A stretch of 56,841 bases of DNA from a virus. Taxonomy: Duplodnaviria > Caudoviricetes. Below are positions 1 through 56,841 of this stretch, piece by piece; position 1 is the stretch's first letter; each line of letters starts with the position of its first letter. The notes under the pieces are model-generated. The model worked only from the letters and a program-made list of their open reading frames with translations. It had not been told where the DNA came from and ran no database searches. Position numbers and translations under genes: made by a program. Location of the stretch: the IMG/VR virus record IMGVR_UViG_3300049811_000087, positions 1 to 56,841 of that record; one strand, given 5' to 3'.

Positions 1-64
1 CTTATATTTTGCCCCGCGGGGACTTTTGCGGGAAACTTTTTGAATTCACCAGGAGGAAAACGCT

Positions 65-607
65 ATGGGAATCACTCAGCTAAAGAACGGATACGTTTTC
101 GTGCCCCGAGAAGACTGGGAAGCCAAGTATTCTCCGGGCCGTAGAGAGATGTCCAAGGGAATTAAAGAAGTTAATATTCACCACACGGTCACGAAACCTA
201 CAAATGATCCTTGCGCCGACATGCGTCAGGTCGAGGTCACGTTACACCGCCGTGGTTTAGCTCCTGGGTACAGCTTTACTGCGCATCCAAGTGGGGTAAT
301 TCTTGCTGGTGCTGATAAGATGGTCGGTGCACATACGTCTGGCCGAAACAAACTCAGCTATGGAATCAGTTTGATCGGCAATTACGATGAGATGCAGCCC
401 ACGTTGGCACAGCTAGTCAACATTGCTCGCACAATCAACCTTCTTAGGCTTACTGGGCACATCACCTCAGATCTTAAACAACTCAAGATTCAGGGGCATC
501 GTGCTACGTCTGCAACTGCTTGTCCTGGGTCAAACATGGTCAACAAAAACCTTAATAACGCCTCAGGCATTGACTGGATTCGATGGTTTGTAGCTACGGG
601 GGTCTGA
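65..607 (+). CDS. Endolysin, N-acetylmuramoyl-L-alanine amidase (Amidase_2/PGRP-like)
   Basis: IHHT...GYSF...GAHT-x-G-x-N...GISLIGNY...GHR...TACPG zinc-amidase motifs; AGGAGG RBS. Confidence 0.85.
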   Translation: MGITQLKNGYVFVPREDWEAKYSPGRREMSKGIKEVNIHHTVTKPTNDPCADMRQVEVTLHRRGLAPGYSFTAHPSGVILAGADKMVGAHTSGRNKLSYGISLIGNYDEMQPTLAQLVNIARTINLLRLTGHITSDLKQLKIQGHRATSATACPGSNMVNKNLNNASGIDWIRWFVATGV

Positions 608-608
608 T

Positions 609-1508
609 ATGCCTGTGATAAAGCTTAACTGGTTTGCAGTTTTAATAAACACAATTACTCGATGGAAAAACTTTAAACTCCCTGTCGGTGAGCATATTCC
701 TTGTTATAAAGACCGCTCAGTTGTCAAAGACGTTTTATTAAACGCTAATGAGACCATCTTTTGGGCATCAAACACTACTCAGTCAAGACCAACTGACCCA
801 GGCAAGGTAAACCACCAAGGGGTGGGTTCCGGAACCCCAATGCAGCTTGGTCAATTAGAAACTCGGATGGTAACCTGGGGCAGCGGTTATGGTCGATACA
901 ATCAGTGGAAAACGCATATTCCTTTACCCTTGTTGGGGTCTAGGTATTGGATAACTGGTTACCCTTCACCTCAGTTTGACAAGCGGTGTATCATAATGGG
1001 CCCAGATGGACTGGTTCATGAACTAATTCAGTTCGATCAAGATCTAGGGATTCTTCCCGCTGGATTACCGCAACAAGCCCTGAACAGGGGAACCTGGGAC
1101 AATGGGGTGTTAAAAGATGGAGTAGCTGTTACTGCGTCTGGTTTACCGGGATCCGCTTATGTCTGGGGCCCTAAGTCTTCCGAAGACCCACATGTTCAAG
1201 CTTTTACCGTTCAAGATTATTTAGGTGGCGACGGAACTCCAGAGTTTGCCTTCATGTATCAAGAGCACGACAATCTCCCTCGATGTGGAGATTGGTTCTA
1301 TCTTGATAAGGAATCGGACTCATACCGGCTTATGGTCGACAAGGGAGGCGAGTGTGAAGCACGAGCAAAGGCTCTTAATGAGCATGGTTGCCGTCTTATT
1401 GATATTGGCGCTAGTACTTCTTTTCTAGTACAAGCCGGGACCTGGGCCAACAACACAAACATACGCGAGTTCACAATCAACTTGAATGATCTGCGGCGCA
1501 TATTTTAG
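609..1508 (+). CDS. Hypothetical protein (299 aa)
   Basis: Long ORF abutting the endolysin; no family recognised. Confidence 0.6.
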   Translation: MPVIKLNWFAVLINTITRWKNFKLPVGEHIPCYKDRSVVKDVLLNANETIFWASNTTQSRPTDPGKVNHQGVGSGTPMQLGQLETRMVTWGSGYGRYNQWKTHIPLPLLGSRYWITGYPSPQFDKRCIIMGPDGLVHELIQFDQDLGILPAGLPQQALNRGTWDNGVLKDGVAVTASGLPGSAYVWGPKSSEDPHVQAFTVQDYLGGDGTPEFAFMYQEHDNLPRCGDWFYLDKESDSYRLMVDKGGECEARAKALNEHGCRLIDIGASTSFLVQAGTWANNTNIREFTINLNDLRRIF

Positions 1509-1606
1509 CCAAAGGTCGTGAGCCCGGCCTTTATTGGATCGCGTGTTCCTCCGGCGCTTGAGCCATTGGGGTCGGGTTCACATTTTCTAGAAAGGAGGGA
1601 TATGAC

Positions 1607-1936
1607 GTGATTAAAAAACCTGATCGAAGACGCCGCAAACCGGCAAATACCGAAAAAGGAAGAGAAGATCAGCTTATATCCCTCGCCACGGACTTGGCAG
1701 AAAAGCAATTATCTGAAGGAACCGCCTCCTCGCAGGTCATAACTCATTATCTAAAACTCGGTTCCTCAAGAGAAAAGCTGGAACAAGAGCGGTTAGCCGG
1801 TGAGAATGAGTTGTTGAAAGCCAAAATTGACCAGATGGCTTCGGCCAAACGCATTGAAGAACTATATTCTCAGGCTCTCAATGCCATGAAGTCCTACGCT
1901 GGACAAGAAACCTTTGAGGAGGAACAACATGAGTAA
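1607..1936 (+). CDS. Putative terminase small subunit
   Basis: GGAGG RBS with GTG start; helical REDQLISLATDLAEKQL...SSQVITHYLKLGS sequence recalled from this phage group; function inferred. Confidence 0.5.
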   Translation: MIKKPDRRRRKPANTEKGREDQLISLATDLAEKQLSEGTASSQVITHYLKLGSSREKLEQERLAGENELLKAKIDQMASAKRIEELYSQALNAMKSYAGQETFEEEQHE

Positions 1937-2249
1937 AGAACTTATTATTTATAAGGATAGAACTAATCTTGTTCCTTTAAATTTAGGAATAGATGTCTCC
2001 AGCGATGTTATAACGAGCCAGATTCGTGTAGAACCGAACCAAACCTCAATGCTTTTGGCTGAGTGGGATGTTTCTTTTGATACCGATGGGACTAATGGCA
2101 AGATTATTCTGCGGATAGAGCCCGAGCAGCTTTCTGGAATTACGAGGAAGTATGGTTATATGGATCTTAAGCGGGTTAGCGCTGGTCATGCCCTTTCTGT
2201 TTTTCGCGAACCACTAAAAGTCGCGTTCAAAGAGGTGGTTACGGTATGA
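1929..2249 (+). CDS. Putative virion structural protein (BppU N-terminal-like beta domain)
   Basis: ATG at 1929 overlaps the upstream gene; SQIR...GKIILRI...GYMDLK pattern. Confidence 0.4.
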   Translation: MSKELIIYKDRTNLVPLNLGIDVSSDVITSQIRVEPNQTSMLLAEWDVSFDTDGTNGKIILRIEPEQLSGITRKYGYMDLKRVSAGHALSVFREPLKVAFKEVVTV

Positions 2250-2479
2250 ATACACATTTTCATAACGAACTCAAAGTCGTTGCTGGTGCACAAGAGATAG
2301 TGGTGAGTCCAGCTGGGGATGTAACGGTTATAAGCACCGGCCAACCGGGCCCACGAGGATTTCCAGGAGCATTTGGGGGCGAAGCAGCCATCCAAACACA
2401 CGTCGATAGCTCGACGCCGCACCCGGCATACGACGATATGCCCTCATTGTCCTTACTTTTTGAGAATGGATTAGTCTGA
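2246..2479 (+). CDS. Small virion protein with short collagen-like repeat
   Basis: GQPGPRGFPG; ATGA overlaps. Confidence 0.5.
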   Translation: MNTHFHNELKVVAGAQEIVVSPAGDVTVISTGQPGPRGFPGAFGGEAAIQTHVDSSTPHPAYDDMPSLSLLFENGLV

Positions 2480-3306
2480 TGTCCTTAGCAACAAACGTTA
2501 CAAACCTGGCCACTCGCGTTGCCACTGAGTTTAAAACCATTAGAAGTTTAATTACCGGCTCAGGGACCGGAAATCTCAGCACACTTACTACGACCGATAA
2601 AACTTCAATCATTGCAGCTATTAATGAGGTAAAAGCTGGTAGTTCTGGAGCTCCTGCTGATGCAAGTGAAACGGTTCGAGGAATTGCTGAGATTGCAACT
2701 CAGGCAGAGACCACTACAGGAACCGACGACACTCGAATTGTCACTCCGCTGAAACTCACTCAGAGGCTTACTGCTTGGGCTCAGCCTCTTAGCACAAACC
2801 TCACAACCTTAGCTGGGGTTGCTTCGGGGGTATTTGGTCGTACGCTCCTAGCTTCTGCTAGTCAGTCGGATGCAAGAACCGCTCTTGGTTTAGCTGCTGT
2901 TGCAACGTCTGGGTCCGCATCCGATATTACTACAGGCACGCTCCCCACTTCGGTGTTCCCTCCTTTAGCAATCAACGATACGTTTACGGTTAACAGCCAG
3001 GCAGCGATGCTTGCCTTAACTGCGCAGCGTGGAGATGTGGCTATTCGAACGGACATAAACCGATCGTTTATTCTGTCAGCAGATGCTCCTGCAGTTTTGG
3101 GAAACTGGCAGCAGCTTACCGCCGGAGGCGACGTAAACTCCGTTGCAGGAAAAACTGGGGCTGTTGTTCTGGTCAAAGCCGATGTCGGTTTGGCTAATGT
3201 GGATAACACTTCAGATTTGAGCAAGCCGCTTTCTACCGCAGCAACCGCTGCTATGGGCGATCACACCACGAACTTTGTAACTGTTTTTGAGACTGGGTTA
3301 CTCTAA
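2479..3306 (+). CDS. Tail fibre / minor tail protein
   Basis: ASETVRGIAEIATQAE fibre repeat; VNSVAGKTGAVVLVKADVGLANVDNTSD motif. Confidence 0.7.
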   Translation: MSLATNVTNLATRVATEFKTIRSLITGSGTGNLSTLTTTDKTSIIAAINEVKAGSSGAPADASETVRGIAEIATQAETTTGTDDTRIVTPLKLTQRLTAWAQPLSTNLTTLAGVASGVFGRTLLASASQSDARTALGLAAVATSGSASDITTGTLPTSVFPPLAINDTFTVNSQAAMLALTAQRGDVAIRTDINRSFILSADAPAVLGNWQQLTAGGDVNSVAGKTGAVVLVKADVGLANVDNTSDLSKPLSTAATAAMGDHTTNFVTVFETGLL

Positions 3307-3746
3307 TGAGTTTGGCGTCGCAAGTTTCATCTTTAGCGACGCGGGTTGCAACTGAGTTTAAAACTATCAGAACGTTGATAACAGGTTCCGGAACAGGGAA
3401 CCTTTCAGGGTTAACTACAACAGACAAATCTTCTGTTGTGGCGGCAATTAATGAAGTGCGTGCTTCGGGAGGCGGAGGAGGTAGTTCAACCCTACCAACA
3501 CACACAATGGCTTCTTTAGTCACAAACGCCGCCTCATCTAGTTTAACCCCAAATCAAAGTTATAGAATCACTGATATAAACATGGTTGCTACTGCGTCGA
3601 CTTCTTCAACATATTTCTTTGATGGCGTCCTAGAATTAGACGAAGTAGAGCCCGTACCCACGGGGTATGTTGGGCATTTCTCGAGAACTGGGTCTCCTAA
3701 GATTTCTGATGCACAAAGTCGAGTTAGGAGCTTTTTAGGATGTTAA
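3306..3746 (+). CDS. Minor tail protein, N-terminal paralogue of 2479..3306
   Basis: First ~53 aa nearly identical to the upstream gene. Confidence 0.65.
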   Translation: MSLASQVSSLATRVATEFKTIRTLITGSGTGNLSGLTTTDKSSVVAAINEVRASGGGGGSSTLPTHTMASLVTNAASSSLTPNQSYRITDINMVATASTSSTYFFDGVLELDEVEPVPTGYVGHFSRTGSPKISDAQSRVRSFLGC

Positions 3747-4591
3747 TTTTAGATACAATAGACAAGTCGCTGCGAGTTCGGACCGCCGCTGTACATACAA
3801 CTTCTCCACTTCGGTGCGTCTGCTCTTGGCGAGAGGTTAGCCCTACGGAATTCTCTCCAGGGAACACTCTCCAGTCTACAAACGGAACAACACCAGTCGA
3901 GGTTGCTACCGCTCCCGCGCTGAACAAGCAGAAGGTCATTGACTATCTGAATGTTTTAAATACTGATACCGTTACACACACGGTAACTGTGTCCATTCAT
4001 AACGGCTCAACCAATTTCAACTTAGCCACCATTACTCTTGGGGTTAATGAACGGTTGGAGTACACCGACCAAAGTGGATTCAACACCTACAATGCGGCTG
4101 GGGCTTTGAAGTCTATCGTTACAGCAACGCAGAATGTTAAAGATACTGGGTGGTCTACGGTTGTTCTAGGAGCAGATGTCGTTAACAATAATGCCGTGGC
4201 AAACACTATTGCCGATATTACTGGGTTACAGTTTCCTGTCGTAGCGGACACTAGATACTGGTTTGAGTTTTTCATTGCCTGGGCATCTGCCGTAAACACT
4301 ACTGGAGCACGATTTTCTATCCATGGCCCCACTTTTACGCAGCTTATTTACCGCTCAGAGTACTCTTTGTCGGCGACTACTAGAACCATAAATGACGGCC
4401 TCAGTGCCTATGACTTACCCAGCGGAGCTAATGCGACTCCAGCCAATTTGGGCGGTAACATCGCTATTATCGAAGGGTTTATAAAACCTTCAGCTGATGG
4501 CGACCTTCGAGGTAGGTTTGCTTCTGAAATTGCAAACTCAGCAGTAACAGTTCGAGCAGGTTCAATGGTGAGATATCAGGCGGTGATCTAA
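3740..4591 (+). CDS. Putative minor tail / receptor-binding protein
   Basis: Beta-rich; DITGLQFPVVADTRYWFE pattern typical of fibre-tip domains; context. Confidence 0.5.
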   Translation: MLILDTIDKSLRVRTAAVHTTSPLRCVCSWREVSPTEFSPGNTLQSTNGTTPVEVATAPALNKQKVIDYLNVLNTDTVTHTVTVSIHNGSTNFNLATITLGVNERLEYTDQSGFNTYNAAGALKSIVTATQNVKDTGWSTVVLGADVVNNNAVANTIADITGLQFPVVADTRYWFEFFIAWASAVNTTGARFSIHGPTFTQLIYRSEYSLSATTRTINDGLSAYDLPSGANATPANLGGNIAIIEGFIKPSADGDLRGRFASEIANSAVTVRAGSMVRYQAVI

Positions 4592-6472
4592 ATGACTTGT
4601 CTGTTTCGTTGGAATGGTTTAACTTCCATAATTAACAACATAGCTGTTCCGGGAGACACGCAGGGTTTTGGGGACATTGGTTCTCCCGTAGCAAATTCAT
4701 TTATTTTCCCAAATAGTTTAGGCCCCCGACTCGTTCTAAAAAACGGATTTCACCCTAATCGAACTGCGCATGTCGTTCTAGAGGGTAACGATTATGCCTT
4801 AGGAAATGACACCTTTTATTGGGCGATTCCGCCGACACCAAAACCTGGAGTTACTCCTACACCAGCACACACAGGCCCATGGTCTTTAAGTATGATTTTC
4901 TGTATTCCTACACCAACTTTTAACTTAAATTTTCTGAGTTTTAGGAATGCCGGAGTCGAAAACATTACCTTTGCGAGACTTATATTCGCAAATAGAATTA
5001 CAAGAACGACTAGTCCTGCGGTTACTACTATGCCGTCGGCGACCGACTGGTATCGTTTGGAAATTCAAGCCGACCCTAACCGAACAGCTTCTTTAGTTTG
5101 GCGCCTCTATGTGGCCGACGCCCTAACCCCCATAGGGGGGCACTCTGAAACGGGGGTTACTGTTTCTTGGGATGAACTTCGGTTGGGATATCTTAACTCG
5201 GGTTTTACTACAATTCGAGCCACATTTGGCGAAATAGAAGTTCATGACGACTACGATTTAGGCGGTCGGTTTAGATCATCCCCAAAAGATGGGGTTACCC
5301 CAGCATCAACAACCGCCGAAGGGGTCCCTTTGCTCCCACCGATTATTCCTGCTCGGTACAGGTATAATGCAGCAACAAACAGGACTTTGTCTCGAACAAA
5401 CCCTAGTTACACAACGCACTCTAACGTTTCATATGCAACCGTCCCGGCAAACTATGGGCGTCGATATGATCTTTATATTCCGAACGACGGCGAACCCCCT
5501 CCTGGTGGATACCCCGTTTTGATGTGGGGGCATCCAGGCTTCTTCTCAGAAGGAAGTAAACTGGATATTCCTTTGGAATGGCTAAAAGAGATGATTGCCG
5601 CGAGAATTGCAGTCTGTTCGGTTCAATATGTTAAGACGGCAATCGAACTTGGTGGTAGTTATTTAAGTTACGGGACAAATGATAAGTATGGTCGATATCC
5701 TTCGTTTATACACGACTACAAGTTAGCAACTGTAGACCTCAAGGCTAAAGCTTCAACTCTTAGTGGCGGAAACAATACCTATAATGTAAATGGTAACAAA
5801 ATTATAGCTTGTGGGTTTTCCGCGGGAGGATATGTGGCCCTTGCTGCGGCAATGACTAAAAACCTTGATGAGGATTCTGCGGGAACTAAAATGAGTTTAG
5901 CTGGCGCCACAGCAGCCGGATTACCTTGGGGCGGTGGGTACACAGGCGCAGATCCTGACTATTTAGGCGCCATGGTCTTTGCGGCGCCAATCGACATGGA
6001 TATCTCTCGGAACTGGGATCCGACCCATCCAAACTCAGGGTCACTCATTAGACTCGTGGGCTATCGTGGGTTTCAAGCGTTAATTACGAACGGATCGGAT
6101 TCTTCATTATACCCAAGACAATCGATTGCTTCTCATATTGAAAGAAATTCTTTAAGCAATCTTTGTCCCGTGGCGTATATCGAAGGTTCTTCGGATTTTT
6201 TAGTTCATTGGGAACACCAAGAGCTTCTTGCTAACGCTCTTACCAGTAAAGGCGTAGATTATACCCGAATTTTAACACCAAACAACCATAATCATGGGAA
6301 TGACATTTTTGACATAGAGGAACAGCTAGTGTGGTTAAACTCTATACTCTACCCTAGCTCAGGCCCAGAATCTAAAACTCTGTTTTTCTCTTCCGGAACG
6401 ACAGAAACAGGGGTCTCTACAGAGTTCTATGACGGAACCGAAAACATATCCAAAGACCTCTCGAAGATTTAA
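4592..6472 (+). CDS. Virion-associated alpha/beta-hydrolase (esterase/lipase) with N-terminal beta-sandwich domain
   Basis: YDLYIP...PVLMWGHPGFF oxyanion region, GFSAGG nucleophile elbow, GSSDFLV acid, HNH His; lies among fibre genes. Confidence 0.7.
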   Translation: MTCLFRWNGLTSIINNIAVPGDTQGFGDIGSPVANSFIFPNSLGPRLVLKNGFHPNRTAHVVLEGNDYALGNDTFYWAIPPTPKPGVTPTPAHTGPWSLSMIFCIPTPTFNLNFLSFRNAGVENITFARLIFANRITRTTSPAVTTMPSATDWYRLEIQADPNRTASLVWRLYVADALTPIGGHSETGVTVSWDELRLGYLNSGFTTIRATFGEIEVHDDYDLGGRFRSSPKDGVTPASTTAEGVPLLPPIIPARYRYNAATNRTLSRTNPSYTTHSNVSYATVPANYGRRYDLYIPNDGEPPPGGYPVLMWGHPGFFSEGSKLDIPLEWLKEMIAARIAVCSVQYVKTAIELGGSYLSYGTNDKYGRYPSFIHDYKLATVDLKAKASTLSGGNNTYNVNGNKIIACGFSAGGYVALAAAMTKNLDEDSAGTKMSLAGATAAGLPWGGGYTGADPDYLGAMVFAAPIDMDISRNWDPTHPNSGSLIRLVGYRGFQALITNGSDSSLYPRQSIASHIERNSLSNLCPVAYIEGSSDFLVHWEHQELLANALTSKGVDYTRILTPNNHNHGNDIFDIEEQLVWLNSILYPSSGPESKTLFFSSGTTETGVSTEFYDGTENISKDLSKI

Positions 6473-6481
6473 GGAGAACCT

Positions 6482-6715
6482 ATGGCCGAAGTTAGAGTTT
6501 TTAATTATGAGCGGATGAAAGAGCTTGAAGATAAAGCAGTTGTTTCTGCATATATAGAAGAAGCGGCTGATTCAGCTCGAAATCTTATTTTAGTAACAAA
6601 TAATGGCACTTTGATTAATGTCGGTAACGTCGGTGGAACAGGTGGCGTTGTTGTCGTCCCTCCCGATGGAGACCAAAGTGGTATTCTTACGTCACACTTT
6701 CAGGAGGTTGTCTAA
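6482..6715 (+). CDS. Small virion protein, paralogue of the N-terminus of 19804..20439
   Basis: VRVFNYERMKELED...LILV...NVGNV resembles VRVFTYDRMKAIED...LILV...NLGSV. Confidence 0.6.
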   Translation: MAEVRVFNYERMKELEDKAVVSAYIEEAADSARNLILVTNNGTLINVGNVGGTGGVVVVPPDGDQSGILTSHFQEVV

Positions 6716-7821
6716 TGCCCAACGTTATTCCACCAAACAATGTAGCAGCTGGTGATCCAAATCACGTACTCTACCATAATAACATTTCCGACGTTTTGAC
6801 CGCCCACGTCGAAAGAATGGATGCGTATGAGGCAACTATTCCGACTATGCGTGGATATTTGAACCAAGTAGAGGATCTTCCTACTAACGGGTCCTTCGGC
6901 GACATGTATGTTGTCGGGGAGGATATGGCTCTCTACTATTGGGGAGTCACGCAGTCAAGCCCAACACCAGCTTGGCGATACTCGGGAACCATTCGAGGGG
7001 AACAGGGCCCTGCTGGGCCTTCCGGATCTATTGTCGGTGTTCTTGAGTACGGAGAAAACCCACCTCCTGGTACACCGGCAAACACGCTTTGGTTTGTTGC
7101 TGAGCAGTCTGCCGTATTACCTGGTCCCGATTTGACCCCAGTGTTGGTTGGGTCTTCCGCGCACGTCAACCACGCGACATCGTCTGTTCTTAGTGTTAGT
7201 GGCGCTGGAATCAACACTCAGGCTGGCGACGTTGCTGTTCTTTGTGTCGTGCACGCTTCAAGTGCAGTCATTGCTACGCCATCAAACTGGGAGAATCCTA
7301 CGGCTCTCAACGCCGCATACACTCGAGCTATCGATGGTAACACTACAGCAACTATATTTACTAGGGTTTGCCCCGACGCAATGGGTAACGTCAACATCGT
7401 TGCTGGTGAGAAGCACAGTTGCTCTTTGATGGTGTTTCGAAATGTTGATTTGGCTGCTGGAGGATTGGCCCACAACATTAATTCGATAATCACTACGACC
7501 GACTCGGCGACCCGAGCCGCCCCAACGCTTACCCCCACGGTTGACTCTATTGTTTGTGGATTCTACTTTGATCGCTATGGTCCATCACAGACGGTTCCTT
7601 TGGCGGCTAGCGTAGCTCAGCCAGCAGTCTTTACGAAAGCAGCATCAGGCGGCGTTAACCAGAGCGGAAGCTCGAGTATCGTCTCGTCACAGGGCGGTTA
7701 CGACTTGACCGTGGCCAAAGACGCTGCTCGCCCAGCTGGTACGCAAAACTGGGTCAAGACTGGCCCCGTTGGAACCCAGCTTGGCGCATTCACATTGGCT
7801 CTTGCTAAGAAGACTGGGTGA
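6715..7821 (+). CDS. Minor tail protein
   Basis: DLPTNGSFGDMYVVG, GTIRGEQGPAGP collagen linker, PPPGTPANTLW, C-terminal beta domain. Confidence 0.65.
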   Translation: MPNVIPPNNVAAGDPNHVLYHNNISDVLTAHVERMDAYEATIPTMRGYLNQVEDLPTNGSFGDMYVVGEDMALYYWGVTQSSPTPAWRYSGTIRGEQGPAGPSGSIVGVLEYGENPPPGTPANTLWFVAEQSAVLPGPDLTPVLVGSSAHVNHATSSVLSVSGAGINTQAGDVAVLCVVHASSAVIATPSNWENPTALNAAYTRAIDGNTTATIFTRVCPDAMGNVNIVAGEKHSCSLMVFRNVDLAAGGLAHNINSIITTTDSATRAAPTLTPTVDSIVCGFYFDRYGPSQTVPLAASVAQPAVFTKAASGGVNQSGSSSIVSSQGGYDLTVAKDAARPAGTQNWVKTGPVGTQLGAFTLALAKKTG

Positions 7822-7824
7822 GCC

Positions 7825-9795
7825 ATGCCGCTTAGACTTTGGAATGGAACCGAGTGGATTGACGGCGAAGTCAAACTTGCCAATGGCGCTGGAGGACTTA
7901 TTAATGGCACTCTCAGGCAATGGCCTTGGTTAGGCGGTGCCGATTTAGTTGCCGAGCTAGCGGAGTTGGCATATGCGGGTGCTCGCGGTTTTGGTGGTAA
8001 CGAAGCCGCAAATAACACGGTATTCGCTGCAAATGAGTTCTTTAACAATATCAACTTTTCGGTTATTAAAGAAAGACTTATAGGCGCCGTCGATTTAAGA
8101 ATTTTAAGTGGAACGGCCTCCCCCAGTAAGTTGGTTCTAAGTTACGAAAGTAGCGTTACCCACTCAGGGACGCTGACGGCCGTATCAACGCTTACTGAAA
8201 ATCAATGGAATTCGGTAACAATACCTTCGCCTGCCGGCGGAGCTTCTCAGCCTGCAGCTTTCTGGGACAATCCGAGCTACGTAGACAAGAGTATTGCTCC
8301 TTTGTGGGTTGGCAAACAAATTCTGGCTCCACTCATTCGAGACGCAAGCGCAGTGGGGCAACTCATTGCATGGGTTGCAGCAAATCCTGGCTCAGAAGAA
8401 CAGATAATTGGAATCAGCGATACTTATTCACACTGTCAGTCCATGAAAACTGCCGGTATGTACACCATGCAAAGATGGAGTACTTCGGCCCCAACTTTAG
8501 CAAATCTACAAACGGCCGCTAACGATGATATGTACGGTGTGTTGGTTGCTTCTAACCACTTGACGCCAACGGTAGTCTCCAATGCAAAATCTGTCGGGCT
8601 CAAAATCTGGGTCTATAATGCCGATAGCCCAGCACTCGTAGACTCCTACACCCAAATGGGCGTCGATTGTATTTACACTACAACTCCCAAGGCTGCCTTG
8701 ACCAGCCCGATTCCTCCTCCACCACCAACCCAAAGCAAAACTATCTGGGGATACGGTGCCGAGTCTTGGAACGAAGTTCAGAATAAAATGAGCGGCGGCT
8801 TGCTTACCCCTAGAGTTGTTCGGTGTTATACAGAGACAACGACACTCGGCGCGATAGACGTCCCAAGCGACTTGCGAGGTCGTCGAGACCCTCAAGGTAA
8901 CTACATTGCAATTTGGGAAAGCATTAAACCCAGCATGAACGTTATGAAATCGGCTCTTGAGCGAGAAAATCTGGCGCAAAGAGTTGTGAATTGGGTTACT
9001 GCTAACATCCCTAAAGGGCAGCATTTCTACTTAACCGTTTGGCATGAACCAGAAGAAACCTCCGACCGAACTGAATATCAGTGGAGGGACCACTTCACTT
9101 CTACCTCCGCGTGGCAACAAGCTTGGCGAGACACGCACTCTGCTATTTATGAGAAGTTTGTCTTAGCTCGAGCAGATGGACATAGGTGTTGGGTAGTTCC
9201 CCTTATTTGTGACTGGACCATATGGAACCACGGTAAGGGCTCAGCGTCTTCTTGGTATCCGTTAAGTTGGACGACTTATGACATTATGGGCTGGGATATT
9301 TATGCTACAGGGCAAAAGACTAGCGCCACAAATAAGCAGATCTGTCGGTTGTGGTGTAATGACGACTACGACGTAGTGCCATATACGGATCGGACAAGCA
9401 CCGAAAATCCAAACGGACAAGGTTGGCACGCAATTCAGACAATTGCTCGTCTGGCTAGAGAACGAAACAAGCCCTGGGCCAACGGTGAAACTGGTCTTGT
9501 TCGAGGTGACGCGTTTGTTCCATCTCCAACCTCGGATCCTCTGAACTATTCTTCGCATTTCCGATACTCGGGTAGGCAGAGAGCTCAGCGGTCTTATGAT
9601 ATGATTCAGCATTGCGCCTCGCTACCAAACCCTCCGCTTCTTTGGGCTTGGTATGATACTACGGGCTGTAGAGTAAGCGCATTTCCAGGTGACCCTGCCG
9701 GTTCTGGTGGTGGAGATAGTTGGCCTGCAGGGTTAACGATCGCCGCATGGAATAGCACATTAAGCCCCTCATATAATGGAGTCCCTGAACCATGA
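7825..9795 (+). CDS. Virion protein with GDPD-like TIM barrel and GH26/clan GH-A-like glycoside hydrolase domain
   Basis: GLKIWVYNAD...MGVDCIYTTTP (GDPD C-terminus), Pro-rich linker, then WHEPE...DIMGWDIY...KPWANGETG (two catalytic-type Glu). Confidence 0.55.
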   Translation: MPLRLWNGTEWIDGEVKLANGAGGLINGTLRQWPWLGGADLVAELAELAYAGARGFGGNEAANNTVFAANEFFNNINFSVIKERLIGAVDLRILSGTASPSKLVLSYESSVTHSGTLTAVSTLTENQWNSVTIPSPAGGASQPAAFWDNPSYVDKSIAPLWVGKQILAPLIRDASAVGQLIAWVAANPGSEEQIIGISDTYSHCQSMKTAGMYTMQRWSTSAPTLANLQTAANDDMYGVLVASNHLTPTVVSNAKSVGLKIWVYNADSPALVDSYTQMGVDCIYTTTPKAALTSPIPPPPPTQSKTIWGYGAESWNEVQNKMSGGLLTPRVVRCYTETTTLGAIDVPSDLRGRRDPQGNYIAIWESIKPSMNVMKSALERENLAQRVVNWVTANIPKGQHFYLTVWHEPEETSDRTEYQWRDHFTSTSAWQQAWRDTHSAIYEKFVLARADGHRCWVVPLICDWTIWNHGKGSASSWYPLSWTTYDIMGWDIYATGQKTSATNKQICRLWCNDDYDVVPYTDRTSTENPNGQGWHAIQTIARLARERNKPWANGETGLVRGDAFVPSPTSDPLNYSSHFRYSGRQRAQRSYDMIQHCASLPNPPLLWAWYDTTGCRVSAFPGDPAGSGGGDSWPAGLTIAAWNSTLSPSYNGVPEP

Positions 9796-10205
9796 CAAAA
9801 ATCCGAACGTACTCTGATCTTATAAAGTTTAAAAGTTTTGAAGACAGATTTGACTATCTTAAACTTGGAGGAGAAGTTGGTCAGAGTACGTTCGGATTTG
9901 ATCGATATTTAAACCAAAGATTCTACCAATCACACGCTTGGAAATCGGTTCGCCGCCACGTTATTATAAGAGACGGCGGTTGTGATTTGGCCGTTGAAGG
10001 CTATGAAATTCATTCGGGGTTATTAGTTCACCACATAAACCCTATGACTCTAGACGACATTCTTCATGATGAAGACTGGGTCACAGATCCTGAATTTCTT
10101 ATAACAACGTCGCATAACACGCATAATGCTATTCATTATGGAGACAAGAATCTTTTAATGCGTCCAGTCTTAACTCGACAACCCGGAGACACAAAACTTT
10201 GGTAA
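9792..10205 (+). CDS. HNH endonuclease (packaging-associated)
   Basis: RDGGC...VHHINP...LIT...HNAIH. Confidence 0.8.
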   Translation: MTKIRTYSDLIKFKSFEDRFDYLKLGGEVGQSTFGFDRYLNQRFYQSHAWKSVRRHVIIRDGGCDLAVEGYEIHSGLLVHHINPMTLDDILHDEDWVTDPEFLITTSHNTHNAIHYGDKNLLMRPVLTRQPGDTKLW

Positions 10206-10217
10206 GCAGAAAGGAGG

Positions 10218-10568
10218 TTGTCCATGGAGACTAGCATATTAACAAGTACTAAAAAAGTATTAGGACTTGATGAAGGCTATGATGCTTTTGATCCGGATAT
10301 CGTCATGTTTATTAATGCCGCTTTATCAACCCTGAGTCAACTAGGCATAGGCCCAGAAGATTCGTTGGTTATAAGTGGCCCGGATGATGAGTGGGATGAT
10401 TTATTTATTCCAGATAACCAGCTTAGTCTGGTAAAAACTTACGTATTTTTGAAGACAAGGATGTTGTTCGATCCTCCTGGGACTCCTTTTCTTACTAATG
10501 CTATGAAAGAACAACTCCAGGAATACGAATGGCGCCTACAAGCGTTTGTTGAAACGGAGACAACATGA
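10218..10568 (+). CDS. Head-tail adaptor (putative)
   Basis: SILTSTKKVLG...FDPDI...LSQLGIG...FDPP...EWRL; context. Confidence 0.6.
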   Translation: MSMETSILTSTKKVLGLDEGYDAFDPDIVMFINAALSTLSQLGIGPEDSLVISGPDDEWDDLFIPDNQLSLVKTYVFLKTRMLFDPPGTPFLTNAMKEQLQEYEWRLQAFVETETT

Positions 10569-10993
10569 CTCTCTCAACTCAAGAGTTTCTTGCGCATTAC
10601 GGCGTCAAAGGAATGAAATGGGGCGTACGGAAAGCGCCAGATAGATCGCGGTCTGCATCAAACTGGAAAGCTCGTAAAGACAAAGAACGTGCTGCAAAAC
10701 TTGAGAAGGCCAGCTCGAGTAAAAGAAATGCAGCAAAGAAGATGTCTGACGACGAACTTAAGGCTGCAGTACAGCGGCTTCAGTTAGAAAAACAGTACGT
10801 CGAACTTAGCCAACAGCCACAACAGTTAACTCGCGGACAAAAGTTTGCAAAAGATCTTGGAGACATTGCTGTTGAAGTGGCAAAGACTCAGATCAAAAAC
10901 ACAGCCAACGCCGTGTTAAAGAAAGAACTTGAAAAGCGTCTTGGGATTAAAACTGAACCTAAGAAAAAAAAAGTAAAGAAGGAAAAGACGTAA
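10565..10993 (+). CDS. Basic protein with LAHYGVKGMKWGVR leader
   Basis: N-terminal FLAHYGVKGMKWGVRK; MSDDELK...RLQLEKQY; Lys/Arg-rich. Confidence 0.7.
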   Translation: MTLSTQEFLAHYGVKGMKWGVRKAPDRSRSASNWKARKDKERAAKLEKASSSKRNAAKKMSDDELKAAVQRLQLEKQYVELSQQPQQLTRGQKFAKDLGDIAVEVAKTQIKNTANAVLKKELEKRLGIKTEPKKKKVKKEKT

Positions 10994-11066
10994 GAGAAAC
11001 GACTTGGGCTCCTGGTAAAGGTCCAAAAGTAGGAACTAAGAAGAAAGACTAAAGGGGGCGGTTTGA

Positions 11067-12812
11067 TTGGGCTTATCGAATACCGCAGTCCCAAAGTATT
11101 ATGGTGAGTTTCGCGACGCTGTTCTTCGTGGAGAGATACCTGTAAATAGAGAAGTATCGCTTGAAATGAACCGGATAGATGACCTAATAGCCAACCCAAA
11201 CATCTATTACGATGATCAGGCTATTGATGGATTTATCAAATACTGCGAAATGGAACTAACTCTAACTGACGGCGGAGATCTCTACCTTTTAGACACCTTC
11301 AAGCTATGGGCTGAACAGATCTTCGGTTGGTACTACTTTGTCGAAAGGAGTGTTTATCAGCCAGGTCAAAATGGAAGTCCTGGAGGGTATGTTAAGAAGC
11401 TAATTAAAAAGCGCCTTACCACTAAGCAGTATCTGATCGTCGCACGAGGTGCCGCAAAGTCGATGTATGCGGCGTGTATTCAGGGATATTTTTTAAATGT
11501 TGACACATCAACGACACATCAGGTAACTACGGCCCCCACTATGAAGCAGGCCGACGAGGTTATGTCGCCGCTTAGAACAGCGATCACAAGGTCGAGAGGA
11601 CCTCTGTTTAAATTCTTGACAGAGGGCTCAATTCGAAACACGTCTGGGTCCGCTGCAGAGCGAGTCAAGCTTGCTTCTACGAAAAAGGGCATTGAGAACT
11701 TTCTAACGGGGTCCCTACTCGAGATTCGACCGATGTCGATCAATAAGTTGCAAGGGCTTCGCCCTAAAGTCTCAACAATTGACGAGTGGCTTTCTGGAGA
11801 CATCCGTGAAGATGTGGTAGGTGCTATCGAGCAGGGCGCATCCAAGATGGATGACTACTTAATTGTTGCGATCAGTTCTGAAGGAACAGTTCGAAATGGT
11901 TCTGGCGACACCATTAAGATGGAGCTTGCAGAAATTCTAAAAGGCGAGTATCAAGCTCCCCACATCTCCATATGGCACTATAAGCTCGACGATGTAGAAG
12001 AGGTTGCTGATCCCTCAACCTGGATCAAAGCCAACCCAAACCTAGGCAAAACCGTTACTTATGATGTTTACCACCTTGACGTTGAGCGTGCAGAAAAAGC
12101 CCCAGCGTCTAGAAACGACATCCTTGCCAAGCGCTTTGGGATCCCTATGGAAGGCTACACGTACTTCTTTACATATGAGGAAACCATACCGCATAGGTCA
12201 AGAGAGTTCTGGACAACACCTTGCGCTCTAGGCGCAGACCTTTCTCAAGGTGATGACTTCTGTGCGTTTACATTTTTGTTTCCTCTTGGCAACGGTAGTT
12301 TTGGAATAAAGACAAGAAGTTACATCACAACACTAACTCTTATGAAACTTCCAGCGGCAATGCGTATAAAGTACGAAGAGTTTATTAATGAGGGTTCCCT
12401 CCAAGTTCTTGATGGAAACGTCCTTGACATGATGGAGGTCTATGACGACCTCGACGAGTTTATAATCCAGAACGAATACGATGTTCGATGTCTGGGGTTT
12501 GACCCTTACAACGCCAAAGAGTTTGTGGCTAGATGGGAATCCGAAAACGGACCATACGGAATAGAAAAAGTAATTCAAGGCGCTAAAACAGAGTCGGTTC
12601 CTCTTGGAGAATTAAAGATTCTTGCCGAACAGAAAGCGCTTATATTTGACCAAGCGCTATTTTCGTTTGCTATGGGTAACGCTATTACTCTAGAAGACAC
12701 AAACGGTAATCGTAAACTTTTAAAGAAACGAGCCGAGGAAAAAATCGATAACGTTTCTGCTGCTCTAGACGCATATATTGCCTACAAAGCCAACAAGGAG
12801 GCCTTTGAATGA
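11067..12812 (+). CDS. terL: Terminase large subunit
   Basis: ARGAAKS Walker A, IDEW Walker B, GADLS / FDPYN / KIDNV nuclease motifs. Confidence 0.92.
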   Translation: MGLSNTAVPKYYGEFRDAVLRGEIPVNREVSLEMNRIDDLIANPNIYYDDQAIDGFIKYCEMELTLTDGGDLYLLDTFKLWAEQIFGWYYFVERSVYQPGQNGSPGGYVKKLIKKRLTTKQYLIVARGAAKSMYAACIQGYFLNVDTSTTHQVTTAPTMKQADEVMSPLRTAITRSRGPLFKFLTEGSIRNTSGSAAERVKLASTKKGIENFLTGSLLEIRPMSINKLQGLRPKVSTIDEWLSGDIREDVVGAIEQGASKMDDYLIVAISSEGTVRNGSGDTIKMELAEILKGEYQAPHISIWHYKLDDVEEVADPSTWIKANPNLGKTVTYDVYHLDVERAEKAPASRNDILAKRFGIPMEGYTYFFTYEETIPHRSREFWTTPCALGADLSQGDDFCAFTFLFPLGNGSFGIKTRSYITTLTLMKLPAAMRIKYEEFINEGSLQVLDGNVLDMMEVYDDLDEFIIQNEYDVRCLGFDPYNAKEFVARWESENGPYGIEKVIQGAKTESVPLGELKILAEQKALIFDQALFSFAMGNAITLEDTNGNRKLLKKRAEEKIDNVSAALDAYIAYKANKEAFE

Positions 12813-13321
12813 GCAAAAAAGTAGAAGACTTCCTTGAACACTATGGCGTTAAAGGGATGAAGTGGGGTGTTCGCCGAAACAGAAGCGCCGCTTCAAAACT
12901 GAGCACAAATGCTAGAACAAACAACAAAGATGCGTACCCAGGACTTTCTACTAAAAAGTCTGGTCATGCTGGCAATACGCTAAGCACTTCCGGAGCAAAG
13001 AAAAATCTCCTTCGGAATACGGCACTTGACGCAGCTACAGCGGGTTTTCATAGGCGAGCTCGAGCAAATTCGGCTAAACGAACTTTAAAACGCCTTGAAG
13101 GAAAAACCGCCAACACCTCTACTTTTCGAGGCAGGCGTAAACAACGGAAGATTAATGAAGCTAAAGTTAATGCTGCTTTAACCTACGCTCTAGCAAAACC
13201 AAGGAAAAAGATCTACGTCACAAAAGACGGTCAAACCTCGGTTATTAAAGGCAAAAAGTTAGCCAAACAGATTTTAAAGAATAATACGCTAGGTTATGAA
13301 GATATTCGGCTTCGGCCCTAA
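12809..13321 (+). CDS. Basic protein with LEHYGVKGMKWGVR leader
   Basis: FLEHYGVKGMKWGVRR; highly basic body. Confidence 0.7.
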   Translation: MSKKVEDFLEHYGVKGMKWGVRRNRSAASKLSTNARTNNKDAYPGLSTKKSGHAGNTLSTSGAKKNLLRNTALDAATAGFHRRARANSAKRTLKRLEGKTANTSTFRGRRKQRKINEAKVNAALTYALAKPRKKIYVTKDGQTSVIKGKKLAKQILKNNTLGYEDIRLRP

Positions 13322-13350
13322 ACACAAAAAATGACAGAAGGAGAATTCAA

Positions 13351-13512
13351 ATGTCCGAGCACCAGAAGACGACTCAGGCAATACTTTCAGATCAGAGCGA
13401 GTTTAAAGAGCATCAGACAATTGAGAAGTTTGCGCTTTTTCTTTCAGATGGCCGCAATCTCATGGAGGTTTTGGCTGAGTTTGATGCGCGACTCGTTGAC
13501 TTGGAGCCCTGA
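13351..13512 (+). CDS. Hypothetical protein (53 aa, MSEHQKTTQA...; not in ORF track)
   Basis: AGGAG RBS upstream of ATG 13351; hand-translated to TGA 13512. Confidence 0.55.
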   Translation: MSEHQKTTQAILSDQSEFKEHQTIEKFALFLSDGRNLMEVLAEFDARLVDLEP

Positions 13513-13550
13513 TAGACTAAGCCCGAGCTAAAAGAAGGAGGTGATGCGAG

Positions 13551-14804
13551 GTGGCAGTTCTAGATAGAGTTAAAAGTGCCTGGAATGCATTTAGGGATTC
13601 CGATCGAATTTGGACCTCCTCTAGCTCGCCAACGGGGTCTTCGTCCTTAACTCGGCCAGATCAAAATCGTTATCGTAACTACTATAGTGAAAAATCGATC
13701 ATTACCTCTATCTATACTCGAATGAGCATAGATGTAGCTAGCGTTGGGTTTAACCACGTAGAGTTGGATGAACAAGGCCGTTATCTGAAAGACAAAGACA
13801 GCGCTTTACAGAAAGCGTTGACTTTAGAAGCAAATATCGATCAAGGACCTAGGGCTTTTCGCCAAGACATCGCTATGACCTTATTTGACAAAGGGGTAGC
13901 GGCGATTGTTCCTGTAGATGCAACAAAAGATCCAAACACAAATGAAGTTTTTGATATTTACACGTTGCGTGTTGGCGATGTCCTTGAATGGTATCCAAAA
14001 CACGTAAAGGTTCGGGTTTGGAACGAAGCAAAAGGACTTAGAGAAGATATAACATTAGAAAAACGTTATGTGGCTATTGTGGAGAATCCTCTCTACGCGG
14101 TCATGAACGAACCTAATGGAACCCTACAGAGGTTGATTCGAAAACTAACGCTTCTTGACGCTGTTGATGAGCAGTCAGGCTCTGGTAAACTTGATTTGAT
14201 TATACAGCTGCCTTACGCCGTTAAATCTGAGGCCAGAAAGAAACAAGCCGAAGAGAGACGAGAGTCTATTGAGCTCCAACTCAAAGGTAGCCAGTATGGT
14301 ATTGCTTATGCTGACGCAACAGAAAAGATTACTCAGTTAAACCGTCCTGCCGAGAACAATCTTCTCCAGCAGATTGAGTACTTGACTAAAATGCTGTATG
14401 GTCAATTGGGTATAACAGAAGACATTATGAACGGTACGGCTGACGAAACTGCCATGCTAAATTACCATAATAGATCTATAGACCCAATTATTCAGGCTAT
14501 AACAGAAGCTATGCAGCGCTCCTTTATTGGACCGACGGGTGTCAGTAAACGCGAAAAGATACAGTACTTTAAGGACCCATTTAAACTTGTTCCGGTTAGT
14601 AGTCTTGCTGAGATTGCGGATAAGTTTACTCGTAACGAGATTCTAACCTCAAATGAGATTCGGCATTATATGGGTATTCCACCAGCTAAGGATCCTAAGG
14701 CAGATCAATTAGTCAATAGCAACATGCCTCAAACCGAGACAATTGCCCCGACTGAAACAACTCAGTCTGGTCTTTCTGTTGCTGATGTCGACGCAAAGAG
14801 TTAA
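13551..14804 (+). CDS. Portal protein
   Basis: AGGAGG RBS; 417 aa; between TerL and capsid; LTSNEIR..MG C-terminal motif. Confidence 0.85.
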   Translation: MAVLDRVKSAWNAFRDSDRIWTSSSSPTGSSSLTRPDQNRYRNYYSEKSIITSIYTRMSIDVASVGFNHVELDEQGRYLKDKDSALQKALTLEANIDQGPRAFRQDIAMTLFDKGVAAIVPVDATKDPNTNEVFDIYTLRVGDVLEWYPKHVKVRVWNEAKGLREDITLEKRYVAIVENPLYAVMNEPNGTLQRLIRKLTLLDAVDEQSGSGKLDLIIQLPYAVKSEARKKQAEERRESIELQLKGSQYGIAYADATEKITQLNRPAENNLLQQIEYLTKMLYGQLGITEDIMNGTADETAMLNYHNRSIDPIIQAITEAMQRSFIGPTGVSKREKIQYFKDPFKLVPVSSLAEIADKFTRNEILTSNEIRHYMGIPPAKDPKADQLVNSNMPQTETIAPTETTQSGLSVADVDAKS

Positions 14805-14857
14805 GATTTAGAGAAAGCTAGCTCTCTGATTGGAAGTTATTCGAAAGGAAATTCAAA

Positions 14858-16861
14858 ATGGAAGCAGATTTCAGCGGCTACGCCACTAAGGCGGGGCTGA
14901 AATGTTCAGACGGGCGAACCATCATGCCCGATGCCTTTAAGCATCAGGATAAAGTTCAAGTCCCCCTCGTCTGGCAGCATGGGCACACTGACCCCGAGAA
15001 CGTTCTTGGTCACGCCATTCTCGAAGCTCGGGAGGATGGGGTCTATGCCTATGGGTTCTTTAATCAGACAAAGAAGGCGCACGCAGCTCGAGAGCTTCTG
15101 GAGCACAAAGACATTAGAATGATGTCCATTTGGGCAAATGATCTTATTGAGCGTGCTGGACGTGTTCTTCATGGAGCAATTCGTGAGGTTAGTCTGGTCC
15201 TGAACGGGGCCAATCCTGGCGCAATTATCGAGAATGTTACCATTCGTCATTCTGATGGTGACATGGAACTTGATGATGAGGCTATTATTTACACGGGCTT
15301 AGAGATTGAGCTCAGCCACTCGGAGTCGGACGAAGAGTCGGATGAAGAGGAAGATACCGAAGATAATGACGATAATGACGATAGTGAGTCTGACGAGCTT
15401 GCACACGCAGATACTGCTGACGAAGACGATGACGATGAAGAGAGTGTCGCTGATGTTTATGAGTCAATGACTGATAAGCAGAAAGACGTTCTCCATTACA
15501 TGCTCGGGGAAGCTCTTGCTTCGGCCGAGTCCGACAAAGAAGATAACCTGTCCCAGGACAACATGGATCAGAAAGGCAGCGACGAAATGGGTCGTACTAA
15601 CGTTTTTGAGGACACCAAAGAGAGCCAGGAAGAGACGCACGTTCTCTCTCACTCTGACATTGAGGGCATTGTCAGCGAGGCTGCAACCCGTGGGTCGCTG
15701 AAGAAAGCGGTTGAGAGCTACGCTCTTGCTCACGGCATCACCAACATCGACATCCTCTTCCCCGAGGCGCAGGCTATTGCCAACACGCCGGAGTGGTTTG
15801 GTCGTCGGACCGATTGGGTTGAGAAGGTTCTCGGTGGTTGCCGCAAGAGCCCCTTCAGCCGGATCAAGACCCTTTGGGCAGATCTCAATGAGGACGAGGC
15901 TCGGGCGAAGGGTTACATCACCGGTAACATGAAGAAGGAAGAGTTCTTCTCGGTTGCCAAGCGAGTTACCACCCCCACCACCGTGTACAAGAAGCAGGCT
16001 CTCGATCGTGATGACATGATCGATATCACCGACTTCGATATTGTTGCTTGGCTCAAGGGTGAGATGCGGCTGATGCTGGATGAGGAAATCGCACGAGCGA
16101 TTCTCATTGGCGACGGTCGTGATATTTCGTCCGATGACAAGATCAACGAGCAGTGCATCCGCCCCATCGCTCGGGATCATGAGCTTTACACCACCGTGGT
16201 TAACGTCAACATTGACGACCCGAACTCCTCGGTGCAGGAGATCATCGACGCCATTGTGACCAACCGCAAGCACCTGCGTGGCACGGGTCTTCCCACCCTC
16301 TACACCACCGAGACCTACATCGCTAAGTTCCTTCTGCTGAAGGACACGCTGGGTCGTCGAATTTACAAGAACCTCGATGAGGTCGCTTCCGAGCTCCGTG
16401 TGACCGAGATCGTTTCGGTTGAGGTTATGGAGGAGGACCCGAATCTGGTTGCGGTTCTCGTCAACCCGGTTGACTACGTCATTGGTGCTACCCGTGGTGG
16501 TGAGGTCGGAATGTTTGATGATTTTGACATCGACTACAACCGCTACAAGTACCTGATTGAGACGCGAGTCTCTGGTGCGCTTACCAAGCTGAAGGCCGCG
16601 ATGGTCGTTCGCAAGGTTGCTGGCTCGGCGACGCTGGTTACTCCGGCTGCTCCCGCATTTAACGGCACTGCTGTGACCATCACCAACCAGCCTGGCGTTA
16701 TCTACAAGAACGCCGCTACCGACGCCACCATGACCGCCGTCGGTTCGCCGTACACGGTTGCTGAGGGCGCTACGCTTACGGTTGTGGCAACCCCGGCTTC
16801 GGGTTACTACTTCGCCACCAGCGAGGATGACACCTGGTCGTTCACCAACGAAGAGGATTGA
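14858..16861 (+). CDS. Fused prohead protease - acidic scaffold linker - HK97-fold major capsid protein with C-terminal Ig-like domain
   Basis: FSGYA...VPLVWQH...GHA...MSI...EVSLV..GANP (HK97-type protease); D/E-rich linker; EEIARAILIGDG capsid motif; strongly biased codons. Confidence 0.88.
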   Translation: MEADFSGYATKAGLKCSDGRTIMPDAFKHQDKVQVPLVWQHGHTDPENVLGHAILEAREDGVYAYGFFNQTKKAHAARELLEHKDIRMMSIWANDLIERAGRVLHGAIREVSLVLNGANPGAIIENVTIRHSDGDMELDDEAIIYTGLEIELSHSESDEESDEEEDTEDNDDNDDSESDELAHADTADEDDDDEESVADVYESMTDKQKDVLHYMLGEALASAESDKEDNLSQDNMDQKGSDEMGRTNVFEDTKESQEETHVLSHSDIEGIVSEAATRGSLKKAVESYALAHGITNIDILFPEAQAIANTPEWFGRRTDWVEKVLGGCRKSPFSRIKTLWADLNEDEARAKGYITGNMKKEEFFSVAKRVTTPTTVYKKQALDRDDMIDITDFDIVAWLKGEMRLMLDEEIARAILIGDGRDISSDDKINEQCIRPIARDHELYTTVVNVNIDDPNSSVQEIIDAIVTNRKHLRGTGLPTLYTTETYIAKFLLLKDTLGRRIYKNLDEVASELRVTEIVSVEVMEEDPNLVAVLVNPVDYVIGATRGGEVGMFDDFDIDYNRYKYLIETRVSGALTKLKAAMVVRKVAGSATLVTPAAPAFNGTAVTITNQPGVIYKNAATDATMTAVGSPYTVAEGATLTVVATPASGYYFATSEDDTWSFTNEED

Positions 16862-16876
16862 TCTTAAGGAGATGAG

Positions 16877-17206
16877 ATGGCTAGGTTTCACGGAAAAGTT
16901 GGATACGGGGAAGCCGTAGAAGACCCTCCTGATTCTGGGGTTTATAAAGATCGAATCACAGAATATCTCTACAAAGGAGACGTCGTTCGCAATACCCGAG
17001 GTTTAGATACCGGGGATAAAGTGAACAGCGATATTTCCGTGAATAATTCAATCAGTATTGTTGCTGACGCCTATGCTTCAAATCACTTTATGAAGATCAA
17101 ATACGTAGAATGGGCGGGGGTGTTCTGGACTGTGACTAACGTCGAGGTTCAGCGCCCCCGTCTTATTCTAAGTTTAGGAGGGGTTTATAATGGCCCCACG
17201 GCTTGA
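16877..17206 (+). CDS. Head-tail stopper (putative)
   Basis: Position after capsid; ISIVADAY...YVEWAG..WTVTNVE..RPRLIL. Confidence 0.6.
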   Translation: MARFHGKVGYGEAVEDPPDSGVYKDRITEYLYKGDVVRNTRGLDTGDKVNSDISVNNSISIVADAYASNHFMKIKYVEWAGVFWTVTNVEVQRPRLILSLGGVYNGPTA

Positions 17207-17495
17207 ACTTCAAACGCTTCTTGTTGAACTTCTTGGTAGTAAAAATGTATATTTTCAGCCTCCGCCGACTGTTCAAATGCAATACCCTTGTATTGTTTAT
17301 AAGCGAGATGACGAAGAAACCGAATTTGCAAATAATCGACCCTACAGTACCAAGCGTCGGTACCAGCTGACGTATATTGACCCGGACCCCGATGCGGAGA
17401 CCCGCGATAAAATCTCGCAGCTTCCATTGTGTGTCTATGACAGATTTTATACATCGGATAACCTAAATCACGATGTGTACAAACTTTTCTTCTAG
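17190..17495 (+). CDS. Tail terminator (putative)
   Basis: NVYFQPP...YPCIVY; directly before the major tail gene. Confidence 0.65.
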   Translation: MAPRLELQTLLVELLGSKNVYFQPPPTVQMQYPCIVYKRDDEETEFANNRPYSTKRRYQLTYIDPDPDAETRDKISQLPLCVYDRFYTSDNLNHDVYKLFF

Positions 17496-17507
17496 AAGGA
17501 GATAGAA

Positions 17508-18392
17508 ATGGCAGTTCTCGAATGGGACGGCGTTGGCGACCGGAAATACGAAACCGGTGTAGACCGCGGCGTTCTTTACATGCCAAACGGCTCTGGAGTT
17601 TACGACAATGGCGTGGCCTGGAACGGTCTCGTCTCGGTTACCGAGAGCCCGAGCGGTGCTGAGGCCAACCCTCAGTATGCTGATAACGTCAAGTACCTGA
17701 ACTTGTTCTCTGCCGAGGAGTTTGGTGCTACGATTGAGGCATTCACTTACCCCGACGAGTTTGCTGAGTTTGACGGTCTTGGTGTTCCCACTGCTGGCGT
17801 CACTATTGGTCAGCAGGCACGTCGGTCCTTTGGTCTGTCGTACCGCACCAAGCTCGGCAACGACGTTGAGGGCGACGATCTGGGCTACAAGCTGCATCTG
17901 GTTTACGGCTGCTCCGCCAGCCCCTCGGAGAAGGCTTACACCACGATCAACGACTCGCCTGAGGCCATCACCTTTAGTTGGGAAATCACGACGATCCCTG
18001 TTGCGGTTACTGGCATGCGCCCAACCGCTCTTGTGACTGTCGACTCCACCAAGGTTGCCCCCGCTGATCTTCTTGAACTTGAGAATCTTCTTTGGGGTAC
18101 TCAGGCGCAGGACCCTCGACTGCCGCTTCCGGATGAGGTCATCTCGATTCTCAGCGCTGTTCAGACTCCGGTTATGACCCAGAACCCGTCGTTTGTTGCG
18201 GGCACCGGCGTTATTACCATTCCGACCGTCACCGGCGTTCGTTACTACCGGGCCGACACCGAGGCTACCGTTACGGGCACTGTTACTATTGGTACACCTG
18301 GCGCAACTCTGGTTATCCGGGCTGAGCCCGCAACCTCGGCATACGTCCTGGCTCCCAACAGTGACGATTCTTGGTCGTTCACCCGTAGCTGA
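17508..18392 (+). CDS. Major tail protein with C-terminal Ig-like domain
   Basis: YETGVDRGVLY...AWNGL...YADNVKY...FTYPDEF; biased codons. Confidence 0.85.
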   Translation: MAVLEWDGVGDRKYETGVDRGVLYMPNGSGVYDNGVAWNGLVSVTESPSGAEANPQYADNVKYLNLFSAEEFGATIEAFTYPDEFAEFDGLGVPTAGVTIGQQARRSFGLSYRTKLGNDVEGDDLGYKLHLVYGCSASPSEKAYTTINDSPEAITFSWEITTIPVAVTGMRPTALVTVDSTKVAPADLLELENLLWGTQAQDPRLPLPDEVISILSAVQTPVMTQNPSFVAGTGVITIPTVTGVRYYRADTEATVTGTVTIGTPGATLVIRAEPATSAYVLAPNSDDSWSFTRS

Positions 18393-18419
18393 TAACTAAC
18401 CGACAAAGGAGACCAAGGA

Positions 18420-18962
18420 ATGCTTACGATTACTATAGATGGCGATGAGTTTTTTAATGATGATACTCAGGAGTTTGAGTATCGTGAGGGAACAACTTTG
18501 AACCTGGAGCATTCCTTGGTCTCTTTGTCAAAATGGGAGTCAAAATTTCAAAGGCCCTTCTTGGCTTCCAATGACAAAAGTCCCGAAGAAGTTTTGACGT
18601 ACATTAAATTTATGACCATCACCCCCAATGTTGATCTAGACACCATCCACAAGATGTCTCAAGATAATCTTAAAGAGATCAACGACTACATTGAGTCCCC
18701 TCAATCGGCCACGACTTTTGGTTCTTTACCTAAAAGGCAGACTTATCACAGCGAAGTTATAACTTCCGAATTAATTTACTATTGGATGATAGGGTTCAAC
18801 ATTCCTTTTGAATGCGAGAACTGGCACCTCAATAGGTTGTTTTCTTTGATAAGAATTTGTAATCTTAAAAACAATCCTCAGAAGATGTCCAAGGGTGACA
18901 TAGCAAGAAGAAACCGAGAACTAAATGCCCAGCGTAAAGCTCAACTTGGGACTAGTGGGTAA
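18420..18962 (+). CDS. Tail assembly chaperone (putative)
   Basis: Position after the major tail gene; LEHSLVSLSKWESK...WHLNRL. Confidence 0.6.
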   Translation: MLTITIDGDEFFNDDTQEFEYREGTTLNLEHSLVSLSKWESKFQRPFLASNDKSPEEVLTYIKFMTITPNVDLDTIHKMSQDNLKEINDYIESPQSATTFGSLPKRQTYHSEVITSELIYYWMIGFNIPFECENWHLNRLFSLIRICNLKNNPQKMSKGDIARRNRELNAQRKAQLGTSG

Positions 18963-18976
18963 AGGAGCACCCTGAG

Positions 18977-19792
18977 ATGATGGAACTTAAATGGCATCAA
19001 CCTGGCGATAGAGTTTTTGAAAGCGGTCTTGACCGAGGCGTTTTATACATTCCTGACGTTGGCCCTAACTGGAGGGCAATTCCCTGGAGTGGACTCCAAA
19101 GCGTCCAAGAGAAGTTGAGCTCTTCCGTTGAACCGGTCTACTTCAATGGCGTCAAGATAAGCGACGTTCTTACTGTGGGAACATACTCCGCTAAAGTCAC
19201 TGCGATCACCTACCCGGATGAACTTGAAGAGCTGTATGGAAACTTCGCCTTGAGGGACGGGTTCTATCTTGGAGAGCAGGAGCCAAAACTTTTTGGATTC
19301 TCTTACAGAAGTCGTGTTGGTAACGACATTGATGGTGATGAAGCTGGGTATAAAATCCACCTCATCTATAATGCGACAATAGTTCCAAGCGAAGTGACGC
19401 ATTCTACGATCACGGAAAGCCCTGATTTGATTGCGTTTGAGTGGGATTTGACCGCGGTCCCAAATCAGTTGGCGGGGTTTCGACCTACCGCACACATTGT
19501 TATTGATACTACAAAACTGGCGCCATCGCTTCTTGAGGTTTTGGAGGCCTATCTCTACGGCATCGAAGACGATACGCCTGCGCATCTTCCGCCGATGGAA
19601 GATGTTATTGATTTAGTTGCAAGTTGGTTTTTGATCAACATTATCGATAATGGCGATGGAACTTGGACTGCTCGAACTGACTTTCCAGAGTACATAGTCG
19701 ATCTTGGTGACGGGGAATACCAGATTAATAACGCGACAATTACTCCAGCTGGTGATGAAAGTTATATAATTACAAGTACAGAGAATCCGTAA
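18977..19792 (+). CDS. Second tail-tube-like protein (paralogue of 17508..18392)
   Basis: FESGLDRGVLY...TYPDEL...FGFSYRSRVGND...GYKIHLIY aligns with the major tail protein. Confidence 0.75.
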   Translation: MMELKWHQPGDRVFESGLDRGVLYIPDVGPNWRAIPWSGLQSVQEKLSSSVEPVYFNGVKISDVLTVGTYSAKVTAITYPDELEELYGNFALRDGFYLGEQEPKLFGFSYRSRVGNDIDGDEAGYKIHLIYNATIVPSEVTHSTITESPDLIAFEWDLTAVPNQLAGFRPTAHIVIDTTKLAPSLLEVLEAYLYGIEDDTPAHLPPMEDVIDLVASWFLINIIDNGDGTWTARTDFPEYIVDLGDGEYQINNATITPAGDESYIITSTENP

Positions 19793-19803
19793 CGGAGGAT
19801 ACA

Positions 19804-20439
19804 ATGCCCGGAGCACAAGTTCGAGTTTTTACATACGATCGAATGAAAGCTATTGAAGATTCAGCTTTTGTTTCGGCGAGATTAGAAGATAAAGAATTAA
19901 TTTTAGTTAAATACGACGGTTCCGAAGTAAATCTTGGATCGGTTGAAGGACCTCCAGGACCAGCCGGAAACGTCAATACGTCAACGCTGAACAACGCAAT
20001 AGCGGCTAGTCACCCAGGCTGTGTTTTAACGACTGAAACAAACCAGCCGGTCGTCCCGGCAAGTGCTACTTGGCACACAATGATTTGGAATGGGGCTGAT
20101 CTTCGAGACACGAATAACTACCACGCGGCTAATTCGGATTTAATTAAGATTCCCGCTGGTCTGGGCGGCTGGTACAACCTTTCTGGCTCTATTGTTTGGG
20201 TTAACAACAATAACGGAGCTCGAGGTATACGATACACAATCAATAACGCCGGAGACTTTCGGATGGCTATGATTGGCGCTTCTGGAACAGGCGGTCGTTC
20301 TTGCCGAGTTCCTTTCTCACAGGATGTGTTCTTACCCGCCGGTACAGATCTTCGGATTTCGGCGTTTCAAGAGTCAGGAACACCTTTGGCCATTGTTGAC
20401 GGATGTCATCTATCTGTTCGATTTATTGCGCCAGCCTAA
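19804..20439 (+). CDS. Minor tail / fibre-tip protein (C1q/TNF-like C-terminus)
   Basis: GPPGPAG linker; IPAGLGGWY...DLRISAFQESG. Confidence 0.55.
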   Translation: MPGAQVRVFTYDRMKAIEDSAFVSARLEDKELILVKYDGSEVNLGSVEGPPGPAGNVNTSTLNNAIAASHPGCVLTTETNQPVVPASATWHTMIWNGADLRDTNNYHAANSDLIKIPAGLGGWYNLSGSIVWVNNNNGARGIRYTINNAGDFRMAMIGASGTGGRSCRVPFSQDVFLPAGTDLRISAFQESGTPLAIVDGCHLSVRFIAPA

Positions 20440-20468
20440 AAGACTCAAAAAGTCAAAATGGGAGTGAA

Positions 20469-20846
20469 ATGTCTATCTCGTATACAGCTAGCGGAGACTT
20501 CTCTAAAACTGAAAGTTTTTTGAAGAGGATTTCTTCCGGGGACATCTACTCCAAACTTCACCAATACGGTAAGATGGGGGTAGATGCTCTATCAAAAGCA
20601 ACCCCCAAAGAAAGTGGCGACACGGCAAAGTCTTGGGGGTACCGGATTATTAAAAGCAGAGTCAATCCGGGAATCGAATGGTATAACACTAATGTGAATG
20701 ATGGCGCAAACATCGCTATCCTTATTCAATATGGTCACGGAACTGGAACAGGAGGATACGTCCAGGGTCGAGACTATATAAACCCCGCAATGCGTCCCAT
20801 TTTTGACAAGATCGCAGAAGAGATTTGGAAAGAGGTGAAATCATGA
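20469..20846 (+). CDS. Tail completion protein (HK97 gp10-like)
   Basis: ATG after GGAG; TPKESGDTAKSW...IQYGHGT..GGYVQGRDYINPA. Confidence 0.6.
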   Translation: MSISYTASGDFSKTESFLKRISSGDIYSKLHQYGKMGVDALSKATPKESGDTAKSWGYRIIKSRVNPGIEWYNTNVNDGANIAILIQYGHGTGTGGYVQGRDYINPAMRPIFDKIAEEIWKEVKS

Positions 20847-23800
20847 GCATAGACAATCGTGTAGTTAAGATGACGTTCGATAACGCATCTTTCCAAAAGA
20901 AAACGGCCGATACCCTGGCGTCGCTTAAAAAACTTCAGGATAGTATGAACTTTTCTGGAGCCAAAGCAGGATTTCAGAAGATTAGCGATGCTGCCGCCAA
21001 AGTAAATGTTACTCCAGTTAAAACGGAAATCGATAAAGTAAACCAAGGCGTTGTTGCGTCAACCGCGACAGCCACTGCAGCAATCTTCAATCTTACAAAT
21101 CGAGCAGTTAATGCGGGTATAACGATCGCTAAGGCGCTGACTATCGATCCTCTTACGGCTGGTTTCCAAGAGTACGAAACCAACATGAACTCGATTCAGA
21201 CCATTCTTGCCAATACGGCGAGTAAAGGTACTAGTCTTGAGCAGGTCAATGCTGCGCTTGACCAGATGAATGAGTACTCAGATAAGACCATCTACAACTT
21301 CTCTCAGATGGCAAAGAACGTCGGCACCTTCACTGCGGCTGGCGTTGATCTGGACACCTCGGTTAGTGCAATTAAAGGTATTGCGAACCTAGCGGCTGTC
21401 TCCGGCTCGAGCTCAGAACAAGCCTCAACGGCTATGTATCAGCTTTCTCAGGCCATTGCTGCCGGTAGTGTCAAACTTATGGACTGGAACTCTGTTGTTA
21501 ACGCCGGTATGGGCGGCGAGGTTTTCAAGAACGCTCTTGTTCAAACCGCGTCAGCTTTAGGTACGATTAACAAAGTTCCCCTTGGTCAGACGTTCAAAGA
21601 GTGGGAAACGGCTAACGGAAGTTTCCGAGAAACACTAAAAGACGGATGGGTCACCGCAGAAGTTCTTACTACGACGCTGGGTGCGATTTCTGGCGATCTT
21701 GATGCCATTGAGCTCTCCAACATGGGGTTCACTGACGACCAAGTTGTTCAGATGGTTAAGCTTGGTGAAAGCGCTGTCGCTGCTGCAACAGAAGTCAAAA
21801 CTCTTACTCAGCTGACCTCAACAGTTAAAGAGTCGATTGGGTCTGGTTGGGCTCAGTCTTTCCGAACGGTTATCGGCGACTTCAAAGAAGCAAAAGCTCT
21901 GTTCACGGGGCTTAACAATTTCTTTGGTGAATTTATTGGTACGTCAGCCAAAGCACGAAACGATCTTCTCAATGGCTGGAAGTTCCTTGGTGGACGAGAC
22001 ACCCTCATGCAAGGGCTCTTATTCTCACTTGCTGCTGTCAAATCAGCTTTGTCACCAATCGCTCAAGCTTTTAGAGACGTCTTTCCGAGAAAGACCGGGT
22101 TTGATCTTCTTGCTATAACGACTGGGTTCCGAGACTTCGCAAAGAGTCTTATACTGTCTGGCTCGGCAGCCAAAACCGTTAAGCAGATTTTTAGGGCGGT
22201 CTTCTCTATATTTAAGATTGGGTTTGAGATAATCAAAGGTCTGTTCAGCGTTGTTGGAACTCTTGCTAAAGTCTTCTTTTCTCTGGTCGGTATATTCTCG
22301 GGAGTGGCCGGGTCTTCCGGCGATTTTATCTCAAAAATCACCGATCTCCTTGTTGGTGGCGGACTCATCGCCAAGGTGTTTGACTCCATAAACTGGGTTC
22401 TCCTCCGCTTTGCTGATGGAATCATGTGGGTCAGAGATCGTTTGAGTGACCTAACCCAATTTTTCACCGGGGGGATAATTGGGGAAAAGTTTTCAGAAGC
22501 TTTCTCTAGCTTGGGCGGTATATTTGATGCGTTCAAGCGATCGCTTTCTGGGATAGGACAAGCATTAAAGCCTGCTGGTGAAGCTATTAGAGGGTTCTTC
22601 GGTATCTTGGGAGGCGCTGCTGGCGGTGCAGGCGGTGTTGTTGGTTCTGGAGTAGCAAAGATATTTACGACTATTGCTGAAGCAATCATCACCTTTGCCA
22701 ATTTCGTTTCCTCAGCCATTTCTAAACTGGGTACAAAAGCTATTCCGTTCCTTACCGACGTAGCCACCGGAATTGGTGGATTCTTTACAATGGTAGCCAA
22801 AGCGGTTGGTGGCGCCGGAGGTATATTCGGCATTCTCTCTACAGCCGGAGCAGCTATTCAAGAATTCTTTGTTTCTCTGTATGTTGGGTTTGCCGAAACC
22901 GATATTGGGGAAACTATTCAGGATACTTTAGACACAGTAAAAGACTTCTTTACCTCCCTTTACGCCACAATGACTGGGATTGACATTGGAGGCGCAGCTA
23001 GTGGAGCGGCTTCCGGTGTATCGAACTTCTTCCAGACTCTTTGGGGCAATGTTTCGAATATTCAGCAGATATCAACCCTTCTGGACTCAATTCGGACGTC
23101 CATCACGAATTTCTTCTCTTCGGTCTTTAACTCGACACAGGGGTCTGGCGAAGGAATCAAAAAGGCTTTCGGCGATCTTGGTGAAACCCTTGGTCGCTTC
23201 GCTGGCAACTTGTGGGATACTATAAGTGCAGGTCTTGGTAAAGTTGGCGAATTCCTTTCTAATGTGTTCTCGTCTATATTTGGCTCCATCAAATCGGCTG
23301 GGGGCGGCGTTTCTGACGCCATCGGCGGATTTATGGAAAACATTGGAGCTGCGTTTGAGACCAAAAACCTCAATAAGATTCTGGCGGTTGTTGGGACTGG
23401 TTTGTTTGCCGTTCTTGTCAATTCATTTCGAAGGATTGCCAAAAATGGGTTTAAGTTGGATTTTGGTCTTGAGCCTCTTATTGAATCTCTAACTGGACTA
23501 GCAGACAAATTCAGCGACACTTTGGATGTCATTGGCGGAGCAATTAAGACGTTCCAGAACAACATGCGAGCAGACACTCTGCTCAAGATCGGCCTGGCTA
23601 TGGCAGTTCTTACTGCCTCTATCGTCGTGCTGACACTTCTTGACCCTCAAATGATTGCGATTTCGCTTGGGGCAGTTGCCGTCGGTGTTGGCACGTTGGT
23701 TGGAGCTCTGGCCTTACTTTCCAAGATTGAAGCAAACCCAGTTAAAACGGTTGCTCTTGGGGCGTCTATGATGCTTCTTTCGGCCTCGGTTCTCATCCTC

Positions 23801-26227
23801 GCTGGGGCAATTTATATTTTAAGCAAGATGGACCCCAAGACGTTCACAGACGGTATGATTCGAGTCGCTCTTGCTTTGGCAGCCTTTGTTGCGCTTGCTT
23901 ACGGGTTGAGTCAGGCTCAAGGCCAGCTCATTCGTGCGGCGATTTCACTTGGTATACTGAGTTTGTCACTAATGGTCTTTGCCAAAACAATCGACATATA
24001 TTCGGGTATAGATATGGGCGTCCTAGCCAAGGGTACATCAATAATTGCTGGTATTCTTGTGACGTTCGGCGTTCTCAGCAATATTGTAGATGGCAGCGCC
24101 ATGATCAAGTTTGCCCTTGGGTTGGGGGTGTCTTCGTTTGCTCTCCGAGGACTTGCAAAGGTAATCGGTGAACTAGGCTCTCTACCATTTGAACAGCTTC
24201 GAAACGGTCTATTTGGTATGGTCGTTGTTCTTGGCGCTTTGGTAGGTTCACTGCGCCTTATGCCTGATGAAAAGAAATCTAGAGCAGGCACCATTGCCCT
24301 TCTTGGTATGGCTGCCGCCCTTTGGGTCATGGCAAAGGCAATTGAAACGATCGGTAGACTTGGCACCGGCGGCGTCATCCAAAGCGTGCTCGCCTTTGTG
24401 GTTGTCATTGGTCTGCTTGTTGGGTCGGCTATGCTCCTTTCTAAGTTTGGAGTTGGGGTCGGCCCTATCATCACGCTATCCGTGGCCTTGGCTATATTTG
24501 CGGCAGCAATCACAGCTTTGGGTCAGTTGGACATTGGTCAAGTCCTAATTGCATTAGGCGCTCTTGCTGGTATATTCTTAGTCATAGGCGCCGCAACAAT
24601 ATTACTTACGCCTCTCGTCCCAGCACTTACCGCTCTTGGGGCGGCGTTGTTTATTGCCGGTGCTGGTTTCGCCTTGTTTGGTATCGGCGTTGCTCTGACT
24701 GGAGCCGGTTTAGCAGTTCTCGGTAAAGTAGGACCAAAGGCCCTTAAGAACCTGGCCAAGGGCCTTATTGAAGTTATTAAGTTGTTTCCTCAAATTGCAG
24801 CCGCTCTTGCCAAAGGCTTTGTCGAGTTTATTAGAACGATTGGTAAGTCCGCCGGACAGATTGCGGACGCTATCGGAGACCTTCTCATCCAACTTCTCGA
24901 GAAGATACAAGAAATTCTTCCGGTCATTGGAGAAACTGCGGGCGTGCTTATCGAAACACTTCTCACGCTTCTTGAAGAAAAGATCCCGCGTCTTATTGAG
25001 GTCGGCCTCAAACTTCTTATTGCGTTCCTCACAGGGATTCGCAATAACATCGGCCAGATTGTCACGCTTGGGCTTGAAATCATGTCCAACTTCCTCAATG
25101 GTATAACCGCAGGTATTCCTCTGCTTGGGGCGGCCATTCGGCTTCTCATCACCGTGGTTGTCAATGAGATTGTTCTAGCTATCCCGATCTTGATCAATGC
25201 CGGAGTTTCAATTCTGGTTGCCTTGATCAACGGTATCAGGTCTGCGGTTTCTCAGATTGTGACCGCAATAACCGACCTGATCGTGACTATTATTGTTGAA
25301 ATCGGCAATAACATGCAAAGGATTACCGACGCTGGTTTCTTCACGTTGGTCTCCTTCCTTTGGGGTTTGACGAACAACGTCACGTACCTTACCGGCGAAG
25401 TCAAGAAGATGTTCGACCAGATACTGGACGCTCTCGAAGATCTGATTATTGGCGACAACGGCATTGTTGATTCAGCAGTTGACTTTGTCGAGGCTTTCTT
25501 GGCTGGAATGGTCGACCGGTCAATTAGGTTTGGAAAGTTTTCTGGCGATCTTATCATTAAGCTCTTGAACAGCATTGAGAAGTTTATTCGCGACGAAGGC
25601 GCTCGAATCAGACGAGCTGGTTGGGGTATTGCAGACGCCATTATTGATGGTATTACTGGCGGTCTTTCTAACCGAGTAGACGATGTTCTCGGTGCCGTTA
25701 GGCGCCTAGCAGGAAACGTCATTGACACCTTCAAGGGTGTCATAAACAGTGATTCCCCGTCTAAGGTCTTCATCGGTATTGCGGAAGACATTGGTAATGG
25801 TCTTGCTATTGGATTGAGTAACGACTCAAAGGTTAAGATCGCATCTAAGGGGTTGGCCGAGTCCACGATCAAGTCATTTGGCGAAGCTATGAGTGGTCTT
25901 AAATACGATCTCCAAGATCTTGATGAGTTCAACCCAACTATCACTCCTGTTCTGGATCTTACTCGAGTTGCAAATGGAGCAAAAGGGCTTTCTGGGCTTC
26001 TTAGTACGGCACCTATATCTGCATCTCTTTCTGCTAGGCAGGCTAGCGCTATAGCTTCCGCACAGGGACCGAGTCGCCAAGACTCTGAGCTTGCAGCGGC
26101 AGCACCCGTTAGGGAAATCAAGTTTGAGCAGATCATCAATTCGCCTACGGCGCTTACAACAGATGATATTTACCGTAGCACTCGAAATCAGATTGCCTTG
26201 GCTAAAGAGGAGTTGAAGATTCCATGA
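20843..26227 (+). CDS. Tape measure protein
   Basis: ~1795 aa; tape-measure N-terminal domain, Ala/Gly/Leu/Ile-rich amphipathic repeats, SPSKVF near C-terminus. Confidence 0.92.
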   Translation: MSIDNRVVKMTFDNASFQKKTADTLASLKKLQDSMNFSGAKAGFQKISDAAAKVNVTPVKTEIDKVNQGVVASTATATAAIFNLTNRAVNAGITIAKALTIDPLTAGFQEYETNMNSIQTILANTASKGTSLEQVNAALDQMNEYSDKTIYNFSQMAKNVGTFTAAGVDLDTSVSAIKGIANLAAVSGSSSEQASTAMYQLSQAIAAGSVKLMDWNSVVNAGMGGEVFKNALVQTASALGTINKVPLGQTFKEWETANGSFRETLKDGWVTAEVLTTTLGAISGDLDAIELSNMGFTDDQVVQMVKLGESAVAAATEVKTLTQLTSTVKESIGSGWAQSFRTVIGDFKEAKALFTGLNNFFGEFIGTSAKARNDLLNGWKFLGGRDTLMQGLLFSLAAVKSALSPIAQAFRDVFPRKTGFDLLAITTGFRDFAKSLILSGSAAKTVKQIFRAVFSIFKIGFEIIKGLFSVVGTLAKVFFSLVGIFSGVAGSSGDFISKITDLLVGGGLIAKVFDSINWVLLRFADGIMWVRDRLSDLTQFFTGGIIGEKFSEAFSSLGGIFDAFKRSLSGIGQALKPAGEAIRGFFGILGGAAGGAGGVVGSGVAKIFTTIAEAIITFANFVSSAISKLGTKAIPFLTDVATGIGGFFTMVAKAVGGAGGIFGILSTAGAAIQEFFVSLYVGFAETDIGETIQDTLDTVKDFFTSLYATMTGIDIGGAASGAASGVSNFFQTLWGNVSNIQQISTLLDSIRTSITNFFSSVFNSTQGSGEGIKKAFGDLGETLGRFAGNLWDTISAGLGKVGEFLSNVFSSIFGSIKSAGGGVSDAIGGFMENIGAAFETKNLNKILAVVGTGLFAVLVNSFRRIAKNGFKLDFGLEPLIESLTGLADKFSDTLDVIGGAIKTFQNNMRADTLLKIGLAMAVLTASIVVLTLLDPQMIAISLGAVAVGVGTLVGALALLSKIEANPVKTVALGASMMLLSASVLILAGAIYILSKMDPKTFTDGMIRVALALAAFVALAYGLSQAQGQLIRAAISLGILSLSLMVFAKTIDIYSGIDMGVLAKGTSIIAGILVTFGVLSNIVDGSAMIKFALGLGVSSFALRGLAKVIGELGSLPFEQLRNGLFGMVVVLGALVGSLRLMPDEKKSRAGTIALLGMAAALWVMAKAIETIGRLGTGGVIQSVLAFVVVIGLLVGSAMLLSKFGVGVGPIITLSVALAIFAAAITALGQLDIGQVLIALGALAGIFLVIGAATILLTPLVPALTALGAALFIAGAGFALFGIGVALTGAGLAVLGKVGPKALKNLAKGLIEVIKLFPQIAAALAKGFVEFIRTIGKSAGQIADAIGDLLIQLLEKIQEILPVIGETAGVLIETLLTLLEEKIPRLIEVGLKLLIAFLTGIRNNIGQIVTLGLEIMSNFLNGITAGIPLLGAAIRLLITVVVNEIVLAIPILINAGVSILVALINGIRSAVSQIVTAITDLIVTIIVEIGNNMQRITDAGFFTLVSFLWGLTNNVTYLTGEVKKMFDQILDALEDLIIGDNGIVDSAVDFVEAFLAGMVDRSIRFGKFSGDLIIKLLNSIEKFIRDEGARIRRAGWGIADAIIDGITGGLSNRVDDVLGAVRRLAGNVIDTFKGVINSDSPSKVFIGIAEDIGNGLAIGLSNDSKVKIASKGLAESTIKSFGEAMSGLKYDLQDLDEFNPTITPVLDLTRVANGAKGLSGLLSTAPISASLSARQASAIASAQGPSRQDSELAAAAPVREIKFEQIINSPTALTTDDIYRSTRNQIALAKEELKIP

Positions 26228-27111
26228 GATTTACCGAATTAGACCTTCTTTGCGCATGCTCACACGAGGTAATCCACATTGATTTTAGAGATAAACTAAA
26301 CGCCGGTCCATATATTCTGAAAAGCGTGCTAGGGCTGGATCTGGATAGCATCGTTCCGAAATACTCCGGTAGATCTAGTAATGGTAAAAACTTCTATTCG
26401 CCCACGATTCCAAAACGTGAGGTTGTGGTTCGATTTGCATTAAAACCAAACTATGCTGAGGGTGAGACCCCGGATAGTCTACGAGATAATGTTTATAAAG
26501 CACTAGCCACAAATAGAACTGGCGTAATGAGTCTTTTATTTAAGCGGTATGACGCTTATGAAGACGAGTCGATTCCCGTCGCGAAGATAACAGGATCAGT
26601 AAAGAGGATTGAAGCGTCTATATTTGCTGAGACGCCTGAAATTCAAATTACTCTAGATTGTCAAGATCCATTTCTTCGCTCGCCCGAGGCAACTGTATTT
26701 CCAGCAGAGACGTTTGCGTCTTTGGATCATGTCGCGGGAGACACTACCCTCGTTCTCAACGACGAGGTTTCAACGGCCCCACACGGCATGACGATGGAGT
26801 TTTTATGTACCGCAACTCGATCCTCTTTCGTCATATCGAACGCTCTACCGCATCCCTGGATGTTTGAGCTGATCCCAGGAACCATAAACGGCATCACCCA
26901 TTTCGTATCTGGCGATAGGATATTTATTGATAATTCTGGGTCGACATCTCAGGTTTACGTGATGCGTGGCGGAGTTCCAGTTCATTTGATGGATAAAATT
27001 CGCCCTGGCTCTGTTTGGCCTACTATATTTCCTGGCGACAACAACTTCACGATTGCTAGGTACTTCAAGCTGGAGTCTGTTTCTTGGTTCTCTTCGTATT
27101 GGGGTATTTGA
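26224..27111 (+). CDS. Distal tail protein (Dit-like)
   Basis: Directly after tape measure; LDCQDPF...WPTIFPGDNNF. Confidence 0.7.
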   Translation: MRFTELDLLCACSHEVIHIDFRDKLNAGPYILKSVLGLDLDSIVPKYSGRSSNGKNFYSPTIPKREVVVRFALKPNYAEGETPDSLRDNVYKALATNRTGVMSLLFKRYDAYEDESIPVAKITGSVKRIEASIFAETPEIQITLDCQDPFLRSPEATVFPAETFASLDHVAGDTTLVLNDEVSTAPHGMTMEFLCTATRSSFVISNALPHPWMFELIPGTINGITHFVSGDRIFIDNSGSTSQVYVMRGGVPVHLMDKIRPGSVWPTIFPGDNNFTIARYFKLESVSWFSSYWGI

Positions 27112-27112
27112 T

Positions 27113-28267
27113 ATGGATCTTTTCAAATACGGAAGACTTACAGGTCATTTGGACTTAGTGTCTGGCGAAAGAATAAACGGATATTCTTCTATTACTTGGA
27201 TCGAAAGATTTCGAGACGCTTCCGAGTTTACTCTTGAAGCTCAGGCTGATACAAACCTGCAAGCGTTTCTACCTCTTGGTACGTTAATCTCCCACACCAA
27301 CACTCGAGAAATCATGATTGTTGAAAATCATGAAATCATAAGTCCGGAAGATGCCCCACCAACGCTTAAGATTACAGGACGTAGTTTTGAAACGTTTCTT
27401 GAGAATCGCATTGTTGGGTCTAATGTAAATTGGAATCTTTGGAACCGTACAGAATACAAAAACAACTGGTTTCCGGTTTGGGCGAGGGCTAAAGAGCTTG
27501 TCCGAGAGCATACGTACGAACAGGTGCTTCTTGACTACGACGACTCATTAAGAAACCTAAACATAGAACTGGCGCCGGACGTTTATTCAGTAAATACCAC
27601 GGTTCCCTTGGACGAAGACATATTTGAGAAGCAACCGCTGTACCAAGCGTTTATAAATTTGTTGACAGCCGCAGACCTTGGGGTTTCTTCGATGCGGCCA
27701 CTGGGCGACAACCTAAGAGACCCATACAGCTCGGTATCTGAACATAATCCAAACGGGCTAACCCTGATGATTCGCAGGGGGACAGACAGATCCTCTCAGG
27801 TTGGCTTCTCGCATCTAGCTGGAGAAATAAAGTCGGCTAACTATCTTTGGAGCCTTAAATCACTAAAGACTGCCTGTATTGTAGAGAGTAATTATCTCCA
27901 GGTTAGGGTTGTCAACCCCGGACTAAATTACAACCGTCGAGTCATGTATTTACCGGCAAAAGATTTAGACGAGGCATACGAGGTCATCCCCACTGGTTCT
28001 GCCAACAACGCGATTCGAGCGGCTATGCGGAGACGTGGGCAGCTCGCTCTGGCGAACCAAAAACGAGTTGCTATTAGCAGTGTTCAGTTAGATCCCGGAA
28101 AGCTAAGATTCCACTATCGAACAGATTATTTCCTTGGCGATTATGTGGGCGTTTCGGGTGAGTATGAGACTAGTAGCAAAATGCGGGTAATAGAACACGT
28201 TGAAATTGAAGATCAAAACGGGTATACTAGTTACCCGACATTACAAGATCCCGAAGGAGATTCATGA
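27113..28267 (+). CDS. Baseplate hub / minor tail protein (ReqiPepy6 gp37-like)
   Basis: SITWIERF...EF...ITGRS.E..L..R...YRTDYFLGDYV. Confidence 0.7.
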   Translation: MDLFKYGRLTGHLDLVSGERINGYSSITWIERFRDASEFTLEAQADTNLQAFLPLGTLISHTNTREIMIVENHEIISPEDAPPTLKITGRSFETFLENRIVGSNVNWNLWNRTEYKNNWFPVWARAKELVREHTYEQVLLDYDDSLRNLNIELAPDVYSVNTTVPLDEDIFEKQPLYQAFINLLTAADLGVSSMRPLGDNLRDPYSSVSEHNPNGLTLMIRRGTDRSSQVGFSHLAGEIKSANYLWSLKSLKTACIVESNYLQVRVVNPGLNYNRRVMYLPAKDLDEAYEVIPTGSANNAIRAAMRRRGQLALANQKRVAISSVQLDPGKLRFHYRTDYFLGDYVGVSGEYETSSKMRVIEHVEIEDQNGYTSYPTLQDPEGDS

Positions 28268-28494
28268 TTACTTTGTCGAACAAAATTTACGATACCTTAA
28301 AAAGGTTCATCACTATAGCCTTTCCTGCGGGGATAACTCTTTATACCACTCTGGCTCAGCTGTGGAACTGGGGAGGAACCGAGAAGGTTATTTTAACGGC
28401 TAGCGCAGTTGTCACATTTCTTGGAGTTTTGCTCGGTGTGAGTTCCAATAACTACAAGAAAGAAGTCGATGCGCTTTTTAGTGATTCTCAGTAA
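28264..28494 (+). CDS. Holin (Dp-1-like)
   Basis: LSNKIYDTLK...PA..TLY..LA..W...TFLGVLLGVSS; two TM segments. Confidence 0.75.
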   Translation: MITLSNKIYDTLKRFITIAFPAGITLYTTLAQLWNWGGTEKVILTASAVVTFLGVLLGVSSNNYKKEVDALFSDSQ

Positions 28495-28503
28495 AGGGGC
28501 ACG

Positions 28504-28968
28504 ATGGCGTCAATCTTTTCAGAAGTGGTTGCAAATGCAGGCAGTAGTGAACAAGTGGTGTTAGCTTTGATTGCTGTCATTGCGACTGCAGTTGGCGCCT
28601 TAGCTTTTGTTATTCGCGGCGCACAGAACACCGCAAAAGACACTAACGAACAGGTTAGAGAAGTAAACCGCGCAGTTAACAACATAGGGCCTGGCGAGCA
28701 TCGTCTCTACGACAAAGTAGATCATATTTCTAATGAACTTTCTCTTGTTACTGAAATTTTGAATACGGTTACTAGAGAGTTAAAGGAACATCGAGCCTTT
28801 TGGAAGGATTTTCATCTTAAATGGGGGAATCTTCCAGAAGAGCTGGACAGTGCTGCCGATTTAGCAGTCACATTAAGTCGGATTCGAGACGAAATCCGTA
28901 ACGTTCAAACCTCTCTAAGCAAACATGTTGAATGGGAAGAGAATCACAAATACAAAGAAGGCGAATGA
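28504..28968 (+). CDS. Membrane-anchored coiled-coil protein (lysis region)
   Basis: N-terminal TM then heptad pattern. Confidence 0.6.
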   Translation: MASIFSEVVANAGSSEQVVLALIAVIATAVGALAFVIRGAQNTAKDTNEQVREVNRAVNNIGPGEHRLYDKVDHISNELSLVTEILNTVTRELKEHRAFWKDFHLKWGNLPEELDSAADLAVTLSRIRDEIRNVQTSLSKHVEWEENHKYKEGE

Positions 28969-29189
28969 GCATGCTGGCTGTCACAATCAATGAAGCTACC
29001 GGAATGGCGTTGGGCTTTGCGCTTGGCGTTATATTTATGATTATTCTGTTCAAACTGGTTGGTTCACACGGAGTTATGTGTACCGAAGTCGATAACGAAG
29101 GTGATATAATCTACAGGCTCAAACTCGAAGAGGAACCTTCCGAGCTCAAAAACAAAAAGTTCATAATGTTCCGGGTGTCAAGTAAGTAG
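28965..29189 (+). CDS. Small membrane protein
   Basis: ATGA overlap; TM GMALGFALGVIFMIILF. Confidence 0.55.
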   Translation: MSMLAVTINEATGMALGFALGVIFMIILFKLVGSHGVMCTEVDNEGDIIYRLKLEEEPSELKNKKFIMFRVSSK

Positions 29190-29200
29190 TAACAATAAAT

Positions 29201-29218
29201 ACAACGCTTATAATGAGA
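29201..29218 (+). promoter_or_regulatory. Conserved phage promoter-like motif, copy 1
   Basis: ACAACGCTTATAATGAGA, upstream of RBS and ATG 29238. Confidence 0.8.
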
Positions 29219-29237
29219 CCCTACGGAAAGGTGAACT

Positions 29238-29525
29238 ATGTTCAACCCCTTCAAACGAGAAGAGGACCGTCAGTTGGATGTCCTGATCAATCGTGTGATC
29301 GACGACATGGAATTGTATGGCCCGGACTCTGAGGAATACCCGAGGTTGGTCGAGACCCTGAAGAAGCTTTACAAGCTGAAGGCGCAACAGAAGCCCCGGC
29401 GCGTGAGCCCAGACACGGTCCTGATCGTCCTCGGGAACATCCTTGGTATTCTGGTCATCGTTGCATACGAAGAGAAGCACGTTATCACATCCAAGGCCTA
29501 CTCGACTTTCGTGAAGAGGAACTAG
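29238..29525 (+). CDS. Membrane protein (cassette-type gene)
   Basis: GAAAGG RBS; VSPDTVLIVLGNILGILVIVAYE TM segment. Confidence 0.7.
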   Translation: MFNPFKREEDRQLDVLINRVIDDMELYGPDSEEYPRLVETLKKLYKLKAQQKPRRVSPDTVLIVLGNILGILVIVAYEEKHVITSKAYSTFVKRN

Positions 29526-29543
29526 TACCATACGGAGGTGCAA

Positions 29544-29590
29544 GCACAGGAGTTGTGTTGGAGAAATCTGACGCAGCTTCTGTGTTTTGC
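29544..29590 (+). terminator. Long GAAA-tetraloop hairpin, probable terminator
   Basis: GCACAGGAGTTGTGTTGGA-GAAA-TCTGACGCAGCTTCTGTGT followed by TTT. Confidence 0.6.
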
Positions 29591-29670
29591 ATTTCTAACA
29601 ACCATTCCTAAAATTGCCTGGGGGGATATTTTGGAAAAAGTTTCCAGGTTTAACAGGGGTGACAAAATTT

Positions 29671-29690
29671 ACAACGCCTATAATGGGAGA
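29671..29690 (+). promoter_or_regulatory. Conserved phage promoter-like motif, copy 2 (heads replication operon)
   Basis: ACAACGCCTATAATGGGAGA. Confidence 0.8.
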
Positions 29691-29747
29691 GTTCCTCACG
29701 TCTTATGACGTGACGTAGTTAACCCAACTACGACGACTTTCTTTTTT
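29685..29747 (+). ncRNA. Structured leader / small RNA (three-way junction plus U-tract)
   Basis: GGGAGAGTT/GACTTTCTT closes two perfect 7-bp hairpins, TCACGTC/GACGTGA and CGTAGTT/AACTACG. Confidence 0.55.
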
Positions 29748-29764
29748 GCATCGGAGGAAACGTT

Positions 29765-29926
29765 ATGAAAAAGGTTTCTGTTTATGAGTATAAAGGAGAA
29801 GCGTTTGTAATGGCAAACTCTAAGAATTACGGGTGCCTTCATTTTATCGGAGACGTTTTGCTCACTCTGCTGACTGGAGGTCTTTGGTTGATCTGGATTT
29901 TTGTTAGGGAGATGCGGCGTAGATGA
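29765..29926 (+). CDS. Small membrane protein (53 aa; not in ORF track)
   Basis: GGAGG RBS; ...FIGDVLLTLLTGGLWLIWIFVREMRRR; ATGA overlap with next gene. Confidence 0.7.
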   Translation: MKKVSVYEYKGEAFVMANSKNYGCLHFIGDVLLTLLTGGLWLIWIFVREMRRR

Positions 29927-30666
29927 TAAAAAACTACATTCGGCAAGCAAACAAGTACGCCTCTAAAAACGCCCCGGCGCTTATGACGGTCGTTGGCGTT
30001 GCTGGAGTCATCACAACAGCCTTTCTTTCGGCTAGTGCGTCGTTCAAGGCTGTGCGGGTAATTGATGCCGCAAAAGAAGAAAACGAGCCATCAGAAGAAC
30101 CGCTTGAACGACTCAAGGAAAACACAAAGCTGGTCTGGAAGCTTTATATTCCGCCAGTTACAACGGGTCTTGTCACAATCGGGGCGATTGCGTACGCACA
30201 TAAGCTCGGTTCAAAGAGAACTGCAGCAGCTATTAGTGCGTATACCATCACAGAACGAGCCTTTGCCGAGTATCGAAATAAGGTCGTTGAAGAAATTGGT
30301 TCGCACCGGGAACAAGTTGTTCGAGACGATATTGCTCGTGATGAAGTATCAAAGAAGTCATCTAACCAGATTATTCTGGCTGGGTCCGGCGAAGTAATGT
30401 GCTGTGAGTTGTACACCCGCAGATATTTCATGTCTGACATGGAGACACTCAGAAAAGCACAGAACGACATCAACAATAGGGCGATGCACGATCTTTATGT
30501 GACTCTTGACGAGTTTTACAATATCGTGAACCTTCCTAGTACCGCTCATTCTGGCGAATTGGGGTGGGATTCAGACCGCCTCATGGATCTGGAATTCTCA
30601 ACCGTTCTTTCCGAAGACGGGCGTCCATGTCTAGCGTTCAATTACAATTACATCAAACCCATTTAA
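29923..30666 (+). CDS. DUF6353-like protein
   Basis: NAPALMTVVGVAGV..TA..S...WKLYIP...Y...E..F.EYR...LDEFY...GW. Confidence 0.65.
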   Translation: MIKNYIRQANKYASKNAPALMTVVGVAGVITTAFLSASASFKAVRVIDAAKEENEPSEEPLERLKENTKLVWKLYIPPVTTGLVTIGAIAYAHKLGSKRTAAAISAYTITERAFAEYRNKVVEEIGSHREQVVRDDIARDEVSKKSSNQIILAGSGEVMCCELYTRRYFMSDMETLRKAQNDINNRAMHDLYVTLDEFYNIVNLPSTAHSGELGWDSDRLMDLEFSTVLSEDGRPCLAFNYNYIKPI

Positions 30667-30678
30667 TACGGAGGAATA

Positions 30679-30849
30679 ATGAAGAAGTTTGACTTTGATA
30701 TTTATAAGGAAGACACAGATCCTGCCGTCCATCAGATTGCTAAGCTTCTGCTTACGTCTCTGGGCAGCTGGATCACCGTCAAGCTAATTGAAACTGCGTA
30801 TAATTCGCATTTCAATCTCAACGAAAAGGAAAAAGATCAGGATGCTTAA
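30679..30849 (+). CDS. Hypothetical protein (56 aa; not in ORF track)
   Basis: GGAGG RBS; MKKFDFDIY... Confidence 0.55.
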   Translation: MKKFDFDIYKEDTDPAVHQIAKLLLTSLGSWITVKLIETAYNSHFNLNEKEKDQDA

Positions 30850-31282
30850 GCGTGCTATTACATACGAGGATTTCAATGGCGAAACGGCCACTGAGACTTT
30901 CTACTTCAATCTGTCCAAGCCTGAATTGGTTGAGTTAGAAGTTGATATGGAGGGTGGTCTCGGTAAGCACATCGAAAGAATTGCGGAGGCCGAGAATAAC
31001 AAGGAGCTCATTGCTCTGTTCAAGCGTGTCATTCTTATTTCCTATGGCATCAAGTCGGACGACGGTAAGAGGTTCGTTAAGTCGGACGAGCTTCGTGCGG
31101 AGTTCGAGTCTCATGCTGCGTACACGGCGTTGTTCATCGAGCTGGCCACAGACGCAAAAGCTGCTGCCGACTTTGTGAATGGCATTATGCCTTCTGACTT
31201 GGTGGAAGCCGCCAAAGCCGATCAAGACAAGCCCACTGGACCTCCTGAGATCACAAAGGAAGCTAATGGATTATCAGGGTAA
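30842..31282 (+). CDS. Conserved hypothetical phage protein
   Basis: MLKRAITYEDFNGE...FYFNLSK.EL...SYG.KSDDGKRFVKS. Confidence 0.7.
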   Translation: MLKRAITYEDFNGETATETFYFNLSKPELVELEVDMEGGLGKHIERIAEAENNKELIALFKRVILISYGIKSDDGKRFVKSDELRAEFESHAAYTALFIELATDAKAAADFVNGIMPSDLVEAAKADQDKPTGPPEITKEANGLSG

Positions 31283-31883
31283 TAGTCATAAGAAGAAGGA
31301 AGCAGAAACTTCTTCTCCGCCAGAAAAAAAGATTGAGCGACTTGAGCTCGAGAGCAAAGTTGTTTCTAGGAAGAAGCCCATTGGAGCTCGGGTAAAGTCA
31401 GTTTTCTTTGGCGGTGAGTTCGACTCTGCAGTTCGGTATATTGGCGCTGAAGTCTTACTTCCAGCGTTTCGAAACCTTTTGGTTGACGCAACCACCAAAG
31501 GTATCGAGCGTATGGTTTACGGGGAATCCAACTACCCAAGGCAGCGTACGCCCGAGTATCGTCCTCGAGTGACCTACAATAGCCCAATTAACCGAGGACC
31601 TCGAGCCAACATTCCAGACCAGCCAAGTCGCCCACAACGAGCTAGGCACGATGACACGGAAATCGTCTTCGGGTCTCGAGGAGATGCCGAGCTTGTTCTC
31701 GATCGCATGCAGGACATCATCGAACAGTACGTGGTTGCTTCTATGGGCGACCTAAACGAGATCGTTGGTCTGCCCACCTCGCCTATTGATAATAAGTGGG
31801 GCTGGGATAACGTTCGACATGCTGAAATTCGACAGACTCGGGATGGGTTCATACTCAATCTCCCGCCAGCACAACCAATCTAA
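31266..31883 (+). CDS. Conserved hypothetical phage protein
   Basis: MDYQGNSH after AAGGA RBS; ...DNKWGW...LNLPPAQPI. Confidence 0.7.
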   Translation: MDYQGNSHKKKEAETSSPPEKKIERLELESKVVSRKKPIGARVKSVFFGGEFDSAVRYIGAEVLLPAFRNLLVDATTKGIERMVYGESNYPRQRTPEYRPRVTYNSPINRGPRANIPDQPSRPQRARHDDTEIVFGSRGDAELVLDRMQDIIEQYVVASMGDLNEIVGLPTSPIDNKWGWDNVRHAEIRQTRDGFILNLPPAQPI

Positions 31884-31896
31884 CCGGAGGACTACT

Positions 31897-32790
31897 ATGA
31901 GATTTGTTCCTAATAAATTGACGAGAAGTATAAACCGCACCATCCTCAAGTCAAAGAAGAATTCGCCCACGTTTTTCTTTGCTGCGGGGGTCGTTGGAGT
32001 TATTGGTGGAACAGCTCTTGCTTGTCGAGCCACGCTTCAGCTTCCCGAAGCTCTTGATGATTTTCAGGAGGAGGTGAATGAGGTCAAGGACATGGGTGAG
32101 AGTCGGGTGGCAAATGATGCCGACACTTACAACGAGCGAGAGTTCTACCGTGATATGCTTTACGTTTACGGCAAGCACAGCATGGGTATCGCGAAGCTGT
32201 ACGCCCCGTCCCTTGCCGTTGGAGCTATTTCTATTGCTTCGTTGACCGGCTCGCATATTACGCTGCAGCGTAGAAACGCCTCACTTACAGCCGCCTTCAC
32301 CGGCGTTGCGACCGCATACGAAGAGTATCGGAAGCGTGTGCAAAAAGAGTTGGGTGCTGAGCATGAACTCGATATTTACCATGCTGCCGAAAACCGTGTT
32401 ATCACTAATTCCGACAACACCAAAGACGTAGCCAAGATTGTAGACCCGAACAAGTGGTCTGCATACGCTAGGATATTTGATGAGAGCTCTCCCTATTGGG
32501 AAAAGAGTCCTCATATTAATCGTCTTTATGTTCAGGCAGCACAGAACTACTTTAACAACAAGCTGCAGGTCCGAGGACACGTGTTTCTTAACGAGGTCTA
32601 CGATCACTTTGGGTTTGAACACACTCAGGCTGGTTCTGTTGTCGGGTGGATCTTAGGTCACGACGGAGACAACTTCATTGATTTCGGCATATTTGATGCC
32701 TACAATTCGGAGTTTGTAAATGGGCTAGAGCGGTCCATTGTCCTTGATTTCAATGTGGACGGCATCATATTTGATAAACTGGAGTCCTGA
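31897..32790 (+). CDS. DUF6353-like protein (paralogue of 29923..30666)
   Basis: KNSP..FFAAGVVGV...ACRAT...YEEYRKRV...HVFLNEVYD...VGW...LDFNVDG. Confidence 0.65.
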   Translation: MRFVPNKLTRSINRTILKSKKNSPTFFFAAGVVGVIGGTALACRATLQLPEALDDFQEEVNEVKDMGESRVANDADTYNEREFYRDMLYVYGKHSMGIAKLYAPSLAVGAISIASLTGSHITLQRRNASLTAAFTGVATAYEEYRKRVQKELGAEHELDIYHAAENRVITNSDNTKDVAKIVDPNKWSAYARIFDESSPYWEKSPHINRLYVQAAQNYFNNKLQVRGHVFLNEVYDHFGFEHTQAGSVVGWILGHDGDNFIDFGIFDAYNSEFVNGLERSIVLDFNVDGIIFDKLES

Positions 32791-33626
32791 TGAACTCATT
32801 ACAATTTTATATTTCAGAATTCACGAAAAACAAGACCTTGGTCAGGGCTACTGCTTTTTGCGGTGGCTTTGGCTTTGGTTTCTATCTAGCTAGTCAGAAA
32901 ACAACCGAAATTGTTATCTATCCGGATGGCGGAGAACCAAACGACGTCAAAGTCGACGAGGATGATAATCCAGACGACGCCGTAATCCTCCATTTTCAAA
33001 AGCGTTTAGACGAGATTGCGGCTGAAGAAGAGGTAGCCGCTTTTGACGACAATCCGGTTATTGACCCGCCAGTAAACGACCCAAAAGATATTCGTGTCGA
33101 TTTAGACAAACTTCGGCATAGAGACGCTCTTATTGAAGAGTTTGGGTATACGGAAGGTATGCGTCGATACCAGAAAGAGTATTCTTTAGGCATGGACACG
33201 ACACCTTCAGAAGAGGCACAGATAGAAAACGTTTTCGGAAAAGACCCTAAGCCGTGGGATCAAGAAGCAGAAAAGGCAGCTCGCACCAACTCGGAAATTT
33301 ACGTTCTGCACAAAGACGAGTTTTGGCGAGACGAGATGGACTATACCCAAACGACTCTCACTTACTATTCCGGCGATGATATTCTTGTAGACCAAGATGA
33401 GGTCCCGATCTACAACTACCGGAACGTTGTCGGAGAGTTGCAGTTCGGGTATGGGTCCGAGGATCGAAATGCCTTCTATGTGCGAAATCATATTCTCAAG
33501 GCAGAATACGAGATTCTCCATGATCGAGGAAGTTATGCTATTGAAGTGCTCGGGTTAGAGTACGAAGAGCAGCAAGAAAGGGCTTCCTTAAAACACTCTC
33601 TCGGTAAATTCAGACCGGATGATTGA
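32790..33626 (+). CDS. Acidic hypothetical protein
   Basis: TLTYYSGDDILVD...YVRN...EYEI; overlapping stop/start. Confidence 0.65.
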   Translation: MNSLQFYISEFTKNKTLVRATAFCGGFGFGFYLASQKTTEIVIYPDGGEPNDVKVDEDDNPDDAVILHFQKRLDEIAAEEEVAAFDDNPVIDPPVNDPKDIRVDLDKLRHRDALIEEFGYTEGMRRYQKEYSLGMDTTPSEEAQIENVFGKDPKPWDQEAEKAARTNSEIYVLHKDEFWRDEMDYTQTTLTYYSGDDILVDQDEVPIYNYRNVVGELQFGYGSEDRNAFYVRNHILKAEYEILHDRGSYAIEVLGLEYEEQQERASLKHSLGKFRPDD

Positions 33627-34153
33627 TCATGGAAGAGTCATTGGAGACCCTGTACTTCGAGTGGCTCTACGCAAAGGTGATGTTATCCGATCAGCCTGCT
33701 CAGTCATACACAAATCTAATTAAAGCTCTATATGATACTGAATTTGTGTGGCTTGTAGTTGGCGATGACAACAGAGCTCAAGATGGACTAGACCTTCGCA
33801 GTGAGTTTTTGGAGGCAGCTCAATTTGACCCTGATTGTGTGTACGATTTCATGTTTGGCTGTACTGTTCTTGAAATGCTGATTGCGTTCTCGAGAAGAGC
33901 CGAGTTTCAAACTGATATTCGTCCTAACGAATGGTTTTGGGAGTTCGTTACAAATCTCGGACTAGCAGACCATCACGATGATGACATAGATATCCAGTCG
34001 GTTAACGATATTCTATACAACTTTGTGTGGAGAACATATGATTATACTGGTTTAGGCGGGTTATTTCCTCTTAACAATCCGCTTGTGGACCAAACTGAGA
34101 TAGAAATCTGGTATCAATTCTGCGCCTATCTTGTTGAGAAAGGCTTTGACTAG
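33623..34153 (+). CDS. Conserved hypothetical phage protein
   Basis: YFEWL...DDNRAQDGLDLR...LEMLIA...GGLFPL...EIWYQ. Confidence 0.65.
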   Translation: MIMEESLETLYFEWLYAKVMLSDQPAQSYTNLIKALYDTEFVWLVVGDDNRAQDGLDLRSEFLEAAQFDPDCVYDFMFGCTVLEMLIAFSRRAEFQTDIRPNEWFWEFVTNLGLADHHDDDIDIQSVNDILYNFVWRTYDYTGLGGLFPLNNPLVDQTEIEIWYQFCAYLVEKGFD

Positions 34154-34165
34154 AAGGGAGGTTCT

Positions 34166-37100
34166 GTGGATTTTTATAATATCGTGGTTAAAGAAAAGAA
34201 AGATGGCGCACTGCAGATCCGCCCTGATTTCAAGGTTGGTAGGTCCAAAGATCTTATGACTCGTGGCGGGGCTTTCTATGCCATCTGGGACGAGGAAAAA
34301 GGTCTTTGGTCTACCGATATTTATGATGTTCAGCGCTTGGTAGACGCCGATCTATACAAGTACCAAGAAGAGATGCTTAATCGAGATGGGGTTAGCCCAA
34401 CCGTTGCTACACTGGAGTCCAACTCTACGAAGCTTTGGGATGAGTTCCAGCGGTTTGTTCGTAATAGCGGTAACAACAGCCACAATCTGGATGAGGTTCT
34501 GACGTTTGCTAACACCGAAGTCAAGAAGACTGACTACGTGAGTAAGCGCCTTCCATATTCTCTTCACCCAGGCAAGACGGACGCATGGGATCAGATCGTG
34601 GGTACGTTATATTCTGAAGAGGAGCGTGAGAAAATTGAATGGGCTATCGGCGCAGTGGTTTCAGGAGATTCTAAGCATATCCAGAAGTTCCTGGTTTTCT
34701 ACGGACCTCCAGGTTCTGGAAAGTCCACCATCCTCAACATTATCCAGAAGCTGTTCGACGGTTACACGGCGGTATTTGATGCCAGAGAACTCGCTGGCAA
34801 TAATAATGCTTTTGCCACTGCAGCCTTTAAGTCAAATCCTCTGGTCGCCATCCAACACGACGGAGATCTCTCCCGAATCTACGACAACACGAAGCTGAAT
34901 TCGATTGTTGCTCATGAGACTATGACGGTCAACGAAAAGTATCGGGCGCCGTTTGAGACCAAGTCAAACGCATTTTTGTTCATGGGAACAAACCTTCCCG
35001 TTAAGATTACAGACGCAAAGTCTGGTATTATTCGGAGGCTAATTGATGTTGTTCCTACTCAACGGACGATTGATCATAATACCTATCATATTCTCATGGA
35101 CCAGATTGATTTTGAGCTGGGAGCAATTGCTTATCTTTGTCTGGAACGATACTTGGCCCTTGGGAAGAATTATTATAGTTCGTATCGGCCAACTGAAATG
35201 ATGCTTCAGACGGACGTCTTCTATAACTTTGTGGAGGCGCACTTTGATATTTTCAAATTAGAAGACGGCGTCACCTTGAAGCGAGCTTGGACTCTTTACA
35301 AAGAGTTCTGTGCTGACACGGGAATCGAAAAGACTCTTCCCCAGTACAAGATCCGAGAGCACCTCAAGGATTATTTCGAAGAGTTTCATGATCGAATCAA
35401 GATAGATGGCGTAGACGTTCGCAGTTACTACAAAGGATTTAAACATTTGGCTCCTGGACCACCAAGGTCTCAGATGCCTGTTAAAACTGACGATCCTTAC
35501 GTTATTGAGCTTGGTGAACACCCCTCGGTATTCGATGAGATGTTCGCAAACCAGCCTGCTCAGTATGCAAACGAGGAAGGTACACCATCTAAGAAGTGGG
35601 AGAACGTAACCACAAAGCTTCGAGATATTGACACCTCGAAACTTCACTACGTTCAGGTGCCAAAAGAACATGTTGTCATTGATTTTGACCTGACCGATGA
35701 AGATGGAAACAAGTCGCTGGAAGCTTGTTTGGAAAAAGCAAAGACTTGGCCCGCAACTTATGCGGAATTGAGTAAAAGTGGTAATGGTCTTCATCTTCAC
35801 TACAACTATCATGGCGATGTTGAAGCGTTGTCTAACGTTTATGGGGTTGGGATCGAAGTCAAAACTCTTCTTGGTAATTCTTCACTGAGAAGGCAGCTAA
35901 CAAAATGTAATATGGTTAATGTTACGCCTCTTTACGAAGGGCTTCCAACTAAGGAGAAAAAGGTGATTGATGCTCAGAGCATAAAGAGTGAACGAGCGCT
36001 GCGAGATCTGATCTCCAGGAACCTTCGAAAAGAAGTTCATCCGGGGACAAAGCCTTCCATTGATTTCATCCACAAGATTTTGAGTGATGCGCACAACAAT
36101 GGGTTGTCTTACGACGTAAGAGACATGCGTGGCGATATTCTTAGTTTTGCTGCGATGAGTACTAATCATGCTACCGACTGCATCAAGTTGGTGCAAAAGA
36201 TGGAATTTGTCGGGCAGAACGAGATGCCCGTGATTACTTCAGCTGACGAGAAACCTTTGGTCTTCTTTGATGTTGAGGTATATCCTAATCTCTTTGTCGT
36301 TTGCTGGAAAGCCGAAGATTCTGCTGACGTTGCTAAGTTGATTAACCCGTCCTCGGAAGAAATTGAAGAGCTCCTTACCCATAAGCTTGTGGGCTTCAAC
36401 AACCGTCGATACGACAATCATATTCTCTATGCTCGATATCTTGGGTATTCGATTGACGAGCTTTATAACCTCAGCAACCGAATCATCAACGGAGGCTCAA
36501 GCCGAGATGTCATGTTTGGAGAAGCCTACAATCTTTCGTATGCGGATATTTACGACTTTAGCTCCAAAAAGCAGGGCTTGAAGAAGTTCCAAATCGAGCT
36601 GGGTATCCTTCACATGGAGCTCGATATTCCCTGGGATAAACCTGTTCCTGAAGACCTTTGGGATAAGGTCGTAACATATTGTCAGAACGACGTGATGGCA
36701 ACCGAAGCGGTCTTTAAGAATCGTATTCAAGACTTCAACGCCAGGAAGATTCTCGCCGAATTGTCGGGTCTTTCAGTTAATCATACCACGCAAGCCCATA
36801 CGGCTAAGATCATATTTGGTGATGATAAACGACCCCAAGATAAGTTTGTTTACACCGATCTAAGCAAAGAGTTCCCCGGTTATATATTTGACGGGAAAGA
36901 GAGTTACTATAAGGGCGAGATCACAGGTGAAGGTGGTTACGTATATGCTGAGCCGGGTATTTATGAGAATGTGGCGCTTCTTGACGTTGCGAGTATGCAT
37001 CCGACGTCCATTGAGTGCCTCGACTTATTTGGGCCGTATACGAGCAGATTCGCTGACCTTAAAGCGGCACGTTTGGCAATTAAGCATAAGGACTACGCAA

Positions 37101-37900
37101 CAGCCGGGCGCCTCCTGGACGGTAAGCTCGGACCGTTTGTCGGAGGCACTGATGAAGACCTGGAAGCTCTGTCTTACGCTCTTAAGATCGTAATCAACAT
37201 TGTCTATGGTTTGACCAGCGCTCGATTCGACAACCCCTTCAGAGATTTCCGAAACAAGGATAACATTGTCGCCAAGCGAGGCGCTTTGTTCATGATCGAT
37301 CTCAAAGAAGCGGTGCAAGATCGAGGCTTTACGGTTGCACATATTAAGACGGACTCCATCAAGATCCCGAACGCAACGCCGGAGATCATTGAGTTTGTCA
37401 CCCAGTTTGGTCGAGAGTACGGATACGACTTCGAGCACGAGGGAACCTATGACAAATTCTGCTTGGTCAACGATGCGGTTTATATTGCTAAAGAAGATAA
37501 TCACTGGAATGCTGTTGGGGCTCAGTTTCAACATCCGTACGTCTACAAGACTTTATTTACGCATGAGCCGATTGAATTCGAGGATTACTGCGAAGCCCGA
37601 AGCGTTATTCAAGGGGTCATGTACCTCGACTTCGTTGGGGACGGCAATCTCTCCGATTTCAAGCACGTCGGAAGGACTGGAATGTTCGTTCCAGTTAAAT
37701 CCGGAGGCGGCTCGCTTCTTAGAGTCAAGGATGAAAAAGCCTACGCCGTGACAGGGACCAAAGACTATAAGTGGGTCGAGTCTTCTGTTGCTAAGGAAAA
37801 CCCAGACATTGAGGTAGACTACTCATATTTCGAAGACCTTGTTACAAAGGCCAAAGAAGCAATTGAGAAGTTTGGCTCTTTTGATGAGTTTGTGAGTTAA
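34166..37900 (+). CDS. Multifunctional replicase: SF3 (D5-like) helicase + AEP primase + 3'-5' exonuclease + family B DNA polymerase
   Basis: GPPGSGKST; VIDFD...SKSGNGLHLHY; FFDVEV, GFNNRRYD, YCQNDV; LDVASMHP, KIVINIVYG, IKTDS. Confidence 0.88.
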   Translation: MDFYNIVVKEKKDGALQIRPDFKVGRSKDLMTRGGAFYAIWDEEKGLWSTDIYDVQRLVDADLYKYQEEMLNRDGVSPTVATLESNSTKLWDEFQRFVRNSGNNSHNLDEVLTFANTEVKKTDYVSKRLPYSLHPGKTDAWDQIVGTLYSEEEREKIEWAIGAVVSGDSKHIQKFLVFYGPPGSGKSTILNIIQKLFDGYTAVFDARELAGNNNAFATAAFKSNPLVAIQHDGDLSRIYDNTKLNSIVAHETMTVNEKYRAPFETKSNAFLFMGTNLPVKITDAKSGIIRRLIDVVPTQRTIDHNTYHILMDQIDFELGAIAYLCLERYLALGKNYYSSYRPTEMMLQTDVFYNFVEAHFDIFKLEDGVTLKRAWTLYKEFCADTGIEKTLPQYKIREHLKDYFEEFHDRIKIDGVDVRSYYKGFKHLAPGPPRSQMPVKTDDPYVIELGEHPSVFDEMFANQPAQYANEEGTPSKKWENVTTKLRDIDTSKLHYVQVPKEHVVIDFDLTDEDGNKSLEACLEKAKTWPATYAELSKSGNGLHLHYNYHGDVEALSNVYGVGIEVKTLLGNSSLRRQLTKCNMVNVTPLYEGLPTKEKKVIDAQSIKSERALRDLISRNLRKEVHPGTKPSIDFIHKILSDAHNNGLSYDVRDMRGDILSFAAMSTNHATDCIKLVQKMEFVGQNEMPVITSADEKPLVFFDVEVYPNLFVVCWKAEDSADVAKLINPSSEEIEELLTHKLVGFNNRRYDNHILYARYLGYSIDELYNLSNRIINGGSSRDVMFGEAYNLSYADIYDFSSKKQGLKKFQIELGILHMELDIPWDKPVPEDLWDKVVTYCQNDVMATEAVFKNRIQDFNARKILAELSGLSVNHTTQAHTAKIIFGDDKRPQDKFVYTDLSKEFPGYIFDGKESYYKGEITGEGGYVYAEPGIYENVALLDVASMHPTSIECLDLFGPYTSRFADLKAARLAIKHKDYATAGRLLDGKLGPFVGGTDEDLEALSYALKIVINIVYGLTSARFDNPFRDFRNKDNIVAKRGALFMIDLKEAVQDRGFTVAHIKTDSIKIPNATPEIIEFVTQFGREYGYDFEHEGTYDKFCLVNDAVYIAKEDNHWNAVGAQFQHPYVYKTLFTHEPIEFEDYCEARSVIQGVMYLDFVGDGNLSDFKHVGRTGMFVPVKSGGGSLLRVKDEKAYAVTGTKDYKWVESSVAKENPDIEVDYSYFEDLVTKAKEAIEKFGSFDEFVS

Positions 37901-37902
37901 TT

Positions 37903-38088
37903 ATGAAATTTGGAGAATGGCAAGCAAGTCGTGGTATTCAACCTTGGATAACAAAACCGCAGCATATTGCTCCGGCTATAGACGCTCTGACTGCGGCTAT
38001 ATTTAAAGCTGCAGACGGTATGAAATCATTTGGAGAAACCGTGGCTAGGCTTTCAGCATGCTTTAATTCAAACAAGGAGGATATTTAG
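37903..38088 (+). CDS. Hypothetical protein (paralogue of 44877..45071)
   Basis: F.EWQ.S.GI.PW..KP shared. Confidence 0.55.
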   Translation: MKFGEWQASRGIQPWITKPQHIAPAIDALTAAIFKAADGMKSFGETVARLSACFNSNKEDI

Positions 38089-38456
38089 TGGATTCAGATA
38101 TGTTGGAAGAAGTAATTAGCAAACAATTTGTTATTTGTAGTGAGCTTCTTTCTCAAAAAGCTAAAGAGTATGCGCCCGTAGATCGGCTTCATAATTTCCG
38201 AGTCGCTGCCGAGATGCAGAATGTGCGACTTGAGACGGCTTTGGCCGGTATGATGGCTAAGCATACCGTTAGTCTCTACGACCTTATTGAGCGTACACAA
38301 AAGGGGGAGGTGTTCGGTAGCGATATTTGGGTTGAAAAGATTACCGATCACATGAACTATCTCCTTCTCCTCAAGGCGATTCTTGTTGAGGAATGGGATA
38401 AACCCACAATAACCGTTAATACTATTACTGAAAGGGATGTTGCCTATCATGGTTAG
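38088..38456 (+). CDS. All-alpha nucleotide-modification-associated / MazG-like protein (putative)
   Basis: K..EYA..D.LHNF...K...EKITD..NY.LL pattern. Confidence 0.45.
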   Translation: MDSDMLEEVISKQFVICSELLSQKAKEYAPVDRLHNFRVAAEMQNVRLETALAGMMAKHTVSLYDLIERTQKGEVFGSDIWVEKITDHMNYLLLLKAILVEEWDKPTITVNTITERDVAYHG

Positions 38457-38916
38457 AGAAGAAGCAAAGACTTTTATGGTGGAGGATGCTCAGCTCATCT
38501 TTCGTAATTTCTCGGGAAAGGAGGGGCAGTACAACCGAGAAGGAGACCGAAACTTCGCCGTTATTCTTGACGATGAGTCGGCACAGGCCATGATCGAGGA
38601 CGGTTGGAACATTCGTTTCCTGGAGCCTCGGGAGGAGGGCGATACCACAACGCCTTATATATCAGTCACTGTCAAGTTCGACATCATGCCTCCGACGGTT
38701 ATCATGATTACTTCTTCTGGGCGTGTCCGTCTTGATGAAGACTCTGTCGCCGTTCTTGACTGGGCGAACATCCAGACTGTGGATCTAATTGGTCGAGCGT
38801 ACGAGTGGACTGTTAACGGTAAGAGCGGCATCAAGGCTTACCTGAAGTCCATGTACGTGACCATCGAAGAGGACGCCCTCGAGCGTAAGTACGCCAACGT
38901 GGAGGACAAGACCTGA
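38449..38916 (+). CDS. Single-stranded DNA-binding protein (putative)
   Basis: FRNFSG....YN.EG.RNF...GWN...KAYLK; downstream of the replicase. Confidence 0.6.
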   Translation: MVREEAKTFMVEDAQLIFRNFSGKEGQYNREGDRNFAVILDDESAQAMIEDGWNIRFLEPREEGDTTTPYISVTVKFDIMPPTVIMITSSGRVRLDEDSVAVLDWANIQTVDLIGRAYEWTVNGKSGIKAYLKSMYVTIEEDALERKYANVEDKT

Positions 38917-39083
38917 TGTGGCCTATGGTTATCGGAGCCCTCTTATTTGCTATCGGCGTTTTGTTTGGCTTCGGAATCTCGCACGCTTCTTTCAAGTTGA
39001 TTCTTGAAGGCGACGAATCTCCGTTTGACGATTACAACCGATCTTATTCATCTATAAAGGAAAAGGAACACAATGCAGTTTGA
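38916..39083 (+). CDS. Small membrane protein (55 aa; not in ORF track)
   Basis: GGAGG RBS, TGATG overlap; MWPMVIGALLFAIGVLFGFGI. Confidence 0.55.
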   Translation: MWPMVIGALLFAIGVLFGFGISHASFKLILEGDESPFDDYNRSYSSIKEKEHNAV

Positions 39084-39333
39084 TACTTATGCCCGTAAGC
39101 CGTTCGTTGTGGAGGCCGTGGAGATCACGGAGGAGAACATCGAGCAGGTTGCTGAGTTTGTCGGTACTGTCCGAAAGAAGGATGACGGAACGTCGTTCAT
39201 TCAGGTCGACCGTCGCCTTATCCCCAACGTCTACCGAGTTTACCCTGGGTTCTTCATGACGAAGATGGGCGATAACGTTCGTTGCTACTCTCCCAAGATC
39301 TTCAGGGATCAGTTCGAGTTGATTGAAAGCTGA
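39073..39333 (+). CDS. Hypothetical protein
   Basis: Y.RKPFVVEAVEIT...F...FE pattern of small phage beta proteins. Confidence 0.65.
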   Translation: MQFDTYARKPFVVEAVEITEENIEQVAEFVGTVRKKDDGTSFIQVDRRLIPNVYRVYPGFFMTKMGDNVRCYSPKIFRDQFELIES

Positions 39334-39351
39334 TAAAGGAGTTTAAAAACA

Positions 39352-39546
39352 ATGAAGATCAAGAGTCCTGAACAGTTGGTTATTGGTGATGTTATTCCTA
39401 ACTGGGGAGCCGATCTGGTTGTTAAACACACAGCGCCGGAGCCTCTGGGGTATGACATTCCTCTTAGTATTCGGGTTGAGTTTGAAAGCGGCAGGTATGC
39501 CAATTACCCTGTAGGAACTGCAATCCGAGTTGTAGATAAAGGGTAA
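39352..39546 (+). CDS. Hypothetical protein
   Basis: AAGGAG RBS; LVIGDVI SH3-like start. Confidence 0.55.
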   Translation: MKIKSPEQLVIGDVIPNWGADLVVKHTAPEPLGYDIPLSIRVEFESGRYANYPVGTAIRVVDKG

Positions 39547-39554
39547 CAAAATCT

Positions 39555-39575
39555 ACAACGCCTATAATGAAGAGA
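39555..39575 (+). promoter_or_regulatory. Conserved phage promoter-like motif, copy 3 (heads accessory/tRNA operon)
   Basis: TAACA-N6-ACAACGCCTATAATGAAGAGA. Confidence 0.8.
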
Positions 39576-39634
39576 AAGGCGATATCGAATGATATTACCT
39601 GTGGATTCCCATCCACACCTCTTCTTTTATTTTT
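39569..39634 (+). ncRNA. Structured leader / small RNA (three-way junction plus U-tract)
   Basis: GAAGAG/CTCTTC closes GGCGATATC/GATATTACC and TGTGGAT/ATCCACA hairpins, then TTTTATTTTT. Confidence 0.55.
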
Positions 39635-39651
39635 CCATGAAAGGATTAAGA

Positions 39652-39864
39652 ATGACATTAACTTCTAAGGTTGGCAAGTTCATTTTTGCTGACCACTGTG
39701 AGCTGTCCAAAGCTAAGCTGATTCGGGATACCGTGATGGGGCAAATCCTGAATCCGCCCGAGGGCAGTCAAAGGCTTCCGAGAGATGAAAAGGCTATTTT
39801 CACTTTCGTAGCCAGTGCATTCAAAAAGGACGCTCCCAAGCGGGAGGCCATCGTCCTTTCATGA
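39652..39864 (+). CDS. Hypothetical protein
   Basis: AAAGGA RBS before ATG 39652. Confidence 0.55.
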   Translation: MTLTSKVGKFIFADHCELSKAKLIRDTVMGQILNPPEGSQRLPRDEKAIFTFVASAFKKDAPKREAIVLS

Positions 39865-40265
39865 TCGTTTCAGGGCGCTACAACCTTTCGCCAAGAGTTG
39901 TACAGTCCGCAGCGGAACGCCCCCAGCACCCCTGGTCGGACCGCCCTGTGACTTTGATCAAACAGTGCCTTTGTTCATGGCCTTGTGTCGGTAAAGACCA
40001 CGTAGTGTATTTTTCCTCTCCCGGCTTGGATACACGTGTACCTCGTAAAAATCTGGTGACTTGATCCTTTACGATGATGACACTATACGTCCGTGGTTGC
40101 CTTAACTCGCAGTCTGGTGGAGTCTGTAGTGACGATCGATGAGTTCCTCTCGTCATGGTACCTTTTAAATCGTCGAGTCATTCGGCGGGCCAGATTGTTA
40201 TTTCGCCTCTGTAGGGCGTCTCTCACCCAGGCTGAGCATCCTGGGGTATATCAAAACTGCTCCAC
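39865..40265 (+). ncRNA. Candidate ~400-nt structured non-coding RNA with pseudoknots
   Basis: No RBS-supported ORF; many nested helices and two pseudoknot pairings read by eye (see findings). Confidence 0.5.
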
Positions 40266-40308
40266 TTCGCTCAAAAAAATTCACCATTTAATAATAGGAG
40301 AAATACTA

Positions 40309-40524
40309 ATGGACCGCGTTTTTGTTATCATTGAAGTTCTATACAAGAATGGTGGCGACTGGCCTCACGACTCCGACAGGGTTCAGTATGGGCCATTTAT
40401 GACTGGTGCAGATGCTATGGAGTTCTACATTGAAGGTGTTAAGATGGGTAAATTCTACCCAAATCATTTTTTGACGCGAAGAGTCAACCCACCGTCTTAT
40501 GCCCCTACTTACCAGGAGAGTTAA
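40309..40524 (+). CDS. Hypothetical protein
   Basis: AGGAG RBS before ATG 40309. Confidence 0.6.
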   Translation: MDRVFVIIEVLYKNGGDWPHDSDRVQYGPFMTGADAMEFYIEGVKMGKFYPNHFLTRRVNPPSYAPTYQES

Positions 40525-40808
40525 TGAGCATTTTTGTTGATGAACCAAAAGTCGTGCCGTTTTCTGACGAAGAGACGTCTACTGACAAGACCGAAGCTGC
40601 TCATATTGTCAAAACGGAGGGTAATGAAGACGCGACAGCTAAAGTCCTTGAAGCCCGTATTCACGGACTCGTTTTGGAAGCCTTGTGTGGATATCGATGG
40701 ATACCTTCACGAGATCCGAAGCAACTCCCGGTATGTGAAGAATGCAAAGAGATATACGAGACATACAAGATGTTCAACGACGGACTGAACGAAAGACCTA
40801 GTGTATGA
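40524..40808 (+). CDS. DUF3039 family protein (actinobacterial, Zn-binding)
   Basis: HIVK...ALCG..WIPSRDP...PVCEECKEIYE. Confidence 0.75.
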   Translation: MSIFVDEPKVVPFSDEETSTDKTEAAHIVKTEGNEDATAKVLEARIHGLVLEALCGYRWIPSRDPKQLPVCEECKEIYETYKMFNDGLNERPSV

Positions 40809-41050
40809 AGATTATCATTAACTCGCCTGCTGAAAACCCGGGATACGCAACTTCCATAAATACTGGAGCAATGCAAATCACAGTGCTCGAGTGTTTTAGC
40901 GGGGTCAGGTTTATTACTAAAGATGGTGAAATTATGACTATATCTATGCGAGACTCTGGTTTTGAAGGAACCTATCAAGATGCACCTGGGTCTCCTGTTC
41001 ATGAATTCGAGTACAAAAATGGAGAACACGTTGGTAAGTTTATTAATTAG
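40805..41050 (+). CDS. Hypothetical protein
   Basis: ATGA overlap. Confidence 0.55.
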   Translation: MKIIINSPAENPGYATSINTGAMQITVLECFSGVRFITKDGEIMTISMRDSGFEGTYQDAPGSPVHEFEYKNGEHVGKFIN

Positions 41051-41069
41051 GAAACAATAAGTTACTGTT

Positions 41070-41258
41070 ATGAGTGCTAGAATTCCAAAAGAACTAACCG
41101 TTCGAGTTTACGACAAAGACGGAAATCTTGTAGAAAAAACAACAAGTCGAGCTATTAGCACACCAAAAGGAATTGGTAGGCTTTTAATGAGCGAAGGCAT
41201 AAAAGCAGTTGAAGTACATCATGTTGACGGCACATCGACTGAATTTTCGATAAAGTAA
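41070..41258 (+). CDS. Hypothetical protein
   Basis: ORF fills gap in operon. Confidence 0.45.
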   Translation: MSARIPKELTVRVYDKDGNLVEKTTSRAISTPKGIGRLLMSEGIKAVEVHHVDGTSTEFSIK

Positions 41259-41286
41259 ATAACTCTTTTTAACAACAGGAGGATAA

Positions 41287-41607
41287 ATGAGTAAAGCAAA
41301 CCTTATTTTAACCAGTATCATCGGAGTTCTCCTTTGTGTTGGTGTCATTATCGGAGGCTGGCAGCTTGGCTGGTGGCTCAAGAGCGAGACTGTAAATCGC
41401 AATGCTGTGATCTTGCAGGACTCGTACGGACGTCAGAACGCTCTCGTTGAGGGTATTCTTGACGATGTCCGTGAAACTGAGATGGGTAATCTTCCGCCTC
41501 AGCAGGTTGTTGCCATCACAAGCCAGATCTGTGATTCAGCAGCAAAGCTCAGTGGTTCCATTCAACTGCCGCCAAACGCGGCTTCATTTGTAGCGAGGGA
41601 ATGTTAA
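41287..41607 (+). CDS. Membrane protein
   Basis: AGGAGG RBS; N-terminal TM; C-terminal Cys pair. Confidence 0.65.
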   Translation: MSKANLILTSIIGVLLCVGVIIGGWQLGWWLKSETVNRNAVILQDSYGRQNALVEGILDDVRETEMGNLPPQQVVAITSQICDSAAKLSGSIQLPPNAASFVAREC

Positions 41608-41608
41608 T

Positions 41609-42169
41609 ATGAAGAAGACAATGGTTATGATTCTGGTTGCACTCAGCCTTGTAGCTGTGGGTTGTACCGGAGCAGAAGACAACGCGACGGAGAAGGATAA
41701 TCGGACTGCTCAGGATCAGTTGACGCAGTTCCAGCAGGCTCAGCCTGTTCCAGTGTTCAGTCAGTCTCAGCTTCGGCAAAACCTGATTGATATTGCAACC
41801 GCGCAGGCAGAGGCTACGGCAACTACGTCGTTCTTTTTCAATCAGGGCATCATTGATCCGATTCATAGTTGCCCAAGCGTTGGGTTTCCAATTCCAGGAA
41901 CGTTCCAGCTCACCAACCCAGAAGGAGCAGTTCGAATCGGGGGAGTAGACTCGACTCGATACGTTCTTCCTCAGCTTGAGTCAACTGGTGTTTACAGTGG
42001 CGAAACTACTGGCACAACCGTTATCTGCATCGACGAGAATGGTAAGGGCTACGCGCACTGGTGGGAGGGGTTTGTCTCTACCGTTGCTGGCCCCGCCACT
42101 TGGAATGCAGAAGCCAAGCAAATTGATATGACCGGGTCTCCTACTGCGGAATTTGATACTGGTAAGTAG
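41609..42169 (+). CDS. Lipoprotein
   Basis: MKK + hydrophobic stretch + LVAVGC lipobox. Confidence 0.7.
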   Translation: MKKTMVMILVALSLVAVGCTGAEDNATEKDNRTAQDQLTQFQQAQPVPVFSQSQLRQNLIDIATAQAEATATTSFFFNQGIIDPIHSCPSVGFPIPGTFQLTNPEGAVRIGGVDSTRYVLPQLESTGVYSGETTGTTVICIDENGKGYAHWWEGFVSTVAGPATWNAEAKQIDMTGSPTAEFDTGK

Positions 42170-42240
42170 TAACAATTTTCCTCTGACCCGGAGGAAACTG
42201 GTACTGAATCGCTTGGTCCTGGATCCCAAGTTTACATTCA

Positions 42241-42299
42241 GATCAGCCACACTGATAAGTCGCTACAACGTCGAAACAGTAAGGCAGTTTTTGGCGATC
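42241..42299 (+). ncRNA. Degenerate hammerhead-ribozyme-like element upstream of tRNA-Lys
   Basis: Stem I GATC(A)GCCA/TGGCGATC; core CTGATAA...GAAAC...GTT; imperfect stems II and III. Confidence 0.25.
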
Positions 42300-42313
42300 C
42301 TGCTGGGTATTTC

Positions 42314-42387
42314 GCTCCTCTAGCTCAATTGGTTAGAGCAACGGACTTTTAATCCGAAGGTTCTGGGTTCAAGTCCCAGGGGGAGCA
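42314..42387 (+). tRNA. tRNA-Lys(UUU)
   Basis: GCTCCTC/GGGGAGC acceptor, GCTC/GAGC D stem, CTTTTAA anticodon loop, GTTCAAGT T loop; CCA not encoded. Confidence 0.9.
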
Positions 42388-42423
42388 CTGTAATCAACCA
42401 TTTTTAATTCAAAGGAGAGTGCC

Positions 42424-42636
42424 ATGATTGATTTGGTTCCAGTAAAAGTACACAACGTTTTTACGCAGCAGAGCGATGATACGACTTGGTGTGATTTTAT
42501 CATCCCAGTTCTCAACATGGCCGGACTTACTACCGCGGATATTCGTTTCGATATCTGGGAAGTCGATGACCCAGATGACCCTCGTATCGAAGCGTTTGCA
42601 GAGCGAGTGTTCGAGCTGTTTTTGGAGGGGCTCTAA
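42424..42636 (+). CDS. Hypothetical protein
   Basis: AAGGAG RBS. Confidence 0.6.
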   Translation: MIDLVPVKVHNVFTQQSDDTTWCDFIIPVLNMAGLTTADIRFDIWEVDDPDDPRIEAFAERVFELFLEGL

Positions 42637-42857
42637 TGCCCGTTATTAAAGACCCTGATTCAAAGGCCGCCGTTCATCTTGCTGATCCATCAAGAGAGTC
42701 TGGGCCTTACGGTCCTTATGCGTACTGTCGTTTTATCAAGAATAGACAGATTACAACCAACATCGACGAAGTTACCTGTCTGCATTGCATCAAGAAATTC
42801 AAAGGAATGCCTCATCTTGACCGAAAAGTTGAAAGAACCGCTTGGTCTGATTCATAG
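42636..42857 (+). CDS. Small Zn-binding protein
   Basis: VH...C...VTCLHC. Confidence 0.55.
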   Translation: MPVIKDPDSKAAVHLADPSRESGPYGPYAYCRFIKNRQITTNIDEVTCLHCIKKFKGMPHLDRKVERTAWSDS

Positions 42858-42863
42858 TTCGTT

Positions 42864-42996
42864 TGACAGAGTGTTGAAAAACACACTAACAACCAAACCC
42901 AAGTGACGACTGCGTGCGGTTGCTCTGTCATCCGAATAGTCGGGGTAGGTCTGTGGACAGGTAAGAGGCATCCCAGCGCCCGCCTACCTTGACTAT
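42864..42996 (+). ncRNA. Intergenic structured RNA candidate (two closed domains)
   Basis: TGACAGAG/CTCTGTCA and a 14-bp ATAGTCGGGGTAGG/CCTACCTTGACTAT stem. Confidence 0.35.
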
Positions 42997-43013
42997 ATTT
43001 AATAGGAGGAAAA

Positions 43014-43247
43014 TTGAGTAAGTTAAAAGAAGTTGAAGTTCTTATTCAAAAACATAAAAGACAACTAGAAAAAGATGGGGGTATTTGGGACCCAGACGAG
43101 TTTTCTCTCGTTGTCACCCAAGAAGAGTGGCGAGACATTCAAATAAACCCTTATATTCTAGAGCTTTTCGGTGGTTCTCAAATCGCAGCCCAAGAATTTA
43201 TAAATACCAAAAAGTTGTTTGGTGTGAAGATAGAAATCGAGGAGTAG
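43014..43247 (+). CDS. Hypothetical protein
   Basis: AGGAGG RBS with TTG start; similar to the next gene. Confidence 0.55.
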   Translation: MSKLKEVEVLIQKHKRQLEKDGGIWDPDEFSLVVTQEEWRDIQINPYILELFGGSQIAAQEFINTKKLFGVKIEIEE

Positions 43248-43250
43248 CTA

Positions 43251-43475
43251 ATGGTCCAAAAAGTTAGAGATACAATCCGAGATCTTCGTCGTAGAGCTGG
43301 ACTAGACGCAGAACCATATGTGCCAGCACAACTTCCAATTCGTTTGACTCAAACACAGTGGGACGCTTTTCTGGTGGACCCATATTTGGCGGTTCTTCAC
43401 TCACCAGAAGGAATCGCTTTAATTGCCAATAACCGACAGTACCTCGGGCACCCTATTGAGATTGTTGAGAATTGA
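43251..43475 (+). CDS. Hypothetical protein (paralogue of 43014..43247)
   Basis: TQ..W.....PY...L...G..IEI shared. Confidence 0.55.
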   Translation: MVQKVRDTIRDLRRRAGLDAEPYVPAQLPIRLTQTQWDAFLVDPYLAVLHSPEGIALIANNRQYLGHPIEIVEN

Positions 43476-43681
43476 TGTACCTCGTACACTATTTGTTTTA
43501 TAAGATCAACTACGACGCTGAGACTGATTGGGGATATTACACTGACGTCAAAGCCAAGTCGTTTGGTTCGCCTCAAGAAGAAAACAGCTTTACCAGTGAG
43601 ATGCGCAAGCAGGGTTACATGACCAAGCGGGTCCCAGAGGATATCTACAATCTTGCTTGTTGTAATGTAGAGGTTATTTAA
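43472..43681 (+). CDS. Hypothetical protein
   Basis: Overlapping ORF in operon. Confidence 0.5.
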   Translation: MMYLVHYLFYKINYDAETDWGYYTDVKAKSFGSPQEENSFTSEMRKQGYMTKRVPEDIYNLACCNVEVI

Positions 43682-43682
43682 A

Positions 43683-43919
43683 ATGTTCATTCAACTACGT
43701 GGTGATGGAAAGCGATTGATCAACGTAACTCAGATCAACACGTTGGCTATATCAATCACTCCTGAAAAGCAGTTTTGTGTTTCTTTCATAATGATCAACG
43801 AGCTCGAGATCAACTCAGAGAAGTATGACACTATAGAAGAGGCACAAGACGAATACGACGATATTTACAGGAAACTTTATCAAGTACTTAATCCTAGACA
43901 AACACTAACAAGGAGATAA
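43683..43919 (+). CDS. Hypothetical protein
   Basis: MFIQL...IN..QI; similar to 44415..44618. Confidence 0.55.
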   Translation: MFIQLRGDGKRLINVTQINTLAISITPEKQFCVSFIMINELEINSEKYDTIEEAQDEYDDIYRKLYQVLNPRQTLTRR

Positions 43920-43925
43920 TTAAAA

Positions 43926-44312
43926 ATGCTGGAAGATCTTGGTAATTGCGTGAAGATTCACGATCAGACCATCCCCGCGGTAAACATCCAGGTAGAAGAC
44001 TTCCCAAGGTGGTCCGAAGAGCACAACACCTGGTACGGAATCTACTTCGAGATCCTGTTCGAAGACGGAACGCTTTGGGAAGTTGAGCGTGTGACTGAAG
44101 ACAGTCACATCATTGTGAACGTCTACCCAAATTGGTACAAAGCGAATAGCGGCTTGCTGGAGTTCAGCCAGTTCGCTTACATGGACGGCTCGATTCGGGG
44201 TTGTCGATACGACACCTGGGGAGCATTTCTCACCCTTTACCACATCAAGTTGCACGGTATGGAGCTTACCAAGCGAATTCATTGGAGCGAGCATGGAGAG
44301 TTGTGCGGCTAG
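43926..44312 (+). CDS. Hypothetical protein (paralogue of 45151..45504)
   Basis: LEDLGNCVKI...TWYGIYFE.LFEDGTLWEVE shared. Confidence 0.65.
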   Translation: MLEDLGNCVKIHDQTIPAVNIQVEDFPRWSEEHNTWYGIYFEILFEDGTLWEVERVTEDSHIIVNVYPNWYKANSGLLEFSQFAYMDGSIRGCRYDTWGAFLTLYHIKLHGMELTKRIHWSEHGELCG

Positions 44313-44321
44313 CTCCCTCAA

Positions 44322-44397
44322 GGGCCGGTAGCATGTTCTGGTAAATGCACCGAGCTTATATCTCGGCGATAGGTGGGTTCAAATCCCCCCCGGCCTA
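44322..44397 (+). tRNA. tRNA-Ile(UAU)
   Basis: GGGCCGG/CCGGCCT acceptor, GCAT/ATGC D stem, CCGAG-CTTATAT-CTCGG anticodon arm, GTTCAAAT T loop. Confidence 0.85.
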
Positions 44398-44414
44398 CTA
44401 ACAGAAAGAAACTT

Positions 44415-44618
44415 ATGTTTGTTAAACTAGGAACAACGCATTACAACCCCCAACACATTATAAGCATTGAGCCAATGTTTCTGAATTTCCATACTGATAA
44501 ATGGGAAATTAGAATGAGTCTTTCAAACGGAGCTTTAATCCAACTTTATACTGGAACGAAACAAGAAGTGCTTGTTGAGCTTGATGAAATTATGGAAGTG
44601 ATTCAAGAGGCCTCATGA
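44415..44618 (+). CDS. Hypothetical protein
   Basis: ATG 44415 (MFVKLG...NPQHI); the track start lies inside the tRNA. Confidence 0.55.
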   Translation: MFVKLGTTHYNPQHIISIEPMFLNFHTDKWEIRMSLSNGALIQLYTGTKQEVLVELDEIMEVIQEAS

Positions 44619-44866
44619 CTTTTGCAATGACGTTCGGCCAATGGGTCCGCACTTGGTATTTCTGGGCCCTAGTTATCTTAGTTGTCGTTATGTTTGCGTG
44701 GCTGGTTATTCTTAATTATCGAGACAAAAACGTAAGCGTTTGCCCAACTTGCTATAGCGATAGAAAACGCGTTCGATATCCTGTAAAATACTGGATGTCA
44801 GACAACCTTTCAACGGTGGAGCCTTGTGAAGACGCATGGCATGGTAAATATGTAGATCCGTACTAG
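44615..44866 (+). CDS. Membrane protein with CxxC motif
   Basis: TM segment; CPTC...C...WH. Confidence 0.55.
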   Translation: MTFAMTFGQWVRTWYFWALVILVVVMFAWLVILNYRDKNVSVCPTCYSDRKRVRYPVKYWMSDNLSTVEPCEDAWHGKYVDPY

Positions 44867-44876
44867 AAGGAAACTA

Positions 44877-45071
44877 ATGACTTTTGCTCAGTGGCAATCT
44901 TCAAAAGGAATTACCCCTTGGGTTTTCAAAAAGCCTCATTTGCGTTTTGGTATAGAAGACGTACAAATGGCCTTTCAAGCTTTAGCTTCGTCTTTAGAAG
45001 CTTTAACTGACGCATCTAAAAAAACCGAAAAAGCTTTTACCTTTTTAATCAACTCAATTAATAAGGAGTAA
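44877..45071 (+). CDS. Hypothetical protein (paralogue of 37903..38088)
   Basis: AAGGA RBS; shared N-terminus. Confidence 0.55.
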   Translation: MTFAQWQSSKGITPWVFKKPHLRFGIEDVQMAFQALASSLEALTDASKKTEKAFTFLINSINKE

Positions 45072-45074
45072 TCT

Positions 45075-45149
45075 ATGGAAATCTTACTTATCCCTTTTAT
45101 TTCTTTTATTGTAGCGCTTATTGTTGCTTTTCTAATCAGCAGGAGATAA
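45075..45149 (+). CDS. 24-aa hydrophobic peptide (not in ORF track)
   Basis: AAGGAG RBS; MEILLIPFISFIVALIVAFLISRR. Confidence 0.45.
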   Translation: MEILLIPFISFIVALIVAFLISRR

Positions 45150-45150
45150 C

Positions 45151-45504
45151 ATGGACATCTTGGAAGACCTTGGTAATTGTGTGAAGATTAATGACGTGAT
45201 CATTCCAGCAGTAAACATCCAGGTCGAGGGATTCCCAAAGTGGATCGATGCCACCTGGTACGGCATCTACTTTGAAGTCTTGTTTGAAGACGGGACGCTT
45301 TGGGAGGTTGAGCAGCGCCACGCAGATCTTCCTGTTGTGATCATGATATATCCCTTCTGGGGGGTCAGTCGTAAACTCTTTTGTGTTGTTAGCCAGCACG
45401 AAAACTGGGTGGACTTCTTGAATCTCTACCAGACTAATCTGTTTGTTCGAGATCGAACGAAAGAACTTCATTGGTTGGACTACAAGCATTGGATGGCTGC
45501 GTAA
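45151..45504 (+). CDS. Hypothetical protein (paralogue of 43926..44312)
   Basis: AGGAG RBS; shared N-terminal half. Confidence 0.65.
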   Translation: MDILEDLGNCVKINDVIIPAVNIQVEGFPKWIDATWYGIYFEVLFEDGTLWEVEQRHADLPVVIMIYPFWGVSRKLFCVVSQHENWVDFLNLYQTNLFVRDRTKELHWLDYKHWMAA

Positions 45505-45692
45505 TGGCTAGAATTGATCAACCGATTCTTGAATGTGACAGGTGTAAGGCCCGAACGAGCGACCTAAAGGAAATGGCTAATTATATTCAGTTGTACCAGA
45601 ACCCTATCTCGCAAAAGGAACAGAAGTTTGATCTTTGTCGTTCTTGTGCGAGGGACTTCTTTGAATTCTTCATGCGTGGAAGGATGATCTAA
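45504..45692 (+). CDS. Small Zn-finger protein
   Basis: CDRC...DLCRSC; TAATG overlap. Confidence 0.6.
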   Translation: MARIDQPILECDRCKARTSDLKEMANYIQLYQNPISQKEQKFDLCRSCARDFFEFFMRGRMI

Positions 45693-45698
45693 CCTAAC

Positions 45699-45783
45699 GC
45701 CACCATGGCGGAATAGGCAGACGCATTCGGCTTAAACCCGAAGGACTGTGATGGTCGTGGGGGTTCGAATCCCCCTGGTGGCA
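45699..45783 (+). tRNA. tRNA-Leu(UAA)
   Basis: GCCACCA/TGGTGGC acceptor, TTCGG-CTTAAAC-CCGAA anticodon arm, long variable arm, GGGGG-TTCGAAT-CCCCC T arm. Confidence 0.9.
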
Positions 45784-45856
45784 CGCTGAAAAGCAAACAA
45801 AAAAGTGGGGCCCGACATAGTAATCAAAACACTAATGAAGCGTAATAATAGAAAAC

Positions 45857-46246
45857 ATGATTCAATTACCGGTATTGTTCAATGGAACGGAACTTGTTGG
45901 AACTCTTCTCATTGAGGAAAGAATTCTCCAACTGTACGGTAACGGCCGAGACGTAATCTTCAATCCAACAATCGTCTCAAAGAGCTCTGTAGATGAAGAC
46001 GGAAACGCCGACACTACGCTTGAAATTACAGCTCTTAATGCCTTTGTCTTGCCGTCCGAACCAACCGTAGGGCCTAAAAGCCCACATCTAACCGGGTACA
46101 TTTGGGAATGCGAGGCGGGACACGAAAGCTACGTTTCAGATATTGAAATGCGGCTGGTTAATCGCACGCCCAATTGCCCTGTAGTACTAGAATCTGGAGT
46201 TGTGTGTCATAAACCGCTTATTCATAGATTGCGTTTAGCAGACTAA
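45857..46246 (+). CDS. Hypothetical protein with C-terminal Zn ribbon
   Basis: WECEAGH...CP...C. Confidence 0.55.
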   Translation: MIQLPVLFNGTELVGTLLIEERILQLYGNGRDVIFNPTIVSKSSVDEDGNADTTLEITALNAFVLPSEPTVGPKSPHLTGYIWECEAGHESYVSDIEMRLVNRTPNCPVVLESGVVCHKPLIHRLRLAD

Positions 46247-46265
46247 GCAAAAACTAACAAAATTC

Positions 46266-46285
46266 ACAACGCTTATAATGAGAGA
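46266..46285 (+). promoter_or_regulatory. Promoter-like motif copy 4
   Basis: ACAACGCTTATAATGAGAGA. Confidence 0.8.
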
Positions 46286-46314
46286 GAACACCAACCCCAT
46301 ACGGAGGAATCATC

Positions 46315-46554
46315 ATGGAAGAGTTCAACAGCATCGAGACCGAGCTGGAGACCGACACCGAAGAGACTGACACCGAGGCAGGTTCGGTTCTTGCCACCGT
46401 CGCCGTGTTCGGCATCGGCACCATCGTGGGTGCTGCTGCTGCACGTGGCTACGACAAGGCGAAGACCACCGTCAAGGAGCAGCTCGAGGCTCGTCGGGCC
46501 CGCAAGGCCGCGATCGCGAACGCCATCGAGACCACCGCCACAGAGGCGAAGTGA
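46315..46554 (+). CDS. Cassette gene: acidic N-terminus plus hydrophobic segment
   Basis: GGAGG RBS; GC3-rich codons. Confidence 0.7.
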   Translation: MEEFNSIETELETDTEETDTEAGSVLATVAVFGIGTIVGAAAARGYDKAKTTVKEQLEARRARKAAIANAIETTATEAK

Positions 46555-46558
46555 CTCA

Positions 46559-46610
46559 AGAGGAAGTGTCCCTTGTAGCGTAAAACCTACAAGGGCTCTT
46601 TCTTTTTCTT
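46559..46610 (+). terminator. Intrinsic terminator
   Basis: CCCTTGTAG/CTACAAGGG stem plus T-tract. Confidence 0.7.
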
Positions 46611-46621
46611 AAACAACTTTT

Positions 46622-46641
46622 ACAACGCCTATAATGAGAGA
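46622..46641 (+). promoter_or_regulatory. Promoter-like motif copy 5
   Basis: ACAACGCCTATAATGAGAGA. Confidence 0.8.
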
Positions 46642-46658
46642 CTACCAAAGGAGTTTAA

Positions 46659-46802
46659 ATGAGCGTACTGATCAGATTCTTCGATCTTGTCGAGAGCAAT
46701 CGTCAGCGTGAAGAAAAGCGTCGTCAGAACAAAAGCCGTAACCGGATGATGTTCATGACGTTCGGACTAGCTGGCTTGTTCCTGGGAAGGAAGAAGAGCT
46801 GA
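46659..46802 (+). CDS. Cassette gene, 47 aa (not in ORF track)
   Basis: AAGGAG RBS; MSVLIRFFDLVESNRQREEKRRQNKSRNRMMFMTFGLAGLFLGRKKS. Confidence 0.65.
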   Translation: MSVLIRFFDLVESNRQREEKRRQNKSRNRMMFMTFGLAGLFLGRKKS

Positions 46803-46827
46803 AGACACCCACTACCGGGTGGACTCT

Positions 46828-46859
46828 AAAAGAGGGGCACTGCGGTGCCTTTCTTTTTT
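46828..46859 (+). terminator. Intrinsic terminator
   Basis: AAAAGAGGGGCAC-TGCG-GTGCCTTTCTTTTTT. Confidence 0.7.
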
Positions 46860-46886
46860 GATTTAATCTAGTAAGGAGCTTTTGCT

Positions 46887-47072
46887 ATGTTTTTAGTTTT
46901 TATCCCACTGGGAATTTCTGCAGCGACTCTGGCGTACACCTATGTTGTGAGTAAGAAGATCAAAGAAGATATTGCTGTGTTGGATGGTACTCTCGAGGGT
47001 CTTATTGACGCTTTATATCAGGAACGCATTGACGGTATGTTTAAATTTATAACAGAAGAGCTCGACGATTAG
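46887..47072 (+). CDS. Small membrane protein
   Basis: AAGGAG RBS; N-terminal TM; no promoter motif of its own. Confidence 0.6.
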   Translation: MFLVFIPLGISAATLAYTYVVSKKIKEDIAVLDGTLEGLIDALYQERIDGMFKFITEELDD

Positions 47073-47080
47073 CATTTTTC

Positions 47081-47100
47081 GCAACGCTTATAATGAGAGA
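47081..47100 (+). promoter_or_regulatory. Promoter-like motif copy 6
   Basis: GCAACGCTTATAATGAGAGA. Confidence 0.8.
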
Positions 47101-47117
47101 CTACAGAGGAGAATGCA

Positions 47118-47282
47118 ATGTTTTGGATTGTTTATTCATACGTCGTCGCCGTTACCATCGGAATTCTCGGTTTCATCATCTGGAGCCTAAAGCAAGATCT
47201 TCACGCCGCAGATGAGTACATCGATGAACTCGAGGAAAAGTGCGATACGCTGGATAAGTTCCGACAGATCGTCATGAACTGA
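47118..47282 (+). CDS. Cassette gene, 54-aa TM plus coiled-coil peptide (not in ORF track)
   Basis: GAGGAG RBS; MFWIVYSYVVAVTIGILGFIIWSLKQDLHAADEYIDELEEK... Confidence 0.7.
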   Translation: MFWIVYSYVVAVTIGILGFIIWSLKQDLHAADEYIDELEEKCDTLDKFRQIVMN

Positions 47283-47290
47283 AGGAGTTG

Positions 47291-47330
47291 AAAAGTTGAG
47301 GGGGTTACTACAACCCCTCTTCTTTTTTCT
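47291..47330 (+). terminator. Intrinsic terminator
   Basis: GAGGGGGTT/AACCCCTC stem plus T-tract. Confidence 0.7.
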
Positions 47331-47340
47331 AACATATTTC

Positions 47341-47360
47341 ACAACGCCTATAATGAGAGA
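47341..47360 (+). promoter_or_regulatory. Promoter-like motif copy 7
   Basis: ACAACGCCTATAATGAGAGA. Confidence 0.8.
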
Positions 47361-47378
47361 CTACCAAAGGAGTAACCT

Positions 47379-47552
47379 ATGGAGAAGTTGAAGACCAAGC
47401 TCAAGAAGGAATGGGAAGAGCGCCCGATCATCGTGATCACAGCCGGAAGCGTGGCAGCAAGCATGCTGATCAAGCTGCTGGAAGTGACGAACGAGACGCG
47501 CAACTCCCGTGCCTGGGCGAAGGAGGTCAAGCGACGCTCCAAGATGTCCTGA
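47379..47552 (+). CDS. Cassette gene, 57 aa (not in ORF track)
   Basis: AAGGAG RBS; MEKLKTKLKKEWEERPIIVITAGSVAASMLIKLL... Confidence 0.7.
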   Translation: MEKLKTKLKKEWEERPIIVITAGSVAASMLIKLLEVTNETRNSRAWAKEVKRRSKMS

Positions 47553-47560
47553 GCAACATC

Positions 47561-47600
47561 TCAAAAGGAGAAGGCCCCACAAGGCTTTCTCTTTTTTCTT
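47561..47600 (+). terminator. Intrinsic terminator (repeat family)
   Basis: AAAAGGAGAAGGCC-CCACAA-GGCTTTCTCTTTTTT. Confidence 0.75.
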
Positions 47601-47610
47601 AACATTTTTC

Positions 47611-47630
47611 GCAACGCTTATAATGAGAGA
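47611..47630 (+). promoter_or_regulatory. Promoter-like motif copy 8
   Basis: GCAACGCTTATAATGAGAGA. Confidence 0.8.
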
Positions 47631-47644
47631 CATAAGGAGAAATC

Positions 47645-47779
47645 ATGCAGATGTACCAGATGTCAGAGAAAGAAGCATCACGAGCACTGGCCCGCTTTGT
47701 CGTCACATTTGTGGCGCTCAAGGTGGCCCTGTACGTGAGCATCAACCTACTGGCACGGGCACTTCGCGAGAAGTCCTGA
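47645..47779 (+). CDS. Cassette gene, 44-aa TM peptide (not in ORF track)
   Basis: AAGGAG RBS; MQMYQMSEKEASRALARFVVTFVALKVALYVSINLLARALREKS. Confidence 0.7.
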   Translation: MQMYQMSEKEASRALARFVVTFVALKVALYVSINLLARALREKS

Positions 47780-47781
47780 AG

Positions 47782-47820
47782 TCAAAAAGAGGGGGCCCCA
47801 CAAGGCTTTCTCTTTTTTCT
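47782..47820 (+). terminator. Intrinsic terminator (repeat family)
   Basis: AAAAAGAGGGGGCC-CCACAA-GGCTTTCTCTTTTTT. Confidence 0.75.
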
Positions 47821-47830
47821 AACATTTTTC

Positions 47831-47850
47831 GCAACGCTTATAATGAGAGA
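47831..47850 (+). promoter_or_regulatory. Promoter-like motif copy 9
   Basis: GCAACGCTTATAATGAGAGA. Confidence 0.8.
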
Positions 47851-47867
47851 CAACAAGAGGAGACATA

Positions 47868-48032
47868 ATGTTCTGGATGCTATTCACAATCATCTTGTCG
47901 ATCGTCACCGCAACCGCCATCGGCGTTGCCGTCTACGCACTACTCGAAGAGTACAGGCAGATGGCACAGCAGATCAAGGAAGACGAAGAACAGATCGATG
48001 AGTTGAAGCGAACCATCATGAGCCTGGTCTAA
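47868..48032 (+). CDS. Cassette gene, 54-aa TM plus coiled-coil peptide (not in ORF track)
   Basis: GAGGAG RBS; MFWMLFTIILSIVTATAIGVAVYALLEEYRQMAQQIKEDEEQIDELKR... Confidence 0.7.
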   Translation: MFWMLFTIILSIVTATAIGVAVYALLEEYRQMAQQIKEDEEQIDELKRTIMSLV

Positions 48033-48042
48033 CAAGATCATC

Positions 48043-48080
48043 TCAAAAAGAGGAGGCCCCACAAGGCTTCCCTTTTTTCT
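48043..48080 (+). terminator. Intrinsic terminator (repeat family)
   Basis: AAAAAGAGGAGGCC-CCACAA-GGCTTCCCTTTTTT. Confidence 0.75.
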
Positions 48081-48091
48081 TAACATTATCT

Positions 48092-48111
48092 ACAATGCTT
48101 ATAATGAGAGA
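48092..48111 (+). promoter_or_regulatory. Promoter-like motif copy 10
   Basis: ACAATGCTTATAATGAGAGA. Confidence 0.78.
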
Positions 48112-48127
48112 CACAGAAGGAGAAATC

Positions 48128-48262
48128 ATGTTGGAAACAACAATCTTGGTCATGTTGGTCTTGTTCCCGCTCTTCGTCCTGCTCATCACCTGGTTGGTGG
48201 TGTTCAAGGCGTTGGGATGGATCAAGAACAGCATCGGCCGGTTGTTCACCCTGCGTGGATGA
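48128..48262 (+). CDS. Cassette gene, 44-aa TM peptide (not in ORF track)
   Basis: AAGGAG RBS; MLETTILVMLVLFPLFVLLITWLVVFKALGWIKNSIGRLFTLRG. Confidence 0.7.
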   Translation: MLETTILVMLVLFPLFVLLITWLVVFKALGWIKNSIGRLFTLRG

Positions 48263-48274
48263 CACACACGTGTT

Positions 48275-48311
48275 GAAAAGAGGGGGCCCTACAAGGCTTT
48301 CTCTTTTTTCT
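48275..48311 (+). terminator. Intrinsic terminator (repeat family)
   Basis: AAAAGAGGGGGCC-CTACAA-GGCTTTCTCTTTTTT. Confidence 0.75.
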
Positions 48312-48322
48312 TAACATGTTCT

Positions 48323-48342
48323 ACAACGCCTATAATGAGAGA
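48323..48342 (+). promoter_or_regulatory. Promoter-like motif copy 11
   Basis: ACAACGCCTATAATGAGAGA. Confidence 0.8.
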
Positions 48343-48361
48343 CGACAAAAGGAGAATTGTC

Positions 48362-48547
48362 ATGAAGACCAATGAGGAATTGAAGACTACCCGAGCGAAC
48401 ATCGACATCGACTGGAACCTAGTTCTGGTTGCCCTGTGTACTTACTGGGCGACACTGGACGGAACCACGCCGGTGTCCGCGGCTCTCAAGGAAGAAATCT
48501 TCGAGGAGATCAAAAGCCTATCACGACAAGTCGGACTGAATATCTGA
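48362..48547 (+). CDS. Cassette gene, 61 aa
   Basis: AAGGAG RBS before ATG 48362; the track start 48335 is inside the promoter motif. Confidence 0.7.
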   Translation: MKTNEELKTTRANIDIDWNLVLVALCTYWATLDGTTPVSAALKEEIFEEIKSLSRQVGLNI

Positions 48548-48548
48548 C

Positions 48549-48588
48549 TCAAAAAAGGAATAGGCCCTAACAAGGCTTATTCTTTTTT
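48549..48588 (+). terminator. Intrinsic terminator (repeat family)
   Basis: AAAAAAGGAATAGGCC-CTAACAA-GGCTTATTCTTTTTT. Confidence 0.75.
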
Positions 48589-48601
48589 GCTAACAAAAAC
48601 T

Positions 48602-48621
48602 ACAACGCCTATAATGAGAGA
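48602..48621 (+). promoter_or_regulatory. Promoter-like motif copy 12
   Basis: ACAACGCCTATAATGAGAGA. Confidence 0.8.
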
Positions 48622-48639
48622 CAACAGAAGGAGATTGTA

Positions 48640-48804
48640 ATGTTGAAGGCCATCAAGGTCGTCGTGTACACCATCATCACCATCCTGACCGGACTGGGTA
48701 CGCTCGGAGTCATGGGCTTCGGGTGGATCAGCTACCGCGAGGGTTCGATGAAGAAGGGCGCACTGACCGTCATGGACGCCGTCGACACCATCGACACCAT
48801 CTGA
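48640..48804 (+). CDS. Cassette gene, 54-aa TM peptide (not in ORF track)
   Basis: AAGGAG RBS; MLKAIKVVVYTIITILTGLGTLGVMGFGWISYREG... Confidence 0.7.
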   Translation: MLKAIKVVVYTIITILTGLGTLGVMGFGWISYREGSMKKGALTVMDAVDTIDTI

Positions 48805-48812
48805 GAGCAATC

Positions 48813-48856
48813 TCAAAGGAGAAGGCCCCCTAACAAGGGCTTTCTTCTTTTATTTT
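48813..48856 (+). terminator. Intrinsic terminator (repeat family)
   Basis: AAAGGAGAAGGCCC-CCTAACAA-GGGCTTTCTTCTTT. Confidence 0.7.
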
Positions 48857-48886
48857 CTTAATAACAAAACAATAGGAGGAAAAGTA

Positions 48887-49069
48887 ATGAAGTTCACTGG
48901 AGGATATGTGTTGGGAGCCTTGACGGTCGTTGGCATGGGGGTGTCATTCGTCGCAGGGATTGTCGCATGTGATTGGACATACTCCAAGAAGCAGGAGGCT
49001 GCATCTAAGATTTCAGACGCAACGGTAGCAAGCGTCATCGGTGAGTACATCAAGGCAAAGAGGAACTAA
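48887..49069 (+). CDS. Small membrane protein
   Basis: AGGAGG RBS; N-terminal TM. Confidence 0.65.
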   Translation: MKFTGGYVLGALTVVGMGVSFVAGIVACDWTYSKKQEAASKISDATVASVIGEYIKAKRN

Positions 49070-49299
49070 TGGTCATTATCCCGATTGAACCGAACACTTT
49101 GGATATCATCGCTGCTATGAACGGTGGTTTGAAGCCAAAGATCGACCCCAAGGAACATTCGAGCTTCATCTATCATGGTAAAGACAAGCTGAACGAGATT
49201 GTGCCTTCGATCTACGTTGGTACTTTATTGGCGTCTGGAGACTATCAGATAATCGAGATGCGGGCGATTGTCAAGAACGTTGAAGAAAAAGGAGTATAA
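49069..49299 (+). CDS. Hypothetical protein
   Basis: TAATG overlap. Confidence 0.6.
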   Translation: MVIIPIEPNTLDIIAAMNGGLKPKIDPKEHSSFIYHGKDKLNEIVPSIYVGTLLASGDYQIIEMRAIVKNVEEKGV

Positions 49300-49451
49300 T
49301 GTCAGAGAAGCCTGTCGGTAAAGAGACGTACGAGATTCTCAAGATCCTTAAGCAGACCTACATCGATGAGGGTCTGTGGATGAAGAATCGTATTCGGTGC
49401 GAGAACATCCAGGCAGACATCGACCTTTACGAGAGGTTCAACAAAAAATAA
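49299..49451 (+). CDS. Hypothetical protein, 50 aa (not in ORF track)
   Basis: AAGGAG RBS, TAATG overlap; MSEKPVGKETYEILK... Confidence 0.6.
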   Translation: MSEKPVGKETYEILKILKQTYIDEGLWMKNRIRCENIQADIDLYERFNKK

Positions 49452-49459
49452 CAGGTTTT

Positions 49460-49479
49460 ACAACGCTTATAACGAGAGA
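49460..49479 (+). promoter_or_regulatory. Promoter-like motif copy 13
   Basis: ACAACGCTTATAACGAGAGA. Confidence 0.75.
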
Positions 49480-49496
49480 CAACAGAAGGAGTTGTA

Positions 49497-49730
49497 ATGC
49501 TTGCAGTAACCGCATTCTGGTCGAACGATTCGTTCCGACTGAACTACGTGTCTGACGACATCGCAGAAGCTGTTCCGAGCGCTTTCATCAAGGCTTACCC
49601 TGAGGGGGCGGCCATGGTGAAGAAGCACATCGAGAGCAGGAAGCTGACGAAGTCCGGCAAATACGTGTTCGTCACGGGCGAAGATGGACGACTGCTAGGG
49701 TACGAGCGAGTACGAGACAACGAGGGCTGA
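49497..49730 (+). CDS. Cassette gene, 77 aa
   Basis: AAGGAG RBS. Confidence 0.7.
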   Translation: MLAVTAFWSNDSFRLNYVSDDIAEAVPSAFIKAYPEGAAMVKKHIESRKLTKSGKYVFVTGEDGRLLGYERVRDNEG

Positions 49731-49738
49731 AAGGAGCT

Positions 49739-49775
49739 CAAAAGGTTGGGGGTGGCAACACCCCTTTCCTTTTTT
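49739..49775 (+). terminator. Intrinsic terminator
   Basis: GGGGTG-GCAA-CACCCC stem plus T-tract. Confidence 0.7.
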
Positions 49776-49787
49776 GTCACATTATTC

Positions 49788-49807
49788 ACAACGCTTATAA
49801 TGAGAGA
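49788..49807 (+). promoter_or_regulatory. Promoter-like motif copy 14
   Basis: ACAACGCTTATAATGAGAGA. Confidence 0.8.
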
Positions 49808-49826
49808 CAACCATAAGGAGACTAAG

Positions 49827-50039
49827 ATGAACCGAGTTCTTGGTAAGCTTGAAGTCGTTGTGAATGACGGACGTTGGCACGCCTACGGAGATCTCACTGA
49901 TCCTGGAACAAACTACGCTATGGGCGTATTGACCGGGATGGGTGGAATCAACGAAACGGTGACCAACGGCATCTGGGAGTTCACAGTGGTTCAGGCTGAA
50001 GACGGACTGTTGATGACATCACTGTTGCCAATCAGTTGA
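49827..50039 (+). CDS. Cassette gene, 70 aa
   Basis: AAGGAG RBS before ATG 49827. Confidence 0.7.
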   Translation: MNRVLGKLEVVVNDGRWHAYGDLTDPGTNYAMGVLTGMGGINETVTNGIWEFTVVQAEDGLLMTSLLPIS

Positions 50040-50040
50040 A

Positions 50041-50078
50041 TCAAAAAGGGATGGCCCCTAACAAGGGCTTTCTCTTTT
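50041..50078 (+). terminator. Intrinsic terminator (repeat family)
   Basis: AAAAAGGGATGGCCC-CTAACAA-GGGCTTTCTCTTTT. Confidence 0.7.
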
Positions 50079-50081
50079 GCA

Positions 50082-50390
50082 ATGACTATTATTTTTAGTC
50101 GTATAGGGAAACAAATGGAAGAAACAATACAAGAGTATATTGTACGGTCGTTTGAAAAAGCTTTTATTGACACTAATTGGTTAAAAGGTTATTTGTGTTT
50201 ACGCTGTCATCCAAAAGGTTTGCTTACGGACGACCGTCCAGATGGAACGACATGGTGCCCGTATTGTGGTAAAGATCCGCTTATGCATGGGCCTGAAATC
50301 CCGGTAAAACCTATTAAAGAAAAATTAAAAATGCGAGGAAGTAGAGCTACAGCCATGTGGGTCGATGAGATTTATAGGATGGATATATGA
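50082..50390 (+). CDS. Zn-ribbon protein
   Basis: CLRC...WCPYCG; start uncertain. Confidence 0.5.
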   Translation: MTIIFSRIGKQMEETIQEYIVRSFEKAFIDTNWLKGYLCLRCHPKGLLTDDRPDGTTWCPYCGKDPLMHGPEIPVKPIKEKLKMRGSRATAMWVDEIYRMDI

Positions 50391-50572
50391 AAGCTATTGA
50401 GTTATTTCACATGTTAGGTGACGTTGGTGTTTATAATAACCAGCGGTTAAGCGAATATAAAGTAGTAGGGCCTGATGGTCGATCAATTTCTGGCGTTCAT
50501 TTTAATCATGAAAAAAAACAAGTAATTCTTCGTCAAAGAAACATTAAAGTTGAAAATCGAGTTGATTTATGA
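50387..50572 (+). CDS. Hypothetical protein
   Basis: ATGA overlap. Confidence 0.5.
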   Translation: MKAIELFHMLGDVGVYNNQRLSEYKVVGPDGRSISGVHFNHEKKQVILRQRNIKVENRVDL

Positions 50573-50590
50573 AGTCTATGGAGGAATTTA

Positions 50591-51070
50591 ATGACTAGAA
50601 CACGAACTGAACAACCATTACAAATGGGAGCGCGTAAAAAAGCTCGTCGTCTTCATAAAGTGGAAAGCATGATTGCCGAACTTCAATCTGAATATGAAGA
50701 ATTAAGAGCTGATCTCTTAGACTGGAAATGGCGTGAGTCTAAGCGTCTTGGTGTTGATGTTCCCGCCAATGCTCTTTTGTTAGACATTCTTGAGCTTATT
50801 GAAATAACGGAGGATGACAAATGGCTTTGGTTAGGTGTTACTAACAACAAAAACCTGCCGACCATTCGGTATCGAGATGGTCAAAAGGCTCACGAGCGCT
50901 CTGTTGTGCGCGTGCTTGCTGAGTTTTTTGAAATCATTGATGAAGACTGGGAAGGCACGTTGTATCCTACAAATGGTACTGACGATGTAAATCCTTGGCA
51001 CCGGGAATTGAGAGCTCTTCCTGAAGGTAAGTTTAGAGGAACTCCTAGAGGAGTCTATAAATTTGAGTAG
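50591..51070 (+). CDS. Hypothetical protein, possibly degenerate HNH-like
   Basis: GGAGG RBS; WLWLG......P......VNPWH resembles an HNH lacking the Cys/His residues. Confidence 0.5.
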   Translation: MTRTRTEQPLQMGARKKARRLHKVESMIAELQSEYEELRADLLDWKWRESKRLGVDVPANALLLDILELIEITEDDKWLWLGVTNNKNLPTIRYRDGQKAHERSVVRVLAEFFEIIDEDWEGTLYPTNGTDDVNPWHRELRALPEGKFRGTPRGVYKFE

Positions 51071-51073
51071 GAG

Positions 51074-52276
51074 ATGACTATGGCCGAAGTAGAACTAAGA
51101 CCACATCAAGAGGAAGCAGTAAAGAATCTAGCTAACGGTAAAATCTTGTATGGCGGTGTGGGTAGCGGGAAAACAAGAACAGTACTAGCATACTACAGAG
51201 AAAAGGAGTCACCTCGTGACATCGTCGTCATCACAACTGCGAAAAAGCGTGACAGTCTCGATTGGGAAAGAGAGGCCGCAAGGTTTGGAATATCCACAGC
51301 TTCTGAGTATACTTCAGACGGCGCTCTCCTTGTGGAGTCATGGAACAACATTGGAAAGCTTGAGCATCTACGAGACCGATTCTTCATTTTTGACGAACAG
51401 CGACTCGTGGGTAATGGAGCTTGGGTTAAGTCATTCCTCAAAATTTCCAGAAACAACCGATGGGTTCTTCTCAGCGCTACCCCCGGAGATTCGTGGATGG
51501 ATTACGCCCCTGTCTTCATAGCCAATGGGTTCTACAAAAACATTACTGAGTTTAAGATGAAGCACGTCATCTATGAAGCATTCTCACGTTACCCTAAAAT
51601 CAAAGGGTACTATAATGAATCTAGACTCGAGATTCTCAGGAACGACGTGTTGGTGGAGATGCCTTATGAACGTCACACTACTCGTATGTTGAACTATCTT
51701 GAGGTGGATTACAACCATAATCTGTTTAACACGGTGTTTCTACGTCGCTGGAATTATGTGGACGACAAGCCAATTAAAGATATTGCTGAGGTCTTTAGGC
51801 TGATGCGGAGAGTCGTCAATTCTCACCCGTCAAGACTTCACATGATTCGAAAGCTTATGACGTGTCATGACAAATTGATTATATTCTACACTTTTAATTA
51901 CGAACTTGATATCCTGCGAGAGTTAAGTTCAGAGATTACGGTTGCTGAGTGGAACGGACATAAGAAAGAACCAATCCCAGATACTGACAAATGGCTTTAT
52001 CTTGTACAGTATACGTCGGGTGCTGAAGGTTGGAATTGTACGTCCACGAACGCAATGATCATGTATTCTCTGACATATTCATACAAGAATTTCGAGCAAG
52101 CACAAGGTCGAATTGACCGCCTAGACACCCAATATGACACGCTTTACTACTATATCTTGGCGTCAAATTCGGTGATTGATCGTGGAATTCGAAATGCGTT
52201 GTCCCGAAAAAAAAGCTTCAACGAGCGTAAATTCTACGATAATTTGATAGATTCTTTCGAATTTGAAGAATGTTGA
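51074..52276 (+). CDS. SF2 (SNF2/DEAD-like) helicase
   Basis: LRPHQ, GVGSGKT, FDEQR, LSATP, AEGWN, QAQGRIDR. Confidence 0.85.
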   Translation: MTMAEVELRPHQEEAVKNLANGKILYGGVGSGKTRTVLAYYREKESPRDIVVITTAKKRDSLDWEREAARFGISTASEYTSDGALLVESWNNIGKLEHLRDRFFIFDEQRLVGNGAWVKSFLKISRNNRWVLLSATPGDSWMDYAPVFIANGFYKNITEFKMKHVIYEAFSRYPKIKGYYNESRLEILRNDVLVEMPYERHTTRMLNYLEVDYNHNLFNTVFLRRWNYVDDKPIKDIAEVFRLMRRVVNSHPSRLHMIRKLMTCHDKLIIFYTFNYELDILRELSSEITVAEWNGHKKEPIPDTDKWLYLVQYTSGAEGWNCTSTNAMIMYSLTYSYKNFEQAQGRIDRLDTQYDTLYYYILASNSVIDRGIRNALSRKKSFNERKFYDNLIDSFEFEEC

Positions 52277-52279
52277 AAA

Positions 52280-52545
52280 AAAAGTCGTTCAAAAACGACG
52301 CCGCTATATAGTAGAAATGGGGTATAATTTGAGTGTAAATGGGTATGAAAGTGCATGAAAGTAGTCGAAAACGCAATATTTTGTGGTGGGGCGTCGGCGT
52401 CATATATTTTTTGTAAAAACTTTATATATTTTTATACCTCTATACGACCTATATGGTGGTGTACGTAGTATAAGGGTGACATTTTATACAAAACTTTTTG
52501 AACCCCTAAATTTACCAAAAACGACGCCTCACCACAAAAGATAGG
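52280..52545. other. Non-coding AT-rich region with 18-bp inverted repeat; candidate replication origin
   Basis: TTTTGTGGTGGGGCGTCG (52379-52396) / CGACGCCTCACCACAAAA (52522-52539); AAAAACGACGCC occurs twice. Confidence 0.4.
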
Positions 52546-52555
52546 AGATTTTCTT

Positions 52556-53074
52556 ATGAGAGGACGATGGAGACCAATTCCAGACTTCCCCGAATACCTT
52601 GTGAACGACCATGGTCAGGTCTATAACACACGTACAGATTCGCTTATGGCGGAAAGCACAACAAGACAAGGAGACCTTAAAGTAACTTTGTCAAAAAACG
52701 GAGAAAGAGTAACCAGATCTGTTAGGGTTTTAGTTGCCGAAGCCTTTGTCGCTAAACCACCAACAGTAGAAGGATTTCATAAGTCTTCTATCCCTGACAC
52801 GGTTATAGTCTTAGATAATGATAAAGACAATTTAATCGCTTCAAACTTAGCTTGGCGTCCAGCCTGGTTTGCATGGAAATACGCAAGACAGTTCCAACCG
52901 TCGTATAGACCTGAGTTCTATTCAAAGCGTGTTATGAATCTCTCAACACGACGTACATATTCTTCAATTTTAGAAGCTGGTGTAACGGAAGGCCTTTTAT
53001 TTGATGACATCTTTAGATCAGCAGTTACGGGTTGTCATATCTACCCAACACAAACGAATTACGTTTTTGTATGA
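52556..53074 (+). CDS. NUMOD4 - degenerate HNH - NUMOD1-like protein
   Basis: WRPIPDFPEYLVNDHGQV (NUMOD4); LVAEAF...DNDKDN...NLAW lacks the HNH His. Confidence 0.7.
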   Translation: MRGRWRPIPDFPEYLVNDHGQVYNTRTDSLMAESTTRQGDLKVTLSKNGERVTRSVRVLVAEAFVAKPPTVEGFHKSSIPDTVIVLDNDKDNLIASNLAWRPAWFAWKYARQFQPSYRPEFYSKRVMNLSTRRTYSSILEAGVTEGLLFDDIFRSAVTGCHIYPTQTNYVFV

Positions 53075-53094
53075 CGTATACGGTAATTCCTTCT

Positions 53095-53115
53095 ACAACG
53101 TATATAATAGAGAGA
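53095..53115 (+). promoter_or_regulatory. Promoter-like motif copy 15 (variant; heads nuclease-RNAP operon)
   Basis: ACAACGTATATAATAGAGAGA followed by a 12-bp hairpin. Confidence 0.65.
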
Positions 53116-53161
53116 GAGGTGCTAAAACAGCATTTCTTTCCTATTTTCTGGAGGAATACCG

Positions 53162-53473
53162 ATGCGAGAGTCCAAATATCAGCGTGACCTCATTGAGAGG
53201 ATCTACCACATTTTACCTGGGTCCGTGGTCATCAAGAATGATCCGACTCGGATACAAGGCATTCCAGATTTGCTGGTTCTTTGGGAAGATAAGTGGGCGA
53301 TGCTTGAAGTTAAGCGTTCAATTTATGAAGATTCTGAACCGAATCAGGAATACTATGTTGCAGAAATGGATCGGATGTCATTTGCAGCTTTCATCTACCC
53401 GGAAAACGAAGACGAGGTTCTAGATGCGCTTCAATCAGCATTTGGACTTAAAAGACAAGCACGCATTTCTTAG
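53162..53473 (+). CDS. VRR-NUC / Holliday-junction-resolvase-like PD-(D/E)xK nuclease
   Basis: MRESKYQ...GIPDL...LEVK...NQ. Confidence 0.75.
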   Translation: MRESKYQRDLIERIYHILPGSVVIKNDPTRIQGIPDLLVLWEDKWAMLEVKRSIYEDSEPNQEYYVAEMDRMSFAAFIYPENEDEVLDALQSAFGLKRQARIS

Positions 53474-53984
53474 TCCTAGTAACTATCATTGGATCAACTA
53501 TAGTGATGCCAAACTAGAAGCTAGGTATACAGCAGCGCAAGCAGCTCGACGAGGAACTGATCTTCATTTATTGGCCCACGAAGCCATTCGATTAGGTGTC
53601 AAATTAGCAAAAAGTAATTTAGCATTGTCGACATACGTCAATGATGCAATTAACTACAAGATGACTTCAGAACAAATCTTGTATTACTCAGACAATTGTT
53701 TTGGTACAGCAGATACTATTTGTTTTCGTCGAAATAAATTAAGGATTCATGACCTGAAAACCGGCGTAACACCAACCAGTGAAAAACAACTGGAAGTTTA
53801 TGCTGCTCTATTTTGTTTAGAGTATGATGTGTTTCCTTATGATATTTCGATAGAATTGCGGATCTATCAAAATGATGAAATTCGCGTATTTGACCCAGTT
53901 CCGGAAGCAATCGAATCTATTATGGGTGTTATAGTTGAGCACAACAACCGAATTGAAGAGTTTCGCAGACAACAGAATCTTTGA
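53424..53984 (+). CDS. Cas4/RecB-like PD-(D/E)xK exonuclease (DUF2800-like)
   Basis: HAFLSPS...GT.LH...E...GTAD...IHDLKTG...QL..YA. Confidence 0.75.
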   Translation: MRFNQHLDLKDKHAFLSPSNYHWINYSDAKLEARYTAAQAARRGTDLHLLAHEAIRLGVKLAKSNLALSTYVNDAINYKMTSEQILYYSDNCFGTADTICFRRNKLRIHDLKTGVTPTSEKQLEVYAALFCLEYDVFPYDISIELRIYQNDEIRVFDPVPEAIESIMGVIVEHNNRIEEFRRQQNL

Positions 53985-53998
53985 GAAGGAGGGGTAAC

Positions 53999-56653
53999 GT
54001 GTATATTGACGAACAAACATATCTTGCACATTATGGTACCCCTCGACACTCGGGACGGTATCCTTGGGGATCTGGAGGAGATCCTCGAAACAGCCGATCA
54101 TTTTTAGAAATGGTAAAGGACCTTATTAAACAAGGGTTTACTGAAAAAGAAGTTGCCGATTCTTTTGGAATCTCAACAACTGATCTTCGAGCCTATAAGT
54201 CCATTGCCAAAGCAGAAGTTAAACAAGAGCAAATTCTTCAAGCTGAGAAACTTAAAGCAAAAGGCGTTTCTGATCTACAAGCAGCTAAGCAGATGGGCAT
54301 CCCTACGTCCACCTACAAAACGCTTCTACTGCCCTCGGCAAAACTTAAGCAAGACGCCATTCAAGTCGCCGTCGAGGTGCTCAAGAATCAGGTAGACAAA
54401 GTAGAATATCTTGACGTTGGCGCAGGAACAGAAATGTATTTGGGCCTAAGTCCTCAGCGTTTGAAACAAGCTCTTACAATCCTAAAAGCTGAAGGATATA
54501 ACATTTATTCAAATATCCCAGTTCCTCAGCTTGGCACCAGCCATGACACTAAGCTTCGTGTGTTAACAACTCCAGATAAAACATGGACAGACACTAGGCT
54601 TAATGTAGAGAAAGTAAAGCTTCTAAATGAACATCTTGATGATACAGGAAGAGGGTCTTTAGGAATTCTTCCGCCCATTGCAATAAATCCAAATAGGGTT
54701 GCTGTTAAATATGGGTCTGAAGGTGGAGCCAATGCGGACGGTGTGATGTACATTCGTCCTGGCGCTAAAGATCTTGATCTTGGCGGAAAAACTTATGCTC
54801 AGGTTCGAATTCAAGTTGGTGATAAACATTATCTTAAAGGTATGGCCCTCTACAAAGATGACCTTCCTGACGGTGTTGACATTTTGTTTAATACCAATAA
54901 AGAAAGCACAGGTAACAAACTTGATGCTTTGAAGAAGCTTGAATCAGATCCCGACAATCCCTTTGGTGCCCAGATTCGGCGTCAGATCACAAAGCTAGAT
55001 CCAAAGACTGGTAAAGAAGTCAATGCGTCAGCAGTTAACATAGTTAATGAAGAAGGTGGTTGGAGTGATTGGTCTAGAAGTATCGCTTCTCAGGTCCTCT
55101 CTAAACAGTCTCCTTCATTGGCTAGAGAAAGACTTGACGTAACCTACAAGCAAAGGAAAGCCGATCTTGATGAGATCATGGCTTTGACTAATCCAACAGT
55201 TAAAAAGAAATTGTTAGAAGAGTTTGCTGAAGGTACCGATGCTGCATCAATCCATCTTAAAGCGGCAAGTCTTCCTAAACAAGCTTGGCATGTTATCTTA
55301 CCAGTTAATTCTTTGTCTGAAACAGAAGTGTACGCACCTAACTATGACAATGGGCAACGAGTTGTGTTGATTAGGTATCCTCATGGAGGAACGTTTGAAA
55401 TACCTGAACTCATTGTCAACAACAGTAACAGAGAAGCTCGTCGACTTCTTAAAGACGCTAAAGATGCTATAGCTATTAACGCTAAGGTAGCAGAGCGTCT
55501 GTCTGGTGCAGACTTTGATGGCGACACTGTGTTGGTTATACCAAATGAATCTAACAAGATCAAATCGTCTAAGCCTCTACAAGGATTGATTAACTTCAAT
55601 CCAAGAGAAACTTATCGAGAGTATCCAGGCATGCCGGTTATGAAGAACACTCAGCAACAAATGGGTGAGATCTCTAATCTAATTACCGACATGACACTTA
55701 GGCAAGCTTCTAGAGAAGAACTAGAGCGAGCAGTTAAGCATTCAATGGTTGTTATTGACGCTGAGAAACATCGCCTTAACCACAAGCAATCATACAAAGA
55801 TCATGGCATCAAGGCACTGAAAGAAAAGTATCAAGCCAAACCGGATGGTACTGCAGGTGGAGCCAGCACTCTAATCTCTAGAGCCAAGAAGAAACCACCA
55901 ATCCCTGAGGTTCGGCTAAGGAAGCAAAGTGAAGGCGGACCTGTAGACAAGAAAACTGGCGAATTAGTCTATGTTCCAACAGGTAGAATAGATAATCGGA
56001 CAGGCAAACCAGCTAAAGTTCGAGGCTTTCTTACTGAGATGGAACTGGCTAGAGATGCTAGTACCCTATCATCGGGTACTCGTATGGAGAATCTCTATGC
56101 AGACCACGCCAATAAACTTAAGACAATGGCTAATCAAGCCAGACTCGAGAGCATCCGTACACCACGTGCACCCTACTCCAGGTCAGCCAAACAAGTATAC
56201 TCAAAGCAAGTAGATTCTTTAGAGCGCAAACTAACCGAGGCTAAGCTTAACGCCCCCCTTGAACGCCGTGCCCAGATCCTAGGTAATGAGATTCTTAAAC
56301 AAAAGAAGGCTGACAATCCAGCATTGGATCCTTCATCTGAAAAGAAACTAAAGTCTCAAGCCTTGGAAGAAGCACGTAATAGGACAGGCGCTAAAAAGAA
56401 GAAGATTGACATCACCCCTGACGAATGGGCAGCCATTCAAGCAGGTGCTATTAGTGATACTAAACTAAAGTCAATCCTTGACAACGCTGACATGGATAAG
56501 GTTAGAGAGTATGCAACTCCTAAGAACAAACTTTTGATGTCACCCAACAAGGTGGCTCGAGCGCAAGCTCTGCTTGAGAAGTATACAAGGGCTGAAGTAG
56601 CAGCTCGTCTTGGTGTTTCCCTTTCCACATTAGACAGATCGTTAGGAGGATGA
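53999..56653 (+). CDS. Putative single-subunit two-barrel (double-psi beta-barrel) RNA polymerase with N- and C-terminal HTH domains
   Basis: AGGAGG RBS with GTG 53999; ADGVMYI...AQVRI...LKGMA; LIRYPH...AIAIN..V...SGADFDGDTVLVIP; HTH-like EVADSFGIS, AAKQMGIP, EVAARLGVSLSTL. Confidence 0.75.
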   Translation: MYIDEQTYLAHYGTPRHSGRYPWGSGGDPRNSRSFLEMVKDLIKQGFTEKEVADSFGISTTDLRAYKSIAKAEVKQEQILQAEKLKAKGVSDLQAAKQMGIPTSTYKTLLLPSAKLKQDAIQVAVEVLKNQVDKVEYLDVGAGTEMYLGLSPQRLKQALTILKAEGYNIYSNIPVPQLGTSHDTKLRVLTTPDKTWTDTRLNVEKVKLLNEHLDDTGRGSLGILPPIAINPNRVAVKYGSEGGANADGVMYIRPGAKDLDLGGKTYAQVRIQVGDKHYLKGMALYKDDLPDGVDILFNTNKESTGNKLDALKKLESDPDNPFGAQIRRQITKLDPKTGKEVNASAVNIVNEEGGWSDWSRSIASQVLSKQSPSLARERLDVTYKQRKADLDEIMALTNPTVKKKLLEEFAEGTDAASIHLKAASLPKQAWHVILPVNSLSETEVYAPNYDNGQRVVLIRYPHGGTFEIPELIVNNSNREARRLLKDAKDAIAINAKVAERLSGADFDGDTVLVIPNESNKIKSSKPLQGLINFNPRETYREYPGMPVMKNTQQQMGEISNLITDMTLRQASREELERAVKHSMVVIDAEKHRLNHKQSYKDHGIKALKEKYQAKPDGTAGGASTLISRAKKKPPIPEVRLRKQSEGGPVDKKTGELVYVPTGRIDNRTGKPAKVRGFLTEMELARDASTLSSGTRMENLYADHANKLKTMANQARLESIRTPRAPYSRSAKQVYSKQVDSLERKLTEAKLNAPLERRAQILGNEILKQKKADNPALDPSSEKKLKSQALEEARNRTGAKKKKIDITPDEWAAIQAGAISDTKLKSILDNADMDKVREYATPKNKLLMSPNKVARAQALLEKYTRAEVAARLGVSLSTLDRSLGG

Positions 56654-56841
56654 TGGCTACCGAGTCTATGGTCACCACTACAGACAATCCATTCAATCCT
56701 TTTGATGAGTTCCGTCAATGGTATGCTTTTGATGTTGCACATGGGTACCATACAGCATCCCTAGTGGCACGTCTCACCTTCACTTCAGATGAATTGTCAG
56801 AGCTAGATCAACGTCAGGCTAGAGAAATGGCTGTTGATGAG
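56653..56841 (+). CDS. Conserved hypothetical protein, truncated by window end (not in ORF track)
   Basis: AGGAGG RBS, TGATG overlap; MATESMVTTTDNPFNPFDEFRQWYAFD...GY. Confidence 0.6.
   Translation, partial: MATESMVTTTDNPFNPFDEFRQWYAFDVAHGYHTASLVARLTFTSDELSELDQRQAREMAVDE

Follow-up and report, generated by a model that had tools for sequence, protein, structure and literature searches.

An N-terminal tag common to the RNA polymerase and two small basic proteins of a siphophage, and its likeness to probable cutting sites in the capsid precursor

Why should two small basic proteins and a phage's own RNA polymerase (RNAP) begin with the same short peptide, and why should the core of that peptide recur within the capsid precursor? 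We followed up these questions in the window, that is, the whole 56,841-nt stretch of DNA analysed here (IMGVR_UViG_3300049811_000087:1-56841), which is a near-complete siphophage genome placed in the 1706 / ReqiPepy6 / Arthrobacter-AM supercluster. One N-terminal tag is carried by the two basic proteins and the RNAP, and its core is repeated in the capsid precursor as probable cutting sites; the common code of tag and site suggests head packaging and injection of the polymerase. Our preferred reading, to which we give a probability of about 60%, is that [LIV]-x-His is the site of the prohead protease and that the leader is a targeting and processing tag comparable to the capsid-targeting sequence (CTS) of T4. 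The RNAP prediction for the supercluster is already in print; our literature search found neither the tag nor the site code reported.

Table 1. Features of the window that bear on the tag and the candidate cutting sites.
Feature	Position (nt)	Strand	Evidence or content
Small virion protein gene, 116 aa	10218..10568	+	phrog_4247 'virion structural protein', E 1.1e-40
Tagged basic protein 1 (P0001), 142 aa	10565..10993	+	Pfam DUF7211, E 1.4e-14
Terminase large subunit (TerL)	11067..12812	+	Pfam TerL_nuclease, E 9e-36; phrog_9, E 2e-112
Tagged basic protein 2 (P0002), 170 aa	12809..13321	+	Pfam DUF7211, E 4.4e-15
Portal protein	13551..14804	+	Pfam Phage_portal, E 7.9e-15; phrog_12, E 4e-39
Predicted prohead protease domain, fusion residues 1-122	14858..15223	+	phrog_3270, phrog_3244
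Acidic scaffold-like linker, residues 123-292	15224..15733	+	six [LIV]-x-His sites
Linker His residues 131, 154, 183, 213, 265, 292	codons start 15248, 15317, 15404, 15494, 15650, 15731	+	
HK97-fold major capsid protein from Gly293	15734..16861	+	Pfam Phage_capsid, Foldseek
Dense promoter-like boxes ACAACGCYTATAATGAGAGAC	46248..49812	+	terminator hairpin before, small ORF after each
Extra promoter-like box copies	29201, 29671, 39551, 53091		
Single-subunit two-barrel RNA polymerase (predicted fold), 884 aa	53999..56653	+	phrog_4291 'RNA-dependent RNA polymerase', E 0, 1210 bits

The tag on three proteins of the window

All strings quoted by the first-pass annotation were found in the window sequence. 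The tag reads FLAHYGVKGMKWG in the ORF at 10565-10993 and FLEHYGVKGMKWG in the ORF at 12809-13321, and YLAHYGTPRHSGRYPWG opens the 890-codon RNAP ORF (53981-56653). A six-frame search of the window with the pattern H[YFW]G..WG gave exactly three matches, every one at an ORF N-terminus. The leader of the three proteins comprises 11 residues, is partly acidic, and ends in aromatic-L-x-His11, followed by Y-G...W-G. All three proteins have the tag His at residue 11, with the RNAP started at GTG 53999, a codon preceded by a GGAGG ribosome-binding site.

Both basic proteins match DUF7211 (PF23847), a 25-position profile with a curated cut-off of 27 bits; the family has no assigned function, and our literature search found no mention of it. 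The scores were 53.6 bits for P0001 and 55.2 bits for P0002, and a DNA-level search reconfirmed both, at 58.7 and 55.7 bits. P0001 contains 37 Lys and Arg against 17 Asp and Glu, with His11 as its sole histidine, and P0002, whose tag His is likewise residue 11, contains 42 against 10. The P0001 tag occupies residues 1-25, and a conserved helix module, R-L-Q-L-E-K-Q-Y, comes next; H11, M17, W19, G20, R22, R71, E75, and L81 are invariant in an alignment of 27 family members. The TerL gene sits between the two tagged genes, and the small virion protein gene, a homologue of 1706 orf6, lies directly upstream of the first.

The RNAP carries a variant of the tag in residues 1-29, whose resemblance to the DUF7211 tag is limited to aromatic-L-x-H-Y-G, W-G, and where the His stands. 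The RNAP N-terminus (residues 1-44 or 1-90) gave no Pfam DUF7211 match up to E 10. With a tag HMM derived from the P0001 family alignment it scored 6.1 bits (E 0.4), and it was the best non-self match of that HMM among 960 segments. Conservation bears out the earlier observation of a tag on the polymerase: 118 of 120 homologues keep it, the other two being gene calls that begin downstream, and the His of the 118 tagged homologues falls at residues 9-14 (mode 11). In the AF2 model of the ORF started at TTG 53981, the first 38 residues, which hold the entire tag, have pLDDT below 50 and are predicted to be disordered.

Candidate cutting sites in the protease-linker-capsid fusion

The capsid precursor, encoded by an ORF that spans 14858-16861, is a single chain that runs from a predicted prohead protease domain through an acidic linker, disordered or helical, to an HK97-fold capsid protein. 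It matches phrog_3270 'head maturation protease' over residues 2-619 (E 1.6e-235) and phrog_3244, of the same label, at E 5e-7. PF04586 (Peptidase_S78) gave no match in the fusion at E <= 0.01 and is precomputed on some close homologues. The AF2 model places a beta-rich domain at residues 1-115, and H41, H43, and S90, with a putative catalytic role, are invariant in 69 sequences. The capsid part scored 26.9 bits against Phage_capsid (PF05065; cut-off 24.2), which places it in that family, and its Foldseek matches were GTA, HK97, phi29, and encapsulin shells (probability 1.00, best E 1.5e-6). An Ig-like domain forms its C-terminus at about residues 595-667.

The first-pass annotation had listed five motifs in the linker, namely IRHSD, ELSHSE, ELAHAD, VLSHSD, and ALAHGI. 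All five are present, starting at nt 15242, 15308, 15395, 15641, and 15722, within 3 nt of its figures, and we found a sixth site absent from its list, VLHYM, at 15488. The window linker thus holds six [LIVM]-x-H against 1.30 expected, and at least six occurred in 0 of 1000 shuffles; in every other window protein tested the motif was neither enriched nor depleted. In the model, pLDDT is below 50 at residues 113-196 and 226-256, and helices are predicted at 197-225 and 265-291.

Across 122 aligned fusion proteins, L/I/V/M stands at -2 of 817/894 linker histidines versus 428/1117 outside the linker. The linkers average 6.7 sites versus 1.56 in shuffles, and 115/122 lie above the maximum of 200 shuffles, although these statistics overstate independence because the proteins are related. 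His is enriched 4.23-fold two residues after L/I/V/M, and no other residue exceeds 1.83-fold (Tyr, the next); the motif noted in the first reading is specific to the linker. In 50 anchored sequences, the His is mostly followed by Ser, Ala, or Gly. His131 is invariant and marks the end of the protease domain. The last site, previously located where the capsid fold should begin, is near-invariant: His292 is kept in 121/122 homologues directly before G-I-x-D-I-D-x-L-F-P, within the conserved context Y-A-[LI]-x-H-G-I-x-[DN]-I-D-x-L-F-P. In Arthrobacter phage Circum, the last L-A-H lies 5 residues further upstream, and a site that is kept while its position shifts is as expected of a signal rather than of a fold residue. 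The pattern also holds in linkers that are otherwise unalignable, those of 1706 (7/7 His), ReqiPoco6 (7/9 His), Circum, and three IMG/VR loci.

Could these repeats instead belong to a metal-binding or structural element of a His-rich acidic scaffold, with any maturation cleavage elsewhere? Divalent cations can be bound by acidic, His-rich segments, His makes up 4.2% of linker residues versus 1.8% outside, and phage 1706 forms plaques only with 10 mM calcium, according to the portion of PMC4155818 at hand. We nevertheless regard this reading as very improbable. The hydrophobic residue at -2 and the small residue at +1 give the P3/P1/P1' layout of a prohead protease, unlike metal sites; one site lies at the end of the protease domain and one at the start of the capsid fold, and most fall in predicted disordered segments. 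If [LIV]-x-His is the protease site, as we prefer, the fused protease would cleave the linker behind the His of these sites, with Ser, Ala, or Gly as the usual next residue. The cut at His131 would free the protease domain, the cut after His292 would create the mature capsid N-terminus at Gly293, and the remaining cuts would chop the scaffold-like linker.

Distribution and fate of the tag

Among 50,697 phage records, the tag was found in 230, at 913 places, and was confined to genomes with the protease-capsid fusion. The genera were Arthrobacter (95), Gordonia (55), Streptomyces (54), Curtobacterium (7), Rhodococcus (4), Microbacterium (4), and Faecalibacterium (2), and the RNAP and the fusion protein each gave equal per-genus counts. 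All carriers come from one phage lineage, so the co-occurrence may be simple inheritance. In the window, 1706, Circum, ReqiPoco6, and ReqiPepy6, tagged genes lie within the head-assembly block (small virion protein, TerL, portal). The original record of 1706, EU081845, labels as 'structural protein', by its depositors' annotation, orf6, orf7, which has two DUF7211-like motifs, and orf75, the RNAP homologue, whose N-terminus reads S-L-Q-H-Y-G-T-K-R-H-S-G-R-Y-P-W-G.

These data bear on whether the tag has to do with the head at all. It might act in the cytoplasm or once infection has taken place, perhaps by binding a host factor or nucleic acid; the RNAP tag would then be a regulatory N-terminal peptide with a coincidental likeness to the linker, on an enzyme that works inside the cell like YonO of SPbeta. 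YonO-type enzymes are not known from virions, the DUF7211 profile misses the RNAP N-terminus, and the structural labels of 1706 rest on the depositors' annotation. Such a role appears improbable to us given the place of the tagged genes in the head-assembly block of five phages, the labels of both orf7 and orf75, the restriction of the tag to genomes with the fusion, and the RNAP gene at the late genome end with candidate promoters before the early genes.

A closer question is whether the tag is cut. Its -2 residue is hydrophobic in 364/364 tags (L 326, I 30, F 6, V 2) and its His is invariant, exactly like the linker sites. The residue after the His is aromatic in the tags (Y 222, F 91, and H 43 of 364) and mostly small in the linker, where V-L-H-Y, in a helix, is the one site like the tag at this position. 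The tag His of DUF7211 representatives has its mode at residue 11, and elsewhere DUF7211 heads modules of polyproteins, some with GNAT or 2H-phosphoesterase domains. We counted 75 tags in 37 longer DUF7211 proteins, 50 of them internal and each heading a module. A second [LIVM]-x-H stands 9-19 residues (mostly 10-12) upstream in 23 of the 50, so the cut at a module border could be there and not in the tag.

It is thus conceivable, though in our judgement rather unlikely, that the linker sites are cut and the tag is not, DUF7211 being a docking peptide that the cargo retains, in the manner of encapsulin cargo-loading peptides or portal-bound SPP1 gp7. It would bind the capsid inner face, the scaffold-like linker, or the portal, with L-x-H as part of the binding surface. 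The invariant tag residues G, M, W, G, and R, which come after the His, and the aromatic P1' agree with such docking. So do the many polyproteins with a separate [LIVM]-x-[HQ]-[ST] element 10-12 residues upstream of the tag His, where a cut would give a new N-terminus with the spacing of the stand-alone proteins. Apart from the shared -2 residue and His, three loci (L011, L016, and L020) argue against it: their linker sites carry His at P1 throughout, yet the element upstream of the tag is [ML]-A-Q-[ST] in 5 of 11 tags and His-type in two. At the [ML]-A-Q-[ST] borders the sole His site is the tag's own L-x-H, and Gln is not enriched in linkers (1.02-fold).

The targeting and processing tag that we favour would act like the T4 sequence in carrying proteins into the procapsid, with either the protease groove or the acidic linker as docking place for the cargo. 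Trimming at His11 would remove the leader and leave the basic Y-G-V-K-G-M-K-W-G end on the mature cargo. The first-pass annotation had joined an L-x-H cleavage site to a capsid-targeting leader; comparison strengthened this interpretation in the linker sites, the last site, the RNAP tag, and the 1706 labels, but a simple removable leader does not fit. The strongest conservation (Y-G-V-K-G-M-K-W-G-V-R) falls C-terminal of the His and would stay on the mature protein.

The polymerase, its promoter-like boxes, and known systems

By its modelled fold (pLDDT 85.6), the RNAP is a QDE-1/YonO-like two-barrel polymerase. The top Foldseek match was QDE-1 (E 4.8e-11), followed by P74 gp62 (1.5e-8), RDR2, P23-45 gp96, and phi14:2 vRNAP (6.6e-4), and the phi14:2 and P23-45-family matches comprise 6vr4 (E 6.6e-4), 8h2m, and 8f5m; global TM-scores are low, about 0.28. 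A D-F-D-G-D loop of the metal-binding DxDGD type, within G-A-D-F-D-G-D-T, is encoded at nt 55511-55525, and D511, D513, and D515 never vary among 72 sequences. HTH domains lie at both ends of the protein. Its score against Pfam RdRP (PF05183) was 15.2 bits (E 0.009), below the cut-off of 23.8. The gene adjoins late genes at the far right genome end.

The promoter-like boxes gave 13 matches at up to 3 mismatches versus 0 expected in the window, whose repeats include families D1-D6. Arrays with the core TACA-N5-[CG]TATA[AG]T recur in 1706 and Circum, and all window copies lie in the non-structural half, with candidate promoters before early genes. The cargo, including the polymerase, would be ejected with the DNA, and the injected polymerase would transcribe the early region from the TACA-N5-CTATAAT array. 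The earlier proposal that the RNAP fires this array gains from the recurrence of the boxes, but with a perfect TATAAT, the consensus -10 hexamer, they may also be read by the sigma-A polymerase of the host.

The polymerase itself belongs to a protein family already described for BI/AM/DJ/1706, with an HHpred match to Pfam RdRP, a DxDGD loop, and HTH at both ends (bioRxiv 10.1101/842583, in the portion available). That portion of the text speaks of no promoter, packaging, or injection, uses 'motif' for polymerase motifs only, and mentions neither an N-terminal tag nor a virion location nor protease sites. N4-like, crAss-like, and P23-45 phages carry a phage polymerase in the particle for their first genes, as is predicted here. 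The N4 virion polymerase is T7-like, and the enzymes of crAss phage phi14:2 and of the P23-45 family, among the fold matches of the window RNAP, are two-barrel. In crAss and N4 the enzyme is part of a very large podophage protein, whereas the window RNAP is a free protein of 884 residues. The P23-45 polymerase is fused to the tape measure (PMC10770324, in part); the window RNAP, from a long-tailed siphophage, is a free protein whose N-terminus bears a short tag.

The CTS of T4, present on internal proteins and Alt and cut by gp21, is likewise a short leader on unrelated, often basic head-internal proteins, and it likewise ends in a hydrophobic-x-P1 protease site. It is about 10 residues long, and the T4 cut rule is (L/I)-x-E. 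The window has such a common short leader ending in a candidate protease motif, with His11 in three proteins and the motif enriched in the linker, but P1 would be His rather than Glu, and the conserved targeting sequence, which precedes the cut in T4, stands mostly after the His. The window phage further differs from T4 in being a siphophage of Gram-positive bacteria, in the fusion of its protease to the capsid protein, and in a putative cargo that includes an RNA polymerase. T4 CTS cargo is diverse and is ejected with the DNA (PMC3012670, in part).

In SPN3US, a phiKZ-like giant phage, the prohead protease cleaves behind A-x-E and favours Ser at P1', according to the available part of PMC10052503. 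As described there, gp245 resembles the window in its P3-x-P1 motif, its Ser at P1', and the repeats in long propeptides that are chopped to pieces, and a virion RNA polymerase is housed in the head together with ejection proteins. The same part of PMC10052503 reports two differences, a multisubunit virion RNAP and head proteins of which about 80% are uncut. Compared with the phiKZ-like giants, the window phage has the motif on the polymerase itself, at residue 11, and its protease is part of the capsid precursor.

[LIVM]-x-His sites in the linker of the protease–capsid fusion

The protease–capsid fusion of the window (P0003) was modeled by AF2 with a mean pLDDT of 67. The model contains a beta-rich domain (residues 1-115), disordered stretches (residues 113-196 and 226-256), two helices (residues 197-225 and 265-291), and a capsid fold that begins near residue 293 and is followed at the C-terminus by an Ig-like domain; Foldseek matched the capsid part to HK97-fold shells. 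The 170-residue linker (residues 123-292) carries six [LIVM]-x-H sites, against 1.30 expected, and none of 1000 shuffles reached six. The invariant His131 closes the protease domain and His292 marks where the capsid fold begins. Of the four sites in between (His154, His183, His213, and His265), two fall in stretches predicted to be disordered and two at helices that are conserved. Such an arrangement is that of maturation cleavage. No excess or deficit of [LIVM]-x-H was seen in the TerL, portal, mature capsid domain, RNAP, DNA polymerase, or other proteins of the window, and no site avoidance in the mature head proteins or the RNAP (three sites against 2.9 expected in the RNAP, none against 0.5 in the mature capsid).

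We aligned 122 fusions with MAFFT, namely P0003 and 119 homologues (the best 120 of 8000 fusion matches), orf10 of Lactococcus phage 1706, and gp26 of ReqiPoco6. His292 is kept in 121 of them, the remaining one having a gap, within the surroundings Y-A-[LI]-x-H-G-I-x-[DN]-I-D-x-L-F-P. L, I, V, or M stands two residues before 817 of the 894 histidines inside the linkers versus 428 of 1117 outside. The linkers average 6.70 [LIVM]-x-H sites against 1.56 after shuffling, and 115 of the 122 exceed the maximum of 200 shuffles, figures that overstate independence because the fusions are related. We consider the survival of the pattern in otherwise unalignable linkers more telling. Among the 20 residues tested two places after L/I/V/M, only His was enriched (4.23-fold; Tyr 1.83, Phe 1.40, Gln 1.02). 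In the 50 of 120 homologues whose capsid start fitted a strict regex, the linker His is mostly followed by S, A, or G, and by Y in the conserved linker helix Q-K-x-V-L-H-Y-M-L-G-E-A-L.

The pattern extends to distant relatives. The linker of 1706 (about 33% identical) reads L-I-D-H, M-T-H, I-T-H, L-K-H, I-T-H, L-K-H, and L-K-H; seven of the nine histidines in the ReqiPoco6 linker fit; and Arthrobacter phage Circum has I-K-H, L-E-H, L-E-H, I-K-H, L-A-H, and L-A-H, the last being five residues further from the capsid start. Three IMG/VR loci (L011, L016, and L020) show it as well. A PDB sequence search with the fusion gave 0 matches at E ≤ 0.01, so that no solved relative supplies a mature N-terminus, and the predicted complex of the protease domain (residues 1-126) with the P0001 tag (residues 1-45) scored 0.02 against a mark of 0.32, a value that speaks neither for nor against their binding. 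Comparison gives good support to the reading that the fused protease cuts at [LIV]-x-His during maturation, which we regard as probable.

The N-terminal tag and its polyproteins

The first-pass annotation had noticed an L-x-H motif common to the RNAP, two basic head-region proteins (here P0001 and P0002, small proteins that flank TerL), and the capsid linker. The peptides it quoted are present, with nucleotide positions within 3 nt of those found here, and the observation proved real and much stronger than could be seen at first. A six-frame search with H-[YFW]-G...W-G gave exactly three matches in the window, each at the start of an ORF. The two small proteins score 53.6 and 55.2 bits with Pfam DUF7211 (cut-off 27). 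The RNAP start is placed at GTG 53999 behind a GGAGG box, in agreement with its homologues, and from there the protein begins M-Y-I-D-E-Q-T-Y-L-A-H-Y-G, which places the tag His at residue 11, as in both small proteins. The RNAP N-terminus gave no match to the DUF7211 profile. With our own tag HMM it came third of 960 six-frame segments, after the two true members, but at an E-value of only 0.4. The proposed link between the RNAP tag and DUF7211 rests on the common aromatic-L-x-H-Y-G, the W-G, and the identical position. In the AF2 model of the RNAP (pLDDT 85.6), the first 38 residues of the folded ORF (from TTG 53981), including the whole tag, have pLDDT below 50, and the tag is thus taken to be a flexible extension.

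Among the best 120 RNAP homologues, 113 fit the strict tag regex and five more have P-Y-G or P-W-N variants, while the last two, the 847-aa gene call of the window and the homologue P0041, start downstream of the tag; a wider regex found it in 118 of 119. The tag His is residue 9 (2 proteins), 10 (35), 11 (66), 12 (12), 13 (1), or 14 (2). Cultured phages carry it too: the tag reads S-L-Q-H-Y-G-T-K-R-H-S-G-R-Y-P-W-G in 1706 orf75 and E-L-M-H-Y-G-T-P-R-K-S-G-R-Y-P-W-G in Circum gp98. In Streptomyces phage HotFries, it lies outside the annotated polymerase gene, whose start was placed too far downstream. Downstream Met starts cost the tag in the database protein of the window (847 aa), in P0041 (844 aa), and in HotFries gp56 (its region 401-560 in locus L023); such polymerase starts in several database gene calls hide the tag, which is a practical point for annotation.

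The DUF7211 proteins are widespread. ReqiPoco6 encodes six tagged paralogues between TerL and portal, which differ in their C-terminal parts and all start [DN]-F-L-A-H-Y-G-V-K-G-M-K-W-G; 1706 orf7 and Circum gp7 have two tag copies each. A phmmer search with P0001 against 1.84 billion representatives gave 7215 matches at E ≤ 0.001, of which 669 reached E ≤ 1e-10. Among those listed, 143 of 147 carry one to four tags, the first tag His being most often residue 11. Over 364 tags, position -2 of the His is L (326), I (30), F (6), or V (2), and position +1 is Y (222), F (91), H (43), V (4), or W (4). A gene after the portal in Circum (gp11, 7441-8052) and ReqiPoco6 (gp025, 8190-8840) opens with a half-tag lacking the G-M-K-W-G part (D-F-L-E-H-Y in Circum gp11); the window has no gene at this position.

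We found 37 longer tag-sharing proteins with 75 tags in all; 25 of these are N-terminal, and the other 50 are internal and each head a module. In 23 of the internal tags, a second [LIVM]-x-H occurs within 22 residues upstream, as a rule with Ser after it and at a distance of 10-12 residues from the tag His; [LIVM]-x-Q-[ST] occupies the same place in many others. The broader [LIVMA]-x-[HQNM]-[STAGM] precedes 42 of the 50, at a distance of 10-12 in 27, a spacing equal to that from start codon to His in the stand-alone proteins. The three IMG/VR loci have His at every site of their capsid linkers; the upstream element of their tags is of the Gln type in 5 of 11 (about half) and of the His type in two, and at the Gln-type borders the sole His site is the tag's own L-x-H. 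A Gln-type protease site was considered and rejected, and [LIVM]-x-Q-[ST] is taken as part of an extended tag rather than as a proven site, because Gln is not enriched in the capsid linkers. The P0001-type unit, typically the last module, consists of the tag, a basic stretch, and an L-S-x-x-E-L...R-x-x-L-E-x-Q-Y helix. A Pfam scan of 106 long representatives (112 less the six longest) found GNAT acetyltransferases (11), 2H phosphoesterase or LigT-like domains (2), and DUF6321 (2).

On balance, it is somewhat more probable than not that the tag directs encapsidation. Cleavage at its own His is graded lower, at slightly worse than even odds, because the conserved residues follow the His and the P1' residue is unlike that of most linker sites.

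Probable virion cargo, polymerase, and promoter-like boxes

The depositors' record of 1706 (EU081845) labels orf6, orf7, and orf75 'structural protein'. Of these, orf7 belongs to DUF7211 and is encoded upstream of TerL, whereas orf75 is homologous to the RNAP and is named 'RNA-dependent RNA polymerase' in RefSeq. The ReqiPepy6 and ReqiPoco6 records repeat structural labels only by similarity. From this one depositor annotation and the gene positions, the polymerase and the DUF7211 proteins are probably virion cargo. A TerS role for P0001 was dropped, as its 1706 counterpart is labeled a virion protein, and so was a WXG/ESX secretion signal, the motif being W-G and not W-x-G.

Searches of 50,697 phage genomes matched the RNAP in 250 records, all at <60% identity (Arthrobacter 95, Gordonia 55, Streptomyces 54, Lactococcus 13, and others by host genus), and the tag in 230 records at 913 places. 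The genus counts of the tag equal those of the RNAP and fusion except in Lactococcus, whose tags are divergent; since all carriers belong to one lineage, the match reflects lineage restriction, not independent association. The RNAP carriers are the supercluster of bioRxiv 10.1101/842583, where the polymerase had already been predicted on the strength of the DxDGD loop and of Pfam RdRP as an HHpred match; that prediction is therefore published. With the RNAP of the window, Pfam RdRP scored under its cut-off. The best fold matches of the model are QDE-1 (E 4.8e-11), the RNAPs of phages P74 and P32, RDR2 of plants, gp96 of P23-45, the virion RNAP of crAss-like phi14:2 (E 6.6e-4), and cellular largest subunits, at global TM-scores of about 0.28; D511, D513, and D515 are invariant.

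The box ACAACGCYTATAATGAGAGAC has 13 copies in the window at ≤3 mismatches against 0 expected, all on the plus strand, at 29.2-29.7 and 46.3-49.8 kb and, more weakly, at 39.5 and 53.1 kb, and none in the structural half. Most copies lie downstream of a terminator-like hairpin and upstream of a small ORF, giving one-gene units. There are ten copies of T-T-T-A-C-A-N5-C-T-A-T-A-G-T-A-G-A-A-A-G-A in 1706 (24030-42904) and eight of A-T-T-A-C-A-N5-[CG]-T-A-T-A-A-T-G-A in Circum (24968-31596), so that the core TACA-N5-[CG]TATA[AG]T is common to the three phages. The hexamer is a consensus -10; that phages whose hosts come from two phyla share a TACA at five bases before a TATAAT-like hexamer would be easier to explain by the conserved phage polymerase than by sigma factors of the hosts. 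In the window, 1706, Circum, and HotFries, the RNAP gene is found at the far right of the genome and would thus adjoin the late block in a joined or concatemeric genome.

Features of the window, with gene order from PHROG and Pfam scans
Feature	Position	Strand	Basis
Amidase endolysin	65-607	+	PHROG/Pfam
Tail-fibre-like genes	2479-9795	+	PHROG/Pfam
HNH endonuclease	9792-10205	+	PHROG/Pfam
Small virion protein	10218-10568	+	PHROG/Pfam
DUF7211 protein (P0001)	10565-10993	+	Pfam
TerL	11067-12812	+	PHROG/Pfam
Second DUF7211 protein (P0002)	12809-13321	+	Pfam
Portal	13551-14804	+	PHROG/Pfam
Protease–capsid fusion (P0003)	14858-16861	+	PHROG/Pfam
Connector genes, after the fusion		+	
Two major tail proteins	17508-18392; 18977-19792	+	phrog_2645
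Overlapping ORF pair	19804-20439; 20403-20846	+	
Tape measure, 1800 aa	20825-26227	+	
Dit, minor tail protein, holin		+	
Paralogues of unknown function	29923-30666; 31765-32790	+	phrog_2152
Non-structural half: primase-polymerase, many small ORFs, helicase, exonuclease		+	
Similar small ORFs	43926-44312; 45151-45504	+	Repeat families D7, D9
Promoter-like boxes	29183-53108: 29201, 29671, 39551, 46266-49788, 53091	+	
Polymerase mis-start region	53981-54130	+	
RNAP, last in gene order, 890-codon ORF	53981-56653	+	phrog_4291 'RNA-dependent RNA polymerase', E 0, 1210 bits
Terminal ORF, open at record end	56653-56841	+	

The completeness estimate for the whole record of 56,841 bases is 95% (IMG/VR), and the sizeable ORFs of the window are all on the plus strand. 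The terminal ORF begins with an ATG overlapping the polymerase stop codon, at the place of the small conserved ORF that is the last gene in relatives, so the record ends just short of the right end of the genome. The tape measure has zero histidines, which are also scarce in other virion proteins (2 of 375 residues in the mature capsid domain, 1 of 294 in major tail protein 1). The two major tail protein genes are paralogues separated by a 180-aa ORF, an arrangement also found in Circum and ReqiPepy6, and the overlapping pair directly upstream of the tape measure gene occupies the usual site of a frameshifted tail assembly chaperone pair. The phrog_2152 paralogues lie downstream of the lysis genes. 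The two small early-region ORFs have DNA stretches 80-87% identical, which points to a recent duplication.

A proposed head-loading code

The combined model of protease sites, tag, and virion cargo has, in our estimate, a probability of about 0.6. A more tentative proposal, which we hold to be somewhat less probable than not, is that a single head-loading code serves the whole lineage of siphophages that infect Actinobacteria and Firmicutes. Under this proposal, the capsid-fused prohead protease would cut after His, an unusual P1 residue; a short N-terminal tag, as in DUF7211 and its RNAP variant, would route proteins into the procapsid; and polyproteins would be cut into tagged modules. The injected two-barrel RNAP would allow early transcription independent of the host, accompanied by changeable enzymes (GNAT acetyltransferases and 2H phosphoesterases) as possible counter-defence effectors of the first minutes.

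If true, this would give a function to the widespread DUF7211 domain, define a cleavage code for a large family of protease–capsid fusions, and explain how long-tailed phages that infect Gram-positive bacteria deliver a free single-subunit RNAP to the host. A further gain would be to offer a simple portable tag to load foreign proteins into such capsids and make the tagged GNAT and 2H-phosphoesterase modules candidate injected effectors.

In the main texts of the literature searched, we found neither the tag nor the site code nor the promoter core described; DUF7211 was not found named, and the GMKWG string returned only unrelated literature. Papers listed for capsid–protease fusions were notes or genome announcements, and their listed entries say nothing about sites. 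The fusion was noted by Klyczek 2017, whose text contains neither 'mass spectrometry' nor 'promoter', and these phages are absent from the paper on the P23-45 RNAP. Among known systems, the prohead protease of SPN3US has a measured A-x-E motif (PMC10052503), which shares with the sites proposed here the hydrophobic-x-P1 geometry and a Ser after the cut.

Follow-up and report, generated by a model that had tools for sequence, protein, structure and literature searches.

Results

Promoter-like elements in the phage genome

The window, the whole 56,841-nt stretch of phage DNA analysed here, carries 15 intergenic copies of a promoter-like signal of ~35 bp, TAACA-N9-ACAACGCY-TATAAT-GAGAGAC, all on the + strand. 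A mismatch scan and an alignment recovered the motif, on that strand, at every one of the 15 positions listed in the original prediction. The first three copies lie at 29190..29224 (TAACA..ATACAACGCT TATAAT GAGACCCTAC), 29660..29694 (TGACA..TTACAACGCC TATAAT GGGAGAG) and 39544..39578 (TAACA..CTACAACGCC TATAAT GAAGAG). Copy 1 is followed by a 95-aa ORF (29238-29525) with homologues in 12 of 22 relatives. The downstream part of this copy is similar to the actinophage consensus GAGACCCCTAC. Copies 4 to 14 lie at 46255..46289, 46611..46645, 47070..47104 (pentamer TAGCA), 47330..47364, 47600..47634, 47820..47854, 48081..48115 (CAATGC variant), 48312..48346, 48591..48625, 49449..49483 (TATAAC variant) and 49777..49811 (pentamer TCACA), the last heading a unit that reaches as far as the helicase gene. 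A GC-rich hairpin (-16 to -20 kcal/mol) with a run of 7-8 T immediately precedes 8 of the 15 copies (copies 5, 7-12 and 14).

Copy 15 (53084..53118) belongs to a variant class that lacks TAACA, reads CTACAACGTA TATAAT and continues into the all-purine run AGAGAGAGAGG. Downstream of it is a nuclease-exonuclease-polymerase operon, and copies of this class precede the same operon in Mudcat (55515), StarLord (50495), Tokki (53661), G023 (14113), G024 (1054) and G035 (47635).

Eleven copies match CAACGCYTATAAT exactly, those at 48093 and 49461 with one mismatch and that at 53096 with two. With up to two mismatches allowed, the window contains 19 matches to CAACGCYTATAAT against 2.06 expected, a number reached in 0 of 100 shuffles. 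The four extra matches (4081, 5773 and 27360 on the + strand; 44457 on the - strand) lie inside ORFs and lack the flanking blocks. For the longer form CAACGCYTATAATGRGAGA, again at ≤2 mismatches, 13 matches were found in the forward direction, none in reverse and none in a control read backwards.

Conservation in the alignment of the 15 copies is unbroken from TAACA to GAGAGAC.AC, and the information content shows no gap between ACAACGC, TATAAT and GAGAGAC. The hexamer TATAAT is exact in all copies except that at 49461 (TATAAC), and CGC(T/C) stands directly before it in 14 of 15. The end of one conserved block lies 5 nt before the hexamer, and that of a second, TAACA, 14 nt before it; TAACA is exact in 10 copies, deviates at one base in 4 and at two in the copy at 53096. 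The predicted 14-bp distance of TAACA from TATAAT and the predicted run of conservation into the purines were thus recovered in the alignment, and the scan of the whole window agreed with the prediction that the virion region is devoid of copies, giving zero between 1 and 29.2 kb.

Downstream of each copy in the window is either a Shine-Dalgarno sequence (SD) with a start codon at 20-53 nt, or a structured leader. The leader after copy 2 (29685-29746; fold z -2.4) contains a U-run. Folding of the segment 39569-39640 after copy 3 gave a compact structured RNA or attenuator at 39569..39634 (+), followed by a U-run (-21 kcal/mol, z -4.32, 0/200 shuffles), with a terminator-like site at 39600-39617; its closing helix, GAAGAG:CUCUUC, opens with the G that directly follows TATAAT. 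After copy 15, a hairpin with a U-run (53109..53150, +; z -2.31; terminator-like at 53112-53140), a possible attenuator, likewise opens at the first base after the hexamer, and similar leaders were found in phages 1706 (46476) and P078 (45384). Leader structures beginning right after TATAAT, as had been proposed, are therefore present in the folds at 39569 and 53109.

Comparison with sigma-A promoters

The elements resemble sigma-A (sigma-70 type) promoters in the TATAAT hexamer, and differ from them in having a conserved spacer, no TG and only rarely a -35. A scan for TTGACA-16..18-TATAAT was passed by only 2 of the 15 copies (49774 and 48587), and the TG of an extended -10 precedes the hexamer in none of the aligned copies. 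The copies thus fit sigma-A geometry poorly, as had been claimed. Sigma-70-like sites are not generally enriched in the genome, every third of which is at or below chance (15 observed against 21.7 expected, 22 against 24.2, and 30 against 30.2).

The perfect -10 hexamer in 14 of 15 copies nevertheless suggests the main alternative, which we consider rather unlikely, in which the host polymerase acts with a phage adaptor: the sigma-A holoenzyme would recognize TATAAT and the purine-rich discriminator, and the upstream blocks would bind a phage factor that replaces the -35 contact, the role of MotA/AsiA at T4 middle promoters. Host promoters that work independently of a -35 are favoured by a G-rich discriminator after TATAAT. 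The motif heads arrays of small, separately terminated genes, the usual look of early genes, and arrays in which each small early gene has a promoter and a terminator to itself are classic targets of host transcription (SPO1, T4, T5). Four right-arm proteins with no assigned function, conserved in 20-22 of the 22 relatives (29923-30666, 31179-31883, 31765-32790 and 33623-34153), are available as factors; the factor could be one of these or the 890-aa protein described below, through its HTH modules. The virion genes, being without copies, need some other expression route, and a two-barrel phage polymerase would on this account serve other genes, such as late ones, in the manner of YonO, which is described as transcribing late genes (PMC5467207). 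Against it, 13 of the 15 copies lack a -35 at 16-18 bp and all lack TG; the searches and comparisons that follow add further points.

The 890-aa DFDGD protein

The putative polymerase gene downstream of copy 15 (53981..56653, +) encodes an 890-aa protein with the sequence GADFDGD at residues 509-515, which contains the DxDGD loop of two-barrel polymerases. The presumed catalytic loop, DFDGD (residues 511-515; 55511..55525, +), is unchanged across all 12 sequences aligned. The protein matches phrog_4291 (E = 0) and carries three HTH modules, including HTH2 at about residues 96-116 (54266..54328, +), with the recognition helix TSTYKTLL, and a C-terminal HTH3 (HTH_23; 56579..56641, +) that is sigma-70 region-4-like at a score below the cut-off.

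An AF2 model of the protein was of mediocre quality (pLDDT 66, pTM 0.46). In a Foldseek comparison of this model with the PDB, the best 50 of at least 500 matches (E ≤ 10) were polymerases throughout, with TM-scores of about 0.2. The top matches were two-barrel polymerases: the five at E ≤ 0.001 were all QDE-1 (E 1e-4), followed by the largest subunits of Pol IV/II, RDR2 and the P23-45-type gp64 structure 8f72 (202 columns, rmsd 5.5). At the sequence level, the match to Pfam RdRP (PF05183) was below the cut-off (15.2 against 23.8 bits, E 0.009), and a profile search of the PDB returned HTH matches only and no solved polymerase. The homologue in phage 1706 is placed by sequence among the YonO-like families in PMC2919709, and the same family assignment, also by sequence, appears in bioRxiv 10.1101/842583. 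We consider the 890-aa protein a candidate single-chain two-barrel RNA polymerase.

Six-frame searches of the window gave no match to Sigma70_r2, and the best match to r4_2 was the C-terminus of the 890-aa protein itself. These searches, together with Pfam on 29 ORFs, revealed no sigma factor or known appropriator, a point against the adaptor reading. T7-type RNA_pol (PF00940) was likewise without a match at E ≤ 1 in six frames, a result of weak validation, since the control genomes were unmatched too. Among the proteins found in the genome, the DFDGD protein is thus the only candidate polymerase, and it appears to carry the only sigma-r4-like HTH.

The one characterized relative from a bacterial virus is YonO of the Bacillus prophage SPbeta, likewise encoded by a phage and built as one chain around a DxDGD two-barrel core; it is described as producing a single long late transcript, with no promoter sequence assigned (PMC5467207). 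In contrast, the protein family studied here has three HTH modules, and its many candidate promoters head non-virion genes. The Thermus phage P23-45 encodes two enzymes of this type, gp96 in the virion and the non-virion gp64, and a separate promoter motif belongs to each (bioRxiv 10.1101/2022.12.01.518664). The likeness lies in sigma-independent two-barrel phage enzymes with dedicated motifs upstream of mapped starts. The P23-45 motifs, however, are AT-rich and GC-rich, and HTH fusions are not reported for its enzymes in the available part of that preprint; its enzyme-promoter link comes from ChIP-seq and start mapping, whereas ours is drawn from comparative sequence analysis.

Occurrence of the element in related phages

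Ten named relatives were chosen solely by homology to the 890-aa protein. Nine of them, from Lactococcus to Streptomyces phages, contain elements of the same geometry on the coding strand: a pentamer ending 14 nt and TTACA ending 5 nt upstream of TATAAT, with a purine start GAGA. At ≤1 mismatch, TTACANNNNNTATAAT gave forward/reverse counts of 12/0 in the window, 8/0 in Mudcat, 16/1 in 1706, 6/0 in Rickmore, 10/0 in OlympicHelado, 6/0 in Tokki, 12/0 in StarLord, 6/0 in Bing and 15/5 in P078, with shuffle means of 0-3.6. The form in HotFries is TCGCA-N14-TATAGT-GAGACCCCTAC. FP_oengus has a homologue at 43.7% identity, yet its motif scan gave 0/0. In the converse direction, every one of the 12 IMG/VR records with TTACA-N5-TATAATGAGA and a completeness of ≥90% encodes a DFDGD homologue; among all 47 records with this sequence the homologue is present in 22, and the remaining 25 are only 8-69% complete.

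The motif is therefore family-wide rather than private to the window phage, a new result of the present analysis, and it accompanies the DFDGD/HTH protein across host phyla as originally predicted. Because the signal is common to Lactococcus, Streptomyces, Gordonia and Arthrobacter phages, host-specific factors do not explain it. Since motif and gene are both inherited in the lineage, their co-occurrence fits a phage polymerase and a host polymerase with a phage factor alike. In the Streptomyces and Gordonia phages, however, GAGACCCCTAC is invariant where TATAAT varies, the first 10 bases of the transcribed side being more conserved than the hexamer, which speaks against the host holoenzyme.

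The position of this conservation raises the question of whether the elements are promoters at all. In many relatives conservation peaks on the transcribed side, directly next to the SD (GAGACCCCTAC-GAAAGGA), and the elements always stand shortly before start codons, as might be expected of RNA processing or stability signals, translation-enhancing leaders (the start-associated sequences of cluster K mycobacteriophages offer a comparison) or operators of a phage repressor. We regard such functions as very improbable. The conserved blocks reach 25 nt upstream of TATAAT, and the AT-rich hexamer at a fixed spacing from duplex blocks is promoter-like; the strong hairpin and T-run terminators immediately upstream of 8 of the 15 copies would halt incoming transcripts; and in the relatives the element is also found upstream of tRNA genes and of non-coding structured RNAs that lack an SD.

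If the promoters are read by the polymerase itself, its HTH sequences may be expected to vary with the motif, as the original prediction suggested. The HTH2 recognition helix is ES(S/T)VRxLL in most relatives. Two genomes have a pentamer without CG, the window (TAACA) and P078 (TTTTA), and the same two have lost both Glu and Arg from the helix (TSTYK and PGSVT, respectively). Bing and G053 deviate from this pattern: Bing retains the pentamer TCGCA alongside DTTVG, and G053, whose polymerase is 70% identical to that of the window, keeps ESTFR with the pentamers CCACA/CCGCA/CAACA. The evidence for covariation of HTH2 with the upstream pentamer is thus mixed.

Likely transcription start

The sequence after the hexamer was surveyed in 193 copies from 22 genomes, of which 131 have an SD and ORF within 60 nt. 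The distance from hexamer to start codon in these 131 is never below 13 nt. Sixteen of these 131 copies, from low-GC relatives, have an SD core beginning within 0-6 nt of the end of the hexamer, as in G024 (TATAAT|GAGGAGGTGAAAACTATG) and 1706 (TATAGT|AGAAGGAGGACACTAACATG). If RNA synthesis began 6-9 nt downstream, as it does with sigma, the SD of these 16 would be lost, so their transcripts probably begin at the edge of the hexamer, a further point against the sigma-A holoenzyme. The SDs of the window's own copies lie 7-23 nt after the hexamer, which either start position would allow. From the SD adjacency in relatives and the leader helices, we infer that the RNA probably starts at the purine right after TATAAT, as had been proposed.

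T4 middle promoters, which depend on sigma appropriation by MotA/AsiA, start 6-9 nt after the -10, and their transcribed side is not conserved. Their geometry, a normal -10 combined with an upstream box that is specific to the phage and spaced unlike any host -35, is compatible with that of the elements described here; they differ in that SD adjacency here argues for a start at the hexamer edge, and in that the first 7-11 bases are conserved here. T7-type phage RNA polymerase promoters have a consensus of about 23 bp, with TATA at -4..-1 and GGGAGA from +1. Common to both are a block of 20-35 bp conserved without interruption, in which the AT-rich melting segment directly adjoins a purine-rich start, many near-identical copies on one strand, and a terminator closing each unit. 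In contrast to the T7 system, the candidate enzyme here is the two-barrel DFDGD protein, with no T7-type RNA_pol match, and the window element exceeds the T7 one in length, has two separate duplex blocks upstream and contains an AT-rich part identical to the sigma-A -10 hexamer.

Discussion

The elements behave as promoters would: they keep to one strand, come after terminators and lie ahead of SD-ATG, tRNA or small-RNA starts. This part of the original prediction stands; its assignment of the enzyme is less secure. We somewhat favour the explanation that the 15 elements are promoters bound directly by the phage's 890-aa two-barrel polymerase through its built-in HTH domains; the identity of the initiating enzyme, the exact +1 and the pairing of HTH modules with blocks are drawn here from sequence comparison. 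The HTH modules of the polymerase would read the duplex blocks TAACA (~-25..-21) and (T)(T/C)ACA (~-16..-12), TATAAT at ~-6..-1 would be the melting region, and the RNA would begin at the adjacent purine (+1 GAGAGA).

Each promoter would then drive a short unit with an intrinsic terminator: a gene for a small membrane protein in some units, a structured small RNA or a longer operon for replication in others. The variant class, with its all-purine start and leader hairpin with U-run, would head the operon that includes the polymerase gene itself. Transcription of that gene raises a bootstrapping problem, which disappears if the host polymerase acts with a phage adaptor. With direct recognition by the phage polymerase, an operon under the same promoter type implies that the first enzyme molecules would be virion-borne or host-made.

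Results

Fifteen copies of a promoter-like motif had been predicted in the window, all on the + strand and none in the virion region, and this observation is confirmed and extends further than first reported. At the predicted sites, CAACGCYTATAAT lies always on the + strand, with 11 exact copies, two copies carrying one mismatch and one carrying two. Over the whole window it gave 19 matches at up to two mismatches against 2.06 expected, a count reached by 0 of 100 shuffles, and a longer form of the motif gave 13 forward matches, 0 reverse matches and 0 in the control. None of the 15 copies lies within 1-29.2 kb. Alignment of the copies on TATAAT revealed ~35 bp of unbroken conservation, comprising TAACA, three loose bases, Ttt(A/G)CAACGC(T/C), TATAAT and GAGAGAC.AC, which bears out the predicted run of conservation into the purines. 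The upstream TAACA (exact in 10/15 copies) ends 14 nt before the hexamer, as had been described. A minus-strand 13-mer with one mismatch (44457-44469) was rejected as a member, having neither TAACA nor a GAGA start and lying inside an ORF (44373-44618); it is probably a chance match (~0.1 expected).

Directly upstream of 8 of the 15 copies is a hairpin (-16 to -20 kcal/mol) with 7-8 T within 10 nt, and 4 of these 8 sites also pass a stricter terminator scan. Terminator-like sites are enriched in 38-56.8 kb only (29 versus 16.2 ± 4.2; elsewhere 17 versus 17.9 and 21 versus 18.9). Downstream, 12 copies are followed by a Shine-Dalgarno sequence (SD) and start codon at 20-35 nt, and a hydrophobic segment is present in 9 of the 15 first ORFs (maximum Kyte-Doolittle value over 19 residues >1.9; hand count). 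A role for the motif other than that of a promoter is unlikely. The first ORFs after the copies in 46315-50039 mostly encode 44-79 residues with a single hydrophobic segment, and those in 46-50 kb have no homologue in 22 relatives.

Downstream of the copies at 29672, 39556 and 53096 lie structured leaders that contain U-runs. The closing helix of the leader at 39569 begins with the G right after TATAAT (z -4.3), and the hairpin at 53109 begins with the first base after the hexamer, both in agreement with the original prediction. The former is a compact RNA fold of ~60 nt (39569-39634, directly after motif copy 3) with paired ends GAAGAG:CUCUUC and a U-run; it overlaps the start of an ORF (39589-39864) for which no homologue was found in the 22 relatives, and may represent a small RNA or an attenuator instead of the start of a gene. 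The variant promoter that precedes the nuclease-polymerase genes leads into an all-purine run and then a hairpin with a U-run (53109-53150), which may be an attenuator of the polymerase operon. Comparable leaders follow the equivalent promoters of phages 1706 (NC_010576.1, near 46476) and P078 (NC_024215.1, near 45384).

The 56,841-bp window (46% G+C, rated ~95% complete) has all its long ORFs on the + strand. Its left end is occupied by a 10-kb wall-active module (65-9795, +) that precedes the head genes. The products include an amidase, an alpha/beta-hydrolase of 626 aa that matches BD-FAE / Peptidase_S9 and a 656-aa protein weakly matching GDPD, and several ORFs of the module have no family assignment; ORF 1607-1936 is the only one of this module common to all 22 relatives. 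Genes for HNH, connector, large terminase, portal and a protease-capsid fusion follow, then an 1800-aa tape measure and the tail genes, to ~29.2 kb (+). The fusion is a single 667-aa ORF (14858-16861), in which residues 2-619 match a head-maturation-protease PHROG and residues 381-584 match Pfam Phage_capsid, and is the same as that described in Arthrobacter cluster AM/AU phages. The right arm (+) carries small genes, a primase-polymerase (34166-37900), a single-stranded DNA-binding protein, three tRNAs, further small genes, a helicase, nucleases and, at its extreme right, the 890-aa protein (53981-56653). Passages of the account of the cluster AM/AU phages (PMC5513430) describe a lysin gene that precedes the terminase gene, with small membrane-protein genes arrayed after the tail genes, a layout that the window shares. 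The tRNA genes (42314-42388, 44322-44398 and 45699-45784; Lys-UUU, Ile-UAU and Leu-UAA) all read A-ending codons, which would suit a phage of 46% G+C in a host of higher G+C; none has a motif copy directly upstream. A megablast search of 46-54 kb against the phage collection returned no DNA match.

The poor sigma-A geometry noted for the motif was substantiated. A -35-like hexamer at 16-18 bp is present in no more than 2 of the 15 copies, and the TG of an extended -10 in none. Sigma-70-like sites are in excess over shuffles in none of three parts of the genome (15 versus 21.7, 22 versus 24.2 and 30 versus 30.2). The spacer and the first bases on the transcribed side are conserved, in some phages above the hexamer itself. 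Judged by its sequence, the motif differs from an ordinary sigma-A promoter. TATAAT is nevertheless the universal sigma-A hexamer, and host promoters can work without a -35 when a G-rich discriminator is present, which would suit reading by the host polymerase with a phage adaptor. We regard this as the main rival to reading by the phage polymerase, though as somewhat unlikely. No phage sigma factor was found: there was no match to Sigma70_r2 in six frames of the window, and the best r4_2 match in the genome was the C-terminus of the 890-aa protein, below the cut-off. A search for a T7-type polymerase gave no match in the window, and the control genomes of that search were also silent.

The 890-aa protein contains a GADFDGD motif and three helix-turn-helix (HTH) modules, two near the N-terminus and one C-terminal. 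It matches a PHROG family named RNA-dependent RNA polymerase (E = 0) and, below threshold, the Pfam RdRP. An AlphaFold model from a 12-sequence alignment was of low to middling quality (pLDDT 66, pTM 0.46) and was used for fold class only; the best PDB matches listed by Foldseek were two-barrel polymerases, with QDE-1 (E 1e-4) followed by the largest subunits of Pol IV/Pol II, RDR2 and P23-45-type gp64. A profile search of PDB sequences returned HTH matches only and no polymerase. The 1706 protein has been placed among YonO-like proteins by sequence in passages of PMC2919709, and passages of Koert et al. (10.1101/842583) note DxDGD and HTH features within this phage 'supercluster' and state that the protein could have polymerase activity.

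Homologues of the 890-aa protein (38-54% identity) occur in ~250 GenBank phage records, with hosts in Arthrobacter, Gordonia, Streptomyces, Lactococcus, Curtobacterium, Rhodococcus, Microbacterium and Faecalibacterium, and in human-associated contigs. Ten GenBank relatives were picked by protein homology alone and their whole records examined; the motif architecture was present on the coding strand in 9 of them. The per-phage consensus is (c)TCGCA-N4/5-(T)TTACA-N5-TATAAT-GAGACCCCTAC in Streptomyces and Gordonia phages, the same with GAGAAG in Arthrobacter phages, cACA-N5-TTTTACA-N5-TATAGT-AGAAAGAAGG in Lactococcus phage 1706 and TTTTA-agTTTTACATACCC-TATAAT-GA(A/G)AGGA in P078. Spacing is fixed across the family, the pentamer ending 14 nt and TTACA 5 nt upstream of the hexamer; the window's versions of these two blocks are TAACA and (T/C)(T/C)ACA. 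The motif cluster of the relatives lies just after the tail genes, and one variant copy with an all-purine start stands upstream of the nuclease-exonuclease-polymerase operon, like that at 53096, so that the predicted variant ahead of the polymerase's own operon holds in the window and at the equivalent site in relatives. On this comparative sequence evidence, the motif is a trait of the phage family, shared beyond the phage of the window. In low-G+C relatives, the promoter is also seen 8-10 nt upstream of tRNA-like genes (..TAGCTCAATTGG..), at P078 24006 and, in further relatives, at G024 38709, G040 35896 and 47368, G009 30215, G007 35208 and 44689, and L020 5077; if these are tRNAs, the promoter system also drives tRNA expression.

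The exception was FP_oengus (MG711463.1), which bears a homologue and has 0 forward and 0 reverse motif copies; k-mer and intergenic inspection of it revealed no clear substitute motif. Its whole record holds ~50 same-strand (N)TGATATTT-like 9-mers (one-mismatch neighbourhoods) spread genome-wide, and both long intergenic regions that flank the polymerase operon contain TTGCAAAAA.

In the reverse direction, a scan of IMG/VR for TTACA-N5-TATAATGAGA found at least 117 stretches. A homologue is encoded in 22 of the 47 searchable motif-bearing records and in 12/12 of those rated ≥90% complete; the 25 records without one are 8-69% complete. Twelve of these motif-bearing records, taken whole, have 38-56% G+C and carry the motif on the polymerase strand (for example, forward/reverse counts of 16/0 in G023, 15/1 in G024, 10/0 in G003 and 10/0 in G035); as they were found through the motif, they give no information on its frequency in the family. 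Contigs found via the protein alone have motif copies where there is enough DNA, and one 19-kb fragment has none. The closest relative found, G053 (polymerase 70% identical to that of the window), has the promoters most like those of the window, with pentamers CCACA/CCGCA/CAACA and starts GAGAGAAAC or GAGACAACC. Its polymerase gene (L240, G053:C1:407-3073, -) is reported with one in-frame TAA within the match.

The point that tells most against an ordinary sigma-A promoter came from the relatives and concerns the start site. We surveyed 193 copies in 22 genomes, leaving out FP_oengus; copies in named phages were curated by hand, omitting hits inside ORFs that lack a purine start, and IMG/VR genomes were filtered automatically. 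An SD and ORF follow within 60 nt at 131 of the 193 copies. Among these 131 the distance from hexamer to start codon is never <13 nt, and in 16, from low-G+C genomes, the SD core begins 0-6 nt after the hexamer. In a sigma-type open complex RNA starts 6-9 nt after the -10, which would remove the SDs of those copies. The 13-nt lower limit is the room that an SD and spacer would take up if RNA starts at the first base after the hexamer, and the leader helices of the window (39569 and 53109) agree with such a start. The window alone would not decide the start site, since its SDs lie 7-23 nt after the hexamer.

The motif had also been predicted to be recognised by the DFDGD protein, with covariation of motif and HTH sequence named as a check. 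The association of motif and gene (9/10 relatives, 12/12 records) suits such recognition; FP_oengus, with the gene and without the motif, counts against it. As for covariation, in the window (TAACA; TSTYK) and in P078 (TTTTA; PGSVT) the pentamer has lost its CG and the recognition helix of the second HTH (HTH2) has lost both Glu and Arg, whereas 17 TCGCR-bearing genomes retain Glu and Arg. The exceptions are Bing, with TCGCA and DTTVG, and G053, with ESTFR and degenerate pentamers. The covariation is partial and no more than a lead: suggestive in the window and P078, and contradicted or blurred by Bing, the relative G025, 1706 and G053.

The model shows residues 1-35 of the polymerase as disordered, yet H17, Y18, G19, S24, G25, R26, Y27, G30 and S31 are invariant. 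Residues 14-32 (window 54020-54076) read L.HYG..R.SGRYPWGSG, in fuller form (D/E)xxLxHYGxxRxSGRYPWGSG. This peptide resembles LxHYGVKGMKWGVR(K/R) (L.HYGVKGMKWGVR), which opens two small ORFs (10565-10993 and 12809-13321; Pfam DUF7211) on either side of the large terminase gene, in the terminase and portal neighbourhood. The head regions of relatives contain 1-5 ORFs of this type. Pfam did not call DUF7211 on the polymerase N-terminus even at E ≤ 10, and the hhalign value of 93% between the polymerase and DUF7211 peptides is circular, as both sets were picked by a regular expression with HYG..WG. No mention of DUF7211 was found in the literature. The shared peptide may be a common targeting or cleavage signal, and the polymerase may be carried in the virion; speculatively, a capsid-targeting role for the peptide could let the enzyme be injected along with the DNA.

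Discussion

The best supported reading, which we favour with modest confidence, is that the motif represents the promoters of the phage polymerase. As no sigma factor or other polymerase was found and the 890-aa protein is polymerase-like, the simplest model would have this one enzyme bind, melt and start: its HTH modules would bind the two duplex blocks, TATAAT would then melt, and RNA would start at the next purine. More tentatively, the enzyme may be a sigma-free, single-polypeptide two-barrel polymerase with three HTH, perhaps virion-borne, that uses a ~35-bp tripartite promoter, with the pentamer at -25, TTACA at -16, TATAAT at -6 to -1 and the start at the very next base. A virion-borne polymerase would activate the small-gene arrays upon entry, and would feed back on its own operon via the variant promoter with its attenuator-like leader. 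With its architecture kept from Lactococcus to Streptomyces phages, this would be a compact, host-independent transcription system.

Several points weaken the phage-polymerase model. Since motif and gene are inherited together, the 12/12 result is compatible with a host polymerase guided by another conserved phage protein, and the right arm encodes four conserved proteins without known function. FP_oengus has the gene and lacks the motif. The motif also heads the operon of the polymerase itself, so that a source would be needed for the initial enzyme. Arrays of small genes, each with its promoter, are as a rule early and transcribed by the host polymerase, and those of the window have the look of early genes; YonO RNA is late, according to passages of PMC5467207.

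Promoters specific to a phage polymerase are a known kind, of which these would be a variant. The motif strings retrieved no relevant paper among the matches listed, and no description of the promoter family was found in the papers searched; older accounts of 1706 and ReqiPepy6/Poco6 may mention such repeats. The word 'promoter' has 0 occurrences in the main texts of Koert et al. (10.1101/842583) and Klyczek et al. (PMC5513430). The passages of PMC2919709 that make the family call by sequence leave promoters unmentioned, and the P078/P092 genome note mentions neither promoters nor polymerase.

Passages of the YonO paper (PMC5467207) leave open by what means single-chain polymerases of this type recognise promoters. 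The present family, with many natural promoter variants in cultivable and harmless hosts (Arthrobacter, Gordonia, Streptomyces and Lactococcus), makes this question directly testable. If the motif is read by the phage polymerase, it would be a new promoter class for two-barrel polymerases, would account for the small membrane-protein gene arrays described in passages on the Arthrobacter cluster AM/AU phages (PMC5513430), and could serve as a compact orthogonal system for expression in Gram-positive bacteria. Should the host polymerase read the sites instead, the family would show an unusual, phylum-spanning way to redirect it.

Follow-up and report, generated by a model that had tools for sequence, protein, structure and literature searches.

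The PR′–tR′ unit of bacteriophage lambda carries an intrinsic terminator soon after its promoter; a short terminated RNA, the 6S RNA, is the default product, and the long operon behind it needs read-through, in which Q takes part. In phage HK022, put RNA consists of two adjacent stem-loops followed by a U-rich pause and causes antitermination; it is not known to be closed by an outer helix or to terminate transcription by itself. Stem-loops at the 5′ terminus can also stabilise mRNAs, as in ompA and ermC. Phages of the T7/SP6 type encode their own polymerase and repeat a long promoter many times, an AT-rich element being followed by a purine-rich start; their terminators are hairpins with a U-run, and the origins of T7 consist of a phage promoter with an AT-rich tract.

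Here we describe an RNA element, termed the closed leader, in which a helix that begins directly after the TATAAT of a phage promoter encloses a variable insert and is followed by a U-run. It is closest in logic to lambda PR′–tR′, but the 5′ arm of the terminator is here the very start of the transcript as given by the putative start site, the promoter is not of host type, the element stands at three operon heads rather than one, and no Q-like protein was recognised among 90 proteins compared with PHROGs, where most of the small ones found no match. HK022 put resembles the closed leader in shape only, with two adjacent stem-loops soon after the promoter of a long operon, whereas the stem-loops are here dispensable or replaceable and it is the enclosing helix and the U-run that are kept. 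With the T7/SP6 type the locus shares a long promoter in many copies, a polymerase encoded by the phage and an AT-rich element before a purine-rich start (GAGAG, GGGAGA or GAAGAG), but the polymerase is two-barrel and YonO-like rather than Pol I-like and single-subunit, and the start site is putative. As in ompA and ermC, a helix would lie at or beside the 5′ end of the RNA, provided that transcription starts at the G after TATAAT; unlike those stabilisers, the closed leader has a U-rich run behind its 3′ arm and can also stand alone as a non-coding unit. A parallel at the level of the enzyme is provided by Thermus phage P23-45, for whose two-barrel polymerases the accessible part of the report gives 14 and 7 mapped start sites with conserved promoters ahead of them, strongly conserved motifs before many small early genes and, for one of the polymerases, an unusual conserved termination motif (bioRxiv 10.1101/2022.12.01.518664). 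P23-45 belongs to another phage group and its motifs are different, and a closed leader is not described in that part of the report.

The window, by which we mean the whole stretch of DNA analysed (the 56.8-kb virus record, 56,841 nucleotides), has a G+C content of 46% and carries essentially all of its genes on the + strand, with lysin, tail-fibre-like, terminase, portal, capsid/protease, tail and tape-measure genes in its left half. The features that bear on the closed leaders are the following.

29183..29225: twelfth short-leader promoter copy.
29660..29684, + strand: promoter copy of leader 1, a member of the repeat family, with an upstream box (29660-29664), ACAACGCC (29671-29678) and TATAAT (29679-29684).
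29685..29747, + strand: closed leader 1, a three-way junction followed by a U-run (ViennaRNA fold and shuffles).
29686..29693, + strand: 5′ arm of the closing helix, GGAGAGUU, which starts at the second base after TATAAT and pairs with 29735-29742.
29696..29713, + strand: inner hairpin 1, 7 bp with a 4-nt loop (pair probabilities 0.85-1.00).
29714..29732, + strand: inner hairpin 2, 7 bp with a 5-nt loop (pair probabilities 0.88-1.00).
29735..29747, + strand: 3′ arm of the closing helix (29735-29742) and U-run (29742-29747), from sequence and fold.
29753..39546, + strand: ribosome-binding site (29753-29757) and the 9.8-kb replication operon (29765-39546).
39544..39568, + strand: promoter copy of leader 2, which starts at the stop codon of the upstream ORF (TATAAT at 39563-39568).
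39569..39634, + strand: closed leader 2, with a closing helix (39569-39574/39619-39624), two inner hairpins and a U-rich tail (39625-39634).
46248..49812, + strand: eleven short-leader promoter copies, each heading 1-3 small ORFs, which serve as an internal control.
53084..53108, + strand: diverged promoter copy of leader 3 (ACAACG at 53095-53100, TATAAT at 53103-53108).
53109..53150, + strand: closed leader 3, a simple hairpin (53109-53142) from base 1, then a U-rich tail.
53981..56653, + strand: YonO-like single-chain (two-barrel) RNA polymerase, 890 aa (PHROG 4291, 1210 bits).

In leader 1, TATAAT is followed in turn by GGGAGAGUU, two abutting hairpins, GACUUUCU and the U-run, downstream of which lie GGAGG (29753-29757) and the ATG at 29765. 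The purine-rich start pairs with the pyrimidine-rich 3′ segment, bases 2-9 with bases 51-58, and the resulting closing helix encloses both 7-bp hairpins. The minimum free energy structure of the 63 nt is identical to the centroid and is a three-way junction of −22.9 kcal/mol (ViennaRNA), while shuffled sequences fold at −11.7 ± 3.0 kcal/mol (z = −3.73) and none of 200 folds as well, which confirms the three-way junction that a preliminary description of the locus had read from the letters. The inner hairpins keep a pair probability of at least 0.81 with or without 28 downstream nucleotides. The closing helix is weak, its eight pairs comprising two G-C, three A-U and three G-U; its pair probability is 0.77-1.00 in isolation and 0.52-0.70 when the same 28 nucleotides are added, and the register of its 5′ arm recurs in 21 compiled leaders. 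As in an intrinsic terminator, a stem is followed by a U-tract, the 3′ arm ending inside U6; the G+C-rich stem and short loop of such terminators are not found, two of eight pairs being G-C and the insert being a branched one of 41 nt. Both palindromes are perfect (7-4-7 and 7-5-7), and each occurs only once in the 56.8-kb window; matches with three mismatches are at chance level (four found, against 2.1 and 1.9 expected).

The operon behind leader 1, put at about 10 kb in the preliminary description, does extend over 9.8 kb and encodes a small membrane ORF, two DUF6353 genes, a primase-helicase/DNA polymerase (34166-37900, 1244 aa) and an annealing protein. Two further promoter copies carry a closed leader. 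Leader 2 (66 nt) folds at −21.0 kcal/mol (z −5.57, with 0/200 shuffles as good), has a closing helix of six Watson-Crick pairs from base 1 (pair probabilities 0.98-0.99) and heads a 6.6-kb block (39652-46246) that holds three tRNA genes. Leader 3 folds at −15.3 kcal/mol (z −3.25, with 2/200 shuffles as good), is also in the genome's list of terminator-like sites and heads the block that runs from 53162 through an exonuclease gene to the RNA polymerase gene. The closed leader is thus restricted to operon heads: three of the 15 promoter copies have one (−10 at 29679, 39563 and 53103), each at the head of a multi-gene block, and the remaining 12 have a Shine-Dalgarno sequence 7-23 nt after TATAAT and no closed leader. 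The earlier statement that single-gene cassettes lack such a leader holds for these 12 copies, although the two other closed leaders (39569-39634 and 53109-53150) had been missed. Most of the cassette units at 46.2-49.8 kb end in a hairpin and U-run terminator. In this genome the stems of the cassette terminators measure 9-15 bp and their loops 4-10 nt, and their 3′ arms are in the same style as those of the closed leaders. No convincing separate terminator was found in the window upstream of leaders 1-3.

The promoters in front of these leaders belong to one family. A repeat search revealed 14 direct-repeat copies of a ~30-nt motif (upstream box, ACAACGCY, TATAAT, GAGAGAC), and the diverged copy at 53084-53108 brings the total to 15; many genes of a phage with a polymerase of its own are thus preceded by the same long conserved motif. 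A promoter of this type (box, ACA, 5 nt, TATAAT, GAGA) is present in related IMG/VR and metagenome loci and in five of eight polymerase-bearing named phages examined. It occurs five times within 6.7 kb in Gordonia phage Fazel, as 20 strict matches in Arthrobacter phage Paella, seven times in Arthrobacter phage Nason, six times in Streptomyces phage DrGrey and in nine copies in Lactococcus phage P118, a phage of 33% G+C. No site was found in Faecalibacterium phage FP_oengus or in contig89 (a partial record), and a single one in Microbacterium phage Count. A blastn search of named phages with 29400-30700 returned no match.

Among 96 unique sites of this family, 88 match TTGACA at no more than three of six positions at a spacing of 16-18 nt, five have a TGn before the −10, and in 25 none of positions 6-8 after TATAAT is a purine. 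The TATAAT singled out in the preliminary description is present as stated, but it is not an ordinary host promoter: judged from its sequence, it is part of a long promoter that is specific to the phage family and has no −35. A promoter that lacks a −35 and is common to phages of two host phyla fits recognition by a shared phage polymerase. The candidate enzyme is the 890-aa polymerase, which has DFDGD at residue 511, a C-terminal helix-turn-helix (HTH_23) and a weak Pfam RdRP match; a sequence search of the PDB gave nothing meaningful. Homologues are found in 250 phage records, with Arthrobacter, Gordonia, Streptomyces, Lactococcus, Faecalibacterium and others as hosts. The protein has been described as a possible YonO-like RNA polymerase and a signature gene of this phage group in a preprint whose main text does not contain the word 'promoter', although its supplements might hold promoter lists (bioRxiv 10.1101/842583).

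The closed leader recurs in relatives of the virus. Across the window and the fetched loci, 22 of 93 unique promoter-like sites have a terminator-shaped helix right after TATAAT; to count, the helix needed 5 bp or more, a start 0-2 nt behind TATAAT and 7 or more U among the 10 nt that follow its 3′ arm. Some four of these 22 are doubtful or reflect long-range pairing to the terminator that belongs to the next unit. Dinucleotide shuffles gave a mean of 1.12 such sites (sd 1.1, with a maximum of 4 in 100), and moving the helix start to offsets of 4-6, 7-9, 10-12 and 13-15 gave 7, 4, 1 and 1 matches. Chance as the origin of the closed leaders was rejected by these shuffle and offset controls and by the fold shuffles of leaders 1-3.

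The closing helices were compiled by script for 21 leaders, chosen by the rule that a U-rich tail directly follows the 3′ arm. Their inserts range from 4 to 126 nt and measure 39-126 nt in 16 of the 21. Closing helices of 17, 14, 13, 8 and 7 bp all begin exactly at base 1, and apart from one G-U in the 13-bp helix all of their pairs are Watson-Crick. The closing helix covaries: position 5 is G-C in 11 leaders, A-U in eight and G-U in two, and positions 3, 4 and 6 also exchange G-C for A-U. Its conservation is one of architecture. In relatives, the slot between the promoter and the small membrane ORF that precedes the DUF6353 gene is always filled by a 5′ helix with a U-run; the content of the slot is a simple hairpin in loci L002, L007 and L016, a three-way junction in the window, in L005, L008 and Lactococcus phage P118, and a conserved RNA of ~100 nt in L009, L037 and L045. 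The latter is a four-way RNA with conserved loops and compensatory change in 13 of 27 pairs; a covariance model of it (R1, the ~100-nt class II RNA) gave nine matches at E≤1.3e-13 in relatives and none at E≤1 in the window. P118 carries two three-way-junction leaders of almost identical sequence, one with U-A and the other with C-G at a pair of hairpin 2, and they fold only modestly better than their shuffles (z −1.9, 9/200).

The surroundings of the element also vary. In L004, L006 and L007, tRNA genes lie directly behind the leader tail, and in at least nine relatives the promoter is flanked on both sides, by a hairpin with a T-run immediately upstream and by the closed leader downstream. 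Arthrobacter phage Paella has a stand-alone unit made up of a promoter, a closed RNA, a U-run and the next promoter, in which the closed RNA encloses three tandem repeats of ~32 nt with internal dyads. In three of about 18 leader tails, the sequence behind the helix could pair with 5-6 bases of TATAAT.

The inner hairpins behave differently from the helix that encloses them. No conserved sequence was found among the inner hairpins of the window leaders or between these and relatives, and RNAalifold, run on a MAFFT alignment of five three-way-junction leaders, returned 0 pairs, the sequences not being alignable. Zero loci in IMG/VR have the exact promoter-plus-leader pattern, so there is no close relative with which to assess covariation inside the inner hairpins of leader 1. 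Rfam matched three tRNAs and no leader in the window at the gathering threshold; at E≤10, the segment 29500-39700 gave two chance-level matches, one of them over leader 2 but on the minus strand, where it scored 19 bits for a threshold of 100, and ten related loci gave tRNA or tRNA-like matches and weak chance ones only. The closed leader is a real, non-random and conserved element, whose conserved core is the 5′ closing helix with the U-run, the two inner hairpins being a variable insert. The preliminary description had compared the two stem-loops with put; what relatives keep is the architecture with its covarying closing helix, and the stem-loops are absent from L002, L007 and L016 and elsewhere replaced, by domains of up to 126 nt.

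We tentatively favour the reading that leader 1 acts as a gate in front of long operons, in the form of a promoter-proximal terminator or attenuator, and would place our confidence in it somewhat short of even. The polymerase would start at the first G after TATAAT, with the leader contained in the operon's own transcript and the 5′ end of that transcript forming the 5′ arm of a stem shaped like an intrinsic terminator. By default, a closed RNA of ~60 nt would be made and transcription would then stop, unless termination is overcome or fails. Long operons would in this way be gated or throttled, while single-gene cassettes with the same promoter would not. Of the three roles that had been proposed at the outset, attenuator, antiterminator or ~60-nt sRNA, it is the attenuator or the ~60-nt RNA that is best supported. 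The leader may also, as suggested there, time the expression of middle genes.

This reading is preferred because the promoter is not host-like, because most inserts far exceed the loops of terminators and because Paella has a stand-alone unit of promoter, RNA and U-run. In addition, since at least nine relatives already have a terminator upstream of the promoter, the leader is not needed there to stop transcription arriving from upstream. Further support comes from the fold statistics of the three window leaders, their restriction to operon heads, the excess over shuffled and offset controls, the covarying helix with its variable insert, the recurrence in the same slot of relatives, the 3′-arm style shared with the cassette terminators and the precedent of P23-45. 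However, several observations weigh against it. The weak helix of leader 1 and its 41-nt branched insert are unlike efficient terminators, and the helix probability declines when downstream bases are included. Essential genes lie behind the leaders (the DNA polymerase gene here, and tRNA genes in L004, L006 and L007), so that read-through, presumably regulated, must be substantial, and no antiterminator family was recognised in the PHROGs comparison. TATAAT is also the host −10, and a host start ~7 nt downstream would leave the 5′ arm outside the operon's own transcript. Lastly, the gene for the polymerase is itself preceded by a promoter of this class, which leaves a bootstrapping problem unless virions bring the enzyme in or the promoters serve the host polymerase as well.

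The host-type start is the basis of the alternative that survives best, although we consider it unlikely, namely that terminator and promoter overlap and the element acts as an insulator. Host sigma-A would start ~7 nt after TATAAT, the 5′ arm would lie in the discriminator and the helix would form only in RNA reading through from upstream, where it would end the upstream unit; the operon's own transcript would retain two 5′ hairpins and a U-rich leader. This is consistent with TATAAT being a perfect host −10 and with the fold of leader 1 truncated to start at +7, in which only the two hairpins form (−17.2 kcal/mol). It also accords with the situation in the window, where the upstream units have no good terminator other than these leaders, and the tails complementary to TATAAT would matter in read-through RNA only. 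A scan of the collection for TATAAT, GAGAGG, 4-34 nt, a complementary arm and a U-rich tail found eight loci, against one for a non-complementary control. Five apparently unrelated viral contigs with a canonical TTGAC-17/18-TATAAT promoter have the same hairpin and U-run directly after TATAAT, which indicates that the overlap exists where the 5′ arm is probably untranscribed. An insulator is, however, difficult to reconcile with the at least nine relatives that already have a terminator directly before the promoter, with 16 of 21 inserts measuring 39-126 nt as against loops of 4-8 nt in cassette terminators of the same genomes, with the stand-alone unit of Paella, and with promoters that lack a −35 and a TGn, a quarter of which (25/96) also lack a purine at positions 6-8.

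A more specific form of the attenuator reading is also unlikely as it stands, and we offer it as a conjecture: the YonO-like two-barrel polymerase of this phage supercluster may have in the leader an RNA gate of its own, whose enclosed variable domain decides whether transcription stops or proceeds to the middle and late operons. Initiation would take place at the G after TATAAT, and the nascent 5′ end would pair back into the terminator stem, the deciding domain being the two hairpins here and the ~100-nt four-way RNA in relatives.

It is improbable that the element serves 5′-end protection only, with transcription starting at the G, the helix sequestering the 5′ end from decay of the RNase J/E type and the U-run not terminating. 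A protective role would account for a helix that always begins at base 1 or 2 regardless of insert length, and for its presence on long units and absence from single-gene cassettes; it leaves unexplained the U-rich run 0-3 nt after the 3′ arm in 21 of 21 leaders (which were chosen for a U-rich tail), as well as the stand-alone non-coding units.

Less probable again is a cis-acting RNA, comparable to put or EAR, that modifies the polymerase and alters termination along the long operon, the other role suggested by the preliminary description. Its position directly after the promoter of long operons would suit such an RNA, as would the ~100-nt RNA that occupies the same slot in relatives, with its conserved loops and 13 of 27 compensatory pairs. 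Against this, terminator-like sites inside the window operons are not above chance (11 found, 14.8 expected), so that processive antitermination beyond the leader seems unnecessary; moreover, the inner hairpins share no sequence between leaders or with relatives, and the sole invariant part is shaped like a terminator. A DNA-level element, either an operator formed by the palindromes or, together with the promoter and T-run, a transcription-activated replication origin, is very improbable: the two perfect palindromes, the adjoining replication module and the tandem dyad-bearing repeats of Paella speak for it, but each palindrome occurs once in the window with imperfect matches at chance level, relatives keep an RNA-type helix with G-U pairs and covariation rather than the palindromes, and the T-run measures merely 6-10 nt.

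Our results bear on a large phage group of Actinobacteria and Firmicutes of which YonO-like single-chain RNA polymerases are a signature. We found no description in the literature of promoters, terminators or closed leaders in this group, and the 2017 YonO paper, in the part available to us, describes the promoter that YonO recognises as yet to be determined. The leader and the 15-copy promoter together provide a testable model, consisting of a ~30-nt promoter, a probable start at the G and a terminator-shaped gate on long operons, and the analysis also suggests at least one undescribed conserved family of phage RNA in the same slot of relatives. If the element is an insulator, it would amount to a terminator and a promoter compactly overlapped, unusual in layout but ordinary in function. 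If a gate specific to the phage polymerase is correct, the locus would supply a promoter, a start site and a termination or antitermination signal, each the first for this family of polymerases.

The leader at 29685-29747, which heads the 9.8-kb replication operon, was already recognized in the preliminary description and stands, but the list given there was incomplete, as two more closed leaders (RNAs directly after TATAAT whose 5' end pairs with a downstream arm, followed by a U-run) had been left out. Both, at 39569-39634 and 53109-53150, have a 5' helix from base 1 and a U-rich tail; the former heads the 39.6-46.2 kb block and the latter the polymerase-gene block. The ORF listed at 39589-39864 has its start ATG within hairpin 1 of leader 39569-39634. 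An in-frame ATG at 39652 is preceded, at the normal distance, by the usual AAAGGA and is the likelier start.

Two further features of the window were observed. Two direct repeats at 43930-44088 and 45161-45313 (88 and 62 nt, 80-87% identity, 1.2 kb apart) lie within its tRNA-bearing region and are probably paralogous small genes. The record opens with a hairpin and T-run (1-30) and ends (56653-56841) within an open reading frame starting at the stop codon of the polymerase gene; the contig is therefore cut, and the stretch joining the polymerase block to the lysin/structural genes is missing from it.

Nine loci in relatives hold a conserved ~100-120-nt closed RNA that folds into several hairpins and has conserved loops and a 3' U-run.

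Copies of the ~100-120-nt closed RNA (locus, coordinates)
L008 1853-1970
L013 1629-1747
L033 81-200
L045 548-666
L015 324-450
L032 865-984
L024 570-683 (Gordonia phage Fazel)
L037 2217-2320
L009 2219-2322

Compensatory changes occur at 13 of its 27 predicted pairs in a five-sequence seed, and the covariance model recovered 4 copies beyond the seed (E<=1.3e-13). The RNA matches no Rfam family and is absent from the window. Its Fazel copy comes after a tRNA-like element (485-551) that starts 6 nt past TATAAT and scores 42.8 bits in Rfam, with no ARAGORN call. In three other relatives, tRNA-Leu(UAA) and tRNA-Lys(UUU) genes lie directly 3' of the leader's U-rich tail.

tRNA genes after the leader tail (locus, coordinates)
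L004 1734-1817
L006 2086-2247
L007 2017-2178

Arthrobacter phage Paella carries two closed RNAs whose closing helices, of 17 bp and 13 bp, both start at base 1. Three tandem repeat units of ~32 nt lie inside one of these RNAs, and two repeats of ~20 nt inside the other. The unit in L075 is non-coding, with the next promoter immediately 3'.

Closed RNAs of Paella (locus, coordinates)
L071 1515-1690
L075 1515-1640

In five apparently unrelated viral contigs (L076, L077, L078, L081 and L082), canonical TTGAC-17/18-TATAAT promoters are followed, immediately past TATAAT, by a GAGAGG...CCUCUC hairpin and U-run; an ATG directly follows the U-run in four of the five.

Within the window, a promoter-like motif of ~30 nt (box, ACAACGCY, TATAAT, GAGAGAC), lacking a -35 element, occurs in 15 copies, exclusively on the + strand.

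Copies of the promoter-like motif (window coordinates, strand)
29183-29225, +, one copy
29653-29695, +, one copy
39537-39579, +, one copy
46248-49812, +, 11 copies
53084-53108, +, one copy

The copy at 49796 (49774-49801) is the most host-like, its TTGTCA-16-TATAAT matching 11 of 12 sigma-70 consensus positions. The short gene behind it is set apart from the 50082-53074 block by a terminator-like hairpin (50053-50069); that block lacks a promoter of this motif class. The ~30-nt motif also occurs in Gordonia, Arthrobacter, Streptomyces and Lactococcus phages that carry the same YonO-like polymerase.

Follow-up and report, generated by a model that had tools for sequence, protein, structure and literature searches.

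End-paired, terminator-like leader RNAs behind a recurrent phage promoter: a candidate attenuator ahead of long operons

Can two leader RNAs that share a layout but no hairpin sequence represent one functional class, and what might such a class do at the head of a long operon? The question arises at positions 39569–39634 of the virus record IMGVR_UViG_3300049811_000087 (Duplodnaviria; Caudoviricetes), whose whole stretch of 56,841 nt was analysed and is referred to here as the window. An initial annotation, made from the letters and their open reading frames, had described there a second leader, built like the one at 29685–29747 and also heading a long operon, and had taken the repeated topology as a sign of a functional RNA class. 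All large ORFs of the window, which as a viral record is nearly complete, lie on the + strand. Its gene set, comprising terminase (large subunit), portal, a duplicated major tail protein, tape measure protein and a fused primase-polymerase, is that of a siphovirus, which is related to the Arthrobacter AU and Gordonia DJ phages. The features on which the argument is built are collected in Table 1.

Table 1. Coordinates, within the window, of the leader at 39569, its twin, the one-hairpin version and the RNA polymerase gene
Feature	Position	Strand	Basis or remark
Promoter copy 3, ACAAAATCTACAACGCCTATAAT	39546–39568	+	exact match to 24-nt motif
Putative +1, base right after TATAAT (39563–39568)	G39569	+	inferred start
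P1 5' strand, GAAGAG	39569–39574	+	pairs with 39619–39624 in MFE and centroid
Hairpin H1: AGG, bulged C, GAUAUC, loop GAAU, GAUAUU, A, CCU	39577–39600	+	RNAfold
Hairpin H2: GUGGAU, loop UCCC, AUCCAC	39601–39616	+	RNAfold
P1 3' strand, CUCUUC	39619–39624	+	RNAfold
U-run, UUUUAUUUUU	39625–39634	+	sequence
RBS, AAAGGA	39640–39645	+	sequence
First operon gene, 70 aa	ATG 39652 to 39864	+	ORF; L009 homologue begins at the same Met
Twin: promoter copy 2	29662–29684	+	
Twin: P1, 8 bp	29686–29693 with 29735–29742	+	RNAfold
Twin: H1	29696–29713	+	RNAfold
Twin: H2	29714–29732	+	RNAfold
Twin: U-run	29743–29747	+	RNAfold
Twin: GGAGG, then ATG	ATG 29765	+	sequence
Third structured promoter copy with single terminator-like hairpin (53109–53143), then UAUUUUC	53095–53149	+	
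RNA polymerase, 890 aa	53981–56653	+	phrog_4291, 1210 bits; DFDGD at 511–515

Sequence and RNAfold both bear out that GAAGAG and CUCUUC close two abutting hairpins with a U-run behind. The MFE and centroid structures of the leader are the same three-way junction (−21.0 kcal/mol, z −5.57), and none of 200 shuffles was as stable; the hairpins begin 8 nt past the putative start, with 0 nt between them. The first hairpin had been proposed with slightly different pairs: the hairpin itself stands, but its exact pairing has to be corrected to AGG/CCU with a bulged C followed by GAUAUC/GAUAUU. The twin at 29685–29747 is of the same kind (−22.9 kcal/mol, z −4.27, 0/200 shuffles as stable), its layout running from a P1 of 8 bp through 2 nt, two successive 7-bp hairpins and 2 nt to P1' and the U-run. 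The leader thus matches it in layout, as had been claimed, and hairpin sequences are not common to the two copies. Shuffled controls, which the initial annotation had named as a check able to overturn its reading, do not often give equivalent structures. Among 1000 dinucleotide shuffles of the leader the closed two-hairpin fold appeared 10 times and the observed energy was never reached, the corresponding counts for the twin being 17 and 1. With the closing strands fixed and shuffling confined to the interior, two hairpins formed in 313 of 1000 sequences for the leader and 132 of 1000 for the twin, and the energy was reached in 6 and 2, respectively. The interior-shuffle counts indicate that, given paired ends, a two-hairpin topology as such is no great rarity, and that it is the stability of the interior that is rare.

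A coding reading of the leaders was rejected. The in-frame ATG at 39589, within the H1 loop, is not the likely start of the first operon gene, because the L009 homologue starts at the Met matching 39652, and the ATG of the twin meets a stop after two codons. Comparison of both leaders with Rfam gave no family, and the whole window at gathering thresholds yielded three tRNAs only; permissive Rfam scans of 39400–39800 and 29100–29900 (E up to 10) gave only chance-level matches, on the opposite strand. ARAGORN and the Rfam tRNA model found in the window only the tRNAs at 42314, 44322 and 45699, none at the leaders, and no tmRNA. A DNA similarity search of 39000–41000 against deposited phages gave no match.

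The leader directly follows a promoter whose numbering as copy 3 is correct, promoter starts lying at 29201, 29671 and 39555 and then from 46266 onward. The motif, ACAACGCyTATAATG then AGAGA, has seven matches at up to three mismatches to the 24-mer, with 0 expected, and all are on the + strand. A looser core gives about 15 copies in the window, all between 29.2 and 53.1 kb; two other looser-core matches, at 4080 and 5772, fall within long ORFs and were set aside as chance. Twelve promoter copies have short leaders (AGAGAC, AAGGAG, ATG) ahead of small genes, most of which are bounded by ordinary hairpin-plus-U terminators. Only three copies, those at 29671, 39555 and 53095, head multi-gene modules, and all three carry a terminator-like fold from the first base, two in the form of three-way junctions and one as a single hairpin. 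The single-gene cassette promoters from 46266 to 49788 are without such structure. The 29671 module comprises replication genes and the 39555 module small genes and three tRNAs. That the 39569 leader heads a long operon was likewise well founded, as no promoter copy lies between 39555 and 46266 and the ORFs there are all on the + strand; the operon downstream of the leader extends over 6.6 kb. At 53095 the hairpin starts at the first base after the promoter and stands ahead of a 103-aa gene (53162–53473), an exonuclease gene and the RNA polymerase gene. The same arrangement of promoter and hairpin also precedes the homologous gene in at least nine distant relatives.

An upstream box (ACAyrCCn) is common to the promoters of a Gordonia and a Lactococcus phage, and a −35 element is lacking at the distance that sigma-70 requires; the 14-bp spacing of the box, seen in phages of Actinobacteria and Lactococcus, is unsuited to sigma-70. 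The bases past TATAAT (G, then AGA or AAA) are conserved as well, and conserved bases after the start, with the start at the G right after the motif, are the arrangement in single-subunit polymerase promoters. Furthermore, in Lactococcus phage P118 the Shine-Dalgarno sequence of gp23 (GAAGG) lies only 5–9 nt past TATAAT. Because of this position, and because the upstream motif is conserved without a sigma-70 −35 element, the start is probably close to TATAAT and, judged from sequence, would most likely be the G directly after it. The window also encodes a candidate reader of the promoter, the 890-aa protein, which its sequence lets us read as a single-subunit two-barrel RNA polymerase with helix-turn-helix domains (HTH_23, 33.8 bits; the Pfam RdRP match is weak, at 15.2 bits, and under the cut-off). 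Phages of Arthrobacter, Gordonia, Streptomyces and Lactococcus, among others, have homologues of this polymerase, and the promoter is probably read by the phage single-subunit polymerase. According to the accessible part of PMC5467207, YonO is without the domains that mediate hairpin-dependent pausing and termination in cellular polymerases. By analogy, this absence may serve as a lead to, rather than as evidence for, polymerase-specific behaviour at the leaders.

For the DJ-cluster Gordonia phages Vardy and Conley, a 43–50-bp intergenic 'TATAAT motif' has been described as a possible sigma-70 promoter (PMC9671010, PMC10868162), and as presented in the accessible text of these announcements it is the same promoter motif as that of the window. 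That text covers promoter-plus-short-leader copies only and makes no mention of structured leaders. The words 'promoter' and 'terminator' are absent from the Arthrobacter phage survey and the Giantsbane preprint, and a literature search covering main article texts found no description of such leaders.

We then compared the window with 80 viral contigs that encode the polymerase-primase and were fetched with their flanks. Promoters were scanned on the + strand of each locus only, using a heuristic pattern, and closed folds were called heuristically on single-sequence MFE folds. An exact promoter scan of viral contigs had given a single match, in L006, which was discarded as a chance match in coding sequence. 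In the closest relative, L007 (polymerase 82% identity), both elements lie at equal distances from equivalent genes. A metagenome scan with the conserved gene at 39073–39333 added 12 loci, of which 11 were examined; L091, whose contig ends 36 nt past the anchor gene, was dropped. At the site syntenic to the 39569 leader, the strict rule finds 10 of 16 elements closed, and nine of these ten have two hairpins (the window, L007, L089, L012, L090, L093, L098, L096 and L095). The elements of L016, L017, L021, L092 and L097 are end-paired by eye only, not by the strict rule, and that of L013 is a simple hairpin that does not begin at the first base. A different RNA of about 110 nt occupies the same site, in the same frame, in L008/L009 and L010/L011.

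The orthologous leaders of L007 and L089 keep P1, H1 and H2. The H2 core GGAU-yCCC-AUCC is common to them and the window, and the outer two pairs of H2 change on both sides among the three (U-A to A-U; G-C to U-G or C-G). In the lower stem of H1, L007 and L089 differ by one double and one single substitution, and the H1 of the window is unrelated in sequence to both. These compensatory changes were read helix by helix from single-sequence folds, with no covariance model; MAFFT and RNAalifold applied to three leader-2 orthologues gave a poor alignment and an uninformative consensus. Outside the closest relatives the hairpin sequences show no conservation. Loops containing CCC recur, twice in the window and in L007, L012 and L018 among 53 loops scored, and by eye in L016, L017 and L089 too.

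Both promoter and leaders extend to cultured phages. The promoter occurs in Gordonia phage Petito (DJ; 11 forward, 0 reverse), in Arthrobacter phage Gordon (7 forward, 1 reverse) and, with one mismatch allowed, in Lactococcus phage P118 (11 forward, 1 reverse; nine with ACAyACCCTATAATG). The same scan found it essentially absent from Faecalibacterium phage FP_oengus and gave one copy in Streptomyces phage RavenPuff. The genome of P118, with 30% G+C, has two paralogous leaders, behind the promoters at 23654 and 28180, consisting of GAGAG, H1, H2, CUCUC, 10–13 U and a Shine-Dalgarno sequence. Only three RNA positions differ between these paralogues, two of which form a compensatory change from a U-A to a C-G pair in H2. 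In Petito and Gordon the closed RNAs are located in unannotated gaps, those of Petito being 31025–31272 and 33766–33935. One such gap of Gordon (31468–31858, 390 nt) holds three tandem units, one of them with the T-arm-like GCGGTTCGAATCCGC; Rfam and ARAGORN gave no match to the Gordon units.

What recurs throughout is a frame in which the first 5–8 bases past TATAAT pair with a pyrimidine strand that has a U-run directly behind it, enclosing an interior of one to three hairpins. Among 183 promoter-like matches in the window and the 80 relatives, 37 (34 unique, identical sequences being counted once) have base 1–3 paired just before a T-run. Under a loose criterion blind to the T-run, at least five T in the following eight positions were found behind 33 of 117 closed 5' folds, against a background of 1051 of 17952 windows (5.9%), and the compact, stable closed folds are mostly among these 33. 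In 28 of the 34 unique elements a Shine-Dalgarno sequence and a start codon follow within 60 nt with no second promoter, so that the downstream genes depend on read-through. Another promoter follows in 2/34 and something else in 4/34, which in two of the four is a conserved structured RNA. The helices contain one to three G-U pairs and the sense fold is better than the antisense fold in six of seven elements, which points to an RNA made from the + strand. An upstream terminator and a closed fold are not significantly complementary in their occurrence (odds ratio 0.49, p 0.26), and five units have both. The original proposal that the repeated topology marks a functional RNA class is thus supported, both by the shuffles and by conservation with compensatory changes, with one qualification. 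Since the interior varies and the end-paired frame with its U-run is general, the class is better described as a promoter-proximal leader of terminator type rather than a single defined RNA fold.

The explanation that we prefer, with confidence about evenly balanced, is that the element is a cis-acting, promoter-proximal, terminator-type leader, i.e. an attenuator, with a putative start, putative termination and presumed regulation of read-through. A helix with a U-run right behind it, placed between promoter and RBS, is how a leader terminator is built and argues for such a cis-acting role; the 5' strand of the helix adjoining the U-run is always made of the first bases past TATAAT. GAAGAG, as the first six bases transcribed, would stay unpaired while H1 and H2 fold, and would then pair with CUCUUC as the polymerase reaches the U-run, giving a branched intrinsic terminator about 57–66 nt from the start. 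Part of the transcripts, whether initiated at the leader's own promoter or coming in from the replication operon upstream, would stop there and yield an end-paired small RNA of about 60 nt. The remaining transcripts would read through into the 6.6-kb operon and carry a structured 5' end, in a proportion that may be set by fixed attenuation or by a phage factor or a particular polymerase. As the same promoter drives early single-gene cassettes without the leader, the leader may set the long operons apart in level or timing.

Several points speak against an attenuator. A 6-bp closing helix over a 44-nt branched interior is unusual as a terminator and probably weak. Efficient termination would leave the operon promoterless, so the reading needs a further assumption: that termination is leaky, that an antiterminator exists or that the polymerase does not respond to the signal. 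Nor do promoters without an upstream terminator carry the fold significantly more often. The interior hairpins are given no specific role, although two-hairpin interiors recur, as do CCC loops in the closest relatives. Finally, a U-run followed at once by a new promoter (2/34; also in Petito and Gordon) fits a free-standing RNA gene better. Such a gene would consist of the promoter, an RNA of about 60 nt and a terminator, its stable, end-paired product would act in trans, as a decoy, by base-pairing or in the manner of a tRNA, and expression of the operon would be a leaky by-product. Tandem units that each have their own promoter, like the three in the Gordon gap, and the elements at L016 989 and L025 52, each directly before another promoter, are in line with this possibility. 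So are the conserved RNA of about 110 nt ('family B'), present in the same frame in L008/L009, L010/L011, L015, L016, L030, L053, Petito and Gordon, and the recurrent CCC loops of the closest relatives. Nevertheless, we regard a small RNA gene as rather unlikely: the variation of the hairpin sequences outside the closest relatives makes a sequence-specific target in trans unlikely, 28 of the 34 units abut an RBS with no further promoter, and the Rfam, tRNA and tmRNA searches gave no match. Complementarity to the H2 loop within the window is weak and post hoc (an 11-mer at 12532; a 9-mer at the start codon, position 65).

The paradox of self-termination disappears if the element is an insulating terminator that its own promoter overlaps. 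TATAAT would in that case be the −10 element of host sigma-A, and transcription would begin about 7 nt further on, past the P1 5' strand; incoming transcripts, with both P1 strands, would stop at the U-run, and the element's own transcripts, without the 5' strand, would read through it. H1 and H2 would act as 5' stabilising hairpins, a role for the interior that is independent of sequence. Indeed, TATAAT is a perfect −10 hexamer and is read so in the accessible parts of PMC9671010 and PMC10868162, the P1 5' strand of 5–8 nt in branched forms has the length of a discriminator region, and the terminator scan leaves the stretch from the replication operon to promoter 3, and the region immediately before promoter 2, without a terminator. 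We hold this arrangement to be somewhat improbable, however, because of the promoter itself. The 14-bp spacing of the upstream box, common to phages of Actinobacteria and Lactococcus, does not suit sigma-70, the bases past TATAAT are conserved as in promoters of single-subunit polymerases, and the P118 Shine-Dalgarno sequence lies 5–9 nt past TATAAT. The five units with both an upstream terminator and a closed fold, and the lack of significant complementarity overall, also speak against it.

A more far-reaching proposal is that the leaders form a lineage-wide, undescribed '5'-closed' RNA class tied to the promoter of the two-barrel phage polymerase and spanning phages from the Lactococcus 1706-like to the Gordonia and Arthrobacter groups. 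Rather than attenuating passively, the junction would be a polymerase-specific signal, such as a checkpoint passed only by the phage polymerase or by one modified through the nascent hairpins in the manner of put RNA, or else a small RNA acting on the host. We consider this proposal distinctly unlikely; if true, the '5'-closed' class would represent a new regulatory grammar, one that belongs to a new family of polymerases.

The element might also be purely a 5' stabiliser or translation element that protects the mRNA 5' end or presents or occludes the RBS, its U-run being incidental or recruiting ribosomes. A helix from the first or second base is the classical form of a 5' stabiliser, and the pyrimidine strand and U-run lie 5–15 nt before the Shine-Dalgarno sequence, with which they can pair in a longer, 86-nt fold of the twin. 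This is very unlikely given the strong association of closed folds with a U-run right behind the closing helix, a terminator signature for which a stabiliser has no need. As for a functionless chance fold or by-product of duplication, the general occurrence of purine-rich starts and pyrimidine-rich terminator strands in the cassettes of this phage provides some end pairing for free, and fixed closing strands give two hairpins in 13–31% of shuffled interiors, but it is extremely improbable in view of energies reached in only 0–1 of 1000 whole and 2–6 of 1000 interior shuffles, copies in the window without common hairpin sequence and hence not recently duplicated, pairs kept by compensatory changes in orthologues and paralogues, and the same layout in a Lactococcus phage of 30% G+C.

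The clade concerned is common, including the SEA-PHAGES clusters AU, AM and DJ, the lactococcal 1706-like dairy phages and many uncultured soil phages, and its polymerase is of an unstudied single-subunit two-barrel type. The attenuator reading links a conserved promoter built in the T7-like manner, hairpin-plus-U terminators and a recurrent terminator-type leader that divides plain early cassettes from long operons. It thereby provides a testable model for graded or timed transcription in these phages and suggests that control is shared across phages of very different bacteria. The leaders account for unannotated intergenic gaps of 100–390 nt in deposited genomes, and they might be of use in Actinobacteria and lactic acid bacteria as compact parts, both promoters and attenuators.

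How does the element compare with known systems? The 5'-terminal stem-loop stabilisers of T7 gene 10, ompA and the SP82 leaders have no U-run behind them, and their 5' end is not paired 45 nt away; the leader would resemble them in that its structure involves the first transcript bases of a phage promoter, provided that the putative +1 at G39569 is correct. A tRNA-like fold is not indicated, the loops of the leader being 4 nt long. The pRNA of phi29, a phage RNA transcribed from a strong promoter, measures 117–174 nt; its loops are complementary and serve to form a ring, and it occurs in phages with phi29-type motors. Paired 5' and 3' ends that close a three-way junction with two hairpins are common to it and the leader; unlike in pRNA, the loops GAAU and UCCC are not complementary, the window encodes a terminase large subunit, and there is no Rfam match at E up to 10. 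The put RNAs of HK022, conserved in sequence and structure among lambdoid phages, suppress termination by acting on host polymerase; no helix encloses them and no U-run follows. Like them, the leader presents two adjacent stem-loops just past the phage promoter of a long operon, is defined by structure and has copies that differ in sequence. In contrast to them, the element is terminator-like, the phage is not lambdoid and the hairpin sequences vary freely among relatives. The likeness to HK022 put RNA and to phi29 pRNA is topological only.

Compared with an ordinary intrinsic terminator, the leaders have a helix with a U-tract within 0–2 nt (P1 then UUUUAUUUUU; in the twin, CUUUCU directly before UUUUU), and in place of a single G+C-rich hairpin with a loop of 3–8 nt there is a 44-nt interior with two hairpins. 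A scan with a simple terminator consensus did not call the whole element and listed H2 alone (39600–39617). The closest parallel in organization is with leader attenuators and the pR'-tR' unit of lambda, whose product is the short 6S RNA as long as Q has not modified the polymerase. The present leaders differ from these in that the first transcribed bases themselves form the U-run helix around two hairpins, giving a branched stem, that neither an antiterminator nor an alternative anti-terminator fold was identified in the analysis, and that the promoter is probably read by a phage polymerase. What they would share with attenuators and pR'-tR' is a helix and U-run placed near the promoter and ahead of a long operon, with a short RNA as the default product and the operon expressed by read-through.

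The unit formed by the third promoter copy and its structured leader RNA (39569-39634; leader-2 unit) is closely followed on its 3' side by a conserved structured RNA of ~80-120 nt, which in some relatives lies a short way 5' of the unit instead. CAGGGCG/CGCCCUG forms its closing helix, CUACAA/UUGUAG a hairpin and GUCYG/CRGAC a third helix, and the junction bases are kept. Identity between the window and L007, a locus of one relative, is ~90% across this RNA and far lower in the flanks; in the eight sequences, both sides change in 8 of the 17 predicted pairs. An Rfam search with E-values up to 5 returned no match for it. The listed ORF 39861-40064 of the window overlaps the structured RNA and may be spurious. 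Pistol ribozymes (RF02679) were found above the Rfam gathering threshold in five relatives, in all cases within one shared module 3' of the polymerase gene. None exceeds the threshold in the window, though ~39990-40010 is similar to part of the pistol copy of L015. Because pistol ribozymes occur nearby in relatives, the structured RNA is a candidate for a new RNA class or ribozyme.

Conserved RNAs in the window and its relatives (L-numbers denote loci of relatives, mostly uncultured viral contigs)
RNA	Locus	Position
Structured RNA near leader 2	window	39870-39950
Structured RNA near leader 2	L007	10936-11016
Structured RNA near leader 2	L089	699-779
Structured RNA near leader 2	L010	9797-9875
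Structured RNA near leader 2	L092	711-791
Structured RNA near leader 2	L090	994-1086
Structured RNA near leader 2	L012	10702-10815
Structured RNA near leader 2	L021	13441-13562
Pistol ribozyme (RF02679)	L007	11239-11297
Pistol ribozyme (RF02679)	L008	12371-12433
Pistol ribozyme (RF02679)	L012	11419-11477
Pistol ribozyme (RF02679)	L015	11063-11125
Pistol ribozyme (RF02679)	L016	13774-13823
Family B	L008	10713
Family B	L009	6848
Family B	L015	1084
Family B	L016	1347
Family B	L030	146
Family B	L053	362
Family B	L010	~250 nt past its anchor gene
Family B	L011	~250 nt past its anchor gene
Family B	Gordonia phage Petito	31091-31230
Family B	Arthrobacter phage Gordon	about 31622-31710

Another conserved RNA, which we refer to as family B, is ~90-110 nt long, follows the same promoter and has a U-run at its end. 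Among the blocks in common are GACACGAAUG, a hairpin resembling a T-arm and another hairpin whose loop is UUUUCGUUGG; no Rfam family matches. Its genome position differs from phage to phage, and in cultured phages it occupies unannotated gaps. A 390-nt gap without annotation in Gordon (KU160646.1, 31468-31858; L106 1469-1859) holds three promoter-plus-RNA units in tandem, the first of which carries a perfect tRNA T-arm sequence, GCGGTTCGAATCCGC, within an end-paired fold; neither ARAGORN nor Rfam called a tRNA in this gap. In the closed leaders of Petito (33780-33900) and L030 (495-590), whose first bases after TATAAT pair with the strand before the U-run, the interior consists of one hairpin motif duplicated in tandem, hinting that duplication can give rise to two-hairpin interiors. 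The loop of the second leader-2 hairpin with its flanks (GGAUUCCCAUC) is complementary to an 11-mer within the window terminase gene (12532-12542) and to a 9-mer spanning the endolysin gene start codon (65-73), both post hoc finds close to chance expectation.

A promoter scan of window 1-29200, the lysis, structural and tail half, yielded no credible copy, and canonical sigma-70 promoter matches at 28.9-40.2 kb are not commoner than in shuffles. Late genes may rely on read-through or on another promoter type. Window 46266-50078 is an array of ~11 single-gene cassettes. In each of them a promoter and a 20-nt leader precede a small ORF, and the terminator behind the ORF adjoins the promoter of the next cassette; the stems of these terminators have a purine-rich 5' arm and a pyrimidine-rich 3' arm. 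Searched by sequence against solved structures, the putative single-subunit RNA polymerase (53981-56653) gave no match. It contains the catalytic motif DFDGD at 511-515, an N-terminal helix-turn-helix and a C-terminal one resembling sigma-70 region 4, which together suggest that promoter recognition is carried within its single chain.
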